From the NCBI GenBank assembly GCA_025449595.1, contig JANWJC010000105.1:1-47462 (forward strand): a stretch of 47,462 nt of DNA, given 5' to 3'. The stretch comes from Acidobacteriota bacterium (GTDB taxonomy: Bacteria > Actinomycetota > Actinomycetes > S36-B12 > CAIYMF01). Positions 1 through 47,462 of this stretch are shown here, piece by piece (the stretch's first letter is position 1; each line of letters starts with the position of its first letter). A program made the translations under genes and the position numbers. The notes beneath the pieces were generated by a model. That model saw only the letters and a program-made list of their open reading frames with translations, was not told the DNA's origin and searched no databases.

Positions 1-71
1 CCGCCCTCGACCACGACCGCGACGGCCTTGGTGAACGTCGACCCGGTGTCGACGCAGACGACGTACCTCAC
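1..71 (-). CDS. 5' end of a CDS that runs off the left edge. The N-terminus is VRYVVCVDTGSTFTKAVAVVVEG, an ASKHA/actin-fold ATPase-like DxGSTxxK phosphate-1 motif.
   Basis: Hand translation of the minus strand from GTG at 71. The GTG overlaps the TGA of the upstream small ORF (GTGA). Only 23 codons are visible. Confidence 0.3.
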   Translation of the reverse strand, partial: MRYVVCVDTGSTFTKAVAVVVEG

Positions 72-187
72 CGTCCTCGCATCTCGCGTACGAAGATCCA
101 GATGAGCCAGAGGCCCGCGGTCAGCAAGGTCATGACGCAGTCGAACAGGAACGAACAGAGGCCGTAGCGGCGCCTTGTGCTGGGCAC
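68..187 (-). CDS. Small 39-aa hydrophobic protein (VPSTRRRYGLCSFLFDCVMTLLTAGLWLIWIFVREMRGR), below the size cut-off of the ORF track.
   Basis: GTG at 187 is preceded by GAAGGA about 7 nt upstream. There is one clear TM helix with positive charges on both flanks. The stop overlaps the next start (GTGA at 71-68). Confidence 0.35.
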   Translation of the reverse strand: MPSTRRRYGLCSFLFDCVMTLLTAGLWLIWIFVREMRGR

Positions 188-246
188 TGTCGAATCCTTC
201 GGTTGGGGTCAGGCCAAGGGAAACGGACGATGAACGACCGGCGACC

Positions 247-1428
247 TCACCCCAGGGCCTGCGCCAGGTCGCCGACGAGGTCGTCGACGTGCTCGATCCC
301 CACGGAGAGCCGGACCAGGTCCGCCGGCACCTCCAGCGGCGAGCCCGTCACGCTGGCGTGCGTCATCCGGCCGGGGTGCTCGATCAGCGACTCGACACCG
401 CCGAGCGACTCCCCGAGCGTGAACAAGCGGGTCCGGCCGCACACGTCGACCGCGGCCTGCTCGCCACCGACCACCTGGAAGCTGACCATCCCGCCGAAGT
501 CGCGCATCTGCTTCACCGCGACGTCATGGCCGTCGTGGCCGGGCAGCCCGGGGAAGTAGACCTTCGACACGCGGTCGTGACCGACGAGCAGGTCCACGAC
601 CCGGCGAGCGTTGTCGCAGTGCCGATCCATGCGTACCGCCAGAGTCTTGATGCCGCGCAACGTCAACCAGGCGTCGAACGGCCCGGCCACCGCCCCCATG
701 GCGTTCTGGTGGTACGCCAGCCGCTCGCCGAGCTCGGGGTCGTTCGCGACGAGCCCGCCACCGACGACATCGCTGTGACCGCCGAGGTACTTCGTTGTGG
801 AGTGCACGACGACATCGGCGCCCAGCAGCAGCGGCTGCTGCAGGTACGGCGACGCGAACGTGTTGTCCACCACCAGGATCGCGCCGCCGTCGTGGGCGAC
901 CTGGGCGAGCGCCGCGATGTCGGCGACCCGCAGCAACGGGTTCGTCGGAGTCTCCAGCCACACCATGTCGGTGGGTCCCGACTGCACGGCGGCACGGACC
1001 GCGTCGACGTCGGTCAGCCGCGCCGGTGTGACCGTCACGCCCCACCGGGCTGCCACCTTGTCGAAGAGCCGGAAGGTCCCTCCGTACGCATCGTCCGGGA
1101 TGACGACGTGGGAGCCGGGCTTGCAGACCGTGCGCACCAGGGTGTCCTCGGCCGCCAGGCCGGACGCGAACGCCAACGCCCGTGTCGTGCCGGCAACCGC
1201 CCCGGCCGGATCCTCCAGCGCAGCGAGGCACTCCTGCAGCGCGTCACGCGTCGGGTTGCCGGACCGCGAGTACTCGTACCCACGACGCAGCCCGCCCACG
1301 CCGTCCTGGGCGTACGTGGACACCTGGTAGATCGGCGGCACCACGGCACCGGTCGAGGGGTCGGGCTCCTGCCCGGCGTGGATGGCGAGGGTCTCGAAAC
1401 CGGGCTGTCCCATGCTGGCGTTGGTCAT
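247..1428 (-). CDS. metB: Cystathionine gamma-synthase/lyase family PLP enzyme (Cys/Met metabolism)
   Basis: 393 aa with an ATG start. N-terminal FETLAIHAGQEPDP...PPIYQVSTY and the internal STTKYLGGHSD Lys block are typical of the MetB/MetC family. Confidence 0.85.
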   Translation of the reverse strand: MTNASMGQPGFETLAIHAGQEPDPSTGAVVPPIYQVSTYAQDGVGGLRRGYEYSRSGNPTRDALQECLAALEDPAGAVAGTTRALAFASGLAAEDTLVRTVCKPGSHVVIPDDAYGGTFRLFDKVAARWGVTVTPARLTDVDAVRAAVQSGPTDMVWLETPTNPLLRVADIAALAQVAHDGGAILVVDNTFASPYLQQPLLLGADVVVHSTTKYLGGHSDVVGGGLVANDPELGERLAYHQNAMGAVAGPFDAWLTLRGIKTLAVRMDRHCDNARRVVDLLVGHDRVSKVYFPGLPGHDGHDVAVKQMRDFGGMVSFQVVGGEQAAVDVCGRTRLFTLGESLGGVESLIEHPGRMTHASVTGSPLEVPADLVRLSVGIEHVDDLVGDLAQALG

Positions 1429-1531
1429 CCACCCAGCCTAGGCATCCCGGCCCGACCACCGCCCACCCCCGCTGCTCCGGGATGAAGGTGCCCCGCGCCA
1501 CGCCCCGCACGCTCGTCAGCTTCCCACTGGC

Positions 1532-2446
1532 TCAACCGGCCCGGGCTGTGCGCACCGAGCCGAGCAGCCCTGCCCCCACCGCGATGGCGATCAGGGTCAG
1601 CGCCGCACCGGCGAGGGTCCACGCCGTCACGTGCTCCCCGGCGACCGGCGACACCAGATCCAGCACGACGGCACCGACCACCTGCCCGGCGATCTGGCAC
1701 AGGGTGAACAGCAGCACCCCCAGGTGCGCGATGACGAACGCGGCGGTCGCGACGAACAGCACCCCGATCGCCCCGCCGGTGTAGAGCCACCAGGCCTGTC
1801 GCGTCGTGGTGAGGCCCGGGCCACCCGTCGCGGTACGGAACGCCAGCAGCATCAGCAGCAGCGTGGTCCCCACCACGAAGTTCACCCACGATGCCGACAG
1901 CGGCGACCTGGCCGCCACCGACACCTGGCCGTTGATGGCGCCCTGGACTGCCAGCGCGGCACCGGCCGCCAGCCCCGCGATGACGGCGACCAGGGAGAAC
2001 GTCGCGGTCCCGAGCCTGTCGGCGGCACTGACGACCACCGCGATCACAGCGAGCGCCGCGGCGGCGATCCTGGTCGGAGTGACCAGCTGGCGGCCGGCGG
2101 GGCCGAGGCCGACCTTGTCCACGTAAAGCGAGGCGACCGTCTGGCCGGCGACCCCCGAGACCGCGAACAGGGCAACGCCGATCACAGGCACCACGGCGGT
2201 CTGTACCGCGACGTAGCTCCCCCCGCCGAGGCCCCCGAGCAGCTGCCAGCGCGACAGCGACCCGGAGCGCAGCGCCGCGGGGAGCCGGCGCAACCCGGCG
2301 CGCATCGACGGCAGGACCAACAGCAGGACGCACAGCAGCACCAGCCCCGTGCCGAACGAGATCACCGCGGCTTGTGAGCTGTTCCCCAGCGCAGAGGCGA
2401 GCTCGCCGTTGATCCGTGACTGCAGCGCCGAGGTGACACCAACCAC
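1532..2446 (-). CDS. DMT-superfamily membrane transporter, duplicated DUF606/YdcZ-like
   Basis: 304 aa, about 10 TM segments, with the Q-x-x-IN-G-x-(L/V) motif in both halves (ALQSRINGELA and AVQGAINGQVS). The start is doubtful; see the finding on the missing start codon. Confidence 0.65.
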   Translation of the reverse strand: MVGVTSALQSRINGELASALGNSSQAAVISFGTGLVLLCVLLLVLPSMRAGLRRLPAALRSGSLSRWQLLGGLGGGSYVAVQTAVVPVIGVALFAVSGVAGQTVASLYVDKVGLGPAGRQLVTPTRIAAAALAVIAVVVSAADRLGTATFSLVAVIAGLAAGAALAVQGAINGQVSVAARSPLSASWVNFVVGTTLLLMLLAFRTATGGPGLTTTRQAWWLYTGGAIGVLFVATAAFVIAHLGVLLFTLCQIAGQVVGAVVLDLVSPVAGEHVTAWTLAGAALTLIAIAVGAGLLGSVRTARAG

Positions 2447-2525
2447 GATGGCCAGGACGGCGTACCAGACCGCGCGCCGGGGTGTCGGGCCGCCCTTCGC
2501 GGGAGGGGAGGTCGGACCTGGCGTG

Positions 2526-4091
2526 CTAGTGGAAGAAATGACGTGTTCCGGTGATGTACATCGTCATCCCGGCAGCCTGGGCCGCATAGACGACCTCCTC
2601 GTCGCGCACCGAGCCGCCGGGCTGCACCACGGCGCGGACACCGGCCTGCGCCAGCACCTCCAACCCGTCAGGGAACGGGAAGAACGCGTCGGAGGCCGCG
2701 ACCGAGCCGCGAGCGCGGTCCTCGCCGGCGCGCGCGACAGCCAGTCGCGCCGAGTCGACGCGGTTGACCTGGCCCATCCCGATGCCGACTGCGGCTCCGT
2801 CGCTGGCCAGCAGGATCGCGTTGCTCTTGACCGAGCGGCAGGCCCGCCAGGCGAACAGCAGGTCCCGAAGGGTCGCCTCGTCCGCCGGCTCCCCGCACGC
2901 CAGGGTCCAGGCAGCGGTGTCGTCCCCGGGCCCGTGGATGCGGTCGACGTCCTGCAGCAGCAGCCCACCGGACACCGGGCGGATCTCCGGTCGCGGGCCG
3001 GTCGGGATGTCCGCGGCCACGAGCACCCGCAGGTTCTTCCTCTCCCGCAACAGGTCCAGGGCGTCAGCGTCGAAGCCTGGAGCGACAACAACCTCGGTGA
3101 AGATCGACGCGACCTGGGCGGCCATGGCCGCTGTGACGACGCGGTTCGCCGCGATGACCCCGCCGTACGCCGAGACCGGATCGGTGTCGTTCGCCTTCCG
3201 GTGGGCCTCGGCGACGTCCGCGCCTACGGCGATGCCGCACGGGTTCGTGTGCTTGATGACCGCGACTGCCGGCTCGGTCTGGTCGTACGCAGCTCGCCGC
3301 GCTGCGTCTGCGTCGACGTAGTTGTTGTACGACATCTCCTTGCCCTGCAACAGCTCTGCCTGCGCCAGACCCGGGGTGGGAGTGTTGTCAGCGACGTACA
3401 GCGCAGCGCGCTGGTGCGGGTTCTCGCCGTAGCGCAGCACCTCGGCGCGCTGCCACGTCCCGCCGAGCCACGCCGGGAACCCGCTCCCGCCGTCGGTCGG
3501 CGCGACGACGTTGCCTAGCCAGGATGCGACCGCGACGTCGTACGACGCGGTGTGCACGAACGCATCGACGGCCAGCGCCTGGCGCTGCTGCAAGGTGAAG
3601 CCACCACCGGTCACCGCTGCGATGACCTCGGCGTAGCGGTCCGGGGAGGTGACGACGGCGACGCTGGGGTGGTTCTTCGCCGCGGCGCGGACCATCGTCG
3701 GACCGCCGATGTCGATCTGCTCGATGCACTCGTCGGCATCGGCGCCGGAGGCGACGGTCGTCGCGAAGGGGTACAGGTTCACGACGACGAGCTCGAACGG
3801 GGCGATGCCCAGCTCGTCGATCTGGCGGACGTGGTCCGGCAGGCGCAGGTCGGCGAGGATCCCGGCATGGACCTTGGGGTGCAACGTCTTCACGCGACCG
3901 TCGAGGCACTCCGGGAAGCCGGTGAGGTCCTGCACCTGGACCACCGGTATCCCGAGTGCGGCGATCCGCGCGGCCGTCGACCCGGTCGACACGATGTCTA
4001 CCCCGGCCGCGTGCAGACCGGTGGCGAGCTCGTCGAGGCCGGTCTTGTCGTATACGGAGACCAGTGCGCGCCGGACGGGGATCATGCTCAC
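2526..4091 (-). CDS. purH: Bifunctional AICAR formyltransferase / IMP cyclohydrolase
   Basis: 521 aa. N-terminal [11 protein letters not shown]...STGSTA (MGS-like domain) and a full-length AICARFT domain. The GTG start overlaps the purN stop (GTGA at 4091-4088). Confidence 0.95.
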
Positions 4092-4705
4092 GGGATGGTG
4101 ACCTTCCTACCGTTGATCGTCCAACCGTCGCGCGCCATGCGGCCTACGACGTCCACGAGCAGCGTGCGCTCGACGGTCTTGATCCGTTCGTGCAGTGTCG
4201 AGGCGTCGTCGTCGTCGCGTACGTCCACCACCGCCTGCCCGAGAATAGGACCCGTGTCGACGCCGGCGTCGACGACGAACAGCGTGCAGCCGGCGACCTT
4301 CACGCCGTGGTCCAGCGCGTCCTGCGGGCCGCTCATGCCGGGGAACGAGGGCAGGAGGGAGGGGTGGGTGTTCACGTAGCGCCCGGCGAAGCGCTGCAGG
4401 AACCTCACTCCGGCGAGCTTGAGGAAGCCGGCGGACACCACGATGTCGGGCTCGTACGCCGCAACGGCGTCGGCGAGAGCGGCGTCCCAGTCCGCGCGGG
4501 TCGCGAAGTCCTGGACCCGCAGCTCGAACGTGGGCAGTCCGGCCTGCTGGGCGCGTGTCACGCCGCCGGTGTCGGCGCGGTCCGCGCCGACCGCGACGAC
4601 CTCGGCGGGGTACGCCGGATCGGCCATCGCGTCCAGCAGCGCCTGCAGGTTGGTCCCGGCCCCGGAGACCAGGACGACGAGGCGCGAGCGCGCGGGGTGC
4701 GTCAC
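4088..4705 (-). CDS. purN: Phosphoribosylglycinamide formyltransferase
   Basis: [26 protein letters not shown] and [16 protein letters not shown] motifs. Start trimmed to the GTG at 4705 (track start 4765), which gives about 205 aa. Confidence 0.9.
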
Positions 4706-4825
4706 AGCGGTCCTCGGTGCTCGGGCAACAGAGTGGGTCGGGCAGCGTCCGGGTGGGTCCAGCAAGCCGCCGTCCGGGCGCGATCCTAGCGAGGCGTCGG
4801 GGTGGCCCGACGCCTCGCTGCCACG

Positions 4826-6460
4826 TCAGTCCCCGTCGGAGTGCAGCAGCGGCCGGATCCTGCCCCAGGTCCGGCCCAGCGCCGACGTGGCTCCGGCCAG
4901 CACGCCGCGCGCCGCGTCCGCTTCGCCGATGCAGAGCTGGTCGAGGTCGGACGGCGATCCGCCGGCAGGCAAAAGGACTACACCGGTCACCTGGTCGACG
5001 CGGCTCGACGCAGCGGCGCCGGAGCTCGGGCCGGGGACCGGACGTACCCGCAGGTCCACGTCGGCCGGTGCCGGGACGGGCCGGCGACGACGCGGGACCT
5101 GCGCCGCACCCACCTTCGGTTGCGCGCTCGCCGGCCGCTGGGTCGCCGTCCCGGCGAGCAGCGTGCCGAGCAACGCTGTCGGAGCGAGCCCGAGGAGGAC
5201 CAGACCGGTCACCGCGAGCCCCATCGCCCACGCCGTGGGGCCGACGTGCGCCAGTCGGCCGTCGCCCAGGGAACCAGAGCCGAGAAACCCGAGCACCACA
5301 GTCGCGAGCCCGGTCAGACCGGCCGCCGTCAGGGTCTCGATCACCGGCAGCCGGCCGTCGCCGCGCCGGCCCGACCGCAGCACGACCAGGCCGCCGAGCA
5401 CCCCGGCGAGCACCGGCAGGAGCATCAGCAGCGGCGCGAGCGGCGAGGGCTGGTCGGGTACGGCGGCCAGCAGCGGGAACGCCGGTGCCAGCGCGCCACC
5501 ACCTCCGAACGGCGTGATCATCGCGCCGCCGAGCAGCACGCCCGTGCCGGCCAGGTACGCCAGCGCCCAGACGAACATGGTCGGCAGGTAGCCCAGGCAC
5601 AGCAGGCTCAGGACCCCGCTCGCGGCCGCCCCCGGTGCGATCTGCTCGGTGAGGGCCACGACCGACGAGAAGTGCATGGCCAGGGCCAGCGCCACGGTCG
5701 CGCCGGCAGCGACGCCGAGCGTCGCCAGTACGACCCCGGCAGCGCGCATCCCGCGACGTACCGGCGTCGGGACGTGGACCAGCACGGCCGGCCACAGCTG
5801 CGACGACGACAGGGCGCCGAGCCCGATGCCGGCAGCCGAAACCAGGCCGGCGGCGACCACCGCGGCAGCGGCAGTCACCTGAGCCGGACCGAGGACGCCC
5901 AGGGTCGAGACGATGAGCGTGAGGACGGCGTACGTCCCTGCCGCGGTCCCCGTGAGCAGTCCGACGTCGCCCAGCGTCAGACAGTCAGACGCACGCGCAG
6001 CCCAGCGGCCGGCGCGGTAGGTGAGCAGAGCCGGCAGGGCGAGAAGCCCCAGCGGCAGCAATGAGAATGTGGCACCGGGCAATGACACCGGAGCCATGTG
6101 CGCGGCGACGAACGCGAGCGCTCCGCTGCGCAGCGCACTGCCGAACGTCGCGTCGCCGTGACCTCCGACGGTCCACCCGATGACCGCCACGACCACGCAG
6201 ACCAGCAGTCCGACCCCCAGAGCCCAGGCCGCCGCGATCACCGCAGCGACGGGGATGCTCTGGCGCCGGGCCGGGACCAGCCGGGGACGTACCGCCCGAC
6301 GCGCCGCCTCCCGCCGCGCTCGCGACGTAGCCCGGCTGCCTGCCGAGGCAGCCCGTACCCCGCCGGCGTCCTCGCGGGGGACGGTTCGGGCGTCCTCGCG
6401 TGCCTGACTTCCCTCCTCATCACCGGGGGTGGCGTGAGGTTCGGGGAGCGCGGCGGTCAC
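4826..6460 (-). CDS. Polytopic membrane protein, PerM-like (DUF6350-type), with a charged disordered N-terminus
   Basis: More than 10 TM helices after a Arg/Glu-rich N-terminal region. Its position between sucD and purN matches mycobacterial perM as I recall that locus. The start is ambiguous: GTG at 6460 is used here, and the track's GTG at 6544 would run into the repeat array. Confidence 0.6.
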   Translation of the reverse strand: MTAALPEPHATPGDEEGSQAREDARTVPREDAGGVRAASAGSRATSRARREAARRAVRPRLVPARRQSIPVAAVIAAAWALGVGLLVCVVVAVIGWTVGGHGDATFGSALRSGALAFVAAHMAPVSLPGATFSLLPLGLLALPALLTYRAGRWAARASDCLTLGDVGLLTGTAAGTYAVLTLIVSTLGVLGPAQVTAAAAVVAAGLVSAAGIGLGALSSSQLWPAVLVHVPTPVRRGMRAAGVVLATLGVAAGATVALALAMHFSSVVALTEQIAPGAAASGVLSLLCLGYLPTMFVWALAYLAGTGVLLGGAMITPFGGGGALAPAFPLLAAVPDQPSPLAPLLMLLPVLAGVLGGLVVLRSGRRGDGRLPVIETLTAAGLTGLATVVLGFLGSGSLGDGRLAHVGPTAWAMGLAVTGLVLLGLAPTALLGTLLAGTATQRPASAQPKVGAAQVPRRRRPVPAPADVDLRVRPVPGPSSGAAASSRVDQVTGVVLLPAGGSPSDLDQLCIGEADAARGVLAGATSALGRTWGRIRPLLHSDGD

Positions 6461-6509
6461 TGCTCGATGGTCGCATCCACCCCGGGTACGCCCAGGGTTG
6501 CGACACGGC

Positions 6510-6667
6510 TTCACCGGCGATTGTTCGATGCCGGTGCACTTCACCGGCCTTTGATCGCTCCCTTCCCAGCTTCACCGGCGTTTGATCGCAAATATGTCCG
6601 AATTGTCCGGTTCGGATCGCTCAAACGCCGGTGAACCCCCCGGGAGCGCGACCAAACGCCGGTGAAC
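6510..6667. repeat. Five copies of a 15-nt motif TTCACCGGCGTTTGA. Three are direct (6510, 6540, 6571) and two inverted (6621-6635, 6653-6667).
   Basis: Read directly from the sequence. Copies 3 and 4 form 15-bp inverted arms separated by 30 nt. Confidence 0.8.
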
Positions 6668-6669
6668 CC

Positions 6670-6707
6670 GCAGTGGGTGGGCAGTGGGTGGGCAGTGGTG
6701 GGGCAGT
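6670..6707. repeat. Tandem 11-nt repeat GCAGTGGGTGG, about 3.3 copies, immediately downstream of the sucD stop
   Basis: Read directly: gcagtgggtgg gcagtgggtgg gcagtggtgggg cagt. Confidence 0.8.
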
Positions 6708-6711
6708 CTGG

Positions 6712-7596
6712 TCAGGAGGCCAGGACCTCGCGCAGGAGGCGGGCGGTCTCGCTGGGGGTCTTGCCGACCCTGACCCCGACGGCCTCCAGGGCCTCCTTCT
6801 TGCCCTGCGCGGTGCCGGCGCCGCCGGAGACGATCGCACCGGCGTGGCCCATGGTCTTGCCCTCCGGGGCGGTGAAGCCGGCGACGTAGCCGACGACCGG
6901 CTTGGTCACGTGCGCCTTGATGTACGCGGCCGCCCGCTCCTCGGCGTCGCCGCCGATCTCACCGATCATGACGATGGCGAGGGTCTCCGGGTCGGCCTCG
7001 AACGCCGCGATCGCGTCGATGTGCGTGGTCCCGATCACCGGGTCGCCGCCGATGCCGATCGCGGTCGAGAAGCCGAGGTCGCGGAGCTCGTACATCATCT
7101 GGTACGTCAGCGTGCCCGACTTGCTCACCAGACCCACCGGGCCCTTGCCGGTGATCGTCGCCGGCGTGATCCCCACCAGGCACTCGCCGGGCGTGATGAT
7201 GCCCGGGCAGTTCGGGCCGATGATCCGGGTGAGGTTGCCCTTGGACTGCGCGTACGCCCAGAAGTACGCCGAGTCCTGCACCGGCACGCCCTCGGTGATG
7301 ATGACCAGCAGACCGATCTCGGCATCGATCGCCTCGAGCACGGCGTCCTTGGTGAATGCCGGTGGGACGAACACGATGGAGACGTCGGCGCCGGTCTTGT
7401 CGATCGCTTCGGCCACGGTCGCGAAGACCGGCAGCTCGACGTCGCCGTGGGTGACGGTCGTCCCGGCCTTGCGGGCGTTGACTCCCCCGACCACGTTGGT
7501 CCCGGACTTGAGCATCAGCGCCGTGTGCTTGGTGCCCTCGGATCCGGTCATGCCCTGGACGATGACCTTGGAGTCCTTGTTGACGAAGATCGACAT
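6712..7596 (-). CDS. sucD: Succinyl-CoA synthetase alpha subunit
   Basis: 294 aa. [29 protein letters not shown] (phosphohistidine loop) and CoA-binding motifs. Confidence 0.95.
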
Positions 7597-7604
7597 GTCG
7601 GTTC

Positions 7605-8771
7605 CTACTTCCCCGCTGCCAGCGCGGCGGCCTTGTCAGCGGCTTCGTCCATGGTGTCCACGACGGTCACGAGCGGGTGAGCCGCCGCCGACAGGATGCG
7701 ACGGCCCTCGTCGACGTTGTTGCCGTCCAGGCGTACGACCAGCGGCTTGGTGGCGGTCGCGCCCAGGATCCCCAACGCGTCCACGATGCCGTGAGCCACA
7801 GCGTCGCACGCGGTGATGCCACCGAAGACGTTGACGAACACCGACCTCACCTCGTCGTCGCTGAGGATGATCTCCAGGCCGTCAGCCATGACCTGCGCGG
7901 ACGCGCCGCCGCCGATGTCGAGGAAGTTGGCGGGCTTCTGGCCGCCGTACTTCTCTCCGGCGTACGCGACGACGTCGAGGGTGCTCATCACCAGGCCGGC
8001 ACCGTTGCCGATGATGCCGACCGAGCCGCTGAGCTTGACGTAGTTCAGGCCCTTCTGGGACGCCCGCAGCTCGAGCGGGTCGGTGGCCGAGTCGTCGACG
8101 AGCGCGGCGTGGTCCGGGTGCCGGAACGCGGCGTTGTCGTCGAGGGTCACCTTGCCGTCCAGTGCGAGGACCTCACCAGTGGGGGTCTTCACGAGCGGGT
8201 TGACCTCCACCAAGGTCGCGTCCTCCCCAACGAAGACGTCCCAGAGTCGCTGCAGCACTTCGACAACTTGGTCTCGCACGCTCGCGTCGAAGCCCGCGGT
8301 GTCGGCGATCTCCTGCGCCTTCGCCAGGTCGCAGCCCACCGTGGCGTCCACAGCGACGCGGGCCAGCGCCTCCGGCCGCTCGACCGCGAGCTCCTCGATC
8401 TCCATCCCGCCCTCCTTGCTGGCCATGGCCAGGTAGGTGCGGTTGGTCCGGTCGAGCAGGAACGAGACGTAGTACTCCTCGGCGATGTCGGACGCGGCGG
8501 TGACCAGCACCTGGTGAACGATGTGGCCCTTGATGTCGAGCCCGAGGATGGCCTCGGCCTTCTCGGCCGCTTCCTGCGGCGTCGTCGCGAACTTGACGCC
8601 TCCGGCCTTGCCCCGTCCGCCGGTCTTCACCTGCGCCTTGACGACGACGGCCTGCCCGATCCGCGCGGCGGCGGCCTGTGCGTCCTGCGGCGTGCGTACG
8701 ACCTCGCCGGTCTGCGTCGGCACGCCGTGCGCCCGGAAGAGGTCCTTGGCCTGGAATTCGTAGAGGTCCAC
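7605..8771 (-). CDS. sucC: Succinyl-CoA synthetase beta subunit
   Basis: Start trimmed to the GTG at 8771 ([12 protein letters not shown]...), giving 388 aa. The track ORF carries a 124-aa Arg-rich extension that looks non-coding. ATP-grasp plus ligase-CoA blocks are present. Confidence 0.93.
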
Positions 8772-9031
8772 CGCGGTCCTGCCTTGTCGAGGGGTGACGG
8801 CGGTACGCGACCTCACGAGCTCGTCGGCCGGTTCGTCCCGCCGTCGCGGGGTGCGGCGGAATCCTAGCCGGGTGCTGATGGCGCCCGGACCAGCGGTCGC
8901 GTCCGGCCGTACCGCCCGGGCCGGGGCTCGGACCCTCGCCCGGTCGGGGTCCAGATCGGTCACGGCGCACCGCTCAGCGGACTCCTCCGCCGTGAGGTCC
9001 ATCTCCTTTAGGTAACACCACGTCCGCGATC

Positions 9032-10072
9032 GTGGATTCGGGTCCGGCTTTTCCCTACCCTCACGCTGTGCCGAAGACCCCGGATCCCGATGCGGCCCGC
9101 GACAACGTGCTGCTGCGCGTCGCCCGCCAGCTCGAGAGCGCACGGGTGACCGTGGACAACGCCCGCCGCGCGGTGCTGTGCCCGGCGGGGCTGCGCGGCA
9201 CCGCCCTGGAGGCAGCCTGGGTCGGCCTGCACCTGGCGATGTACCCGTTCAACCTGACGCAGGAGCACAGCCTGGATGCGTTGCACCGCACCGCATTGGA
9301 GCACCTGCCACCTCAGCAGCGCGGGCTGCTCGTCAGTGACGTGGAGGCGGCCGGCACCCCGATCCTGCTGGTGCACGGCATCGCCGACAACCGCTCGATC
9401 TTCACGATGCTGCGGCGCGGGCTGCGGCGCCGTGGCTTCGGCGTGATCGCGAGCTTCAACTACAGCTCGCTGACCGGAGACCTGCGAGCGGTCGCGGACC
9501 GGCTCCGCGCCGCGGTCGAGCAGCTCTGCGAGGAGACGGGGTACGAGCGGATCCACGTCGTCGGGCACTCGATGGGCGGCATCGTGGCGCGCTACTACGT
9601 GCAGCGCCTCGCCGGCGACGCGCGCGTCCACACGTTGGTCACCCTTGGCTCACCGCACTCGGGTACGGCCCCTGCGCGCTTCCTGCCGCACCCGTTGGCC
9701 CGGGCGCTGCGACCCGGAAGCGAGATCCTCACCGAGCTGGCCGAGCCGGCGCCGGACTGCCGAACCCGCTTCGTCGGCATCTGGTCCGACCTGGACCAGC
9801 TGGTCATCCCGAAACGCTCGGCTCGCATCGAGCACCCGGACCTCAACGCCCGCAACGTGTTCGTACGAGGCATCGGGCACATGTCGCTCCCCGTCGATGG
9901 CCGTGTGGTGCACGAGATCTGCACCACCTTGGCGCACATCGACGTCGACGGGCAGGTGGTGGCCGACGGTGCCACGTCGATCACCAGCGCCACCGGGCAT
10001 CGGGGCAGCCGGGTGGACGCCACACACCTCGACACTGCAGCGACCGCCCCGACCCGCACGGCCGGCGCCTGA
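9032..10072 (+). CDS. Alpha/beta-fold hydrolase, lipase/esterase-like
   Basis: [10 protein letters not shown], the nucleophile elbow GHSMGG, and a later GIGHMS His block. The start is uncertain (GTG 9032 or GTG 9068). Confidence 0.7.
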
Positions 10073-10138
10073 TAGCAGTGACACTGTCGACGGAGAGGCG
10101 CAGTCGCACTGACCGATCTCGCAGCGAGTCGGCCAAAG

Positions 10139-10165
10139 ATGTACGCTTGCCTTACATGCAGTAAG
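10139..10165 (+). promoter_or_regulatory. Overlapping short inverted repeats (ATGTA-N9-TACAT and CTTAC-N5-GTAAG) just upstream of the vapB SD; candidate antitoxin operator
   Basis: Read directly. It abuts the AAGGAGGG SD at 10163-10170. The arms are only 5 bp, so support is weak. Confidence 0.25.
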
Positions 10166-10175
10166 GAGGGGTTGG

Positions 10176-10421
10176 ATGACGTCCGCGACGGTCACCAGCA
10201 AGGGGCAAGTCACCATCCCGGTTGACGTGCGCACCAAGCTCGGCCTGCGGCCGGGCTCGCGCCTCGCGTTCGTACCCACTGCAACCGGCGGGTACGAAAT
10301 CCACTCGGAGGCCGCATCAGTCAAGGACCTGAAGGGGTCCGTGCCCCGACCGTCGTCGCCGGTCAGCATCGATGAGATGGCTGACGCGATCGCCACGGCG
10401 GCAACCGCCGATGCCATGTGA
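10176..10421 (+). CDS. vapB: AbrB/SpoVT-fold antitoxin (VapB-type)
   Basis: 81 aa. SKGQVTIPVDVRTKLGLRPGSRL is the swapped-hairpin AbrB/MazE motif. Strong SD, and a 4-nt overlap with the toxin gene. Confidence 0.85.
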   Translation: MTSATVTSKGQVTIPVDVRTKLGLRPGSRLAFVPTATGGYEIHSEAASVKDLKGSVPRPSSPVSIDEMADAIATAATADAM

Positions 10422-10825
10422 TCGGGCTCGACACCAACGTCGTCATCCGATATCTGGTCCAAGACGATCCGGACCAGTCGCCGATCGCGACTGAGCTGAT
10501 CGACCAGTTGACCGAGACCGACCCCGGTTACCTCAGCCTGGTGACCGTGGTCGAGCTGTACTGGGTCTTACGCCGCGCCTACAAAGTTCCTGCTACCCGA
10601 TGCGTGGAGTTGCTCGAGGGACTACTGGACGCGCGGGAGCTGCGCATCGACCGAGACGCGATCGTGCGGGCCGCCTTGACCGTTACCCGCGGCGGCCATG
10701 ACTTCGCAGACGCTGTCATCGCCGAGCTGGGTCGGACCGCCGGCTGCGACCGCACGGCGACCTTCGACCAGCGGGCGGCAGGAGACGGTGCGATGCAGCT
10801 GCTCCTTGCACAGCGATCTGACTAG
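10418..10825 (+). CDS. vapC: PIN-domain ribonuclease toxin (VapC-type)
   Basis: 135 aa. The N-terminal LDTNVVIRYL acidic motif and the later D-x-x-I (FADAVIA) acidic residues are typical of PIN. GTGA overlap with vapB. Confidence 0.85.
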   Translation: MIGLDTNVVIRYLVQDDPDQSPIATELIDQLTETDPGYLSLVTVVELYWVLRRAYKVPATRCVELLEGLLDARELRIDRDAIVRAALTVTRGGHDFADAVIAELGRTAGCDRTATFDQRAAGDGAMQLLLAQRSD

Positions 10826-10903
10826 GAGCGCTGTGCCGACTGCCGCAGCAAGGGTGAGAGTTACGTCGACATCGATCGGCTTTCGTCCGAAGTACCCAGT
10901 ACC

Positions 10904-13246
10904 TCAGAGCTTTTGGACGGGGGCGTAGCGCAGCAGGAGGCGCTTCTCGCCGTCGATGCCGAAGTCGATAGTTGCCTCGGCGCGCTCTCCCGCCCCGGAC
11001 GTCGACACAACGGTGCCGAGCCCCCACTTGTCGTGGGTGACGCGTTCGCCGGGCACCAGGGAGATGACCTCGCGGTTGCCCGGTGAGCGCACCCCGGGCC
11101 GGGTCGCGGCGACCAGCGACGGGGCGCTGCCGTAGCCGCCCTCTGAGGGCGGGCGACCCGAGCCGATCGGGTCGGTACGGCGCCAGTCGAGCAGCTCAGC
11201 CGGCAGCTCGTCCAGGAACCGGGAGGCCGGGAAGTACGACGGCGCACCCCACGCCGAACGGGCCACCGAACGGCTGACGTAGAGCCGGCGCTGCGCCCGG
11301 GTGATGCCGACGTACGCCAGCCGGCGCTCCTCCTCCAGCTCCTTGGGGTCGGCCAGCGAGCGCATGTGCGGGAAGACCCCGTCCTCCAGCCCGGTGAGGA
11401 AAACTGTCGGGAACTCCAGGCCCTTGGCCGTGTGCAGGGTCATCAGCGTGACGACACCGCCGTGCTCCTCGGCGTCGGGGATCTCGTCGGAGTCCGCGAC
11501 GAGGGAGACCCGTTCCAGGAACTCGCTCAACGTCCCCTCGGGCTGGTCGTTCTCGAACTCCCGGGCCACCGACTCCAGCTCGGCGAGGTTCTCCACCCGC
11601 GTCTCGTCCTGCGGGTCGCTGCTGGTGCGCAGCTCGGCGAGATAACCGGTCTGCTCCAGCACTGCGACGAGCACGGTGGCAGGCCCGGCGCCGGCCTCGA
11701 CCAGGGTGCGCAGGTCGGTCATGAGTCGCACGAACGCGGTGATCGCCGTGAGCGACCGCGTGGCCAACCCCGGAGCTTCCTGCGCCCGCAGCAGCGCCGC
11801 ACCGAACGAGATCCGCTCCTGCTGCGCGAGGACCTCGACGCAGGCCTCGGCCCGGTCGCCGATGCCGCGCCGCGGGGTGTTGAGGATGCGCCGCAGCGAC
11901 ACGACGTCGTCAGGGTTGGCCAGCACCCGCAGGTACGCCACGGCGTCGCGGACCTCTCGGCGTTCGTAGAACCGCACTCCCCCAACGACTTTGTACGGTA
12001 GCCCGACACGTACGAATACCTCTTCGAGGGCTCGGGACTGCGCGTTGGTCCGGTAGAAGACGGCGACCTCTCGCGGGGGCAGACCGTCCTCGTCCTGGAG
12101 GCGGTCGATCTCACCGGCGATGAACGCCGCCTCGTCGTGCTCGTCGTCGGCGACGTATCCCACGATCTTGGCACCGTCACCGGCGTCGCTCCAGAGCCGT
12201 TTCACGCGGCGCGCCGCGTTCCTGGCGATCACGGAGTTCGCAGCCGTGAGGATCGTCTGGGTCGAGCGGTAGTTCTGCTCAAGGACGATCGTGCTCGCCG
12301 ACGGGTAGTCCCGTTCGAACTCCTCGATGTTGCGGATCGTCGCACCGCGGAACGCGTAGATGCTCTGGTCCGCGTCTCCGACGACGACGAGCTGGGCCGG
12401 GGGTACTCCGACGTCGTGGGTGCCCGGGCCGCCCACGAGCTCGTGGACCAGCACGTACTGCGCGTGGTTGGTGTCCTGGTATTCATCGACGAGCACGTGC
12501 CGGAACCGGCGGCGGTAGTGCTCAGCGACGTCCGGAAACAGCTGCAGCACAGCGACTGTCGCACCGATAAGGTCGTCGAAGTCGAAGGCGTTCGCCTGCT
12601 TGAGCCGGCGCTGGTATTCGGTGTATGCCTCTGCCAGGACCTTCTCGTGATGGTTCTCGGCGCGCCCGCTGAACGTCTCGTGATCGACGAGCTCGTTCTT
12701 GAGGTTGGACACCTGCGCGGTGAAGGAACGCGGTGGGTAGCGCTTCGGGTCGAGGTCGAGGTCCCGGCACACCAACGTCATGAGGCGCAGCGAGTCGGTG
12801 CTGTCGTATATCGAGAACGAGGAGGCGATGCCGAGGCGCCCGGCCTCACGGCGCAGGATGCGTACGCACGCCGAGTGGAAAGTCGAGACCCACATCGCGC
12901 GGGCCCGCGGTCCGACGAGTTCGGCGACCCGCTCACGCATCTCACCGGCGGCCTTGTTGGTGAACGTGATCGCCAGGATCTCCCCCGGCCGGGCGTCGCC
13001 GGTCGCGAGCAGGTGCGCGATCCGGCGGGTGAGCACCCGGGTCTTGCCCGACCCCGCTCCGGCCACGATGAGCAACGGCCCGCCGCGGTGCTCGACCGCT
13101 TCGCGTTGCTGGGGGTTCAGGTCGGACACGAGGGCGTCGATTCGCTCGCCGACCTGCTCCGCGGACCCCCGCTCGGGCGCGGCGGTCGCCGGTGAGCGGC
13201 GCGGCGGGGGGCCGGGGAACGAGAGGTCGTCGAAGAGCGTGCTCAT
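10904..13246 (-). CDS. pcrA: ATP-dependent DNA helicase, UvrD/PcrA family
   Basis: About 780 aa. Walker A AGAGSGKTRVLT, DEYQDTN, and VGDADQSIYAFRGA, followed by a C-terminal Tudor-like tail (GERVTHDKWGLGTV). ATG at 13246 is preferred over the adjacent GTG at 13249. Confidence 0.93.
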   Translation of the reverse strand: MSTLFDDLSFPGPPPRRSPATAAPERGSAEQVGERIDALVSDLNPQQREAVEHRGGPLLIVAGAGSGKTRVLTRRIAHLLATGDARPGEILAITFTNKAAGEMRERVAELVGPRARAMWVSTFHSACVRILRREAGRLGIASSFSIYDSTDSLRLMTLVCRDLDLDPKRYPPRSFTAQVSNLKNELVDHETFSGRAENHHEKVLAEAYTEYQRRLKQANAFDFDDLIGATVAVLQLFPDVAEHYRRRFRHVLVDEYQDTNHAQYVLVHELVGGPGTHDVGVPPAQLVVVGDADQSIYAFRGATIRNIEEFERDYPSASTIVLEQNYRSTQTILTAANSVIARNAARRVKRLWSDAGDGAKIVGYVADDEHDEAAFIAGEIDRLQDEDGLPPREVAVFYRTNAQSRALEEVFVRVGLPYKVVGGVRFYERREVRDAVAYLRVLANPDDVVSLRRILNTPRRGIGDRAEACVEVLAQQERISFGAALLRAQEAPGLATRSLTAITAFVRLMTDLRTLVEAGAGPATVLVAVLEQTGYLAELRTSSDPQDETRVENLAELESVAREFENDQPEGTLSEFLERVSLVADSDEIPDAEEHGGVVTLMTLHTAKGLEFPTVFLTGLEDGVFPHMRSLADPKELEEERRLAYVGITRAQRRLYVSRSVARSAWGAPSYFPASRFLDELPAELLDWRRTDPIGSGRPPSEGGYGSAPSLVAATRPGVRSPGNREVISLVPGERVTHDKWGLGTVVSTSGAGERAEATIDFGIDGEKRLLLRYAPVQKL

Positions 13247-13321
13247 CACACCCGAGTCTAGGTGCAGCCCACCGACGGCCGGGCCGGCCCGGGCCGGCAG
13301 CGGACGAGCCAGGCGGGCGCG

Positions 13322-16300
13322 TCAGGCGTCCGGGGCCAGGAAGTACCCCTGCACGTCGGCGACCACGTGCACGGTGCCCGCGGACCCGTTGTGGATCACA
13401 ACCTGCCCGTCGCCGTCCAGCCCGGACACCACCGCGTTGGGCAGGGTGGCACCGGCCGTGAAGTTCAGGTTCGAGCTCGAGGTGACCGCGCGCGGACCCA
13501 CCGACAGCCAGCCGCCGGACTGCGCGTTGGCCACGGTCACGTTGAGCGTCACCGCCGACGCGCCCGCCGGGACCGGCGACCCGGTCACCCCGGCCACGCG
13601 CACCACCAGCGACGCGCCGCGAGCCAGGGCGAAACGGACCGCGTTGGCCGTGGTTCCCACGCGTGTGTCCAGCACCCGGGCCGGCGACACCGCTTGATAC
13701 ATCGCGCCGGCACCGGCCAGGTAGAAGCCCTGCACGTCGGCGATCACCTCTGCCGGGCCGGCCGACCCGTTGTGGATCACGACCCGCCCGTCGGCGTCGA
13801 GTGCGGACACCACCAGGTTCGAGACCGTACCGCCGGCAGTGAGGTTCAAGTTCGAGCTCGTCGTCACCACCTGCGGACCCACCGACACCCACCCGCCACT
13901 GCGGGCCTGCACCGTCACGTTGAGGGCCACCGCGGACGCACCCGCCGGCACCGGCGAACCAGCGACGCCGGCCACCCGTACGACGACCGACTGTCCCGCC
14001 TGCACAGACGTACGAACAGGGTTCGCTGTGACTCCAACGCGGGTGTCGAGGACGCGCGTCGGAGTCGTCGGCTGATACATCGATCCGCTGTCCACCCGGT
14101 AGTAGCCCTGCACGTCGGCCAGGACCTGCACTGTCCCGGCAGAACCGTTGTGGATCACGACGCGACCGCTGCCGTCGAGGGCCGAGACCACCAGGTTCGC
14201 CACCGTGGTGCCGGGAGTGACGTTCAGGTTGGAGCTGGTGGTGACCGCCTGCGGGCCGACGGACACCCAACCGGCGACCTTGGCCTGCGTCACCGTCACG
14301 TTCAACGCCACCGCGGAGGCGCCTGCCGGGACCGGGGAGCCGCTGACGTCCGTGATCCGCACCGTCAGGGAAGCACCAGCCGCGATCGGGGTGCTGACCG
14401 GGTTCGCCGTTGTGCCGTAACGGGTGTCGAGGACGCGGGACGGGGCGACCGGTTGGTAGTAGCTGCACGCGGGGCGGGCCGAAAGGGCGCTGTCGGGCAG
14501 CAGTACCGGATCGGTGCCCGCTGATGTCGTGACCCGGCACGGTCCCGTGAACTGCCACGTGTTCCCGGACGGCAGTGCCCGCACCTGCGTCCCCACAGCA
14601 GGCGCAGCGGCCAGGTGGGCCGCCGGATTCGTGCGGTTGGCAAGCACCCATGCGTCGACACCGACCGCGGGCTGCGGACCGCCGTACACGCTCCAGGACG
14701 CGACCGGCAACGGCGCGCCGCCGGCGACCACGAAGAAGCCCTTGCTCACGACGTCCTGCAGGAACGTCCCGTCGGCCGGCACTGCGGACAGGTGCGCCGC
14801 CGGATTCGTGATGTTGGCGAAGGCCCAGTGGTCCAGCCCCACGCTCGCCTTGGTCCCGCCGAACACGCTCCAGGTGCTCACGTAAAGCGGAGCGCCGCCG
14901 GCCATCCGGAAGATCTCTTTGGTGGTCATGTCACGGACGAACGTCCCGTCGGCCGGGACCGCGTTCAGGTGCGTCAGCGGGCTGGCGATGTTCACCAGGT
15001 TCCAGTGGTCGATGTCGACCGACGGCTGCTGACCGCCGACGTTGTCCCACGACCTGACGTAGACCGGAGCACCCCCGGCCACCCGGAACACCTCGCCGGT
15101 GCTCGCGTCACGCAGGAAGGTGCCGTCGCGCGGGCGCGACAGCAGGGCGGCGAACTGCGCCGCGCTCAGGACCGTCACGGGTTGCTGACCGCCGACCGCG
15201 CTCCAGGAGCTCACATAGATCGGGGCTCCGCCCGCCATCCGGTAGACGGGCGCTGTGCCGGCGGCCTGCACGAACGCCCCGTCGGCCGCCGGGTTGCTCG
15301 GGGGCGGGCTGGTCGTCGCGGCCACCGCGACGAGCCCGAGGCCGAGCAGGCGGACGTACGCCTGGCCGGCGTTCACGGACACGTCGACCACACCGGCCGT
15401 GCTGATCGGCAGCTTCACGACCGTCCCGGCCTTGAGCACCCCGATCGGGGCCGTGGCCACCGTGTCCAGGAACAGCGAGCCGGGGGCGTTCGAGTCGTAC
15501 CGGTCGACGCGTACCTGCAGCTCGTACCGCGAGCCCGCCGGCGCCGGCGGCACCGGGACGGACACGTGCAGGGTCCGGTCATCACCGGCCCAGCGCTCCG
15601 CGCCCAGTCGGCACGCGGTCTTGGCGGTGGTGCCGGCACCGGTTGCGGTATCGAGCAGAACCACGGGCGCCGCAGCGGAACCGGCGGTGGCCGCGGGCAC
15701 GGCGGCGGTGCGGCGGGCGCAGTCCGGGACCAGCACCGGTTTGCCGGTCCAGTACGACGTGGTCCCCTGGGCGCCGTCCCACGAGAACGAGAGGTGCACG
15801 TGGTCGCGGTGGCAGGTGGTGTCGTAGGACGCCGCCTTCATCTTCGGATCCGTGGTGCAGCCCTTCAGGTCCGACCACCCCAGGCCGGGGTCGTAGGCGC
15901 GCCACATCCGGTTGTCCCAGCCGATGTACATGACGCCGAGGCGACGTGCCATCGCTGCGGGGTTCCCGAACGCGTCCCGGGCCAGCAGCCACTTCAGGAA
16001 CGCATCAGCCTGCGGGCGCTGGGCCGCCGAGGTCATCCAGTCGAGGGCCCGGCCCTCCTTGTGCTCGCTCTGCCCGCCGTCGCTGCACGAGCGAGCGATC
16101 CCGATGTCGCGCGGGCCGTACGTCGTGCGCAGCAACGCCGCGAGCTTGGTCAGTCCCGGCTTTGCGGTGGCGCTGCACAGGGTCTGGCCGAGGTAGTCCG
16201 CGTACGGCTCGATCGCGGACGTGAACGTCGGGGTGGGAGGCACCGGTGGGACGACGGCCTTGGGCAGTACCAGCGCCGAGGCGACAGGCGCGGCCTGGGC

Positions 16301-16378
16301 GGGGAGCTGGGACAGCAGCGGGGCGCAGAGCGCGATGACCGCGCTCACCACCAGGATGCGCGGGCGGATCGGGTGCAT
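13322..16378 (-). CDS. Secreted multi-domain cell-wall protein. It has a signal peptide and an N-terminal LAS/VanY-like Zn-peptidase domain (SEHKEGRALDW ... HRDHVHLS). These are followed by four 58-aa repeats and three 126-aa repeats.
   Basis: Start trimmed to the ATG at 16378, preceded by GAGGAGGGG. The signal peptide is MHPIRPRILVVSAVIALCAPLLSQLPAQA. Peptidase motifs and repeats were read from the translation. Confidence 0.75.
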   Translation of the reverse strand: MHPIRPRILVVSAVIALCAPLLSQLPAQAAPVASALVLPKAVVPPVPPTPTFTSAIEPYADYLGQTLCSATAKPGLTKLAALLRTTYGPRDIGIARSCSDGGQSEHKEGRALDWMTSAAQRPQADAFLKWLLARDAFGNPAAMARRLGVMYIGWDNRMWRAYDPGLGWSDLKGCTTDPKMKAASYDTTCHRDHVHLSFSWDGAQGTTSYWTGKPVLVPDCARRTAAVPAATAGSAAAPVVLLDTATGAGTTAKTACRLGAERWAGDDRTLHVSVPVPPAPAGSRYELQVRVDRYDSNAPGSLFLDTVATAPIGVLKAGTVVKLPISTAGVVDVSVNAGQAYVRLLGLGLVAVAATTSPPPSNPAADGAFVQAAGTAPVYRMAGGAPIYVSSWSAVGGQQPVTVLSAAQFAALLSRPRDGTFLRDASTGEVFRVAGGAPVYVRSWDNVGGQQPSVDIDHWNLVNIASPLTHLNAVPADGTFVRDMTTKEIFRMAGGAPLYVSTWSVFGGTKASVGLDHWAFANITNPAAHLSAVPADGTFLQDVVSKGFFVVAGGAPLPVASWSVYGGPQPAVGVDAWVLANRTNPAAHLAAAPAVGTQVRALPSGNTWQFTGPCRVTTSAGTDPVLLPDSALSARPACSYYQPVAPSRVLDTRYGTTANPVSTPIAAGASLTVRITDVSGSPVPAGASAVALNVTVTQAKVAGWVSVGPQAVTTSSNLNVTPGTTVANLVVSALDGSGRVVIHNGSAGTVQVLADVQGYYRVDSGSMYQPTTPTRVLDTRVGVTANPVRTSVQAGQSVVVRVAGVAGSPVPAGASAVALNVTVQARSGGWVSVGPQVVTTSSNLNLTAGGTVSNLVVSALDADGRVVIHNGSAGPAEVIADVQGFYLAGAGAMYQAVSPARVLDTRVGTTANAVRFALARGASLVVRVAGVTGSPVPAGASAVTLNVTVANAQSGGWLSVGPRAVTSSSNLNFTAGATLPNAVVSGLDGDGQVVIHNGSAGTVHVVADVQGYFLAPDA
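13325..14458 (-). repeat. Three tandem coding repeats of 375-381 bp (unit boundaries 13325-13699, 13700-14077, 14078-14458), each encoding a YQ..P.RVLDTR...GYY/F module
   Basis: Aligned by hand from the translation. The same antisense ORF (MWITTRP...) recurs at 378-bp spacing in the ORF track (13770 and 14148). Confidence 0.85.
14597..15283 (-). repeat. Four tandem 52-59-aa coding repeats, DG(T/A)F(v/l)xD....(v/i)F(r/v)(m/v)AGGAP.YV..W...GG
   Basis: Hand alignment of the translation. A fifth, degenerate unit follows. Confidence 0.75.
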
Positions 16379-16498
16379 CAACCCCTCCTCGGCACGATGG
16401 CGCAACAACCTGAGCCGGAATGTTCGATCCGTGCTCAAAAACCCTTTGAACACAACAAACAACACCTTTGGAGTTCGATGTCGCCCGGCGTTGTCGGG

Positions 16499-17128
16499 TC
16501 AGTGGCCGCGTGCCACCCAGTCGTCGTACGCGGCCGCCTCGGCGCCGATGGTCGTCTCGTCGCCGTGGCCGGTCGCCACCCGCGTGTGCGCCGGCAGGGT
16601 CAGCAGCCGCTCCCGGATGGAGTCCAGGATCGTCGGGAAGTCGCTGTACGACCGGCCCGTCGCACCGGGTCCGCCGTGGAAAAGCGTGTCCCCGGACACG
16701 AGCAGGTCCAGTGTCGGCAGGTACAGGCACACGCCGCCCGGGGAGTGCCCGGGCGTGTGCAGCACCTGCACCGGGAGACCGGCCACGGACAGCTCGTCGT
16801 CGTCGGCGAGGGCCTCCGGCGTGCGGTCCGGGTGAACCACGTGGAACAGCATCAGGTCCGCCGGGTGCAGGTGCAGGCTCGCCCCGGTGCGGTCCGCGAG
16901 CTCGGCCGCCGCGTCGATGTGGTCGTTGTGCCCGTGGGTCAGGACCACTGCCACGACGCGACGACCGCCGATCGCGGTCTCGATCGCGGCAGCGTCGTGG
17001 GCGGCGTCCACGACAAGCACTTCGGCGTCGTCACCGATGAGCCAGACGTTGTTGTCGACGTCGAAGTCCTGGCCGTCGAGCGAGAACACCCCGCTGGTGA
17101 CGACACGGTCGATGCGGACCGAGCTCAT
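16499..17128 (-). CDS. MBL-fold metallo-hydrolase (glyoxalase II-like; candidate S-formylmycothiol hydrolase)
   Basis: 209 aa with the THGHNDH metal motif. ATGA overlap with the upstream dehydrogenase gene. Confidence 0.8.
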
Positions 17129-18216
17129 CCGGACACCATGACGACCGAGCGCAGGACCTCGCCCTTGTGCATCTTGTCGAAGGCCGCCTCGACGTCGCCG
17201 ATCCCGATCTTCTCGCTCACGAAGTCCTGCAGCGGCAGTCGGCCCTGCAGATAGAGGTCGATGAGCATGGGGAAGTCGCGGCTGGGCAGGCAGTCGCCGT
17301 ACCAGCTGGACTTAAGGGCGCCGCCCCGACCGAAGAAGTCCAGCAACGGCAGGTCGATCCGCATGGAGGGGTCCGGGACCCCTACCAGGACGACAGTGCC
17401 GGCAAGGTCGCGAGCGTAGAACGCCTGCTCGTACGTCTCGGGTCGGCCGATGGCCTCGATGACGACGTCCGCGCCGTTGCCCTCGGTGAGGGCCTGGATC
17501 GCCTCGACCGGGTCGATCGCCCGGGAGTTGATGACGTCGGTTGCACCGAACTCCTTGGCCTTGGCCAACTTCCGGTCGTCGATGTCGACCGCGATGATCT
17601 TCCGGGCACCTGCCAGCCGAGCACCGGCGATGGCGGCGTCACCGACCCCACCGCACCCGATGACGGCGACCGAGTCGCCGCGGCTGACGTTCCCGGTGTT
17701 GATCGCCGCGCCGAGCCCGGCCATGACACCGCAGCCGAGCAGTCCCGCCACCTCCGGCGGAGCCTGCGGATCGACCTTCGTGCACTGACCGGCCGCCACC
17801 AGCGTCAGCTCTGCGAACGCGCCGATCCCGAGGGCCGGCGTGAGCTCGGTGCCGTCCTCGAGGGTCATCTTCTGCTTGGCGTTGTGGGTGTTGAAGCAGT
17901 ACTGCGGCCGGCCTCGGCGGCAGGCGCGGCACTCCCCGCACACGGCACGCCAGTTCAGGATGACGTAGTCGCCGGGCGAGACCTCCTGAACGTCCGGCCC
18001 GACCGACTCCACGACCCCCGCTGCCTCGTGACCGAGCAGGAACGGGAACTGGTCGTTGATGGCGCCCTCGCGGTAGTGCAGGTCGGTGTGACAGACGCCG
18101 CACGCCTGCACCCGTACCCGCGCCTCGCCGGGTCCGGGATCGGGGACCACGATCGTCTCGAGCGTGACGGGTGCACCCTTTGCCCGCGCGACGACACCCT
18201 TGACCTTGACCGACAT
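17125..18216 (-). CDS. mscR: Class III Zn-dependent alcohol dehydrogenase, S-(hydroxymethyl)mycothiol dehydrogenase type
   Basis: Start trimmed to the ATG at 18216 ([11 protein letters not shown]...). Motifs: [21 protein letters not shown], a structural-Zn Cys cluster [15 protein letters not shown], and GCGGVG. Confidence 0.85.
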
Positions 18217-18324
18217 CCGACGTCTCCCTTGCCCCGCGTTCCTGACCGACCGATCAGCAGACGCTACTGGACGACCCGACCGGCCTGGGCCGCCGAGGTA
18301 GGACAGCCGCCGCACCGCTCGGCT

Positions 18325-19125
18325 TCAGACCGCCTCGACCACGACGAGGATCGGCGCCAGCAGGCCGGCCCGGGTCGCGGCGATGTTGTTCTGCAGCCGA
18401 TCGACGAAGTCGGGGCCGAACACCACCTCCGGTCCGAGCCGGGCGTCCCCTCCCGCAGGCGGTCCGGCGACCGCCCCGGTCCGGTCCTGCGTGAGTGTCA
18501 CGGCGAAACCGGCAGCCTCCAGCGCCGCCACGTACTCCTCGAGCGTCTCGACGAACGATGAGCTGTCGTCGTCGGCCCAGGGCAGCGGGTACGGCAGGTC
18601 CCCGTCACGTACGCGAATCTGTTCGAAGAGCCCGAACCGGCCACCGGTACGCAGCACCCGACGGACCTCGGCGAACGTCGCGCTCTTGTCCGGCAGGTTC
18701 ATCCCGACATGGATCATCATCGCCCGATCGAAGGAGCCGTCGGCGAACCGGAGCGATTCCGCGGAGGTCGTCTCGAACGTGACCCGGCCGCTCAGTCGGA
18801 CGCGATCGGTCAGTGCCGTCGCGGTCGCGACGAACTCGGGAGTCAGGTCGATGCCCGTGACCTGGCTGCCGCGGGCCCCTGCCACCCGCGCCGGGCCACC
18901 GATCCCGCACCCGACATCGAGCAGTCGCGACCCGGACCCGAGGTCGAGCTGAGTCAGCAGATGTTCAGTCGCAGGCAATCCGCCGGCGTGCAGCTCGTCC
19001 ACCGCGGACAGGTCGGCCACTGTGAGCGCGTCGATGTCGACGCCTGCTACGGCCAGGGCGCCGATGATCGAGCCCTCGAGGTCTCGGCCCCCATAGTGCC
19101 CTTTGACGATCTCGGCAACATCCAC
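18325..19125 (-). CDS. Class I SAM-dependent methyltransferase
   Basis: 266 aa. The LLDVGCGIGGPA motif I and downstream Methyltransf_11-like blocks. Confidence 0.8.
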   Translation of the reverse strand: MDVAEIVKGHYGGRDLEGSIIGALAVAGVDIDALTVADLSAVDELHAGGLPATEHLLTQLDLGSGSRLLDVGCGIGGPARVAGARGSQVTGIDLTPEFVATATALTDRVRLSGRVTFETTSAESLRFADGSFDRAMMIHVGMNLPDKSATFAEVRRVLRTGGRFGLFEQIRVRDGDLPYPLPWADDDSSSFVETLEEYVAALEAAGFAVTLTQDRTGAVAGPPAGGDARLGPEVVFGPDFVDRLQNNIAATRAGLLAPILVVVEAV

Positions 19126-19264
19126 GGCTAACCTCCGCGATCGACACTACCCACGGCAGCGAGCCCCGGCAGCAAGTTCACCGAAGCGGGTGTCACCGGT
19201 TCATCACGACTCCGAGCATCCGCAGCGCCGAAGCTGCGTGGGTCGACGGACCACGCGGCACGAT

Positions 19265-19663
19265 GTGACTGTGGATGACGACGTGATTGGTCTCGCCTCG
19301 AACTGGTGGCGTTTCGTGAGGCTCTCGGCGAGCGAACAGCGAGCAGACCGGCTCGTGGCTGAGGCATCAGCCGACGTGGTCGGAGACGTAGACGAGATTC
19401 TGAGTCGGGCCAACGATGATTCGATTGCCATCATTGATGCGCTGCTGCGGTTTCCCGAAGCGGAGCCAGACAAGGTGGGTGCGGGCCCCTTTGAGGACCT
19501 GATCAGTGAGAGCGGCGAGATTCTCGGCGAGCGAATCGCGGTGCTGGCACGGCAGGACCCGCTGTGGCGGGAGGCCGCAGGTTACGTCGGGCTCGCCGAC
19601 GCTGAGGCCCGCCGGGTGCCCGACCTCGTGCCATTCCTCCGGAAGTCACCACCGCGGGAATGA
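19265..19663 (+). CDS. Hypothetical acidic protein, about 130 aa, of unknown function
   Basis: An open frame with codon usage plausible for the host. The first 54 codons of the track ORF overlap the methyltransferase start and look non-coding, so the start is placed at the GTG at 19265. No family was recognised with confidence. Confidence 0.4.
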   Translation: MTVDDDVIGLASNWWRFVRLSASEQRADRLVAEASADVVGDVDEILSRANDDSIAIIDALLRFPEAEPDKVGAGPFEDLISESGEILGERIAVLARQDPLWREAAGYVGLADAEARRVPDLVPFLRKSPPRE

Positions 19664-19870
19664 CCAGGCTCGTGGCAGGCGATGTGAAATGGTGTGGTGC
19701 CACACGGCTGATTTCTCGGGTTGAACCGGCTTGTTCGGCTCCGGCGATCAAGCCAGCCCACGTGGGTAACCGTCGGGATCGACGGAACAGCATCGAAATC
19801 AGGCACCCGTGCCACTTCCATGTTTTCGACGGTGCGACCGCGACACCACCCGTCAACACTCGACGGTTGG

Positions 19871-19975
19871 TTCGCGGGCGATCAGGTGGTCGGTCAGTGC
19901 TGCCAGTGGCTGGTAACGGTCGCCGTAGTCCAGCAGGTGCCCAGTGGCCGGGTCGGTGACAGGGCGTCGGAGGGT
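19871..19975 (-). pseudogene. Remnant of a second DUF222/HNH endonuclease gene. The encoded TLRRPVTDPATGHLLDYGDRYQPLAALTDHLIARE is followed by PTVEC and a stop.
   Basis: Hand translation. It aligns with VIHDPEHPSNLLDLGRSQRLVSDQQYRALSIRDNGHC of the intact copy at 20238-21758. The frame stays open upstream to about 20060 but breaks just before the HNH motif. Confidence 0.5.
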
Positions 19976-20176
19976 AGTGGCGGCGGTTGACGGCGTCGGT
20001 AGGGCACCGTTCTCGTCCGCAGTGTTCCCATCCTGACCCGGCGTCCCGGGACGCCCTCGTCGGGACCGACAGCCGACGTGCGTAGCGGCGTTCCCAGCCC
20101 CGAGGACCCAGATCGGATTTGTGGCTCGCGCGGTTGGTTGGCCCAGTATCCCGATCCCCGGCTTCTGGCGCGTAAG

Positions 20177-20192
20177 CGGCTCACGTGAGCCG
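20177..20192. repeat. Perfect 16-bp palindrome CGGCTCACGTGAGCCG, copy 1 (45 bp upstream of the HNH gene start)
   Basis: Read directly. It is flanked by the 9-bp direct repeat TTCTGGCGC at 20163-20171 and 20194-20202. Confidence 0.95.
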
Positions 20193-20237
20193 TTTCTGGC
20201 GCCGGGGACTGTCGGTGGTCGGGGCTAGCGTCGTAGC

Positions 20238-21758
20238 ATGAGTATCAGTGAATTCTCGTTGGCCTCCACCGGTTCCAGCCCGGATGAGGCAGCGCCGGCG
20301 TTGCAGATGATTCCCGGCGGCCGCGCGCCGGGAGGTGCTGGGGCGAAGGAGCTGGGTGAGCAGATCATCGCGCTGGCCGGGCGCCTCGCCTCAGCGCAGT
20401 GCCGGTGGCTCCTGTTGGTCGCCCAGTTCGACGCCCTCGACGGTGCCAGCGCGTACGGGCTACCGACCACGACGCGGTGGATCGCCCATCACTGCGGGAT
20501 CGCGGCGCGCACCGCCCGTGACCACCTCAAGGTCGCCCACACCCTGGCCGCCTACCCGGTGCTCGCGGAGTCGATGGGCGCCGGGCGCATCTCCTACTCC
20601 CATGTGCGCATCATCGCCGGTACCGCCGGTGCCGACGAGCCCGACCTGGTCAGCGACCTCCTGACCCTGGCCGAGCACGGCACCGTGCACCAGCTCGAGG
20701 ACGTCGCCTTGGGGCTGCGCTCGGTGGACCGCCAGCTCGACGACCCGATCCGCCCCACGCCCACGGCCGGGGAGAGCTTGTCCCGGACCTGGGACCGCGA
20801 CGCCCGCCGCCACCTGTCCGCGCGGCTGGACCCCGAGCACGGCGCACTGATCGACACGGCCCTGGCCGCCGTGCAAGCGGTCGCCCCGGACGGGGAACGA
20901 CTCAGCGCCGTCGAGGCGCTGGTACGGATGGCCGAGATCACCCTGGCCACCCTGGCCGACTGCCCGACCCCACCGCGCCTGCCCCGCGGCCACGAACGCG
21001 CCGCCCTGGTACTGCACCTGCACGCCACCCGCGATGCTGTCCCCGAGATCCCCGACACGGGTGTGTCCGGGGTCGACAACGGCTCACGTGAGCCGCTGCC
21101 CCGGGCGCCTGTACCGGACCGGCCCGAAAACGGCTCACGTGAGCCGTTCCCCAGCAGAACCGGTGGGTCATTGCCGCTGGCGCGGTTGCAGGACGGCCCC
21201 GGGATCCCCGGACACGTCCTGCAACGCCTGACCTGCGCGTGCCGGATCCGAGTCGTGATCCACGACCCCGAGCACCCCAGCAACCTGCTGGACCTGGGCC
21301 GCTCCCAACGCCTGGTCAGCGACCAGCAATACCGCGCCCTGAGCATCCGCGACAACGGGCACTGCGCCCACCCCGGGTGCGAGTCCACCTGGCACCTGGA
21401 AGCCCACCACATCGTGCATTGGATCGATGGTGGCCCGACGGACATGGACAACTTGATCCTGCTTTGCGGGGCTCATCACGACGCCCACCACCGCGGCGAG
21501 TTCACCATCACCCGGCTCGGGCGCCAGCAGTTCCGGTTCCGGCGCGGCGGCGTTCCCCTGCGCGAACACATCGACCCCTCGACCCTGTTCGACACCGACA
21601 CCGACACCGCGATCGAGAACGAACACGACCAGGTCACCCCCGACGCCGCCGGGAACCGTTGGGACGGCTACCGGATGAACCTGCCTTACGCCATCAGCTG
21701 CCTCGCCGTCCCCCGCTACCGCGCCCGCGACGAACGCCGCGACCAACACGCCAGCTGA
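20238..21758 (+). CDS. DUF222 plus HNH endonuclease (REP13E12-like family)
   Basis: 506 aa. The C-terminal CAHPGCESTWHLEAHHIVHWIDGGPTDMDNLILLCGAHHDAHH is a classical HNH motif. The N-terminal two-thirds have typical DUF222 architecture. Confidence 0.85.
   Translation: MSISEFSLASTGSSPDEAAPALQMIPGGRAPGGAGAKELGEQIIALAGRLASAQCRWLLLVAQFDALDGASAYGLPTTTRWIAHHCGIAARTARDHLKVAHTLAAYPVLAESMGAGRISYSHVRIIAGTAGADEPDLVSDLLTLAEHGTVHQLEDVALGLRSVDRQLDDPIRPTPTAGESLSRTWDRDARRHLSARLDPEHGALIDTALAAVQAVAPDGERLSAVEALVRMAEITLATLADCPTPPRLPRGHERAALVLHLHATRDAVPEIPDTGVSGVDNGSREPLPRAPVPDRPENGSREPFPSRTGGSLPLARLQDGPGIPGHVLQRLTCACRIRVVIHDPEHPSNLLDLGRSQRLVSDQQYRALSIRDNGHCAHPGCESTWHLEAHHIVHWIDGGPTDMDNLILLCGAHHDAHHRGEFTITRLGRQQFRFRRGGVPLREHIDPSTLFDTDTDTAIENEHDQVTPDAAGNRWDGYRMNLPYAISCLAVPRYRARDERRDQHAS
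21080..21095. repeat. Palindrome CGGCTCACGTGAGCCG, copy 2, inside the HNH CDS (encodes NGSREP)
   Basis: Read directly. It begins at codon position 3. Confidence 0.95.
21131..21146. repeat. Palindrome CGGCTCACGTGAGCCG, copy 3, inside the HNH CDS (encodes NGSREP). It extends to a 20-bp palindrome, AACGGCTCACGTGAGCCGTT.
   Basis: Read directly. It lies 51 bp (17 codons) after copy 2, in the same codon phase. Confidence 0.95.
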
Positions 21759-21761
21759 GAG

Positions 21762-21777
21762 GCGGCTCACGTGAGCC
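21762..21777. repeat. Palindrome CGGCTCACGTGAGCCG, copy 4, starting 4 nt after the HNH stop codon (18-bp palindrome with flanking G/C)
   Basis: Read directly. It may double as a terminator-like hairpin. Confidence 0.95.
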
Positions 21778-21929
21778 GCGCGCGACTGAGCGGTGGGCCT
21801 CGATTCCCCGCAACCGCACCACATGCCCACTGCGTGAGCGGAGGCTCCGCTCACCGTCGCGACCGGCGGGAACCGCTTGCTGATGCTCAGATTGCTGGGT
21901 CCGGGAGCTCGTCCCTCCGCACCCCATGC

Positions 21930-22258
21930 GTGCCATAGCGAGTGGAACCGTCGCCCGGGATCGGCCTTGGCCGCCCGGTAGAGCGTGTGCTGCAAGGCAC
22001 GGCGCGGATCAGAGGGAGAACGTCCCTCGACGGCCACCTGGGCACTCATCGGGCCCCGGTTATAGGGCGCGCCGCTCCGACGACAACGTACGCTGGAGCA
22101 CGAAACGTCGAGGCTAGCCTGAGCCATCGCCCTTCTGGGTGAATAGCAGGCTTACGACTGGATCAGGTTGGTAAGAGCCCCCGACACAACGAATGGTTCA
22201 CCGGAATCATTGAACCTACGAATCCCTGAAGCTGGAATTCATCGGCACTGAGGCGCAC
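21930..22258 (-). mobile_element. Truncated group II intron relic. It consists of a putative 5' ribozyme segment, beginning at a GTGCGCC (22258-22252), plus the first ~40 codons of the intron reverse transcriptase/maturase (22049-21930).
   Basis: The translation MSAQVAVEGRSPSDPRRALQHTLYRAAKADPGRRFHSLWH matches the very conserved N-terminus of bacterial group II intron RTs (LQRTLYRAAKADPGRRFHALYDK as I remember it). Similarity stops after that. The flanking 22140-22330 region is conspicuously A/T-richer and non-coding. Confidence 0.5.
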
Positions 22259-22378
22259 GCGGGAGGGACGACTCAGACTGTGACTGCTCTTCCCATGGTG
22301 CTCAAATGAGATAGAATTCGAAGACACGGTGACAACCCAACCCGTCCGCGGAAGAACATGTGGTGCCACGGTCAGCGC

Positions 22379-23941
<1,563 letters not shown>

Positions 23942-24022
23942 GACGACCTTTCGCTTAGCGGTCCTGCTCGCGATCGCGGCCGCCGGTCACAGGGACTCGA
24001 CCGGCCGGAGCATCACGGCGCA

Positions 24023-24064
24023 GAAGGGGCGTACCGCGATCCTAACGATGCGGTACGCCCCTTC
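24023..24064 (-). terminator. Strong hairpin (15-bp perfect stem GAAGGGGCGTACCGC / GCGGTACGCCCCTTC, 12-nt loop) 23 nt downstream of the DUF4190 gene stop
   Basis: Read directly. There is no U-tract, as is common for actinobacterial intrinsic terminators. It may also insulate the guaA promoter. Confidence 0.6.
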
Positions 24065-24086
24065 AGCCCGTCGGCGGGTGAGCTCG

Positions 24087-24641
24087 TCAGTACGTGGTCG
24101 AGGTGTGGTTGCCGGTCACGATCAGCAGGATCCAGGCGACGGTCCCCAGGATCCACAGCCCGATGCCGATCCAACCCAGGATCAGCCCGGCCTTCGCGGA
24201 GCCGCCGTTGGTAGCCAGCCCCTGAGCGGCCAGCTTCTGGCCCTTCATGCCGGTGATGACGGCCACGATGCTGAGCAGCCCGCAGCACAGCAGTCCGAGG
24301 ATCCCGGTCACCAGCGAAGTGGTGCCCTGCCCGTTCTGCGGCGCGGCGTAGGCGGGGGCGGCGTACGCAGGCACCTGGCCGTATCCAGGCGCTTGGGGCT
24401 GGCCGTACCCCGGGGCGGGAGCGCCGTACGCGGGCGGCTGGTCGGAGGCCGGCGGGGGTGCCGCCGGTGGCGGCGCGTAGGCGGGGGGCGGTTCGGCCGG
24501 AGGCGGCGCGTAGGCGGGAGGGGGTGGCAGCGGCGGCGGTGGCGGCTCGTACGCCGGGGGCGGCGGCGGGGGGACCGCTCCCTCCGGCGGCGCTGCGTAG
24601 GGATCGGGCTCGGGCTCGGGTGGCGGGTCCTGGAACGTCAC
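24087..24641 (-). CDS. Pro-rich N-terminus plus DUF4190-type two-TM membrane protein
   Basis: 184 aa. PPPAYAPPP repeats are followed by [19 protein letters not shown] ... [24 protein letters not shown]. Confidence 0.7.
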
Positions 24642-24702
24642 TCACGGACCGTACCGAGCCTGGCGACGCAGGGGAAGCACATCTCACGCCCAACGTAACC
24701 GG

Positions 24703-26484
24703 TTGGCCGCTGGCGGCCCTCTCCCCGTAACGTCGCGAGTTGTGTTCCTTGCCCGTCTACCGCTGTCGGACCCCGGGGTCCCGGACCTACGGTCACCCGC
24801 GCGGTTCCTGGCCTGGATCGCCCGACGGCAGTGGCAAAGCCTGGGTCTCGGCGTCCTCTGGGGGACGGTGTGGATGCTCGCCCAGGGGGCCGTACCCGCC
24901 GCCCTGGGACTCGCGGTCCAGTCCGCCAGCGACCATGACGTCCGCGGCGTGCTGATCGCGGCCGCGATCGTGCTGGCCCTCGGGACGGTCCAGACCGGTG
25001 CCGGTGTCCTGCGCCACCGGATGGCCGTGTCGAACTGGATCACCGCGGCAAGCCGTACCCAGCAGCTCGTCGTGCGGCGCGCCACCGAGCTGGGATCGCA
25101 GCTCTCCCGAGAGGTCGCGACCGGTGAGGTCGTGGCGGTCACGTCCACCGACGTCGAGAAGATCGGCAGCGCGTTCGACGTCCTGGCGCGGTTCGTCGGT
25201 GCCGTCGTCGCGTTCTTCGCCGTGGCGTTCGTGCTGATGCGGACCTCACCGTTTCTCGGCGCACTGGTGCTGGTGGGCGTACCGGTCCTGGCGCTGGCAG
25301 TCGGGCCGTTGCTCGGTCCGCTGGAGCGCCGCGAGTCGGTGCAGCGCGCTCGACTGGGCCGTTCCTCGGCGCTGGCCTCGGACACCGTCGCCGGGTTGCG
25401 GGTGCTGCGCGGGATCGGGGGCGAGGAGATGTTCGTACGCCGCTTCCAGCTGTCCTCCCAGGACGTGCGCGTCGCAGCGGTGCAGGTGGCGAAGGTGCGC
25501 TCGCTGCTCGAATCCTTGCAGGTGGCGCTTCCCGGTGCCCTGATCGTCATCGTCGTGTGGGTCGGTGCCCGGCAGGTCGTGGACGGCGAACTCAGCGTCG
25601 GCCAGCTCGTCGCGTTCTACGCCTACTCGGCCTTCCTGGTGCTCCCGCTGCGGACGTTCACGGAGGGGGCACAGCGCTGGACTTCCGCGTACGTCGCCGC
25701 CCGGCGCGTCGTGCGGGTCCTGCGCCTGGATCGCGAGCCGTCCGGGATCATGCCTGAGACGGGCACCGAATCGTACGCTGCCGCAACGCTTTTCGATCCG
25801 GGCAGCGACCTGCGAGTCCGCCCCGGTCTGCTCACCGGCGTGGTGTGCGCCGAGCCTGACACCGCGGAGGTCCTCGCGCTACGGCTGGCCGGGTTCGGCC
25901 CCGGCAGCGATGACGTCACGCTGGCCGGGACCCGTCTGGCCGATCTGCCACGCCCGCTGCTGCGCCGCGCAGTGCTCGTGCAGGACAAGGACCCCGTGCT
26001 GCTCTCCGGCACGCTTGCGGAGCTGTTCGACGTGCCTCGTTCCGGGCGGGTCAGTGTCGCAGCGGCCGTGGCGACCGCCTCGGCCGTGGACGTGCTCGAG
26101 GCGGTCCTCGACGCCGACGGCGATGTCGAGGACCCGATGCTGGCGCGCGTCACCGAGCGAGGCAGGTCCCTGTCGGGCGGGCAGCGGCAACGGCTCGCGC
26201 TCGCCCGCAGCCTGGTGGTCGACCCGGACATCCTGATCCTCGACGAGCCGACCAGCGCCGTGGACGCGCACACCGAGTCGCGGATCGCCGTGGCGCTGCA
26301 CCAGGCCCGTCAGGGGCGGACCACGGTGGTGCTCAGCGCGTCACCTCTGGTGCTCGACCAGTGCGACGAGGTCGCCCTGGCCGTCGACGGACGGGTCGTC
26401 GCCGTCGGGCGGCACCGGGTGCTGCTGCGCGACGAGCCGCGCTACCGCGGCGTGGTCACCCGTGAGGAGGTGAGCACGCCGTGA
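24703..26484 (+). CDS. ABC exporter half-transporter (TMD-NBD) with a degenerate NBD
   Basis: Six TM helices followed by an NBD with canonical LSGGQRQR and [12 protein letters not shown]. Walker A is replaced by [19 protein letters not shown], and there is no H-loop His (VVLSASP). The track start is a TTG; GTG at 24742 is an alternative. Confidence 0.8.
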
Positions 26485-28262
26485 GAGCACCGGAGGACGC
26501 GTACGCCGCCGCGAACCCGACGAGCACCGCACTGCCGGTCGCCTCCGAGGCGACGTCCCGGGCATACGTGCGCACCGTTTTCCTGCGCCACCGCAAGACG
26601 TTCACCGTCGTGGTGTTCCTGCACGCGGTGGCCGCGATCGCCGGCCTGGTCGGTCCGTGGGTGCTCGGCAACCTGGTCGAGCAGCTCAGTGCCGGGACGG
26701 CGGCCGACCTCGTCGACCGGGCTGCGCTGATCTTCCTTGTCGCCCTAGTGGTGCAGACCGTGTTCACCCGGATGAGCCGACTGCGGGCCGGGGTCCTCGG
26801 CGAAGAGGTGCTCGCGGACCTGCGTGAGGACTTCCTGACCCGTACCGTCGCCCTCCCCCCGGGCGTGATCGAACGGGCCGGCACCGGCGACCTGGTGTCC
26901 CGTACGACGACGGACGTGGACCGGCTCTCCATGGCCATCCGGCAGGCCGTGCCGGAGCTGACGATCGCACTCGTGACCGGGGTGCTCGTCTCCATCGCGC
27001 TGGTGATCACCGCACCGGTGCTGGCGCTGGCCTGGCTGTTGTCCGTACCCCCGATCCTGCTGTCCTCGCGCTGGTACTTCCGTCGTGCCCCCATGGGTTA
27101 TCGGGCCGAGTCCGCGACGTACGCCGCCGTCAGCGCCTCGGTCAGCGAGACCGTGGACGCCGGGCACACGGTCGAGGCGTACCGCCTCGGTCCCACCAGG
27201 CTGGGGCTGACCGATGGCCGGATCCGGCGGTGGGTGTCGTGGGAGCGGTACACGCTGTGGCTGCGTACCTGGTGGTTCCCCGCGATCGAGACCGGGTACG
27301 TGCTGCCGCTGGTGGGAGTCCTCGCGCTGGGCGGTGTGCTCGTCTCCCGGGGCTCGTTGTCGCTGGCCCAGCTCACGACGGCCGTGCTCTACACCCAGCT
27401 GCTCGTGGAACCGCTGGACCAGGTGCTGATGTGGTACGACGAGCTGCAGGTCGGGCAGGCCTCGCTCGCGCGGCTCGTCGGCGTGCAGGAGGTGCCCGAC
27501 GCGGACACCGACCCGGACCTCGAGCCGTACGACGACACCCTGCTCGTCGACGCCGTGACGTTCGGGTACCGCGCCGGTCGCGATGTGCTGCACGACATCG
27601 GCTTGGACATCGCACCCGGGGAGCGGCTGGCCCTGGTGGGTCCTTCCGGTGCCGGGAAGTCGACGCTGGGCCGGCTGCTGGCCGGGATGTACGCGCCACG
27701 CCTGGGACGCCTCGAGCTCGGCGGCGCGGCGCTGGCCCGGATGACGCCGGAGAACGTGCGCCGCCACGTCGCGCTGGTCAACCAGGAGCACCACGTCTTC
27801 GTCGGGACGCTGCGCGACAACCTGCAGCTGGCCCGCAGCGACGCCGACGACGACGCGCTGTGGGCGGCGCTCGCCGGCGTCGACGCGACCGAGTGGGCGC
27901 AGCTGCTCCCCGACGGGCTGGACACCGAGATCGGTTCCGGCGCAACGGCCCTGTCCCCTGGTCAGGCGCAACAGCTCGCCCTTGCCAGGCTCTACCTGGC
28001 CGACCCGCACACGCTGATCCTGGACGAGGCCACCTCCCTGCTCGACCCGCGAGCGGCGCGCCACCTGGAGCGGTCGTTGTCGGTCCTTATGTCGGGCCGT
28101 ACCGTCATCGCCATCGCGCACCGGCTGCACACGGCGTACGACGCCGACCGCATCGCCGTCGTCGAGGACGGGCGGATCAGCGAGCTGGGCTCGCACGAGG
28201 AGCTCGTGGCGGCCGGTGGGGCGTACGCCGCCCTCTGGGCCTCCTGGCGCGACGCCGACTGA
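26481..28262 (+). CDS. ABC exporter half-transporter (TMD-NBD) with a consensus Walker A
   Basis: [27 protein letters not shown] and the H-loop AIAHRL are present, but the signature is degenerate (LSPGQAQQ). GTGA overlap with the upstream partner gene. Confidence 0.85.
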
Positions 28263-28321
28263 CCCGGGGCGGCAGCCGCAGAGCCGCGGTCTCGACACGT
28301 ATCCTCGCGCTAGGGCACGCT

Positions 28322-28933
28322 TCAGTCGATTCTCGTGCCCAAGAGGTACCTCACCGTCTGCCATATCACGCGAAGGGTTGCTGCCATCGACGGGTCGGCC
28401 AGGTACGTGAGGTCACAACGGACCCTGGCAGGCACCAGCACCTCGAGGTAGTAGCGCTCAGGGTCGGCGTCCGACCCCAGGACAGCAAGGTCCCGAAACC
28501 GGATCTGCGTCGGCCCGGTCAGGCCCGGGCGGTAGTCGAACACCCATCGGTACGCGTCGGGATAACGAGCTGCAAGCGGCAGTGTCTCTGGCCTAGGCCC
28601 GACAAGTGTCATGTCTCCGCGTAGCACGTTCACCAGCTGGGGGAGCTCGTCCAGACTTGATCGTCGAAGTACGCGGCCCATCCTGGTGACCCGGCCGTCG
28701 GAGGCTGACGTCACCTGCGGCCCGGAGGTGGCCGTGCGCATCGATCTGAACTTGCACAGGGTGAAGGGCTCACCGCCTTCTCCGACGCGCGTCTGACGGA
28801 ACAGGGCCGGACCGCCATCCGACAGCCTGATCAGAACTGCGATGATCACCAGCAGCGGGGCCAGCAGCACCAACCCCGCAGATGCGGTCAGGACGTCGAA
28901 CGTCCGACGCAGGAACCCAACCCCCGGTGTCAT
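28322..28933 (-). CDS. Small monotopic phosphoglycosyl transferase (bacterial sugar transferase family, PglC/WbaP-C-like); initiating enzyme
   Basis: Start trimmed to the ATG at 28933, 2 nt after the upstream stop. Motifs: DVLTASAGLVLLAPLLVIIAVLIRL, GPALFRQTRVG, FTLCKFRSM, DELPQLVNVLRGDMTLVGPRP. Confidence 0.85.
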   Translation of the reverse strand: MTPGVGFLRRTFDVLTASAGLVLLAPLLVIIAVLIRLSDGGPALFRQTRVGEGGEPFTLCKFRSMRTATSGPQVTSASDGRVTRMGRVLRRSSLDELPQLVNVLRGDMTLVGPRPETLPLAARYPDAYRWVFDYRPGLTGPTQIRFRDLAVLGSDADPERYYLEVLVPARVRCDLTYLADPSMAATLRVIWQTVRYLLGTRID

Positions 28934-28935
28934 GC

Positions 28936-30051
28936 TCACCCGGTCCCTGCTGCGACGAACACCGTCGACATCACCTGTGTCATGGCGCCCACGTCGGCCG
29001 ACAGTCCGATTTCCAGAGAGCTCGGGGTCATGTGTGTCCACAGGTCTGCTCCCTGCTGGCGTCGTGACAACAGTGCCGCCCACAACGCATTGTCGGCGAG
29101 CCCGGGATTCATCAGCCGCACCACCTGACCCTGGTACACCTGCCTCCAGGTCCAGATGTCGACAGCCCGGGCACCCTCGGACAGGGGAATGTCCACGAAG
29201 GTGTGCACATCCGCCTCAGCGGTTGCGGCATCACCGAGATAGTCACCGGGGAATGCCAGGGCCTTCCTCGCTTGCAGTCGAACCTCGCTCCCCCACCCAC
29301 GGCGAGCCACCTCTACCCAGGCCTGCCGCATGGCGTCGTCGCGACTTACCCCAATGCTCTGGTACTCGGAGTCCGGTCGAAGGCCGGCGCTCAGATCGAG
29401 AACATCAATGTCGCCGCTGGCCAGGTAGCCGTCGACCGCAGTCATTGTCGCCGCCGGAGTCAGTTGTTCCTGAGCCTGTGCGCACGCTTGCGGCCACGCC
29501 CCGAGATCCGTACTACCGGGTAGGCATCCGAGGTCAGGGACGACCATGTCCACAAGGATCTTCGTATGCGGGAGCCGAGCATGCAGGGCGGTGGCGGCGG
29601 CATCCAGGAATGCCTGCACCGCGGCAGGGCTCGTGAGCCCATCCCGGTACCCCAGCTCGTCTGCGATCTTCACCCCGTCCACGCCTGGCATGCTTGCCAT
29701 AGCCGCGACGACAGCAACCGTGGACCTGAAGGCCGAAGGCCCCTGGAGCCAACGCTTGACAAGGTCGGTCTCCACGTAGACCCGAGCACCGTCCGCAACC
29801 ACGGCTTTGATCGCGGCGACGTAGGCTGCGCCCGGTCGCACCGCGACGGGGTCCGCGGGGGTCGTGGGGCTCGATGTGTTCATGGGGGTATCTATCGCCG
29901 GCGAGGCGTACCTGGGCGGACCAGGTGAAGTGGGACTCGCCGTCGAAGCAACCGATTCCGGCCCCTGGTGCGCGCAAGCGCACAGCAGGGACAACACCGC
30001 CAGCCCGACAACCCTTCGGAGCCAGCAGCGAGAAGCCCCGTCGCTACGCAT
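28936..30051 (-). CDS. Exported protein with a Cys-containing signal peptide (possible lipoprotein), function unknown; possibly a TIM-barrel glycan hydrolase
   Basis: The ATG at 30051 overlaps the flippase stop (ATGCGTAG). Signal peptide: MRSDGASRCWLRRVVGLAVLSLLCAC. The hydrolase idea rests only on alternating beta-strand/Asp-Glu patterns, so it is weak. Confidence 0.5.
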   Translation of the reverse strand: MRSDGASRCWLRRVVGLAVLSLLCACAHQGPESVASTASPTSPGPPRYASPAIDTPMNTSSPTTPADPVAVRPGAAYVAAIKAVVADGARVYVETDLVKRWLQGPSAFRSTVAVVAAMASMPGVDGVKIADELGYRDGLTSPAAVQAFLDAAATALHARLPHTKILVDMVVPDLGCLPGSTDLGAWPQACAQAQEQLTPAATMTAVDGYLASGDIDVLDLSAGLRPDSEYQSIGVSRDDAMRQAWVEVARRGWGSEVRLQARKALAFPGDYLGDAATAEADVHTFVDIPLSEGARAVDIWTWRQVYQGQVVRLMNPGLADNALWAALLSRRQQGADLWTHMTPSSLEIGLSADVGAMTQVMSTVFVAAGTG

Positions 30052-31351
30052 CGCCCGACGCAAGGACGACGGCGCCGGCCTGGGAGCGCGCTGGTTTCGA
30101 CGACCGCAGCAGCATCGCGATCAGGAAGAGATCGGCTGTCAGGTAGGCCACGGTGGACGCCACTGCCGCGCCCATCGCGCCGTGGGCGGGGATCAGCAGG
30201 AAGTCCAGCAACACGGTCAGTGCGAGTCCGAAACCGAGCGCCAGCGAGTTCATACCAGGTCGACCGGTCCCATACAGGTAGGCGGTCGCCAACCCCGCAG
30301 CACCCTGGAGAACCAGCCCTCCCAGCAGGATCCACGTGAGGGCGACCGCAGACCCGAACTCTGCGCCATAGAGAGCCGGAAGCAGCCGCCCAGCGGCCAC
30401 CGCAAGAAGTACCCCTGCCAGAACGTTCCAGAGAATCGCCCGTGGAACAAGACCCCTCACCGACTTGGCGACCTGCTCCTGTCCCTGTCGTGCGATGCGC
30501 GGGTACATCACCCACGTGATGGCGAGACCTGGCAACCGCAGCAGTTCGGCGTACTTGGAGGCCACGGCATAGACGCCGAGGGTGGCAGGTCCAGCGATAG
30601 CGCCAAGAACGGCAAAATCGAGGCGAAGGTTGAGCAGTCCGACGATCCCTCCGACCTGGCCGCGGATCCCAAAGTTTGCGATCTCGGCGATCAGAGGCAG
30701 CCGCACCCGGCGGATGACAAACTTGCCGCTCCGTCTGGCGATCCGGAGCCAGGCGTACCCAGAGACCGCGACATCCGCAACGAGGAGCGCCCAGATGATC
30801 AAGCCCACCTCCCGGGCACCGAACGCCCAAAGCACGGCGTACGCGGGAAGAAACACCAGCTCCTCCAGGCCGATCACGACGTTGGTGCCCCGCATGTCCT
30901 CCAGTCCCTGCAGAACACCCTTCCCGACTGCCACCGGAAGTTGCGTGAAGACCGTGAAGCCGGCAAGCGCTACCGCCGGAATGCTGATCGAACTGAAGAA
31001 CACCCGGTGGAGCATCGGAGTCGCCGCGAGCCACACCAGGGTCCCGACAACTCCACCGCCCAGCATCAGGACGACGATCGCCTGCATCATCCCGGGCTCG
31101 TGCCGTCGCGGCCCAGCCAGGTAGAAGGCAGTCGCGCTCGGTAGCCCGCATGCGGCGAGCACGCCGAACAGTCCGGGCAGCACTCTGAGCAACGCGTACG
31201 CCCCGACACCGGCGGCCCCCCCGGTGCGCGCTACCAGAATGGTCGCGACGCCGAGAGCGACCAACGCGACCACCCGTGCAACGACGTTGGCGACGACCTC
31301 CCTGCCCGGCTCCCGCCTGACGCTGCGCATAGCGTTGGCCAGACTCATCAT
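30044..31351 (-). CDS. wzx: MOP-superfamily oligosaccharide flippase (Wzx-like)
   Basis: Start trimmed to the ATG at 31351 (ATGA overlap with the upstream stop). It is about 435 aa and polytopic (12 or more TM segments), with a polysaccharide-biosynthesis-protein-like pattern. Confidence 0.6.
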   Translation of the reverse strand: MMSLANAMRSVRREPGREVVANVVARVVALVALGVATILVARTGGAAGVGAYALLRVLPGLFGVLAACGLPSATAFYLAGPRRHEPGMMQAIVVLMLGGGVVGTLVWLAATPMLHRVFFSSISIPAVALAGFTVFTQLPVAVGKGVLQGLEDMRGTNVVIGLEELVFLPAYAVLWAFGAREVGLIIWALLVADVAVSGYAWLRIARRSGKFVIRRVRLPLIAEIANFGIRGQVGGIVGLLNLRLDFAVLGAIAGPATLGVYAVASKYAELLRLPGLAITWVMYPRIARQGQEQVAKSVRGLVPRAILWNVLAGVLLAVAAGRLLPALYGAEFGSAVALTWILLGGLVLQGAAGLATAYLYGTGRPGMNSLALGFGLALTVLLDFLLIPAHGAMGAAVASTVAYLTADLFLIAMLLRSSKPARSQAGAVVLASGDA

Positions 31352-32637
31352 GTCTGCACCCGGCTTCTCGCTCGCCCCCAGATCTGCAGGCCCGCCACCA
31401 GCCCGAAGAGCGCCCAGACGTGGCGGAAGTGCAGGACCTCGTAGAACGCGCTGGAGACGAGGACGATGCTCAACGCACCCAAAAGCATCTGAGGAGAGGG
31501 TACGAGGGCTGCATACTCTCGGCGAACGGGGCCGAGGAGCAGCGCCCCCCCGCGCCGTAGCACCGAGCCGAGGAGCAGCAGCAGACCGAATGCCCCGATG
31601 ATTCCGCGCTCGACGAGTGATGCGGTGTAATCGCTGTGCGCCTCCTTCACATAGGGAGCGAAATTGTTCGTCAGCCACGTCTTCGTCTCGTCAGGGCCGA
31701 TCCCGAGGAGGCCAGCCTGTTCGTACAGAGCCGAGGTTTCATGGAACAGCGTCGACCTGCTTCCGCTGCTCTCTCCGCCTCGTCCGAGCGAGTCCTGGAG
31801 CAGTGGGCTGGCAACGGCGGCCCGTTGCTCCACCGACACCAGGTTGATGGCCGGCACGATCACCGCGAGCACACAGATGCCCGCGGCGACAACAGAGATC
31901 GCAGTAACTGGACCACGGGCTCTCCACAGCCACGCCACGGCCGACACCACGACCGCGACTCCCGTGCTGACCAGTCCCCCGTTCGACCCTGTCAACGCAG
32001 CAGCGAGCAGCAGGACCGCCGCGGTCAGGAATCGCAGGCGAGGGCTTCGAGGCCGATGGCAGGCCAGCACCACGAACAGCGAGATCAGAAAGTAGTCGGC
32101 CGCCAAGTTTGGGTCACCGAGGGTCCCCTGCACCCGGCCCGCATTGTCCGCACGAATTCCGGACAAAGGGCTGAAGCCGACCAACGTCGCGAGTTCGATG
32201 GCTGTCGCCCATGCCAAAGCCGACCAGCACCACGTCCCGATGAGCACCCGAGCGGCTCGCGGGTGGCGGAGAACATTGGCAAGCGCCGCACCCCAGGCGA
32301 ACACGAGCAGGTCCTGTGACATCGCCAAGATGGTCGTACCCTCCCCGCGTACGAGGGCGGCGAGGGAGCCACCGAGCAGCAGCAGTCCCATTCCAAGTAG
32401 ATAGGGGAGTCGGATCTGCAGGCGCTCGCGCACGAGCCATCCGGCGGTCACCGCAACACCGACCAATATCGGTATGTCGACCGGTGCGGAGTTGCCAGGT
32501 AGTACGGGAACCAACAGAGGCAGGGTCGCGATGGCCAGAGCGAGTATGACTACCACGATCCTCGGTGGCTCGCGCCGGTCGGCTATGTCGGCGCTGCGCC
32601 TGTCCTCCAACCCAGGTGCAGCCGCGAGGGCCGTCAT
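31348..32637 (-). CDS. wzy: O-antigen polymerase/ligase family membrane protein (Wzy-like)
   Basis: Start trimmed to the ATG at 32637 (ATGA overlap). It is about 429 aa and polytopic, with a large loop in the C-terminal third as in the Wzy_C family. Confidence 0.55.
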   Translation of the reverse strand: MTALAAAPGLEDRRSADIADRREPPRIVVVILALAIATLPLLVPVLPGNSAPVDIPILVGVAVTAGWLVRERLQIRLPYLLGMGLLLLGGSLAALVRGEGTTILAMSQDLLVFAWGAALANVLRHPRAARVLIGTWCWSALAWATAIELATLVGFSPLSGIRADNAGRVQGTLGDPNLAADYFLISLFVVLACHRPRSPRLRFLTAAVLLLAAALTGSNGGLVSTGVAVVVSAVAWLWRARGPVTAISVVAAGICVLAVIVPAINLVSVEQRAAVASPLLQDSLGRGGESSGSRSTLFHETSALYEQAGLLGIGPDETKTWLTNNFAPYVKEAHSDYTASLVERGIIGAFGLLLLLGSVLRRGGALLLGPVRREYAALVPSPQMLLGALSIVLVSSAFYEVLHFRHVWALFGLVAGLQIWGRARSRVQT

Positions 32638-33647
32638 CTGGCCACTCCGGAGGTAGCGAGCAGCTCTGAGAGAAGGCTCAGGTGCAATCGCGCGAACGAG
32701 TCCTGGTCGGATCGGATCGCGATCTCCGCCAGGCCAAGGAGAGCGGCAGCACGCCAGAGCTGCGCTGGGAGGCCGAGCGACTCGACGGCCTCGGTCAGGA
32801 ACCGCTGGACCAGATCGGGATACCAGCCGCGTCCGGTGAGTGCCCAGCGCAGCCCGTCGCCCCACCGACCCGCACGCAGACCGCGGTGACCGGCCACGGG
32901 GTGTCCCTGGCGGGTATGACGGTCGAGATAGAGGGAGTAGGACAGAACGAAGCGAGCCCAGTCCCGGAGCGGGTTCCCGATGGCATCAGCGTGCTCCCAG
33001 TCGACGACTCCGCTCACGCGCGAGCCGCTCGCCAAGATATTGCCGCACCAGAAGTCTCCATGAACGACAGCCCCAAGGGACGAAGTAAGCGAAGCCTCGA
33101 TCTCTCGGAGCGGTCCAAGGACGGGACTCAGTTCGGACCTGTCAGGCCATCGGTCGGACAGGAGGCAGGACCAGGGATCGCGACGGTCCGTGGACATGGT
33201 CTCTTGCCGGCGCAGGCAACGGAGCCAGGCACGAGCGGTAGCGAAGTCCTTCTCGACGAGCGCCTGTCGCCCCGTGTGGCGCCACGCGTGGTAGGCGACC
33301 GACATCGGCGTGCCAAGGAGCACGTCAGTCACCATCGCCGGCAAACCCTGGTGTTCCAGCACGGCCAGCAACCGTGGCACGGTGGATTCTGCAGCGCCGA
33401 GCTGCGAACGGTCCAGAGATGACAGGAAGGCTGCCTCGCGCAGGACGCTCTGCCCTGCCCGATCTGTCATGGCCAGCTTGACGGCAACGGTCGGCTGGTG
33501 TGCGCCGTCAGGCACCAGCAGCATTGTGACTTTCGGGTTGTCGTCCTTCGACGCCGCAATGATGATCACCTGCGACCCAGGTGCGACCCGCGCTGCCAGC
33601 AGTTGGCCGGCCCCCGCGGAGCGTCGAAGCACGTCGCTGGTAGTCAT
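32634..33647 (-). CDS. Aminoglycoside-phosphotransferase-fold (APH/choline-kinase-like) kinase
   Basis: Start trimmed to the ATG at 33647 (ATGA overlap). The Brenner motif HGDFWCGNIL is followed by VVDWEHA. Confidence 0.7.
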   Translation of the reverse strand: MTTSDVLRRSAGAGQLLAARVAPGSQVIIIAASKDDNPKVTMLLVPDGAHQPTVAVKLAMTDRAGQSVLREAAFLSSLDRSQLGAAESTVPRLLAVLEHQGLPAMVTDVLLGTPMSVAYHAWRHTGRQALVEKDFATARAWLRCLRRQETMSTDRRDPWSCLLSDRWPDRSELSPVLGPLREIEASLTSSLGAVVHGDFWCGNILASGSRVSGVVDWEHADAIGNPLRDWARFVLSYSLYLDRHTRQGHPVAGHRGLRAGRWGDGLRWALTGRGWYPDLVQRFLTEAVESLGLPAQLWRAAALLGLAEIAIRSDQDSFARLHLSLLSELLATSGVAR

Positions 33648-34111
33648 CTGACTCGTCCGAGGGCCAAACGCTGCGGTAGCACCGCGCTGAGAACACCGGG
33701 CGGCAGGCGTCGAGCCAAGGAGATGGCCAGGTAGGCGGGGCCTGCCGACCAGGCAGCGCCGGGCGGGACGGTCAGGTAGTTGCGCCAGCTCCACAGCATC
33801 GTGGTCGAGCTGTCCTGCACCACTATGACGGGACTGTCGAGCGACGGAAGGACTACATATTCGTCGACAAGCTCTACCCCGGCATTTTGGAACATGCGAC
33901 GAATACGGCGACGACTGCCCAACCGTCCATCAGCAGCCGCGACCACGGTGCCCGGCGATGCTTCCGAGATGCGACGGTTGGCAATCGCCGTGCTGCTCCG
34001 TCCACCTGTGAGACGTATCCGAATACAGTCGTCGGGGACCAGCACGGACAGAGCAGGTTCGGCAGCAGCGAAGGGGGAGCCGTCGACCTCGAGCGTCAGC
34101 CGGCGCGTCAC
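33644..34111 (-). CDS. Hypothetical 155-aa protein, translationally coupled to the APH-fold kinase
   Basis: A GTG at 34111 lies just downstream of the GT4 stop (TAA 34119-34117). The rest of the 307-aa track ORF overlaps the GT4 gene out of frame. No family was recognised. Confidence 0.4.
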   Translation of the reverse strand: MTRRLTLEVDGSPFAAAEPALSVLVPDDCIRIRLTGGRSSTAIANRRISEASPGTVVAAADGRLGSRRRIRRMFQNAGVELVDEYVVLPSLDSPVIVVQDSSTTMLWSWRNYLTVPPGAAWSAGPAYLAISLARRLPPGVLSAVLPQRLALGRVR

Positions 34112-34116
34112 CGACC

Positions 34117-35295
34117 TTACGCCGCCCTCGACGGGGTACCAACTGGCTCGGAACCGTATGCCTCTTCCAGCACTCGCCCGAGCGTCGCAGGTACGTAACG
34201 GTCTCCTATCTGCAAGCGGCCAAGTTCGGCCATCCGTGCGGTCTGGTCCGGCTTGTCCAGCATGTGCTGGATCGCCCTGGCAAGTAGGTCGGGGCGCGCA
34301 GGCGGCACCAACAACCCGGTAACACCGGGGACCACTACGTCGGACACACCGTTCACCGCTGTCGCAACAACCGGCAGGCCGCACATCTGAGCCTCGAGAA
34401 CAGCGCACGGCAAGCCCTCGTACCGACTGGCCATCGCGAAGATGTCGAATGCCGGCAGCAGCTCCGGCACGTTCGCGCGTTCCCCGAGGAGCCGCACGCG
34501 ATCCGCAACTCCATGGCGAGCAGACCAACGCACTGCATCCTCGGCCAGCGGGCCACCCCCGATCCACACCAGGATCGTCTCGCGGTCACGGAGCCTGGCG
34601 AGGGCCTCTATCATGTGCTCAGGCGCCTTCTGGTAGTCCAGCCGACCAACGGTGCCGACGACGGGGGTGTTCGGGCCGATTCCCAGTGAGGTTCGAGCGT
34701 GCTGCCTCGACGTTGGATTGACGCGAGCGATACCGAAGTCGATCGCGGGACCGATCGTCCTGATGCGCGCGGGATCCGCAATCCCCCGTCTGATGGCCTC
34801 CACGGCAACCCCTGTTCCCACCGCGAAGAAGAAGTCCGTAATTCTCGCCAGACGCTGTTCGCACAGCACGTATGCACTACGCCGTGGCCACGACTGAAAC
34901 TCGTGGAAGGGAAAACCGTGGAAGGTATGAACGATACGCGGGACACCTGCCCGATGGGCAGCGACCCGCCCGAGTGCGCCCGCCTTGGCGCTGTGGGTGT
35001 GGACAACGTCGAACTTTCCTTCCGACAGCAGGGCCGTGAGCGTCCCGAGTGCTGAAAAGTCCTCTCGCGGGCTGATCGGCGAGACCAGCTCTGGCACGAG
35101 GATCACCTCGAAACCCGCATCACGTGCGCTGTCGAGCAGCCGGTTCCCACTACCCGCGATCACCGTGACCTGGTTGGCAGATGGGTCGAGGGCCGCCGCG
35201 CCATATAGGGCTACCCCTCCTGCACCGGCCATGAACCGTGTGACGACCTGCGCCACCCGGCGCGGCCGACTGCGCCCGCAGAGTTCGGTCAGCAT
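34117..35295 (-). CDS. GT4-family (GT-B, group 1) glycosyltransferase
   Basis: Start trimmed to the ATG at 35295. The EX7E-type block SRYEGLPCAVLEAQMCGLPVVAT is present, with an N-terminal GGV/H..F.G donor-acceptor domain pattern. Confidence 0.8.
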   Translation of the reverse strand: MLTELCGRSRPRRVAQVVTRFMAGAGGVALYGAAALDPSANQVTVIAGSGNRLLDSARDAGFEVILVPELVSPISPREDFSALGTLTALLSEGKFDVVHTHSAKAGALGRVAAHRAGVPRIVHTFHGFPFHEFQSWPRRSAYVLCEQRLARITDFFFAVGTGVAVEAIRRGIADPARIRTIGPAIDFGIARVNPTSRQHARTSLGIGPNTPVVGTVGRLDYQKAPEHMIEALARLRDRETILVWIGGGPLAEDAVRWSARHGVADRVRLLGERANVPELLPAFDIFAMASRYEGLPCAVLEAQMCGLPVVATAVNGVSDVVVPGVTGLLVPPARPDLLARAIQHMLDKPDQTARMAELGRLQIGDRYVPATLGRVLEEAYGSEPVGTPSRAA

Positions 35296-36263
35296 GCGAC
35301 TACACCGTCCAGGCGCAGATCCCGCAGGCGGGTGCCAACGCACGCTGGCAGCACGACCTCCGCACAAGGAACGCTCGCGGTCAGACGGGCTGCGACCTCA
35401 CCGACGGGCGGGTGCGGCGGTCCGAGGCCGGTACCGAGTGCGAGGGTCGCAGCGAACGCCCAGTATCGCCGGAGCTCCCCAGCAGCGTAGGTGCCGGCCG
35501 TGAGGACTCGAGCCGCCTGCAACGCCGGGACGGAGCGAACGACAGCTTCGGCTTGATCCCCTCGCGTCAGTACGACGACCAGGTCCGCTGCCAACGCGTC
35601 AGCACGCTCCCCCCATGGCACTTCCCGGCGCCCGTGGGACATTCGACGGCCGGTCCCGCCTGCAATGCGTAACGGCTCGACGACGCCCTCTAGGGTGGCA
35701 CCGTCGCTTACACAGAGGTTGTCGGACACTGCCATGCCGCCCAGAGCGAGCTCTGCGGCCAGCAGCGTCGACTTCCCCGTGCCGCCGGGTCCAGCGAGAA
35801 CGACTCCCGAACCGCCAACGAAGAGTGCCGAAGCATGAAGCGGAACTCGCCCCGTGACGCTCGCCCACCACATTGCCGGATACTGCAGCAAGACAGCACG
35901 GGCGAGCAGGTGGTGTCGCGACGGCGACGCAACGTTGAGTCCGCGATTGCGGAAGTCAGGCCGGCTCCGCGCAACGACGTACGCGCCACGGCTCGACGGT
36001 TCGACCAACAGGTCGAGGCCGGAGGAGCATGCGTCCTCGACGATGACCCGCCCGTGGCTGGTCCAGGCGCCGCGGGTCAAGGGAGTCCAGCCCTTGGTCG
36101 GAAACGCGGCCTTGGCGGCCTCCACCCGCACACTCACCTCCACGACCGACGTGGCGCTCAATGCTGGGGCACCGACCAGCGCCTCGTCCACGACGGAGCG
36201 AAGTCGATTCGGTACGCAGTCCACCGCGACGTTGACACCGGCACTGCGGAAGCTCCTAGTCAC
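35289..36263 (-). CDS. HPr-kinase-C-terminal-like P-loop protein (HprK-related kinase family)
   Basis: LHASALFVGGSGVVLAGPGGTGKSTLLAAELALGGMAVSDNLCV resembles the HprK/P C-terminal catalytic core (LHA..V....GVLL.G.SG.GKST....L...G..L.SD). The start is approximate (GTG 36263, overlapping the upstream TAG). Confidence 0.55.
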   Translation of the reverse strand: MTRSFRSAGVNVAVDCVPNRLRSVVDEALVGAPALSATSVVEVSVRVEAAKAAFPTKGWTPLTRGAWTSHGRVIVEDACSSGLDLLVEPSSRGAYVVARSRPDFRNRGLNVASPSRHHLLARAVLLQYPAMWWASVTGRVPLHASALFVGGSGVVLAGPGGTGKSTLLAAELALGGMAVSDNLCVSDGATLEGVVEPLRIAGGTGRRMSHGRREVPWGERADALAADLVVVLTRGDQAEAVVRSVPALQAARVLTAGTYAAGELRRYWAFAATLALGTGLGPPHPPVGEVAARLTASVPCAEVVLPACVGTRLRDLRLDGVVAC

Positions 36264-38205
36264 GCGTCCGCTCCGACGACTGCGCAGCCGGCGGACCGCT
36301 CGATTTGACCCGCGGTTCGGGATTGCCATCTGCTGCTTCGCTGGAATCAAAGGTGAGGGCGCTGCTCGGCCTGCCGGTGACGAAGACCTCGACATGCCCT
36401 CCCGCCATGGGCGCTGTCTCAATACCGGCCGGAGCCCGGAACCGCGACGCATCACCACTGTGGGTGGCACCCTTCTCCGAGGGTGTGCTCGACAGGGGCA
36501 CTATCAAGTCTTCAGGGCCATCACCAGCTGGCACCCCGCCCGCCCCATCGAACTTCCCGTTCGGACTTGCTCCGACGCGGACTTCACCCGTGGGCATTCC
36601 ACGCGAACCAGCCGCGTTGTCATCCGACCTGTCGGGCACCGGCACTCGATCCGCGGCTGTGGATCGGGAACCATTTGCTGCCTTCGCCGCGCCCGCGGCC
36701 ACGAGGGCCTCAACGGCCGTATCGGACAGGACAATACGGTCGGCGTGATCTTGCCCCGACGCTGGTATCGAGGGACTTGATGTCCCCGCCTTCGTTCCGG
36801 CATTCTCCTGGTCAGTCCCGGATGTGGTATCGGTACCCACGGGCTGGGGGTCAATGGCCGCAGAAGTCAGGGCCGACTTGGAGGTCGCGCCGCGGGGGCC
36901 ATCCGCCTCGACAGGCGCCGGAGGCAACGCGATCGATCCCCGAACTCCCAGCACCGCCAGCAAGGGACGACCAGCGACGACCAGCTGATCTTCAACCTCT
37001 CGGAGGCGGGACACACGGGTACGACGGGCGACGAGCAAGACGAAACCGGCATGAGGATCGCTGGCGGCAGAGAGATCGGCGGCGCTCTCAGGCCGCCACC
37101 GCACCGTGGTGGCCGGTTCCGACGTGCCCTGCGCCACTGCCTCCGCTCCCGGCGAACGTGATCCGACAGCCTGCACTTTGGACTGCGGCGGAGCCACAGA
37201 GCTCTCGCCGGCTGCATCTATGCCGCCATTTGCCAGCTGCCAAGCCGCACTGACGGCTGACGTGTCGGCAACTGGGCGCACCGACAGCACGACTATGGCA
37301 TGAACATTGAACTCGTCGGCGAGTTCAGACAGTCGACGGGACGGGCCTACGAGAGAGCGCTTTGCCTTGGATCCGAGGTCACCGAGATAGGGAACCCCCA
37401 GCTTCTCGGCGGCTTCGCGCGCGTTCGTGACTCGCGGCCGCAGACTCTCCATGGCCCCTGCCAGAGCGATCGCCAGCAGTACCCCGAACAGCAGCGCGAG
37501 ACCCAACCGCTGCAGCAGACCCGATGGGTCGGGGCCATCAGGGGTGGTAGCGGGATCGACCACTCTGGCCACCGGCGGCTGAGTCGTCAGAACAGCGAGC
37601 TGGCTCCGCTGAGTCCGCAGTGCGCCGAGCTCAGCGTCCAGCGATGCAAGCTGAGCCTGTAGGCTTGGATTGCTCGGCCCTGCAGGCGCGCCCAGCAATT
37701 GCTTGGCAACGCCGTCCCGCTGCTGCTGAGCCTTGCCGATCTCTTGGTCAACGATCGCGAGGGCTGATTGGGTGTTAGCCAGGGCATCCGTGTTGAGCAT
37801 CATGACGAGCTGCGCCGACAGCGACGTCACAACCCGCTGAGCGGACTGAGGATCGGTGTCCGCAACGGTGATGGCGACGATCGGGGACACTCCGATGCCA
37901 GCGACCTGGATGTTCTCGGTCGCAAAGACCGTCGGATCCTCGACAAGTCCTGACGAGCCGGCAGCCATCGCCTGCGTGACGACGGACGGGGCAGTAACGA
38001 TCGCGGCAGCCCGTGCGCTCCCCGCCGAGGCCTCGGTCGCGGAGCCAGCGAGATCAGCGGCGACCTGCACCCGGCTCACCGACGTGTATGTGGTCACGCT
38101 TCCCCGATGGACCCCGAGCACCAGGAGCAGCGGGACCACCAGGCACACAATCACGATCCACAAGTGCCCTCGGACAATTCTTGAGAAGGCCTGGCCGGCT
38201 GTCAC
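36256..38205 (-). CDS. Polysaccharide co-polymerase (Wzz/PCP-2-like). It has two TM helices around a coiled-coil periplasmic domain, a degenerate BY-kinase-like domain without a P-loop, and a long disordered Tyr-free tail.
   Basis: TM1 is IVIVCLVVPLLLVLGV. The Gln/Leu-rich coiled region is QLASLDAELGALRTQRSQL. TM2 is LGLALLFGVLLAIALAGAM. KLGVPYLGDLG follows, then HAIVVLSVRPVADTS where GxxGxGKS/T is expected, and GFVLLVARRTRVSRL...LLAVLGV. Confidence 0.6.
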   Translation of the reverse strand: MTAGQAFSRIVRGHLWIVIVCLVVPLLLVLGVHRGSVTTYTSVSRVQVAADLAGSATEASAGSARAAAIVTAPSVVTQAMAAGSSGLVEDPTVFATENIQVAGIGVSPIVAITVADTDPQSAQRVVTSLSAQLVMMLNTDALANTQSALAIVDQEIGKAQQQRDGVAKQLLGAPAGPSNPSLQAQLASLDAELGALRTQRSQLAVLTTQPPVARVVDPATTPDGPDPSGLLQRLGLALLFGVLLAIALAGAMESLRPRVTNAREAAEKLGVPYLGDLGSKAKRSLVGPSRRLSELADEFNVHAIVVLSVRPVADTSAVSAAWQLANGGIDAAGESSVAPPQSKVQAVGSRSPGAEAVAQGTSEPATTVRWRPESAADLSAASDPHAGFVLLVARRTRVSRLREVEDQLVVAGRPLLAVLGVRGSIALPPAPVEADGPRGATSKSALTSAAIDPQPVGTDTTSGTDQENAGTKAGTSSPSIPASGQDHADRIVLSDTAVEALVAAGAAKAANGSRSTAADRVPVPDRSDDNAAGSRGMPTGEVRVGASPNGKFDGAGGVPAGDGPEDLIVPLSSTPSEKGATHSGDASRFRAPAGIETAPMAGGHVEVFVTGRPSSALTFDSSEAADGNPEPRVKSSGPPAAQSSERTRD

Positions 38206-38371
38206 AGCAACTCAATCCCTCCATCGGAGATACACACGGTAGGTCGACGTCGTACGGTCGGGCATCAGCCAGGGAGACGAGGCGACGTACGCCGATGGTG
38301 GTGTCGCCTACCGCGCCGAGACGCCGGGGTAGTCGCCGGTCGGGACCTGGCTCTTCGCTGTGCCCGTCGCT

Positions 38372-39961
38372 CTACGTGCGGCTGGGAGCGAGTGGACGAA
38401 CCTTCAGGGGGGAGCATCGCGCGTTGAGGCACTCCCCTGATTCCAGGTCGAACTCGAAGTTGTGCCCAAGGCACCGCAGGACTCCGTCGGACAACACCGC
38501 CGATTCCGACAGATCCTCACCCGCATGGGGGCAATACCTGCTCACGGCGACATCTCGGTCCCTAGTCCGATCCCTCAACACCACCATGTCGTCTGGATCT
38601 CGACCGGTCTCGTACTCCTCGATCGCTGCCAGTGCGGAGGGGTCAGCATGCTTGAGTAGACCCACCAGGTAGTCGTTGTACAGGTCTGGTTCACGCCAGG
38701 CTGAGAACCGTAGGGACAGGAAAAGATCTTCCCAGCGGATCTCTCCCGTGAGTACCGCATCCAGCCATCGGGCCTCGACCGCGAAACCGTAGCTCGCCAG
38801 TCGCCCCTTTGCTCGGTCCACCCCTACCCCATCCGGCCCCAGCCGCACATCCCAGGTGCCTCCCGCATCACCGGCCACCTCGAACCGCACAGTCATGCCG
38901 ATCCGCTCGAGGAAGTAGTTGCTCATGCCACCGAGGCGCATGAAGTGATCTTCGAAGCGTTCATAGAGCGCTGAGCCAGAGGGCGGATCGGGGTACCGGG
39001 CGTACGTCGCACTGATGTCGTCACTACGTTGGCGGGCATAGCGGTCCAAGTAGTCATCGCAGTCGTCGAGGCTGAAGTCAGCCCATTCAGGGCTACGGGT
39101 CACGGCCTCGCTGCCAAGCTCTATCGCATCTCCTGGCAGCAAACACAGAGCGCTCTGCTCAGGTATTCGCTCCTGCAACCAGGTCAGTGCCTGTCCCTGG
39201 TGCGGGAAGACGCCCGGCTCGCGCATCTGGAGATTGTGACGGCGGAGCGAGTCGTCGAGAAAACACGGCGGCCCCGCATACGGCAGTACCAACCGCGGTC
39301 GTACCCCGCGCAGCATACGCACTACAGCTCGGAACTTGGACCGACGCTTGTCCGCGCCGATCCGCGCCGACACGTCCGAAGGGTAGTCGTAGCATATCGG
39401 ATGCCAGGAGGCACCCGACATCTGCACACCCATCAAGTCGAGCTGGTGGCCGACCTCTTCCGACGCTCGCCTTCCCTGGCTGACGGTGAGCCGCGCGTCG
39501 TTCGTATGCATGATCGCGAATCCATTGACCACGACAAGGATCGCAGCGTCGTGACACATCGGCGACTGCTCGGGGATCACCGTCAGCCAGTCACCACCCG
39601 GATTCAGCTGCAGCCGTTCCCACGCTCCCACCTCGATGACGTTGCGGACCCCTGCTCGGGCGAGTCGCCCCCGCAGTACGCCGGAGGGATAGCGCGGAAT
39701 CACAACCCGAACACGGTCCGGGAGGGTAGGTAACAGATCCAGGTCAAGGTGATCCAGATGCTCGTGGGAGACAGCCACCCAATCACAGTCAAGCATCTGC
39801 TTCGTCGCCAGATGACTGTTGTCCGGGAATGGGAACCAGCTGCCGAGGAACGCTCCCCCCTTGGACAGCCATGGATCGCACAGCACTCTCACGCGCGAGG
39901 TCTCGATCCGCAACCCCGCATGTCCAAGCGACGTCACAAATGGCGCCTCCCGCGAAGACAT
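38372..39961 (-). CDS. MBL-fold (Lactamase_B_3/UlaG-like) domain fused to a C-terminal Rieske [2Fe-2S] domain; NamH/CMAH-like candidate sugar-nucleotide hydroxylase
   Basis: The N-terminus is LGHAGLRIE...VLCDPWL...VAVSHEHLDHLD. The C-terminus is YCPHAG...LRCLGHNFEF (CxH ... CxxH Rieske ligands). Confidence 0.65.
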   Translation of the reverse strand: MSSREAPFVTSLGHAGLRIETSRVRVLCDPWLSKGGAFLGSWFPFPDNSHLATKQMLDCDWVAVSHEHLDHLDLDLLPTLPDRVRVVIPRYPSGVLRGRLARAGVRNVIEVGAWERLQLNPGGDWLTVIPEQSPMCHDAAILVVVNGFAIMHTNDARLTVSQGRRASEEVGHQLDLMGVQMSGASWHPICYDYPSDVSARIGADKRRSKFRAVVRMLRGVRPRLVLPYAGPPCFLDDSLRRHNLQMREPGVFPHQGQALTWLQERIPEQSALCLLPGDAIELGSEAVTRSPEWADFSLDDCDDYLDRYARQRSDDISATYARYPDPPSGSALYERFEDHFMRLGGMSNYFLERIGMTVRFEVAGDAGGTWDVRLGPDGVGVDRAKGRLASYGFAVEARWLDAVLTGEIRWEDLFLSLRFSAWREPDLYNDYLVGLLKHADPSALAAIEEYETGRDPDDMVVLRDRTRDRDVAVSRYCPHAGEDLSESAVLSDGVLRCLGHNFEFDLESGECLNARCSPLKVRPLAPSRT

Positions 39962-40013
39962 GTCTTCTCCCCATTGAGTGTCGGGACCATCGCACTTCGC
40001 ACCCGGACGTGAA

Positions 40014-41489
40014 TCAGTGCAGAACCGCCATCGGTCGCATTCGCGCTACGGGACGCACTAGTCCGAACCCGCTCATGATCTGGAGGGCGGCCGCGACACC
40101 CTTGTCGTCCAGGTGCGGGACAGTCGTCGGAGCCCGGTCGTCGTAGCGGAACCTCATCGTCGACCGAGCCTGCGGATCACTGGTAGAGAGTCCTGAGCGC
40201 TCGAAATGATCGATCACAGTGCCGGCACCGTGGCAGGCGGAGTGCAAACTCGTGGCGGAGTCCTTTCCTGCAACGGCAAGGTACGACGAGGTGCGATGTG
40301 TCCCGGGCAGCAGTACAGCCTGCCCTGTGCGGGCAAAGGTCGTGCCAACAGGCATCCGATCGCCAGGATACGCACGGCACGAGTTGTGCCGGTGAACTAC
40401 CCCTAACTGGCCATCGACCTCCTCCTCGTAGACCGAGTTGTGCGGGGAGTCAACGACGAGACGAGCTTGACCGCCGCCGAAGACCCGAGTGGCCAGGCGT
40501 TGGAGCGCAGCATACGTGGAAAGGCGGAACGCGAAGCCATAGTTCATCGCTGCGGCGTTTGCCAGCATCAACCGCTGCCCCTCGTCGCTAGCAAGCTCGA
40601 CGGGAGGACACCCCTTAGAAAAATACAGCCGTAGGCGCTCCTGAAGCTGATCCTTCGAACGCGCCGTTCGAAGATGGTACAGCGGTTTGCTGACCGCCAT
40701 GACTGCTCTCATCGAGCGTGCGTAGTCCTCGCGACGACCGAAAAGATGGCCGACGATGCCGGTCATGACCCCGCCACCTGCGTGGTACTGGATCATGGTC
40801 TGCCCCAGCCGCACCCCGAGGGCAGCAGCCCGTTCCTCGTCAATGATCTCCTCGACCTGCTGCAGCTCGACGAAGTGGTTCGTCGGACCTATCGTGCCGA
40901 ACCGCAACCGCGACAGGTGCCACGCCAGGGCGGGCATCTCACGGATCAACCGCTCCTTCCCGCCATATGGTTCCAGGTCGACGAGCCCGCTCTCCTCGAC
41001 CCGCTCCAGTTCCGCAGCGTCGACCCCGAATCGCGCGGCGGCGAATTGAGCGCCGCCGACGGCAGTTCCCACCGCCTCACTTCTTGTGAGCTCGCGACCA
41101 CCACGGGTCGGGTAGGGGTATCGCTCCCTGACTGCACGGAAGAACTCTCCGATCGCAGCATCCGTGGGACGCTCACAGTCCAGCGAGATCAGCGCCATGC
41201 CGCAGTTGAGCGACGAGCTCGTCAACGTCGGCCGAATGGTGCCAACAGTCGCCACGGCGATGCTGGAAGGCATCTCCATGTTGGACTTGTGGTGAAAGTC
41301 CGGAAGCACGACCGGCGGCGCCAGGAGATCGAACCCGAGCGTTGCCGATCGGAGTTCGCCGAGCGCCTCGGGGTCGGCGGGCAAATCTCTGCTGTCGAAT
41401 ACCCGCGGTGTGTCGAGTTCGGACTCGAGACTTCGCCGATGCGACATCTCTTCAGCCGACAGGACCCTTATGTCCATCGATTTCCTCAT
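40014..41489 (-). CDS. Divergent RtcB-family (3'-phosphate/5'-hydroxyl ligase fold) protein
   Basis: Ordered blocks are LPDFHH, SLNCGM, GTIGPTNHFVE, YHAGGG, DSPHNS, LLPGTH, SACHGAG and a C-terminal VARMRPMAVLH. These parallel the E. coli RtcB blocks MPDVHLG, DIGCGM, GTLGTGNHFIE, LHSGSRG, CHHNY, IPGSMG, SCSHGAGR and ...VCVKG, recalled from memory. Confidence 0.65.
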   Translation of the reverse strand: MRKSMDIRVLSAEEMSHRRSLESELDTPRVFDSRDLPADPEALGELRSATLGFDLLAPPVVLPDFHHKSNMEMPSSIAVATVGTIRPTLTSSSLNCGMALISLDCERPTDAAIGEFFRAVRERYPYPTRGGRELTRSEAVGTAVGGAQFAAARFGVDAAELERVEESGLVDLEPYGGKERLIREMPALAWHLSRLRFGTIGPTNHFVELQQVEEIIDEERAAALGVRLGQTMIQYHAGGGVMTGIVGHLFGRREDYARSMRAVMAVSKPLYHLRTARSKDQLQERLRLYFSKGCPPVELASDEGQRLMLANAAAMNYGFAFRLSTYAALQRLATRVFGGGQARLVVDSPHNSVYEEEVDGQLGVVHRHNSCRAYPGDRMPVGTTFARTGQAVLLPGTHRTSSYLAVAGKDSATSLHSACHGAGTVIDHFERSGLSTSDPQARSTMRFRYDDRAPTTVPHLDDKGVAAALQIMSGFGLVRPVARMRPMAVLH

Positions 41490-41494
41490 GGTAA

Positions 41495-43003
41495 TCAGTA
41501 GTCATCCGGATACGGCGCCAGATCCGGTACGGCAGCAATCTTCGGACCGTGGTAACCAGGGACGAGTTGTTCTAGCATGCGGAGGACGTCGGATCGCCTG
41601 TTAGCGTCCGCCTCATCGAGCAGGTCGGCGAGCTTCCCATGGAAGTCCCTACCAACGTCGTGCAGACAAGTCTTGAAGATGCGCGGATGAGCAGTGCTCA
41701 CGACAACCTCGTTCTCGCCGAACAGCCTTTCGTTGAGCTTCTCCCCCGGTCTCAGGCCGGTGAACCTGACTCTGGCTGGGGGAACTCCCATCTGCTCAGA
41801 GAACTTGTGCACCAGATCAAGGATGCGCACCGGTTCACCCATGTCGAGAACGAACGTCTCGCCGCCGTCCGCCAACAGTGCCGCCTCAAGGACGAGTCCC
41901 ACTGCTTCTTCGATCGTCATGAAGAAGCGCGTGGCGTCCGGATGCGTCACAGTCACGTCATCACCGTTCCGCAACTGCTCCGCGAGAACCACGAGGAGGG
42001 ATCCACGGCTCCCGAGCACATTGCCGAACCTGACAGCGGAGAAGACCGTCTCAGTCGGGCCCATGTTCTTGATCGTGAGCTCGGCCAGGTGCTTCGTCGC
42101 ACCAAGTACTGACGTGGGATCGGCCGCCTTGTCGGTGGAAATGAAAACGAACAGTGAGGAGCCGTACTCCGCTGCTGCGTTGGCTAGCAACTGGGTGCCC
42201 AGTACATTCGACTTCACCCCCTCGCAGGGATGGCTCTCAAGCATCGGCAGATGCTTCAGCGCGGCCGCATGAAATACCACATCGGGCCGAACGTCGCGGA
42301 ACAACTGCCTGATTCGTCGACCGTCACGAATGTCCGCGACGACCAGTTCTTCACTGCTCATGAGTGCCTCACCGGAGATCTCGAGCTGCATCCGATGAAG
42401 GTTCGACTCGTCATGGTCGAGCATCACCAATCGAGCCGGGGAGAATCCGAGCACCTGACGGCACAGCTCACTCCCGATCGATCCGCCGGCTCCAGTCACG
42501 AGGACGACCTTGTCGCGAATCACGGCCGCGACAGCTGGGGAGACCACGTTCATCTCCGCACGACCGATCAGCTTGCCGATCTCGAGCGCCCGCATGTCGG
42601 TACCGACAACGTCACGCTGCAAAGCAGCCACGAAGGTTGGCAGGTGACGGACGCGTACCCCGGAAGCGGCGGCGATCACCGCCAGACGGCGGACCTCCGT
42701 CGCCGGGAGGCGGGGGATCGCCAGCACGACGCACTGCACGCCGAACTGGACGATGACCTCGGTGAGGGAGCCGACGTCCCCCAGCAACGGCAGTTCCGCG
42801 TGGGCTCCCTTCGCCAGGTCGTCGTCGAGGAACCCGATCGGGGCGAGGCCGAACTGTGGGACTGCAAGCAGGTCGCGCGCGAGCGCCCTGCCGGCCTCAC
42901 CGGCTCCCACCACCAGAGTAGGCAGACCGGGCACCTGATCGAGCTTCTCGGATCCATATTCGGCGGGCCACAAATCGGCCAATCCCTCTTCAATCAGACT
43001 CAT
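41495..43003 (-). CDS. CapD/PglF/WbpM-type NDP-sugar (UDP-GlcNAc) 4,6-dehydratase, soluble form without the N-terminal TM region
   Basis: Start trimmed to the ATG at 43003 (ATGA overlap). Motifs: VLVTGAGGSIGSEL, VFHAAALKHLP, FISTDKAADPTSVLGATKHLAE. Confidence 0.8.
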   Translation of the reverse strand: MSLIEEGLADLWPAEYGSEKLDQVPGLPTLVVGAGEAGRALARDLLAVPQFGLAPIGFLDDDLAKGAHAELPLLGDVGSLTEVIVQFGVQCVVLAIPRLPATEVRRLAVIAAASGVRVRHLPTFVAALQRDVVGTDMRALEIGKLIGRAEMNVVSPAVAAVIRDKVVLVTGAGGSIGSELCRQVLGFSPARLVMLDHDESNLHRMQLEISGEALMSSEELVVADIRDGRRIRQLFRDVRPDVVFHAAALKHLPMLESHPCEGVKSNVLGTQLLANAAAEYGSSLFVFISTDKAADPTSVLGATKHLAELTIKNMGPTETVFSAVRFGNVLGSRGSLLVVLAEQLRNGDDVTVTHPDATRFFMTIEEAVGLVLEAALLADGGETFVLDMGEPVRILDLVHKFSEQMGVPPARVRFTGLRPGEKLNERLFGENEVVVSTAHPRIFKTCLHDVGRDFHGKLADLLDEADANRRSDVLRMLEQLVPGYHGPKIAAVPDLAPYPDDY

Positions 43004-44199
43004 GCTCGTCCCCCTGCCTCGCTCAGTGCCTCGCACACAGTGTCGACGTCCCCAGTGTTGAGCATGGGATGCAGCGGCAACGACAGCGTGCGAGCAAATA
43101 CCTCATCTGCGCCTGGGAGTCCCTTCGGAGGTACTTCCACCCTCCCGGAGAACCAGCTCAGTCGGTGAAGCGGGATGAAATGGACTGATGAGCCGACCCC
43201 AGCCGCCGCTAGTCGACGGGAGAGTTCGTCGCGGGATATTCCGAAATCGTCGTTGATCCTTATCGCGTACAAGTGCCATGCGTGAACCGTGTCGGACGAG
43301 CGTGGCGGCAGCAGCACACCCTCCATGTGCCCGAGGCGCAGATCATACTCGGACGCGAGCCTTCGCCGGTCCTCATTCCAGCACGCTACCTGCTTCAACT
43401 GGGCTCGCCCGATCGCAGCCTGCAGGTCGGTCATGTTGGCCTTAAGACCATCAGCAGCGACGTCGTAGTTCCATCCGCCGCCGGGGAGGTAACGCCGCCA
43501 TGCATCTTTGGTCATCCCGTGCAGGCGCGCGGCATGCACAGCGTCCGCGAACTCTTCATCGGCCGTCGTGAGCATCCCGCCTTCGCCGATGGGCAGGTTC
43601 TTTGTTGCATAGAAGCTGTAGCAGGTAGCTCGGGACAACGCTCCGACATGTCCGTCTTGTGTCAAGGTTCCGAGCGCATGGGCTGCGTCCTCGATGACCA
43701 TGGTCAACGGCAGATGGGCTGCAGTCGCGAGCTCTCGCACGTCGGCTGCGAGTCCACCCAGGTGGACTACCACCATTGCAGCAACACCACCTGCGCGAGC
43801 GGCAGCCACCTCAGTAGTCGCCGCACTCGGCATTCCTGATTCGACGTCGACGTCGACAAGCACCGGGATGTGCCCTGCGTGCATGATGGCGTGTGCCGCA
43901 CCGCAGAACGTGTTGGCAGAGAGCAGCACCTTACTCGCCGGCGCCAACCCCAGCGAACGCACGGCCAGTTCGAGTGCCGCGGTGCACGAACTGACAGCCA
44001 CCGCCCGCGGAGCGCTTACGTACCCCGCAAACTCCCGTTCGAACTCTGCTACCTGCTGTCCGGTCGTGAGCCAACCCGACGACAGGACACCGACGGCCGC
44101 CTCACGCGCCTCGTCGCAAACTGGCGTTCGGGCGAACGCCACCGGTCGGGCGACGCGAACTTCCTCTGTCAGGGCCAGCGTCGACACGGCTCCGGCCAC
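43000..44199 (-). CDS. DegT/DnrJ/EryC1/StrS-family PLP sugar aminotransferase (PglE-like)
   Basis: SSGWLTTGQQVAEFEREFA and the catalytic Lys block FYATKNLPIGEGGML. The start is uncertain (GTG 44199 or downstream GTGs). Confidence 0.85.
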   Translation of the reverse strand: MAGAVSTLALTEEVRVARPVAFARTPVCDEAREAAVGVLSSGWLTTGQQVAEFEREFAGYVSAPRAVAVSSCTAALELAVRSLGLAPASKVLLSANTFCGAAHAIMHAGHIPVLVDVDVESGMPSAATTEVAAARAGGVAAMVVVHLGGLAADVRELATAAHLPLTMVIEDAAHALGTLTQDGHVGALSRATCYSFYATKNLPIGEGGMLTTADEEFADAVHAARLHGMTKDAWRRYLPGGGWNYDVAADGLKANMTDLQAAIGRAQLKQVACWNEDRRRLASEYDLRLGHMEGVLLPPRSSDTVHAWHLYAIRINDDFGISRDELSRRLAAAGVGSSVHFIPLHRLSWFSGRVEVPPKGLPGADEVFARTLSLPLHPMLNTGDVDTVCEALSEAGGRA

Positions 44200-44286
44200 C
44201 TCCCACTCTCTGTCCCAGTGCGTCTATTGACAGACTAGGAACGACGGAAGTCGGAGGCACGCTGCCCACGGCCTACTCGCACTACG

Positions 44287-44964
44287 TCATTGGCGGGAGC
44301 CGGCGTGCGTCGGCACCAAGCCGAGAAGCCCCGTTTCGCGCGCACGGGCGACGGCGGACAGTGACGAGTGAACGCCAAGTTTCTGAAGTACCCGTTGAAC
44401 ATGCGTCCGTACCGTATTTTGCGAGAGTTGGAGCTGCCGGGCGATCTCTGCCCGGCCCATGCCGTCCACCATGCAGCTCAGGACGTCGATCTCACGGGGA
44501 GTCAGCCCCACGAGCGCCGCGGGATCATATTTGCCCGACTGTCGGGTGAGTATGTTCAAGACTCGTGTCAGCAAGCGTGCCGGAATGTATGTCTCGCCAC
44601 GCTGTGCTCCCCGGATCACATGAAGCAGCAGATCTATGGAAGCATCCTTGGGCACCCATCCCGACATTCCCAGGCGTGCCCCTTCAGCGACGAAGCTCTC
44701 GTCTTGCACACCAGTCACAAAGACGATGTGGACATCGGGCCGGCGTTGCAGGAGGTCCTCCCCAAGAGTTAGACCAGTTGTCCCGGGGGAATATCCGAGA
44801 TCATAGTCGATTACCGCGACATCCACCTTCAGGTGATCGACCATGCCAGCCACGCCGTGCTCGCTGAACGCGACGACGACGACGTCCATGTCCGGTTCGA
44901 GACTCAGGCGCGCTGCCAACGACTCCGCGAACACGACGTGATCGTCGACGACGGCAACTCTCAT
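44287..44964 (-). CDS. NarL/LuxR-family response regulator
   Basis: The receiver is MRVAVVDDH...VAVIDYDLG...FVTG...PKD. The C-terminal HTH is LTPREIDVLSCMVDGMGRAEIARQLQLSQNTVRTHVQRVLQKLGV. ATG at 44964 is preferred over the track GTG at 45015. Confidence 0.85.
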   Translation of the reverse strand: MRVAVVDDHVVFAESLAARLSLEPDMDVVVVAFSEHGVAGMVDHLKVDVAVIDYDLGYSPGTTGLTLGEDLLQRRPDVHIVFVTGVQDESFVAEGARLGMSGWVPKDASIDLLLHVIRGAQRGETYIPARLLTRVLNILTRQSGKYDPAALVGLTPREIDVLSCMVDGMGRAEIARQLQLSQNTVRTHVQRVLQKLGVHSSLSAVARARETGLLGLVPTHAGSRQ

Positions 44965-45015
44965 CGTATCGATTGCCACGTTGGGACCATCCCGCGAGTT
45001 CGGGTCCGGTGCCAC

Positions 45016-45702
45016 CTACCCATGGAGGGCTTCCGGATACGTCACCGGTATGAGATTGGGTCCGAGTTGGCCATCCCCGCGGGTGGCAACTGCTTCCCGG
45101 TCGACCAGAGCAGCCGCCTGCAGACGGGAGTTGACTCCCAGCTTCTGCAGCACGTTCTGGACGTGCGTCCGCGTCGTACTGTAACTGATCCCCATCACTC
45201 GAGCCATCTCCTTGGTGGAGTGCCCTGCGGAGATCAGGTGGAGAACTTCGAGCTCACGTGGCGTCAGGTAGCGCAGTCGACTTGGTCCCGCTCGCCTTCC
45301 AGGTGACTTCACTTCACGCAGCGGGTGCCTCCGGAGGCTGATCGGCTCACCAGCGGCCGCAAGCTTGAGCGACCTGAGGATAGTGTCGATCGACTCGTCC
45401 TTGCGAAGGAACCCGAGAGCGCCCGCTCTCAGCAGATCGGCAGCCAGCTCAGTTGGGTCCATCCCCGACAGCACGACGATCGCGGTACGAGGTGCCACAG
45501 ATGCGATGTTGCTGACCAGTGTCATGACGTCACCCTCTGGGAGTCCGACGTCAACGGTTACGACGGCTGGCCGAAAGTCCAATACCTCCTCTATGCATGT
45601 CGACGCGGAAGTCGCGATCCGAACCTCTTGGCCACGCTCGATGAGGGCTAGCGCGATGGCTTCGAGGAACAGCATGTGGTCATCGAATACGACGATCCTC
45701 AT
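45016..45702 (-). CDS. NarL/LuxR-family response regulator (paralogue of the downstream one)
   Basis: MRIVVFDDH...VVTVDVGLP...VVLSG...LRKD, followed by LTPRELEVLHLISAGHSTKEMARVMGISYSTTRTHVQNVLQKLGV. The ATG at 45702 overlaps the kinase stop (ATGA). Confidence 0.85.
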   Translation of the reverse strand: MRIVVFDDHMLFLEAIALALIERGQEVRIATSASTCIEEVLDFRPAVVTVDVGLPEGDVMTLVSNIASVAPRTAIVVLSGMDPTELAADLLRAGALGFLRKDESIDTILRSLKLAAAGEPISLRRHPLREVKSPGRRAGPSRLRYLTPRELEVLHLISAGHSTKEMARVMGISYSTTRTHVQNVLQKLGVNSRLQAAALVDREAVATRGDGQLGPNLIPVTYPEALHG

Positions 45703-46334
45703 CTTCCGGCCCCGTCCCAAGCGTCAAGTGAGACTGCTACTTGATATCCGCGACCGTCGGGTTTCGCAGAACTGATCCGCGCTCCACAGGGGATCGCAGC
45801 CGTTCGAACGATCGTCAACCCGAGGGAGGTGCGCGCGGCAACGCCGCCGATGCCGGGGCCGTCGTCGGCAACGGTGACCACCACATTTTGGCCCCGATGA
45901 AAGACCTGCACTTGCACGGTGCCGGCGCCGGCAGCATGGATCGCATTCTCCAGCAGGTTCTCGACGATTCGGCCCAGTCCCACCTCACACGTCCAAGCGT
46001 TCAACCTGGGCGCAGGATCGAAGTAGATCATTGCTGAGCTCGTGATCTTCGCGCGGGCGACGACGTGCGCGACCACATCCGAGACATCGACGATCGTTCG
46101 CGGCTCCGCCGGCTCGAGCCCCACGTCGATGACTGCTGAGAGCCAGTCGCACTGACCGACGATCGCATCGAGGCGGCGCTGCGTGGCGTCGACGTCGTCG
46201 ACGGCGATGCTCGCGAGGACTCGCACTGCTGCGACGGCCTGCCGGAGGTCATGGCACACTGCCCGGAGCGGCTCGGGCCCGCCCGGGGCTCCCTCGGCCA
46301 ACAGCGGCCGTTGCCCTACGTCGATCCTGCGCAT
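45699..46334 (-). CDS. Minimal histidine kinase (DHp plus HATPase_c only; no TM or sensor domain)
   Basis: 211 aa. The H-box is AVCHDLRQAVAAV, the N-box ENLLENAIHA, and G1 VADDGPGI. No ATG, GTG or TTG lies upstream in frame before the stop at 46437-46439. Confidence 0.75.
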   Translation of the reverse strand: MRRIDVGQRPLLAEGAPGGPEPLRAVCHDLRQAVAAVRVLASIAVDDVDATQRRLDAIVGQCDWLSAVIDVGLEPAEPRTIVDVSDVVAHVVARAKITSSAMIYFDPAPRLNAWTCEVGLGRIVENLLENAIHAAGAGTVQVQVFHRGQNVVVTVADDGPGIGGVAARTSLGLTIVRTAAIPCGARISSAKPDGRGYQVAVSLDAWDGAGR

Positions 46335-46590
46335 CGCTTCGCCCAGCGTTCGGACGGTGAGCTTCAGGTCAGTCGGGAGGATCCGCAGACCTGGCCCCCC
46401 GTCCAGGTCGAGGATCGCCCCGATTGGGCCTCGGTGTCACCCAAAAGCGAAAGATGCCCCATCTGGCCTCGTCCGGCCATCGCAGCGATAATCGCCGGTC
46501 ACGCAACGTGTATCGCCTCGCGGGGACTGATGCCGGTGAGTGCCTGCGCGACTGCCGAGAGTGTCTGCTCTTACTCGGCGGCGCTGTGAC

Positions 46591-47462
46591 TCAGTGGAAC
46601 GTCACGATCGCCGCGATCCAGCTGCCGGTGCAATTGCCGGATGCTGTGATCATCGGGGTTCCGGTCGGTGTCTGGTATGCCCTCCCGAGCCCGTTCGAGC
46701 CCGTCGGGTATGAAGTCAGCGTTGACCAGCCAGATCCCCACGTCTGCGGCACGCCGCCGAACGTGGCGACCGCCCCGAACGCGAGCTCTCCGGGCAGTAC
46801 TACTACACCGGCGGACCCGGAGCTGTAGGGACCCGCGGGCCCGGCATTCGTTGCCGCCTGGTCTGCCGTCGACGCGCCGGCCACCTCGTCAGCCAAGATC
46901 CGGTAGCTCGCCGCCGTGGGGAACGAGACGGTGATCCGGGCTCCAACGGCCAACCCTGTGCTCGCTCTCCCCGACAGGATGATCAATCGATTGCCCGAGC
47001 TGTCCGCTTGGGAAGCGGCGACAGTCAAGGTGTCCCCGGCTGCGTCGGTTCCGCTCACCGCACCGGTCGGTGTGGTGCCGGTCAGCTGCACAGTGACAAC
47101 GATCAAGTTGCCGGCAGTGACGCCCTGGGTGCGCCATACAGCCACGTACCCTGAGGTGTGCGAACTCGTGGAGTAGTTGGTGGCGATCTGGTTGACGTAG
47201 CTGGCAGGTGAACCCGTGGCAGGCGGGGTCACAGTGACCGAACTCGTCGCGGTCGACGTCGTACCGTCGCTGTCCGTGACGGTCACGGTCACGGAGTAGT
47301 TCCCTGGCGCCGAGTAGGTGTGCCCCGCCGAAGAAGCGGACAGCGGACCCGAGGTGGTCCCGTCCCCGAAATCGAAGGCATAGCTCTGGATCGGCGCACT
47401 GCCCGGCGACGAGGCCGAGGCGTCAGCGGTCAACGCCAGCGGCGCGGACCCAGTCGTCGCGC
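46591..47462 (-). CDS. 3' part of a secreted PKD-domain protein (the frame is open to the right edge of the window) with a ~190-aa C-terminal beta-rich domain of unknown function
   Basis: YAFDFGDGTTSG...HTYSAPGNYSVTVTVTDSDGTTS is a canonical PKD repeat. The in-frame codons 47434-47462 contain no stop, and the track start is a TTG. Confidence 0.7.
   Translation of the reverse strand, partial: ATTGSAPLALTADASASSPGSAPIQSYAFDFGDGTTSGPLSASSAGHTYSAPGNYSVTVTVTDSDGTTSTATSSVTVTPPATGSPASYVNQIATNYSTSSHTSGYVAVWRTQGVTAGNLIVVTVQLTGTTPTGAVSGTDAAGDTLTVAASQADSSGNRLIILSGRASTGLAVGARITVSFPTAASYRILADEVAGASTADQAATNAGPAGPYSSGSAGVVVLPGELAFGAVATFGGVPQTWGSGWSTLTSYPTGSNGLGRAYQTPTGTPMITASGNCTGSWIAAIVTFH

Follow-up and report, generated by a model that had tools for sequence, protein, structure and literature searches.

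Loci of the Wzx/Wzy type for polysaccharides (O-antigen, Gram-positive capsule, Psl) are hypervariable; they are co-directional, tightly packed operons that encode a polyprenyl-phosphate phosphoglycosyl transferase (PGT), a Leloir glycosyltransferase (GT), a Wzx, a Wzy_C-family protein and a two-TM PCP-like protein. Enzymes of the APH and protein-kinase folds add phosphate to lipid-linked glycan sugars (KdkA, WaaP) or to anomeric positions (NahK, AmgK). The RNA-repair ligase RtcB works through His-GMP and then an RNA(3')pp(5')G intermediate; to our knowledge all RtcB enzymes characterised so far have nucleic acid substrates, and we know of no described role for it in sugar polymer synthesis. 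NamH, the N-acetylmuramic acid hydroxylase, is Rv3818 (PMC10050696), and in M. tuberculosis the adjoining gene, Rv3817, encodes a putative APH-type kinase (PMC9489181).

The window analysed here is a metagenome contig of 47,462 nucleotides. Its positions 28322–44199 are one copy of a fixed actinobacterial gene set, present in at least 180 species, that includes a relative of RtcB, termed the cassette in what follows. The 13 co-directional genes, all on the minus strand, appear to form a translationally coupled operon for a surface sugar polymer:

43000–44199, minus strand: DegT/PglE-type PLP sugar aminotransferase, 399 aa (PF01041, 319 bits)
41495–43003, minus strand: CapD/PglF-type UDP-HexNAc 4,6-dehydratase, 502 aa (PF02719, 326 bits)
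40014–41489, minus strand: RtcB-family enzyme of a divergent subfamily, 491 aa (PF01139, 148 bits)
39962–40013, minus strand: 52-nt gap, 5' of the NamH gene
38372–39961, minus strand: NamH-family hydroxylase, 529 aa, MBL (UlaG-like; PF12706/PF13483), SCP2_Rv3818 (PF25451) and Rieske (PF00355) domains
38206–38371, minus strand: 166-nt intergenic gap, 3' of the relocated NamH gene
36256–38205, minus strand: PCP-like (Wzz/Wzc-type) membrane protein, 649 aa, two TM segments (14–32 and 234–252)
35289–36263, minus strand: HprK-like P-loop kinase, 324 aa (P-loop GPGGTGKS)
34117–35295, minus strand: GT4 glycosyltransferase, 392 aa (PF00534, PF13439 and related families)
33644–34111, minus strand: U155, 155 aa, predicted accessory module of the APH-like kinase (fusions, gene adjacency)
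32634–33647, minus strand: APH-fold (protein-kinase-like) small-molecule kinase, 337 aa (PF01636, E 2e-13)
31348–32637, minus strand: Wzy_C-family membrane protein, 429 aa (PF04932, E 6e-12; about 8 or more hydrophobic segments)
30044–31351, minus strand: Wzx-type flippase, 435 aa (PF13440; about 12–14 hydrophobic segments)
28936–30051, minus strand: exported lipoprotein, predicted TIM-barrel fold, 371 aa (conserved signal peptide and lipobox)
28322–28933, minus strand: PglC-type small monotopic PGT, 203 aa (PF02397, 180 bits)

The initial annotation had described this unidirectional 13-gene operon with its pervasive overlaps, and every gene, overlap and gap was reproduced at its coordinates. 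Its family assignments, among them one initiating PGT, one GT4, a Wzx, a Wzy and a PCP, were upheld by Pfam and NCBIfam searches, the last two as a Wzy_C protein and a PCP-like protein. ATGA overlaps of 4 nt lie at 43003/43000, 33647/33644, 32637/32634 and 31351/31348, overlaps of 8 nt at 36263/36256 (GTGACTAG) and 30051/30044 (ATGCGTAG), and one of 7 nt at 35295/35289; gaps are 2 nt at 28936/28933 and 5 nt at both the CapD–RtcB and GT4–U155 junctions. The only larger gaps, of 52 and 166 nt, bracket the NamH gene, which is the sole gene placed differently from all 40 reference loci described below. The 166-nt gap has no match in an Rfam search and shows no folding beyond that of shuffled sequence (z = 0.36); GGAGG is found in it 13 nt 5' of the PCP GTG start. 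The same cassette was recovered from four assemblies, and independent gene calls in further assemblies of this organism yield proteins of 155, 337, 429, 435, 392, 324, 529, 491 and 502 aa, the lengths in the window.

A scan with the RtcB homologue matched 182 species, from which 80 loci were kept, all 80 in Actinomycetota. Presence was counted in the 40 species with a locus that includes the cassette's two ends; since RtcB was the query, its own presence in 40/40 follows from selection. The HprK-like kinase, GT4, APH, Wzy, exported protein, PGT and aminotransferase are present in all 40 complete loci, CapD and Wzx in 39 each, PCP in 37, U155 in 34 and NamH in 32. Counts below 40 are put down to low similarity or locus ends; the eight loci missing NamH are cut there by the locus end. 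The cassette is rigid across at least eight actinobacterial families and occurs in two gene orders with equal content of 13 genes, a pattern that speaks for functional coupling. The 13 genes usually come with a histidine kinase and LuxR-type regulators.

Such regulators also lie upstream in the window, followed by a secreted protein:

44287–44964, minus strand: NarL/LuxR-type response regulator 1 (PF00072 and PF00196), low GC
45016–45702, minus strand: NarL/LuxR-type response regulator 2 (PF00072 and PF00196)
45699–46334, minus strand: short cytoplasmic histidine kinase, 211 aa (PF02518, weak HisKA match)
46591–47462, minus strand: PKD-domain secreted protein, 3' part, frame open to the window end
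28263–28400, no strand: left compositional boundary, at the convergent junction with an ABC-transporter gene

Response regulator 1 has a match in 33/40 cassette loci and the histidine kinase adjoins the cassette in 27/40; because of this co-occurrence in most loci, the two-component genes are probably part of the unit. The start of response regulator 2 and the stop codon of the kinase, a protein in which no sensor domain or TM segment was found, are involved in a 4-nt overlap. The PKD-protein gene runs off the contig end. In related loci, Pel9A-like/NosD beta-helix and PKD proteins are encoded inside or beside the cassette.

The RtcB homologues are 60–78% identical across Actinomycetota. Aligned with P. 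horikoshii RtcB, the cassette protein keeps D64, C96, N204, H205, H236, H350 and H420 (in the HGAG motif). Asp95 of the P. horikoshii enzyme is replaced by Ser93, invariant in all members, and Arg408 by Thr424. Since Asp95 is a canonical Mn2 ligand, activity may differ or need another metal. All NCBIfam RtcB equivalogs score far under cut-off for this protein, and the gene tables of the examined loci list no rtcA, rtcR or archease gene.

The MBL-Rieske protein, previously left unassigned, can be placed in the NamH/Rv3818 family (N-acetyl to N-glycolyl hydroxylase) from its domains and its motifs, HEHLDH and CPH-X17-CLGH. JGI names many homologues 'UDP-MurNAc hydroxylase', and homologues of 56–58% identity are again located in the cassette. 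Its substrate, we infer, is probably a UDP-HexNAc derivative made by the cassette itself; the enzyme could serve peptidoglycan instead. The aminotransferase has PseC as its top NCBIfam match (279 bits, under the equivalog cut-off), and the dehydratase carries an N-terminal CoA_binding_3 domain, with PseB and FnlA matches under cut-off.

The HprK-like protein matches TIGR04352, ScmC and HprK structures weakly; 11/29 of its orthologues match Pfam Hpr_kinase_C (best E 4e-7), and its gene is immediately 5' of GT4 in 39/40 complete loci. The APH-like kinase has the Brenner motif HGDFWCGN with K57 and D216 invariant, and its closest solved relatives, weakly matched, are hygromycin, viomycin and macrolide kinases. 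U155, with no match in Pfam, NCBIfam or PDB searches, is rare (134 representatives among 1.84 billion proteins). It lies immediately 5' of APH wherever detected, and some copies are fused, as U155-APH, PGT-U155-APH or Wzx-PGT-U155-APH; these fusions turn what had been a 155-aa unknown into a likely partner or domain of the APH-like kinase. Because both kinase-like proteins retain catalytic motifs, the initial suggestion of a phosphorylated repeat unit is plausible; proteins or small molecules, and not the glycan, could be the substrates of both.

The GT4, the cassette's only Leloir GT, has TIGR03088 and MshA-like as top NCBIfam matches, both under cut-off, and the PGT has a single N-terminal hydrophobic helix, a DE dyad and a PRP motif. 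The Wzy_C protein is by sequence alike a polymerase, a ligase or an O-oligosaccharyltransferase. Homology of the PCP-like protein to PCP is weak overall: around TM2 its family profile has matches to PslE (E 8e-6) and Wzc (2e-4), and there is a weak TIGR03007 match. Its cytoplasmic tail is long and low-complexity, and from about 36900 to 36256 a codon-position GC signal is absent. The exported protein had no match in Pfam, NCBIfam or PDB sequence searches; all named members among its 574 listed homologues are 'hypothetical protein', and 0/574 have a recorded Pfam domain. Its signal peptide and lipobox mark it as a lipoprotein, and its AF2 model, a (beta/alpha)8 barrel (pLDDT 87.3) with only generic TIM-barrel fold matches among structures (TM 0.3–0.4), is a confident prediction of a TIM-barrel fold.

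We consider it fairly probable (about 0.65) that the cassette is a conserved actinobacterial system that builds a surface glycan of short repeats via Wzx/Wzy, with polyprenyl phosphate as the carrier, as follows. Judging from enzyme families, the dehydratase and aminotransferase would convert UDP-GlcNAc to a UDP-4-amino-4,6-dideoxy-HexNAc, whose 4-amine would be free or otherwise modified since the cassette has no N-acetyltransferase, and the NamH-family hydroxylase would convert N-acetyl to N-glycolyl on a UDP-sugar. The PGT would initiate the lipid-linked unit, to which the single GT4 would attach a second sugar; Wzx would flip the unit, the Wzy_C protein polymerise it and the PCP-like protein set chain length. 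Outside the membrane the TIM-barrel lipoprotein would process or transfer the polymer, as may a beta-helix/PKD protein in relatives. More tentatively, the APH-fold kinase, working together with U155 at the membrane beside the PGT, and the HprK-like kinase might add phosphate to hydroxyls on the lipid-linked sugar, the newly made glycolyl OH being one candidate. The proposed role of the RtcB homologue, similarly tentative, is RtcB-type chemistry on a sugar phosphate: it might self-nucleotidylate on His420 and pass the NMP to a phosphomonoester of such a sugar, with a phosphodiester sealed to a hydroxyl, or an NDP-linked product, as the outcome. The dedicated histidine kinase and two NarL-type regulators would control expression.

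Composition bears on how the cassette came to be here. The initial annotation had called the DNA A/T-richer from spot counts of 35 and 48 G+C, both exact, and window and codon calculations agree: GC is 0.705 in 1–28321 and 0.650 in 28322–44199, and GC3 is 0.69–0.78 in the 13 cassette genes against 0.888 +/- 0.028 in 16 flanking core genes. The step is sharp at about 28300–28400 (0.708 in 28000–28399, 0.660 in 28400–28799), just past the ABC transporter gene end at 28262. Low GC extends upstream through the two response regulators and the histidine kinase to about 46000, so that the compositional unit exceeds the span first proposed. At the contig end GC is near 0.66–0.67; the right compositional boundary lies beyond the contig. 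In other genomes cassette GC is not below the flanks in 49/51 (mean +0.016); low GC is thus particular to this genome, in keeping with recent acquisition, and on composition alone the cassette was probably acquired here by horizontal transfer. The nearest known cassette (RtcB identity 77%) has a GC of 0.71 and so points to no donor. The proposal of an acquired locus therefore stands for this genome, where the DNA is compositionally foreign, but not as a variable, ad hoc island.

The earlier picture was that of an ordinary O-antigen- or capsule-like island varying between strains, with the RtcB, NamH-like, kinase and orphan genes as passengers or lineage decorations of an accessory locus; the GC below flanks and the classical Wzx/Wzy/PGT/GT core would suit it. 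The synteny survey has largely refuted it: about 40 species of many families keep the full set of 13 genes despite rearrangement, cassette GC elsewhere equals or exceeds that of the flanks, and the exported-protein and U155 families are found essentially only with the cassette, which leaves it very improbable. Low GC might instead reflect chimeric assembly of the metagenome contig, or relaxed codon selection acting on a native locus. The metagenomic source, the step falling exactly at a convergent gene junction, the nearest known cassette not being GC-poor, and the finding of no integrase, tRNA or repeat in the window, nor any other mobility gene among the window proteins scanned, are in keeping with this. 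It is nevertheless unlikely, given the uniform GC3 shift across 18 kb and 16 genes and the four assemblies that agree on the cassette. Moreover, SucD and RtcB are each recorded, identical to those of the window, on a 62,176-bp contig, and one contig of MAG GCA_036553885.1 is equally long, which suggests that core and cassette are also joined in a second assembly. SucD has no cluster mate at >=90% identity, so close relatives of the organism are absent from the databases.

That the RtcB homologue acts on RNA (transcript or tRNA repair, or regulation) and is merely co-regulated, the glycan chemistry having no RtcB step, accords with the known nucleic acid targets of RtcB and with clear family membership, the nucleotidyl-His and most metal ligands being intact. 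We doubt it, because glycan genes accompany the query in 40/40 complete loci in both orders, RtcB follows CapD by 5 nt, the Asp to Ser change is invariant, and the equivalog scores and gene tables given above point the same way. General O-linked protein glycosylation of the Neisseria pgl type would have a lipid-linked di- or trisaccharide made by the dehydratase, aminotransferase, small PGT, GT4 and flippase and then transferred by the Wzy_C protein, as a PglL-like OTase, to secreted proteins such as the PKD neighbour. The enzyme list does parallel PglD/C/B/A/F/L, there is a single GT, O-OTases also fall under Wzy_C (PF04932), and a Ser/Thr-rich PKD protein is a frequent neighbour; yet a PCP-like chain-length protein with profile matches to PslE and Wzc is present in 37/40 loci, the beta-helix (Pel9A/NosD-like) neighbours point to a polymer as substrate, and an acetyltransferase for diNAcBac is lacking, so that we rate it quite unlikely.

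The preferred reading, a polymer made via Wzx/Wzy, sets the cassette beside several known systems. It shares the features of Wzx/Wzy loci listed at the outset; unlike them it has content fixed across families, one GT and no BY-kinase, LCP ligase or outer-membrane export protein, and it always carries the RtcB-, NamH-, HprK- and APH-like genes and two orphan families. With bacillosamine/AATGal-type pathways (PglF-PglE-PglD-PglC; B. fragilis PSA WcfR/WcfS) it has in common a CapD/PglF-type dehydratase, a DegT aminotransferase and a small monotopic PGT; lacking a PglD-type N-acetyltransferase, it comes nearer to the AATGal type with its free amine, and with scores under all NCBIfam equivalog cut-offs no stereochemistry is assignable. 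The hydroxylase has the domain architecture of NamH (Rv3818, M. smegmatis namH) with intact HxHxDH and Rieske motifs, and is encoded in or abutting a Wzx/Wzy cassette, whereas Rv3818 stands with peptidoglycan functions. Like KdkA, WaaP, NahK, AmgK and the HprK-like tailoring kinases of lasso peptides, the cassette kinases would perform ATP-dependent hydroxyl phosphorylation (of glycan, sugar or peptide) within a biosynthetic cluster. No specific sequence relationship to these is detectable, the nearest solved relatives of the APH being antibiotic kinases at weak E-values, and the separate 155-aa partner is unique to the cassette APH family. Finally, the RtcB homologue shares the PF01139 fold with the P. 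horikoshii, E. coli and human (RTCB) enzymes and retains the GMP-histidine and the equivalents of Cys98, His203, His234, His329, Asp65 and Asn202; it differs from the RNA 3'-phosphate ligase in its Ser and Thr replacements and in being an obligate member of a glycan operon.

The window, a metagenome contig of 47,462 bp, comes from an actinobacterium with high GC. The region at 28322-44199 holds 13 genes, all on the minus strand; the positions given in the initial annotation are exact. Pfam and NCBIfam recognise a DegT aminotransferase, a CapD/Polysacc_synt_2 dehydratase, an RtcB homologue, a protein with MBL, SCP2_Rv3818 and Rieske domains (here termed NamH-like, 38372-39961), a GT4 enzyme, an APH-fold kinase (32634-33647), a Wzy_C protein, a Wzx-type flippase and a small Bac_transf phosphoglycosyl transferase (PGT, 28322-28933). 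Four window proteins are without a significant Pfam match: a Wzz/Wzc-type membrane protein (PCP-like, 36256-38205), an HprK-like protein, a 155-aa protein (U155, 33644-34111) and an exported lipoprotein (Exp, 28936-30051). Gene lengths are the same in independent gene calls from three other assemblies of the same organism. The junctions quoted earlier are all correct. Seven of them overlap, four through ATGA, two by 8 nt and one by 7 nt, and the gaps comprise three of 2-5 nt and two larger ones of 52 and 166 nt. A regulatory RNA in the larger gaps was considered and rejected: there is no Rfam match, and for the 166-nt gap the predicted folding does not exceed that of shuffled sequence. Promoter and terminator scans gave matches at or below chance.

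More than 1,500 proteins are related to the RtcB homologue; for the 120 best, identity is 64-78%. One genome per species was scanned for this protein, yielding 182 matches, from which 80 loci were retained; all 80 belong to Actinomycetota. The carriers are Terrabacter, Intrasporangium, Terracoccus, Humibacillus, Pedococcus, Nocardioidaceae, Marmoricola, Kribbella, Dactylosporangium, Nonomuraea, Streptosporangiaceae, Jatrophihabitans, and Pseudonocardiales, Frankiales and Mycobacteriales MAGs. All window proteins were searched against the retained loci, and genes were counted in the 40 species with both cassette ends in the locus.

Cassette genes found by tblastn in 40 species
HprK-like, GT4, APH, Wzy, exported protein, PGT, DegT: 40/40 loci
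RtcB: 40/40 loci (the query that selected the loci)
CapD, Wzx: 39/40 loci
PCP: 37/40 loci
155-aa gene: 34/40 loci (the gene is poorly conserved)
NamH-like gene: 32/40 loci (the remaining loci end before the gene)

Two gene orders occur: order A, DegT-CapD-RtcB-PCP-HprK-GT4-U155-APH-Wzy-Wzx-Exp-PGT with NamH convergent at the end, and order B, PCP-DegT-CapD-HprK-GT4-RtcB-U155-APH-Wzy-Wzx-Exp-(NamH)-PGT. Three blocks are invariant, namely DegT-CapD, HprK-GT4 and U155-APH-Wzy-Wzx-Exp. That gene content is kept despite rearrangement is strong evidence for a joint function of all 13 products. The window has order A, but with NamH between RtcB and PCP, an arrangement common only to it and its nearest relative (77% RtcB identity); it is precisely this relocated gene that the 52- and 166-nt gaps flank. 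In the closest relative (locus L090) gene calling splits the NamH-like gene (11525-13119) into an MBL part and an SCP2/Rieske part, and truncation seems to affect several cassette genes; either noisy-assembly frameshifts or real decay could account for this. The region is a conserved actinobacterial cassette and not an ad hoc island. The earlier interpretation is partly supported: the glycan operon and, in this genome, the foreign composition hold; a variable accessory locus is not supported, the synteny check having found a fixed cassette in about 40 species.

The sliding-window composition check proposed with the initial annotation, whose spot G+C counts are exact, gives a GC of 0.650 in the locus versus 0.705 to its left; GC3 is 0.69-0.78 in the cassette versus 0.888 +/- 0.028 in 16 core genes. 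The step is sharp, at about 28300-28400. Low GC runs on upstream to about 46000, through two response regulators and a histidine kinase, and at the contig end GC is still about 0.66-0.67. Among 51 other genomes, 49 have a cassette whose GC is not below that of its surroundings (mean +0.016), and in the nearest relative it equals that of the flanks, 0.71. The 5.5-point deficit is therefore specific to the window genome and fits recent acquisition of the cassette there. No donor was identified, no tRNA was found in the window, and the scan of window proteins gave no integrase or other mobility gene. The contig ends before the right boundary is reached. A chimeric assembly could also produce such a step. 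It is unlikely, since SucD and RtcB proteins identical to those of the window are each listed on a contig of 62,176 bp, a size matching one contig of MAG GCA_036553885.1. The collection contains no relative whose SucD reaches 90% identity.

Low-GC genes upstream of the cassette
44287-44964, minus strand: NarL/LuxR response regulator
45016-45702, minus strand: NarL/LuxR response regulator
45699-46334, minus strand: short histidine kinase of 211 aa, without sensor or transmembrane domain

The histidine kinase and the two tandem regulators that follow it are co-directional with the operon, with an 87-nt gap to DegT. A response regulator and histidine kinase lie alongside the cassette in most loci, and the same trio or pair stands beside it in most other species. 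On the other side, 1-28262 is ordinary core (a metB-like gene, purH, sucCD, a DUF6350 gene, pcrA/uvrD, guaA and two ABC exporter genes), the second ABC gene being convergent with the cassette and 59 nt separating the stop codons. Two further genes lie in this housekeeping region. One, at 20238-21758 on the plus strand between pcrA/uvrD and guaA, encodes a DUF222 and HNH endonuclease of the actinobacterial '13E12-repeat' type, a type that is often mobile. The other is a 1,047-aa ORF at 13322-16465 on the minus strand; it has no Pfam match, its GC3 (0.89) is like that of the core genes, and the UvrD/PcrA helicase gene lies immediately downstream of it.

The RtcB homologue matches PF01139 with 147.9 bits against a cut-off of 27, and a PDB profile search with it matched PH1602 (E 8e-40). 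The nucleotidyl-histidine of the HGAG motif, His420, corresponding to His404 of the Pyrococcus horikoshii enzyme, is invariant in 19 sequences. In an alignment with P. horikoshii RtcB, the homologue keeps the equivalents of Asp65, Cys98, Asn202, His203, His234 and His329, and has Thr in place of Arg408. We take the two-Mn ligand set to be Asp95, Cys98, His203, His234 and His329 in P. horikoshii numbering; of these positions the homologue keeps Cys96, His205, His236 and His350, and Asp95 is replaced by an invariant Ser93. Scores against curated RtcB equivalogs are far below cut-off (NF007153, 77 bits versus 407; TIGR03073, 52 versus 272). To our knowledge RtcB is known only as an enzyme that joins nucleic-acid ends, and a full-text search, with subscription journals outside its coverage, found no paper that connects RtcB with glycan clusters or with NamH.

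The MBL-Rieske protein had been regarded as not assignable. Its domains are PF12706/PF13483, PF25451 (SCP2_Rv3818) and PF00355, and its motifs are intact (HEHLDH at residue 66; Rieske CPH-X17-CLGH at residue 477); the SCP2_Rv3818 domain and the motifs place it in the NamH family, and many of its homologues are named 'UDP-MurNAc hydroxylase' by JGI. NamH, Rv3818, converts N-acetyl- to N-glycolyl-muramic acid and has an N-terminal UlaG (MBL) and a C-terminal Rieske domain (PMC10050696). Homologues 56-58% identical to the window protein again lie within this cassette, so the cassette has its own NamH-type enzyme. Genomic context argues for a cassette-specific substrate rather than UDP-MurNAc for peptidoglycan, which would put an N-acetyl hydroxylase of this type outside peptidoglycan metabolism. 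In Mycobacterium tuberculosis the gene adjoining namH, Rv3817, encodes a putative APH-type kinase that confers no aminoglycoside resistance (PMC9489181); we treat the parallel with the cassette APH kinase as a lead only.

That kinase matches PF01636 with 51 bits (cut-off 23), with a Brenner motif, HGDFWCGN, at residue 196 and invariant D216 and K57. U155 has no Pfam, NCBIfam or PDB match, only 134 representatives in an exhaustive search of 1.84 billion proteins, and an uninformative single-sequence structure model (pLDDT 34.6). Several fusions were found (U155-APH, PGT-U155-APH and Wzx-PGT-U155-APH), which move this protein from the 155-aa unknown of the initial annotation to an accessory module of the APH kinase and indicate that the kinase works beside the initiating transferase. 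Natural cassette fusions are recorded in L001 16655-19435, P0435, P0452, P0416, P0457, P0461 and P0476; the first of these, from Terracoccus, has Wzy-Wzx as a single 926-aa protein, and in P0388 an NTP_transf_5 nucleotidyltransferase is joined to a U155-like segment. The HprK-like protein has a P-loop, GPGGTGKS, and, from an alignment read by eye, SDN in place of the ADD of HprK. Hpr_kinase_C (PF07475) is matched by 11 of 29 orthologues (best E 4e-7) and not by the window protein itself, which scores 24 bits against TIGR04352 (cut-off 200) and gives P-loop-level matches only in the PDB profile search.

The PGT (PF02397, 180 bits) has a DE dyad, a PRP motif and one re-entrant helix, and Wzx (PF13440, E 3e-8) has about 12-14 hydrophobic segments. 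The Wzy_C match (PF04932, E 6e-12) is to a family that spans Wzy polymerase, WaaL ligase and PglL OTase alike. The PCP-like protein has the two-TM topology of a polysaccharide co-polymerase and no Pfam Wzz match; its family profile matches PslE (8e-6) and Wzc (2e-4), with a weak TIGR03007 match. A Wzc-like modulator/kinase pair formed with the HprK-like protein is not favoured, the two genes being non-adjacent in order B. The window PCP-like protein, at 649 aa, exceeds its orthologues (about 430-485 aa) by about 165 aa. The last ~200 codons of its gene (36256-36900, minus strand) are without codon-position GC signal; they may encode a disordered or fast-evolving tail, or this may not be a genuine coding frame there.

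The exported protein has a conserved lipoprotein signal and a confident AlphaFold model (pLDDT 87.3) that is a (beta/alpha)8 barrel. The PDB profile search gave nothing, and the fold search only generic TIM barrels at TM 0.3-0.4 (pyruvate carboxylase CT domain, isocitrate-lyase family, sugar epimerases, a few GH5/GH10 enzymes); a hydrolase or transferase role is plausible. Large secreted Pel9A-like/NosD beta-helix and PKD proteins lie beside or inside the cassette in other genomes (L088 7254-9869, L089 7394-9943, L062 13158-15683, L090 3619-5148) and may be a depolymerase or epimerase for its product. In the window, a PKD-domain, Ser/Thr-rich ORF at 46591-47462 on the minus strand, open to the contig end, is the 3' part of a gene.

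From family membership a pathway can be proposed. CapD would dehydrate UDP-GlcNAc and DegT transaminate the product to a UDP-4-amino-4,6-dideoxy-HexNAc; the NamH-like enzyme would introduce an N-glycolyl group; the small PGT and the single GT4 would build a lipid-linked disaccharide, which Wzx, Wzy_C and PCP would flip and polymerise. The TIM-barrel lipoprotein would act on the polymer outside the membrane, as may the beta-helix and PKD protein in relatives. More tentatively, the APH-fold kinase would phosphorylate the lipid-linked unit, a role that the APH-PGT fusion supports and for which KdkA and WaaP are precedents; the HprK-like kinase may do so too. The RtcB homologue might then carry His-NMP-to-phosphate chemistry over to a sugar phosphomonoester, giving a phosphodiester or NDP-linked species. 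A pseudaminic acid pathway was rejected: PseB and PseC are the best NCBIfam matches but far below cut-off, and no PseF, PseG, PseH or PseI genes are present. Anti-phage defence was likewise set aside, seven cassette proteins having no PADLOC match.

The boldest reading is that an enzyme of the RtcB family now serves a substrate other than nucleic acid, applying His-NMP chemistry to a kinase-installed phosphate of a lipid-linked N-glycolylated amino-sugar and thereby making a phosphodiester or NDP-capped linkage in a cell-surface polymer; we give this a probability of about 0.35. That a glycan operon carries an RtcB paralogue both obligate and translationally coupled suggests new substrate chemistry for the RtcB fold, with phosphodiester or pyrophosphate formation on sugars as candidates. 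If the reading is true, the cassette encodes a previously undescribed, widely conserved actinobacterial glycopolymer pathway, and NamH-type N-glycolylation has a role outside peptidoglycan. The cassette also defines two orphan protein families, the TIM-barrel lipoprotein and the 155-aa kinase partner, and predicts that an uncharacterised surface polymer is shared among widespread soil actinomycetes, including Terrabacter, Intrasporangium, Kribbella, Nocardioidaceae, Dactylosporangium and Nonomuraea. Several carrier taxa are cultivable, which makes the hypothesis directly testable. The surprise lies in the recruitment of RtcB and NamH and in the breadth (182 species with RtcB matches, and full synteny established for about 40); the mechanism is offered as a hypothesis only.

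Set against known systems, the skeleton appears to be a Wzx/Wzy pathway with an AATGal/bacillosamine-type start. It differs from the diNAcBac (Pgl) pathway in that neither the 13 genes nor the gene tables for four related loci (L001, L003, L088, L089) include an acetyltransferase, of the PglD type or any other, so the sugar would resemble the free-amine AATGal type, not diNAcBac. The NamH-like enzyme shares with NamH the same architecture of MBL (UlaG-like), SCP2_Rv3818 and C-terminal Rieske domains (PMC10050696). Compared with canonical RtcB RNA ligase, the RtcB homologue has the PF01139 fold and the HGAG histidine, but an incomplete two-Mn ligand set and no equivalog match. What is new is the constant accessory set of RtcB-like, NamH-like, HprK-like and APH-like proteins with U155 and the orphan lipoprotein; the whole is best seen as a new, conserved form of the Wzx/Wzy glycan system in which the RtcB component may have a non-RNA substrate.

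Follow-up and report, generated by a model that had tools for sequence, protein, structure and literature searches.

The window analysed here, a stretch of DNA 47,462 nucleotides in length, raises the question of why an open reading frame (ORF) resembling the RtcB ligases lies among the genes of a Wzx/Wzy-type envelope glycan cluster. To our knowledge, no characterised RtcB acts on anything but RNA or DNA ends. The evidence leans, by a modest margin, toward the reading that the RtcB-like protein is a neofunctionalised enzyme dedicated to the glycan pathway rather than an RNA repair ligase; its mechanism, substrate, nucleotide, and product are inferred, in the absence of biochemical data.

The ORF occupies positions 40014 to 41489 and encodes 491 aa, as the initial annotation had stated; it lies on the minus strand and opens with an ATG. 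It is a true RtcB-family protein, as shown by its Pfam match and its predicted fold. The Pfam RtcB profile (PF01139) matched with E=6.6e-43 and 147.9 bits (cutoff 27) over profile positions 16-424 of 426, a similarity that chance could not produce, and phmmer against the PDB returned Pyrococcus horikoshii RtcB (1.6e-24). An AF2 model (pLDDT 76, pTM 0.79) was compared with the PDB using Foldseek, and all 16 of the 16 significant matches were RtcB/RTCB structures (TM ~0.6, E ~1e-22); residues 240-264, a variant-specific insert, were modelled with low confidence. The checks that the initial annotation had proposed for family and structure were thus passed, with fold matches in the PDB to RtcB only. 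Within the family, the protein falls in a distinct variant clade. Its identity to canonical RtcB is 20-24%, and all NCBIfam RtcB models scored far under their cutoffs, including PRK09588 (77 vs 407), release_rtcB (51.6 bits vs 271.8), and RtcB_rel_intein (82.7 vs 1150). Homologues begin with MD(L/I) and an AGGAAA sits between the two ATGs of the ORF, and the second ATG, at 41477, is therefore probably the real start. The upstream CapD/PglF-like ORF (Polysacc_synt_2) ends at 41495, 5 nt from the RtcB-like ORF, and an MBL-SCP2-Rieske ORF begins at 39961, 52 nt from it. Both spacings had been described from the raw ORF and held, with the likely second-ATG start widening the first gap to 17 nt.

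Alignment to P. horikoshii RtcB recovered, in order, all five motif blocks quoted in the initial annotation: SLNCGM (S93-M98), GPTNHF (G201-F206), HAGGG (H236-G240), SPHNS (S348-S352), and SACHGAG (S417-G423), which align to C98, N202/H203/F204, H234, H329/N330, and H404, respectively. The nucleophilic His (H404 in P. horikoshii, H428 in human RTCB) corresponds to H420, within C-H-G-A-G, and shows no variation in the close-homologue alignment (A1); it occurs in 98% of the 61 variant sequences. Among the five metal-binding residues of RtcB (D95, C98, H203, H234, and H329 in P. horikoshii; D119, C122, H227, H259, and H353 in human), four are kept as C96, H205, H236, and H350. The fifth ligand, Asp95, is replaced by Ser93, and this Ser is invariant in the close clade and present in 87% of variant sequences. 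The earlier statement that the Asp of the DIGC block and the Gly-rich loops had been replaced was borne out, with the SRG after H234 of P. horikoshii RtcB reading GGG here; a second proposed check, that of the nucleophile and metal residues, found by sequence alignment the His and four of the five ligands, the absent one being the Asp already flagged. In human RTCB, ligation requires all five metal ligands, including the Asp95 equivalent (10.1101/2023.03.30.534986). Because this Asp is missing, guanylylation may be impaired or different in the RtcB-like enzyme, a possibility that counts against our favoured reading.

Comparison of the 61 variant sequences with 69 canonical RtcB sequences separated the retained residues from the remodelled ones. 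Positions common to both sets were D65, H67, N97, C98, N202, H203, F204, E206, H234, H329, N330, R350, R355, S385, and H404-G-A-G. Four canonical residues were swapped in the variant clade (D95 to S, R238 to G, K351 to H, and Y451 to D), and R408, R412, K452, and K480 were lost or variable; K68, E72, R253, K268, H272, R285, R306, and H368 were invariant in the variant clade only. The insert following H236 is also longer than in canonical RtcB. The GTP-pocket roles of P. horikoshii N202, E206, S385, Y451, and K480 are in part general background, and the role of N226 in the pocket of human RTCB has been reported (10.1101/2023.03.30.534986). The nucleotide contacts N202, E206, and S385 are kept as Asn204, Glu208, and Ser402. 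At the Y451 position, the residue is Asp, and K480 is His or Asn in the actinobacterial clade, remaining Lys in ~46% of the wider variant clade; because actinobacterial members lack both the guanine-stacking Tyr and the C-terminal Lys, nucleotide specificity is uncertain, a second point against our favoured reading. Arg238, Arg408, and Arg412 (E. coli R189, R341, and R345) are understood to serve on the substrate side. These positions are Arg in 86-100% of the canonical sequences and variable or absent in the variant set, and they are Gly240, Thr424, and His428 in the RtcB-like protein. The canonical residues of the substrate side are replaced, and new invariant basic residues have been gained; we infer, from sequence alone, that the RNA-type pocket has been lost.

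The loss of one metal ligand and of several nucleotide-pocket residues could point to a pseudoenzyme, a catalytically dead scaffold that merely organises a membrane complex. This explanation is all but excluded, because the His nucleophile, Cys96, the three metal His residues, and the Asn/Glu/Ser contacts remain invariant or nearly so down to ~30% identity, which would not be expected of a dead protein. The catalytic core of the clade is under selection.

The surrounding minus-strand genes (28322-44199) comprise the components of a Wzx/Wzy-dependent glycan cluster. A small PglC-like polyprenyl-phosphate phosphoglycosyl transferase (28322..29083; Bac_transf E=9.1e-53, EPS_sugtrans under cutoff) is predicted to initiate synthesis, alongside a Wzx-type MOP flippase with many predicted transmembrane segments (30044..31678; Polysacc_synt_3 E=6.3e-8), a Wzy-type polymerase or O-antigen-ligase-like membrane protein (31348..32865; Wzy_C E=7.6e-12), and a GT4 glycosyltransferase (34117..35367; Glycos_transf_1 E=1e-35). 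The Wzz-like chain-length-determinant membrane protein (36256..38205) has two hydrophobic segments and only weak NCBIfam chain-length-determinant matches, and its homologue in another locus (L008) matches Wzz and GNVR. Sugar modification is represented by a CapD/PglF-like UDP-HexNAc 4,6-dehydratase (41495..43036; Polysacc_synt_2 E=2.1e-97, PseB and FnlA under cutoffs) and a DegT/PseC-like sugar aminotransferase (43000..44199; PF01041 E=4.7e-95). A lipoprotein of unknown fold (28936..30063, minus strand), with a signal peptide and a lipobox-like LLCAC, is kept in the cluster and has no match in Pfam, NCBIfam, or the PDB. The MBL-SCP2-Rieske protein (38372..39961, minus strand; Pfam Rieske, Lactamase_B_2, and SCP2_Rv3818), whose closest PDB sequence is NAPE-PLD (1.8e-6), is a variable accessory. 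Two LuxR-type response regulators and a histidine-kinase fragment (44287..46334, minus strand; GerE and Response_reg, each twice, and HATPase_c) sit upstream of the cluster and are kept there in most actinobacterial loci. Pfam scans of the main ORFs of the window found no RtcA, RtcR, or archease domains, in agreement with the initial annotation, and PrfH context was also absent; the window contains no tRNA genes and no Rfam matches. No NTP_transferase-type sugar-phosphate nucleotidylyltransferase was found in the cluster by Pfam scans.

The initial annotation had also noted two kinase-fold proteins in the operon, and both were confirmed. The first (32634..33794, minus strand) is an APH-family, aminoglycoside/macrolide kinase-like phosphotransferase (PF01636, E=2.4e-13), to which macrolide 2'-phosphotransferase and hygromycin 4-O-kinase come closest among PDB sequences, each with a weak match. 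The second (35289..36263, minus strand; 324 aa) is a PEPCK/HprK-related P-loop protein with a weak NCBIfam HprK_rel_A match and the motif PLHAS...GPGGTGKSTL. Its family profile matched PEPCK (5.5e-5) and HprK (9e-4) in the PDB, and its AF2 model (pLDDT 91.7) matched ATP-PEPCK (E=5e-8) and HprK/P (E=8e-6) by Foldseek, with a better resemblance to whole two-domain ATP-PEPCK than to HprK. A PEPCK/HprK-type fold with a P-loop is thus shown, while kinase activity is inferred. HprK-family kinases are not known to act on sugars; their known substrates are proteins or peptides, which counts against our favoured reading. Other kinases recurring near RtcB-like genes are APH-like and Rph/PEP-synthase-like.

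The association of the RtcB-like gene with these neighbours extends well beyond this window. Close relatives are encoded in 182 species genomes, from which the best 80 loci, all from Actinomycetota, were retained, and neighbours were counted in the 50 actinobacterial species loci that had 9 kb or more of sequence on each side. Of these 50 loci, 49 carried HprK-like, APH, and GT4 genes near the RtcB-like gene, 48 carried CapD and DegT, and 44 carried Wzy; the genes for Wzx and the priming transferase frequently fell outside the examined flank. The linkage survives in two different gene orders and across many actinobacterial genera, and linkage to glycan genes also appears in Eisenbacteria and Acidobacteriota loci. 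In contrast, 61 canonical RtcB control loci had no HprK-like, APH, Wzx, Wzy, priming-transferase, or CapD neighbours. The association of the RtcB-like gene with glycan genes and with the PEPCK/HprK-like kinase is therefore both tight and specific, and a third proposed check, recurrence of the glycan linkage among homologues, was passed for CapD and DegT. The proposed MBL-Rieske part of that linkage failed: this gene adjoins the RtcB-like gene in this window only and is elsewhere distal, on the opposite strand, or absent, which ruled it out as a core partner.

These neighbourhoods bear on a conservative alternative, namely, that the protein is an ordinary RNA/DNA 3'-phosphate/5'-OH ligase that travels with the glycan operon or regulates it at the RNA level. 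Family membership and the retention of the nucleophile and most metal ligands support this alternative, as does locus L099, where an HprK-like gene lies beside a canonical-type RtcB with no visible glycan genes; the pairing of kinase and RtcB may thus be older than any function in glycan synthesis and might have other targets, which also weighs against our favoured reading. Against it stand the near-universal linkage across two gene orders and into Eisenbacteria and Acidobacteriota together with its absence from the canonical controls, the fusion of clade members to a membrane flippase, the loss of canonical Arg238, Arg408, Arg412, Tyr451, and Lys452, the failure of every NCBIfam RtcB model, and the lack of any RNA element, rtcA, rtcR, or archease near the gene in scans of the window. 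We consider an RNA ligase very unlikely.

Rosetta-stone fusions and translational couplings were present among distant clade members. In Candidatus Eisenbacteria, a Wzx flippase is fused to an RtcB-like domain (P0183, in two assemblies) within a DegT/PGT-CapD/Wzy/GT4 cluster. A second fusion joins an HprK-like to an RtcB-like domain and is followed by Wzx (P0137), and elsewhere an HprK-like domain is fused to a UbiA prenyltransferase ORF beside RtcB-like and Wzx genes. An HprK-like gene lies directly upstream of the RtcB-like gene in L083-L087, L089, L091, L092, L100, and L165-L168. In three independent loci (L081, L090, and L102), the RtcB-like gene is followed by a CDP-alcohol phosphatidyltransferase-family gene, with an overlap of 1-8 nt or a gap of 8 nt; enzymes of this family turn NDP-activated phosphates into phosphodiesters. 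In L166 and L167, genes for UbiA, polyprenyl synthase, and GGR are linked to the RtcB-like gene. Radical SAM/SPASM genes occur near the distant loci L083, L165, and L166. A SynChlorMet peptide-maturation cassette was rejected for the distant loci: the HprK-like proteins gave weak matches to HprK_rel_A/B and PEPCK and to nothing else, whereas the radical SAM genes match many models, all far under cutoff.

A protein or peptide substrate was also considered. Under this alternative, the HprK-like kinase would phosphorylate Ser/Thr, and the RtcB-like enzyme would link the resulting phosphate to a hydroxyl, on a glycan or elsewhere (phosphoglycosylation), or would process the phospho-residue in some other way. 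The closest characterised relatives of the kinase-like partner include HPr kinase, a protein Ser kinase, lasso-peptide kinases are known to belong to the HprK-like family, and the radical SAM/SPASM genes mentioned above fit such a scheme. However, the model of the partner is nearer to whole two-domain ATP-PEPCK, a small-molecule kinase, than to HprK, no precursor peptide or target protein candidate is conserved in the actinobacterial cluster, and the fusions involve a flippase and a prenyltransferase rather than peptide-processing domains. This alternative is very unlikely.

The kept catalytic core, the lost RNA-type pocket, and the fixed place beside kinases and a flippase together make a non-RNA substrate probable, and we infer, without having shown it, that RtcB-like chemistry is likely used on a phosphorylated sugar or lipid. 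The putative pathway would operate at the cytoplasmic face of the membrane. The PEPCK/HprK-like and/or APH-like kinase would phosphorylate a hydroxyl, either on a polyprenyl-diphosphate-linked repeat unit or on a small precursor, to give a phosphomonoester, and an NTP would charge His420 of the RtcB-like enzyme with a nucleotide monophosphate; the retained contacts Asn204, Glu208, and Ser402 point to GTP as the likely donor. His420 would then pass the NMP to the phosphate, giving an R-O-P-P-nucleoside intermediate, and attack by a hydroxyl would yield a phosphodiester, a step that either the RtcB-like enzyme or, where one is coupled, the CDP-alcohol phosphotransferase-like partner would catalyse. 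The modified unit would finally be flipped by Wzx and polymerised by Wzy. The initial annotation had suggested that such an enzyme could create a phosphodiester or otherwise ligate a phosphorylated intermediate, be it glycan or lipid; this remains an inference, albeit one strengthened by the fusions and couplings.

The enzyme might instead perform activation only, acting as a phosphomonoester nucleotidylyltransferase that halts after the second step of the RtcB pathway and delivers an NDP-activated donor, such as a GDP-sugar from an APH-like/HprK-like sugar phosphate or a GDP-polyprenol resembling CDP-diacylglycerol, to GT4 or to a CDP-alcohol phosphotransferase-like protein. The cluster contains kinases but no NTP_transferase-type sugar-phosphate nucleotidylyltransferase, which supports this alternative, as do the translational coupling to CDP-OH_P_transf-family genes in three loci and the UbiA, polyprenyl synthase, and GGR linkage in two others. 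The lost arginines point the same way, being those thought to position the second RNA end, and stable 3'-pp5'G caps are a known product of canonical RtcB on DNA. Conversely, the actinobacterial cluster, this window included, lacks a CDP-alcohol phosphotransferase-like gene, and GT4 enzymes normally take ordinary NDP-sugars. We regard activation only as unlikely; nevertheless, the present evidence does not distinguish it from full ligation.

The favoured reading, a phosphodiester-forming RtcB-like enzyme, can be placed against known systems. With canonical RtcB (E. coli, P. horikoshii, and human RTCB), the protein shares the Pfam family, the fold, the nucleophilic His, the Cys and three-His metal site, and the Asn/Glu/Ser contacts, and the sequence from His-NMP through phosphate-pp-N to a phosphodiester is presumed only. 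Unlike canonical RtcB, it carries the Asp95-to-Ser substitution, replacements of Arg238, Arg408, Arg412, Lys351, Tyr451, and Lys452, new invariant basic residues, and the longer insert, and it lies not in an rtcA/rtcR/archease/PrfH context but in Wzx/Wzy glycan clusters with kinases. Specialised paralogues offer a precedent both for new substrates and for nucleotidyl transfer to phosphate as an end point: RtcB2-PrfH serves in ribosome repair in bacteria (PMC9304027), and the RtcB paralogues of Myxococcus include the 5'-phosphate-capping RtcB3. These paralogues have nevertheless remained nucleic-acid enzymes and have the canonical pocket intact.

Decoration of glycans through CDP-alcohols is familiar from the LicA kinase, LicC cytidylyltransferase, and LicD transferase, from the CDP-glycerol-dependent teichoic acid enzymes, and from the CDP-alcohol phosphatidyltransferases. 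By functional analogy, these systems share with our proposal the logic of a kinase, nucleotide activation, and a phosphodiester in an envelope polymer, and the parallel extends to the APH-fold kinase of the cluster and to the CDP-OH_P_transf genes coupled to RtcB-like genes in three lineages. The RtcB-like enzyme would differ in activating through a covalent His-NMP rather than a Rossmann-type nucleotidylyltransferase, and in this window the transfer step may be its own as well. Heal-and-seal RNA repair likewise combines a polynucleotide kinase with a ligase (Pnkp/Hen1, T4 Pnk/Rnl), resembling the P-loop kinase that is paired, and at times fused, with a nucleotidyl-transfer ligase here; however, a PEPCK/HprK-like protein takes the place of the polynucleotide kinase, and the setting is membrane glycan assembly.

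A bolder reading, on which we find the evidence evenly poised, is that RtcB chemistry (His-NMP formation, phosphomonoester activation, and hydroxyl attack) has been recruited outside nucleic-acid metabolism, with a widespread clade and PEPCK/HprK-like kinases at Wzx building linkages, either phosphodiester or NDP-activated, into the lipid-linked glycans of the envelope. Searches of bioRxiv and the open PMC literature returned no report of a link between RtcB and either glycan synthesis or HPr-kinase-like partners. The cluster occurs in at least 182 sequenced species, several of its member proteins are of unknown function, and its hosts include culturable Kribbella, Terrabacter, Intrasporangium, and Dactylosporangium, leaving the hypothesis open to direct test. 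A glycan- or lipid-phosphate ligase, if confirmed, would also be a useful tool enzyme. If the reading is correct, the known substrate range of the RtcB fold would extend to phosphates on sugars or lipids, and the enzyme so far lacking for some phosphate-bearing envelope polymers made without classical nucleotidylyltransferases would be accounted for. Actinomycetota, Acidobacteriota, Eisenbacteria, and other lineages would then make phosphate-containing cell-wall polymers by an enzymatic route not recognised before.

The 491-codon open reading frame at 40014-41489, on the minus strand, belongs to the RtcB family, as revealed by a significant match to Pfam RtcB (PF01139) covering nearly the whole profile (E=6.6e-43, 147.9 bits, cutoff 27), by sequence matches to the solved P. 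horikoshii RtcB structures (1uc2/4dwq, E=1.6e-24), and by an AlphaFold2 model (24 homologues as input; pLDDT 76, pTM 0.79) whose structural matches in the PDB were RtcB/RTCB entries only (TM ~0.6, E ~1e-22). Every NCBIfam RtcB model scored far under its cutoff against this protein. The frame, its family assignment, and the intergenic gaps of 5 nt and 52 nt on either side had been proposed in the initial annotation from sequence alone, and all of these held. The true start of the gene is likely to be the second ATG, at 41477, rather than the annotated ATG at 41489, because homologues begin with MD(L/I), that is, at the position of Met5, and because a Shine-Dalgarno-like AGGAAA sits between the two ATGs.

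All the RtcB motifs quoted in the initial annotation were found, and they map to P. horikoshii RtcB as claimed: SLNCGM to C98, TNHF-E to N202, H203, F204, and E206, YHAGGG to H234, SPHN to H329 and N330, and ACHGAG to H404. The claim that the Asp of the DIGC block is replaced also held, Ser93 standing in place of Asp95. In human RTCB, ligation needs all five metal ligands, Asp included (10.1101/2023.03.30.534986), so its loss genuinely sets the window protein apart from canonical RtcB. A pseudoenzyme was among the rival readings weighed here, and the conservation of the protein speaks against it: among more than 1500 matching database proteins, the closest 120 share 64-78% identity (all source names given were actinobacterial), and these close homologues are highly conserved (mean column identity 72%), with all catalytic residues invariant. 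Comparing 61 sequences of the divergent variant clade with 69 canonical RtcBs (P. horikoshii numbering), we found D65, H67, N97, C98, N202, H203, F204, E206, Q208, H234, N290, R296, D326, H329, N330, E335, H349, R350, R355, S385, and H404-G-A-G to be common to both classes. Conserved only in canonical enzymes were D95 (Ser in the window protein), R101, S237, R238 (Gly), N295, K351 (His), G352 (Asn), R408, R412, Y451 (Asp), K452, and K480; conserved only in the variant clade, in the numbering of the window protein, were K68, E72, S75, S76, M98, R253, K268, H272, R285, R306, H368, N369, and R485, several variant-only residues lying in a longer insert after H236. From this partition, the nucleotidyl-transfer core of the variant clade is strongly selected, and it is the substrate-facing side of its pocket that has been remodelled.

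The gene lies in a complete Wzx/Wzy-type cluster, all on the minus strand, which runs from 44199 down to 28322 and encodes, in order, a DegT aminotransferase, a CapD/PglF-like dehydratase, the RtcB-like protein, an MBL-SCP2-Rieske protein, a Wzz-like protein, a P-loop protein, a GT4, an APH-family kinase, Wzy, Wzx, a lipoprotein of unknown fold, and a small PglC-like phosphoglycosyl transferase. The P-loop protein (35289-36263, 324 aa) gave a confident AF2 model (pLDDT 91.7) resembling whole ATP-dependent PEP carboxykinase (E=5e-8, TMq 0.4-0.5) and also the HPr kinase/phosphorylase catalytic domain; sequence profiles agree weakly with this PEPCK/HprK assignment, and precomputed annotation places the protein in Pfam PF27840 (ScmC). 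The nearest solved relatives of the APH-family protein, by weak matches, are antibiotic sugar-hydroxyl kinases, and that of the MBL domain of the Rieske protein is NAPE-PLD, a phosphodiesterase. The lipoprotein (28936-30063, 375 aa), which carries an LLCAC lipobox-like signal and is present in most related clusters, had no Pfam, NCBIfam, or PDB match. Between the GT4 stop and the first position at which the APH-like ORF could start lie 322 nt (33795-34116); the sole ORF spanning this gap (33644-34567) is atypical in codon composition (GC3 0.61) and lacks a Pfam match.

Upstream of the cluster are two LuxR-type response regulators and a histidine-kinase fragment; together with the glycan genes, these form an 18-kb compositional island (~28300-46300) with a GC of 62-67% and GC3 of 0.70-0.75, whereas the housekeeping genes at 1-28 kb (purH, purN, sucCD, pcrA, guaA, ABC transporters) have 70-72% and ~0.9. 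This difference suggests that the island was acquired horizontally. Among the housekeeping genes are also a DUF222/HNH endonuclease ORF (20238-21758), of the kind that characterizes mobile repeats in actinobacteria, and a 1047-aa ORF (13322-16465) with a faint S-layer-like match only. A secreted beta-helix/PKD protein of 1400-1600 aa, conceivably a glycan lyase or hydrolase, is encoded after the RtcB-like gene in loci from Kribbella and Terrabacter (L059, 11379-15683; L001, 11492-16279); all that the window has in its place is a PKD-domain ORF at the right edge (46591-47433).

With one genome scanned for each species, a close relative of the RtcB-like protein occurred in 182 species, and the best 80 loci were all from Actinomycetota (Terrabacter, Intrasporangium, Kribbella, Dactylosporangium, Nonomuraea, Jatrophihabitans, Nocardioidaceae, and others). 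Neighbors were sought with the window's own proteins, by tblastn and by purpose-built HMMs, and counts were restricted to the loci whose flanks reached at least 9 kb in each direction, 50 in all. The HprK-like P-loop protein, the APH kinase, and GT4 were each present in 49 of these, CapD and DegT in 48, and Wzy in 44; Wzx (35), the lipoprotein (32), and the priming transferase (31) often lay just past the fetched flank. Two gene orders were observed, DegT-CapD-RtcB-...-Ploop-GT4-APH-Wzy-Wzx and DegT-CapD-Ploop-GT4-RtcB-APH-Wzy-Wzx, with the RtcB-like gene within the cluster in both. The proposed CapD and DegT linkage thus recurs; its MBL-Rieske part failed, as that gene adjoins the RtcB-like gene only in the window. 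Against a further rival reading, that of an ordinary RNA ligase, Pfam scans of the window's main ORFs detected no RtcA, RtcR, or archease domain, in agreement with the initial annotation, and the window holds no tRNA gene or Rfam match. As a control from a metagenome scan, 61 canonical RtcB loci (D-I-N-C, HGAGR, AYK) showed no HprK-like, APH, Wzx, Wzy, priming-transferase, or CapD neighbor, whereas 20 distant variant-clade loci, averaging only 9 kb, contained the P-loop gene in 10 cases, Wzx, Wzy, and GT4 in 8 each, and APH in 7. The linkage to glycan genes is therefore conserved and specific to the variant clade. On the 7-kb contig L099 (2001-4465), translational coupling links an HprK-like P-loop gene to an RtcB of canonical type (Pfam 303 bits) that retains HGAGR and AYK. 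Around it lie an OmpR-type regulator and a TolC-like gene, and glycan genes are not visible on the contig, which leaves room for the kinase/RtcB pairing being older than the glycan role.

Distant members of the clade display fusions with the same partners. P0183 (996 aa, Candidatus Eisenbacteria, two assemblies) joins a Wzx/MOP flippase to a C-terminal RtcB-like domain within a Wzz/DegT/PGT-CapD/Wzy/GT4 cluster, and in P0137 (885 aa) the P-loop protein and an RtcB-like domain form one fused polypeptide, with a Wzx gene next. In the subclade that includes the Wzx-RtcB fusion (P0183, at L081 10001-12991, and also P0193 and P0256), the metal-binding Cys98 is changed to Asp (SVNDGM), a second metal-site change. 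Four further loci, one of them from an Acidobacteriota MAG, have the P-loop gene immediately upstream of the RtcB-like gene; in two of the four, L166 and L167, Wzx is immediately downstream. In both of these, the RtcB-like and Wzx genes adjoin a UbiA prenyltransferase and an Rph/PEP-synthase-like phosphotransferase; at L167, the UbiA ORF is fused to the HprK-like part, and genes for a polyprenyl synthase and a geranylgeranyl reductase lie next to it. These neighbors hint that the substrate is a lipid carrier and not a sugar. Three independent loci without a P-loop gene instead couple the RtcB-like gene to a CDP-alcohol phosphatidyltransferase-family gene (PF01066, 29.6-30.8 bits, cutoff 22) by a 1-8 nt overlap or an 8-nt gap. 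This coupling counts in favor of the rival reading of activation only, and suggests that in some lineages the enzyme makes only an NDP-activated intermediate, a partner completing the transfer. One of the three loci, on a low-GC (41%) groundwater contig (L090, 7917-12772), carries two RtcB-like paralogues on the same strand, ~1.1 kb apart, followed by a CDP-alcohol phosphatidyltransferase-family gene, inside a GT2/epimerase/GT4 cluster.

Our data show that this RtcB clade is catalytically conserved with a remodelled pocket, and that it is genetically locked to lipid-linked glycan assembly, kinases, and flippase. What the enzyme does is inferred: it would direct RtcB chemistry at a phosphomonoester that is not RNA. 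First, a kinase would make R-O-P; His420 of the RtcB-like enzyme would take NMP from an NTP and pass it to the substrate phosphate, and hydroxyl attack on the activated phosphate would yield a phosphodiester. The NTP is inferred to be GTP, probably, because N204, E208, and S402 are kept, although the altered stacking Tyr and C-terminal Lys make this uncertain. The phosphomonoester may reside on a glycan, a small alcohol, or a polyprenyl carrier, the data not discriminating among these; a protein or peptide substrate was also weighed, as a rival reading. Public records name the homologues "RtcB family protein" or "tRNA-splicing ligase RtcB" and the P-loop partner "hypothetical protein", and bioRxiv and open PMC full text (subscription literature being outside the search) contained nothing tying RtcB to polysaccharide synthesis or HPr-kinase-like partners. 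If the inferred chemistry is true, it would, to our knowledge, give the RtcB fold its first role that does not involve nucleic acids.
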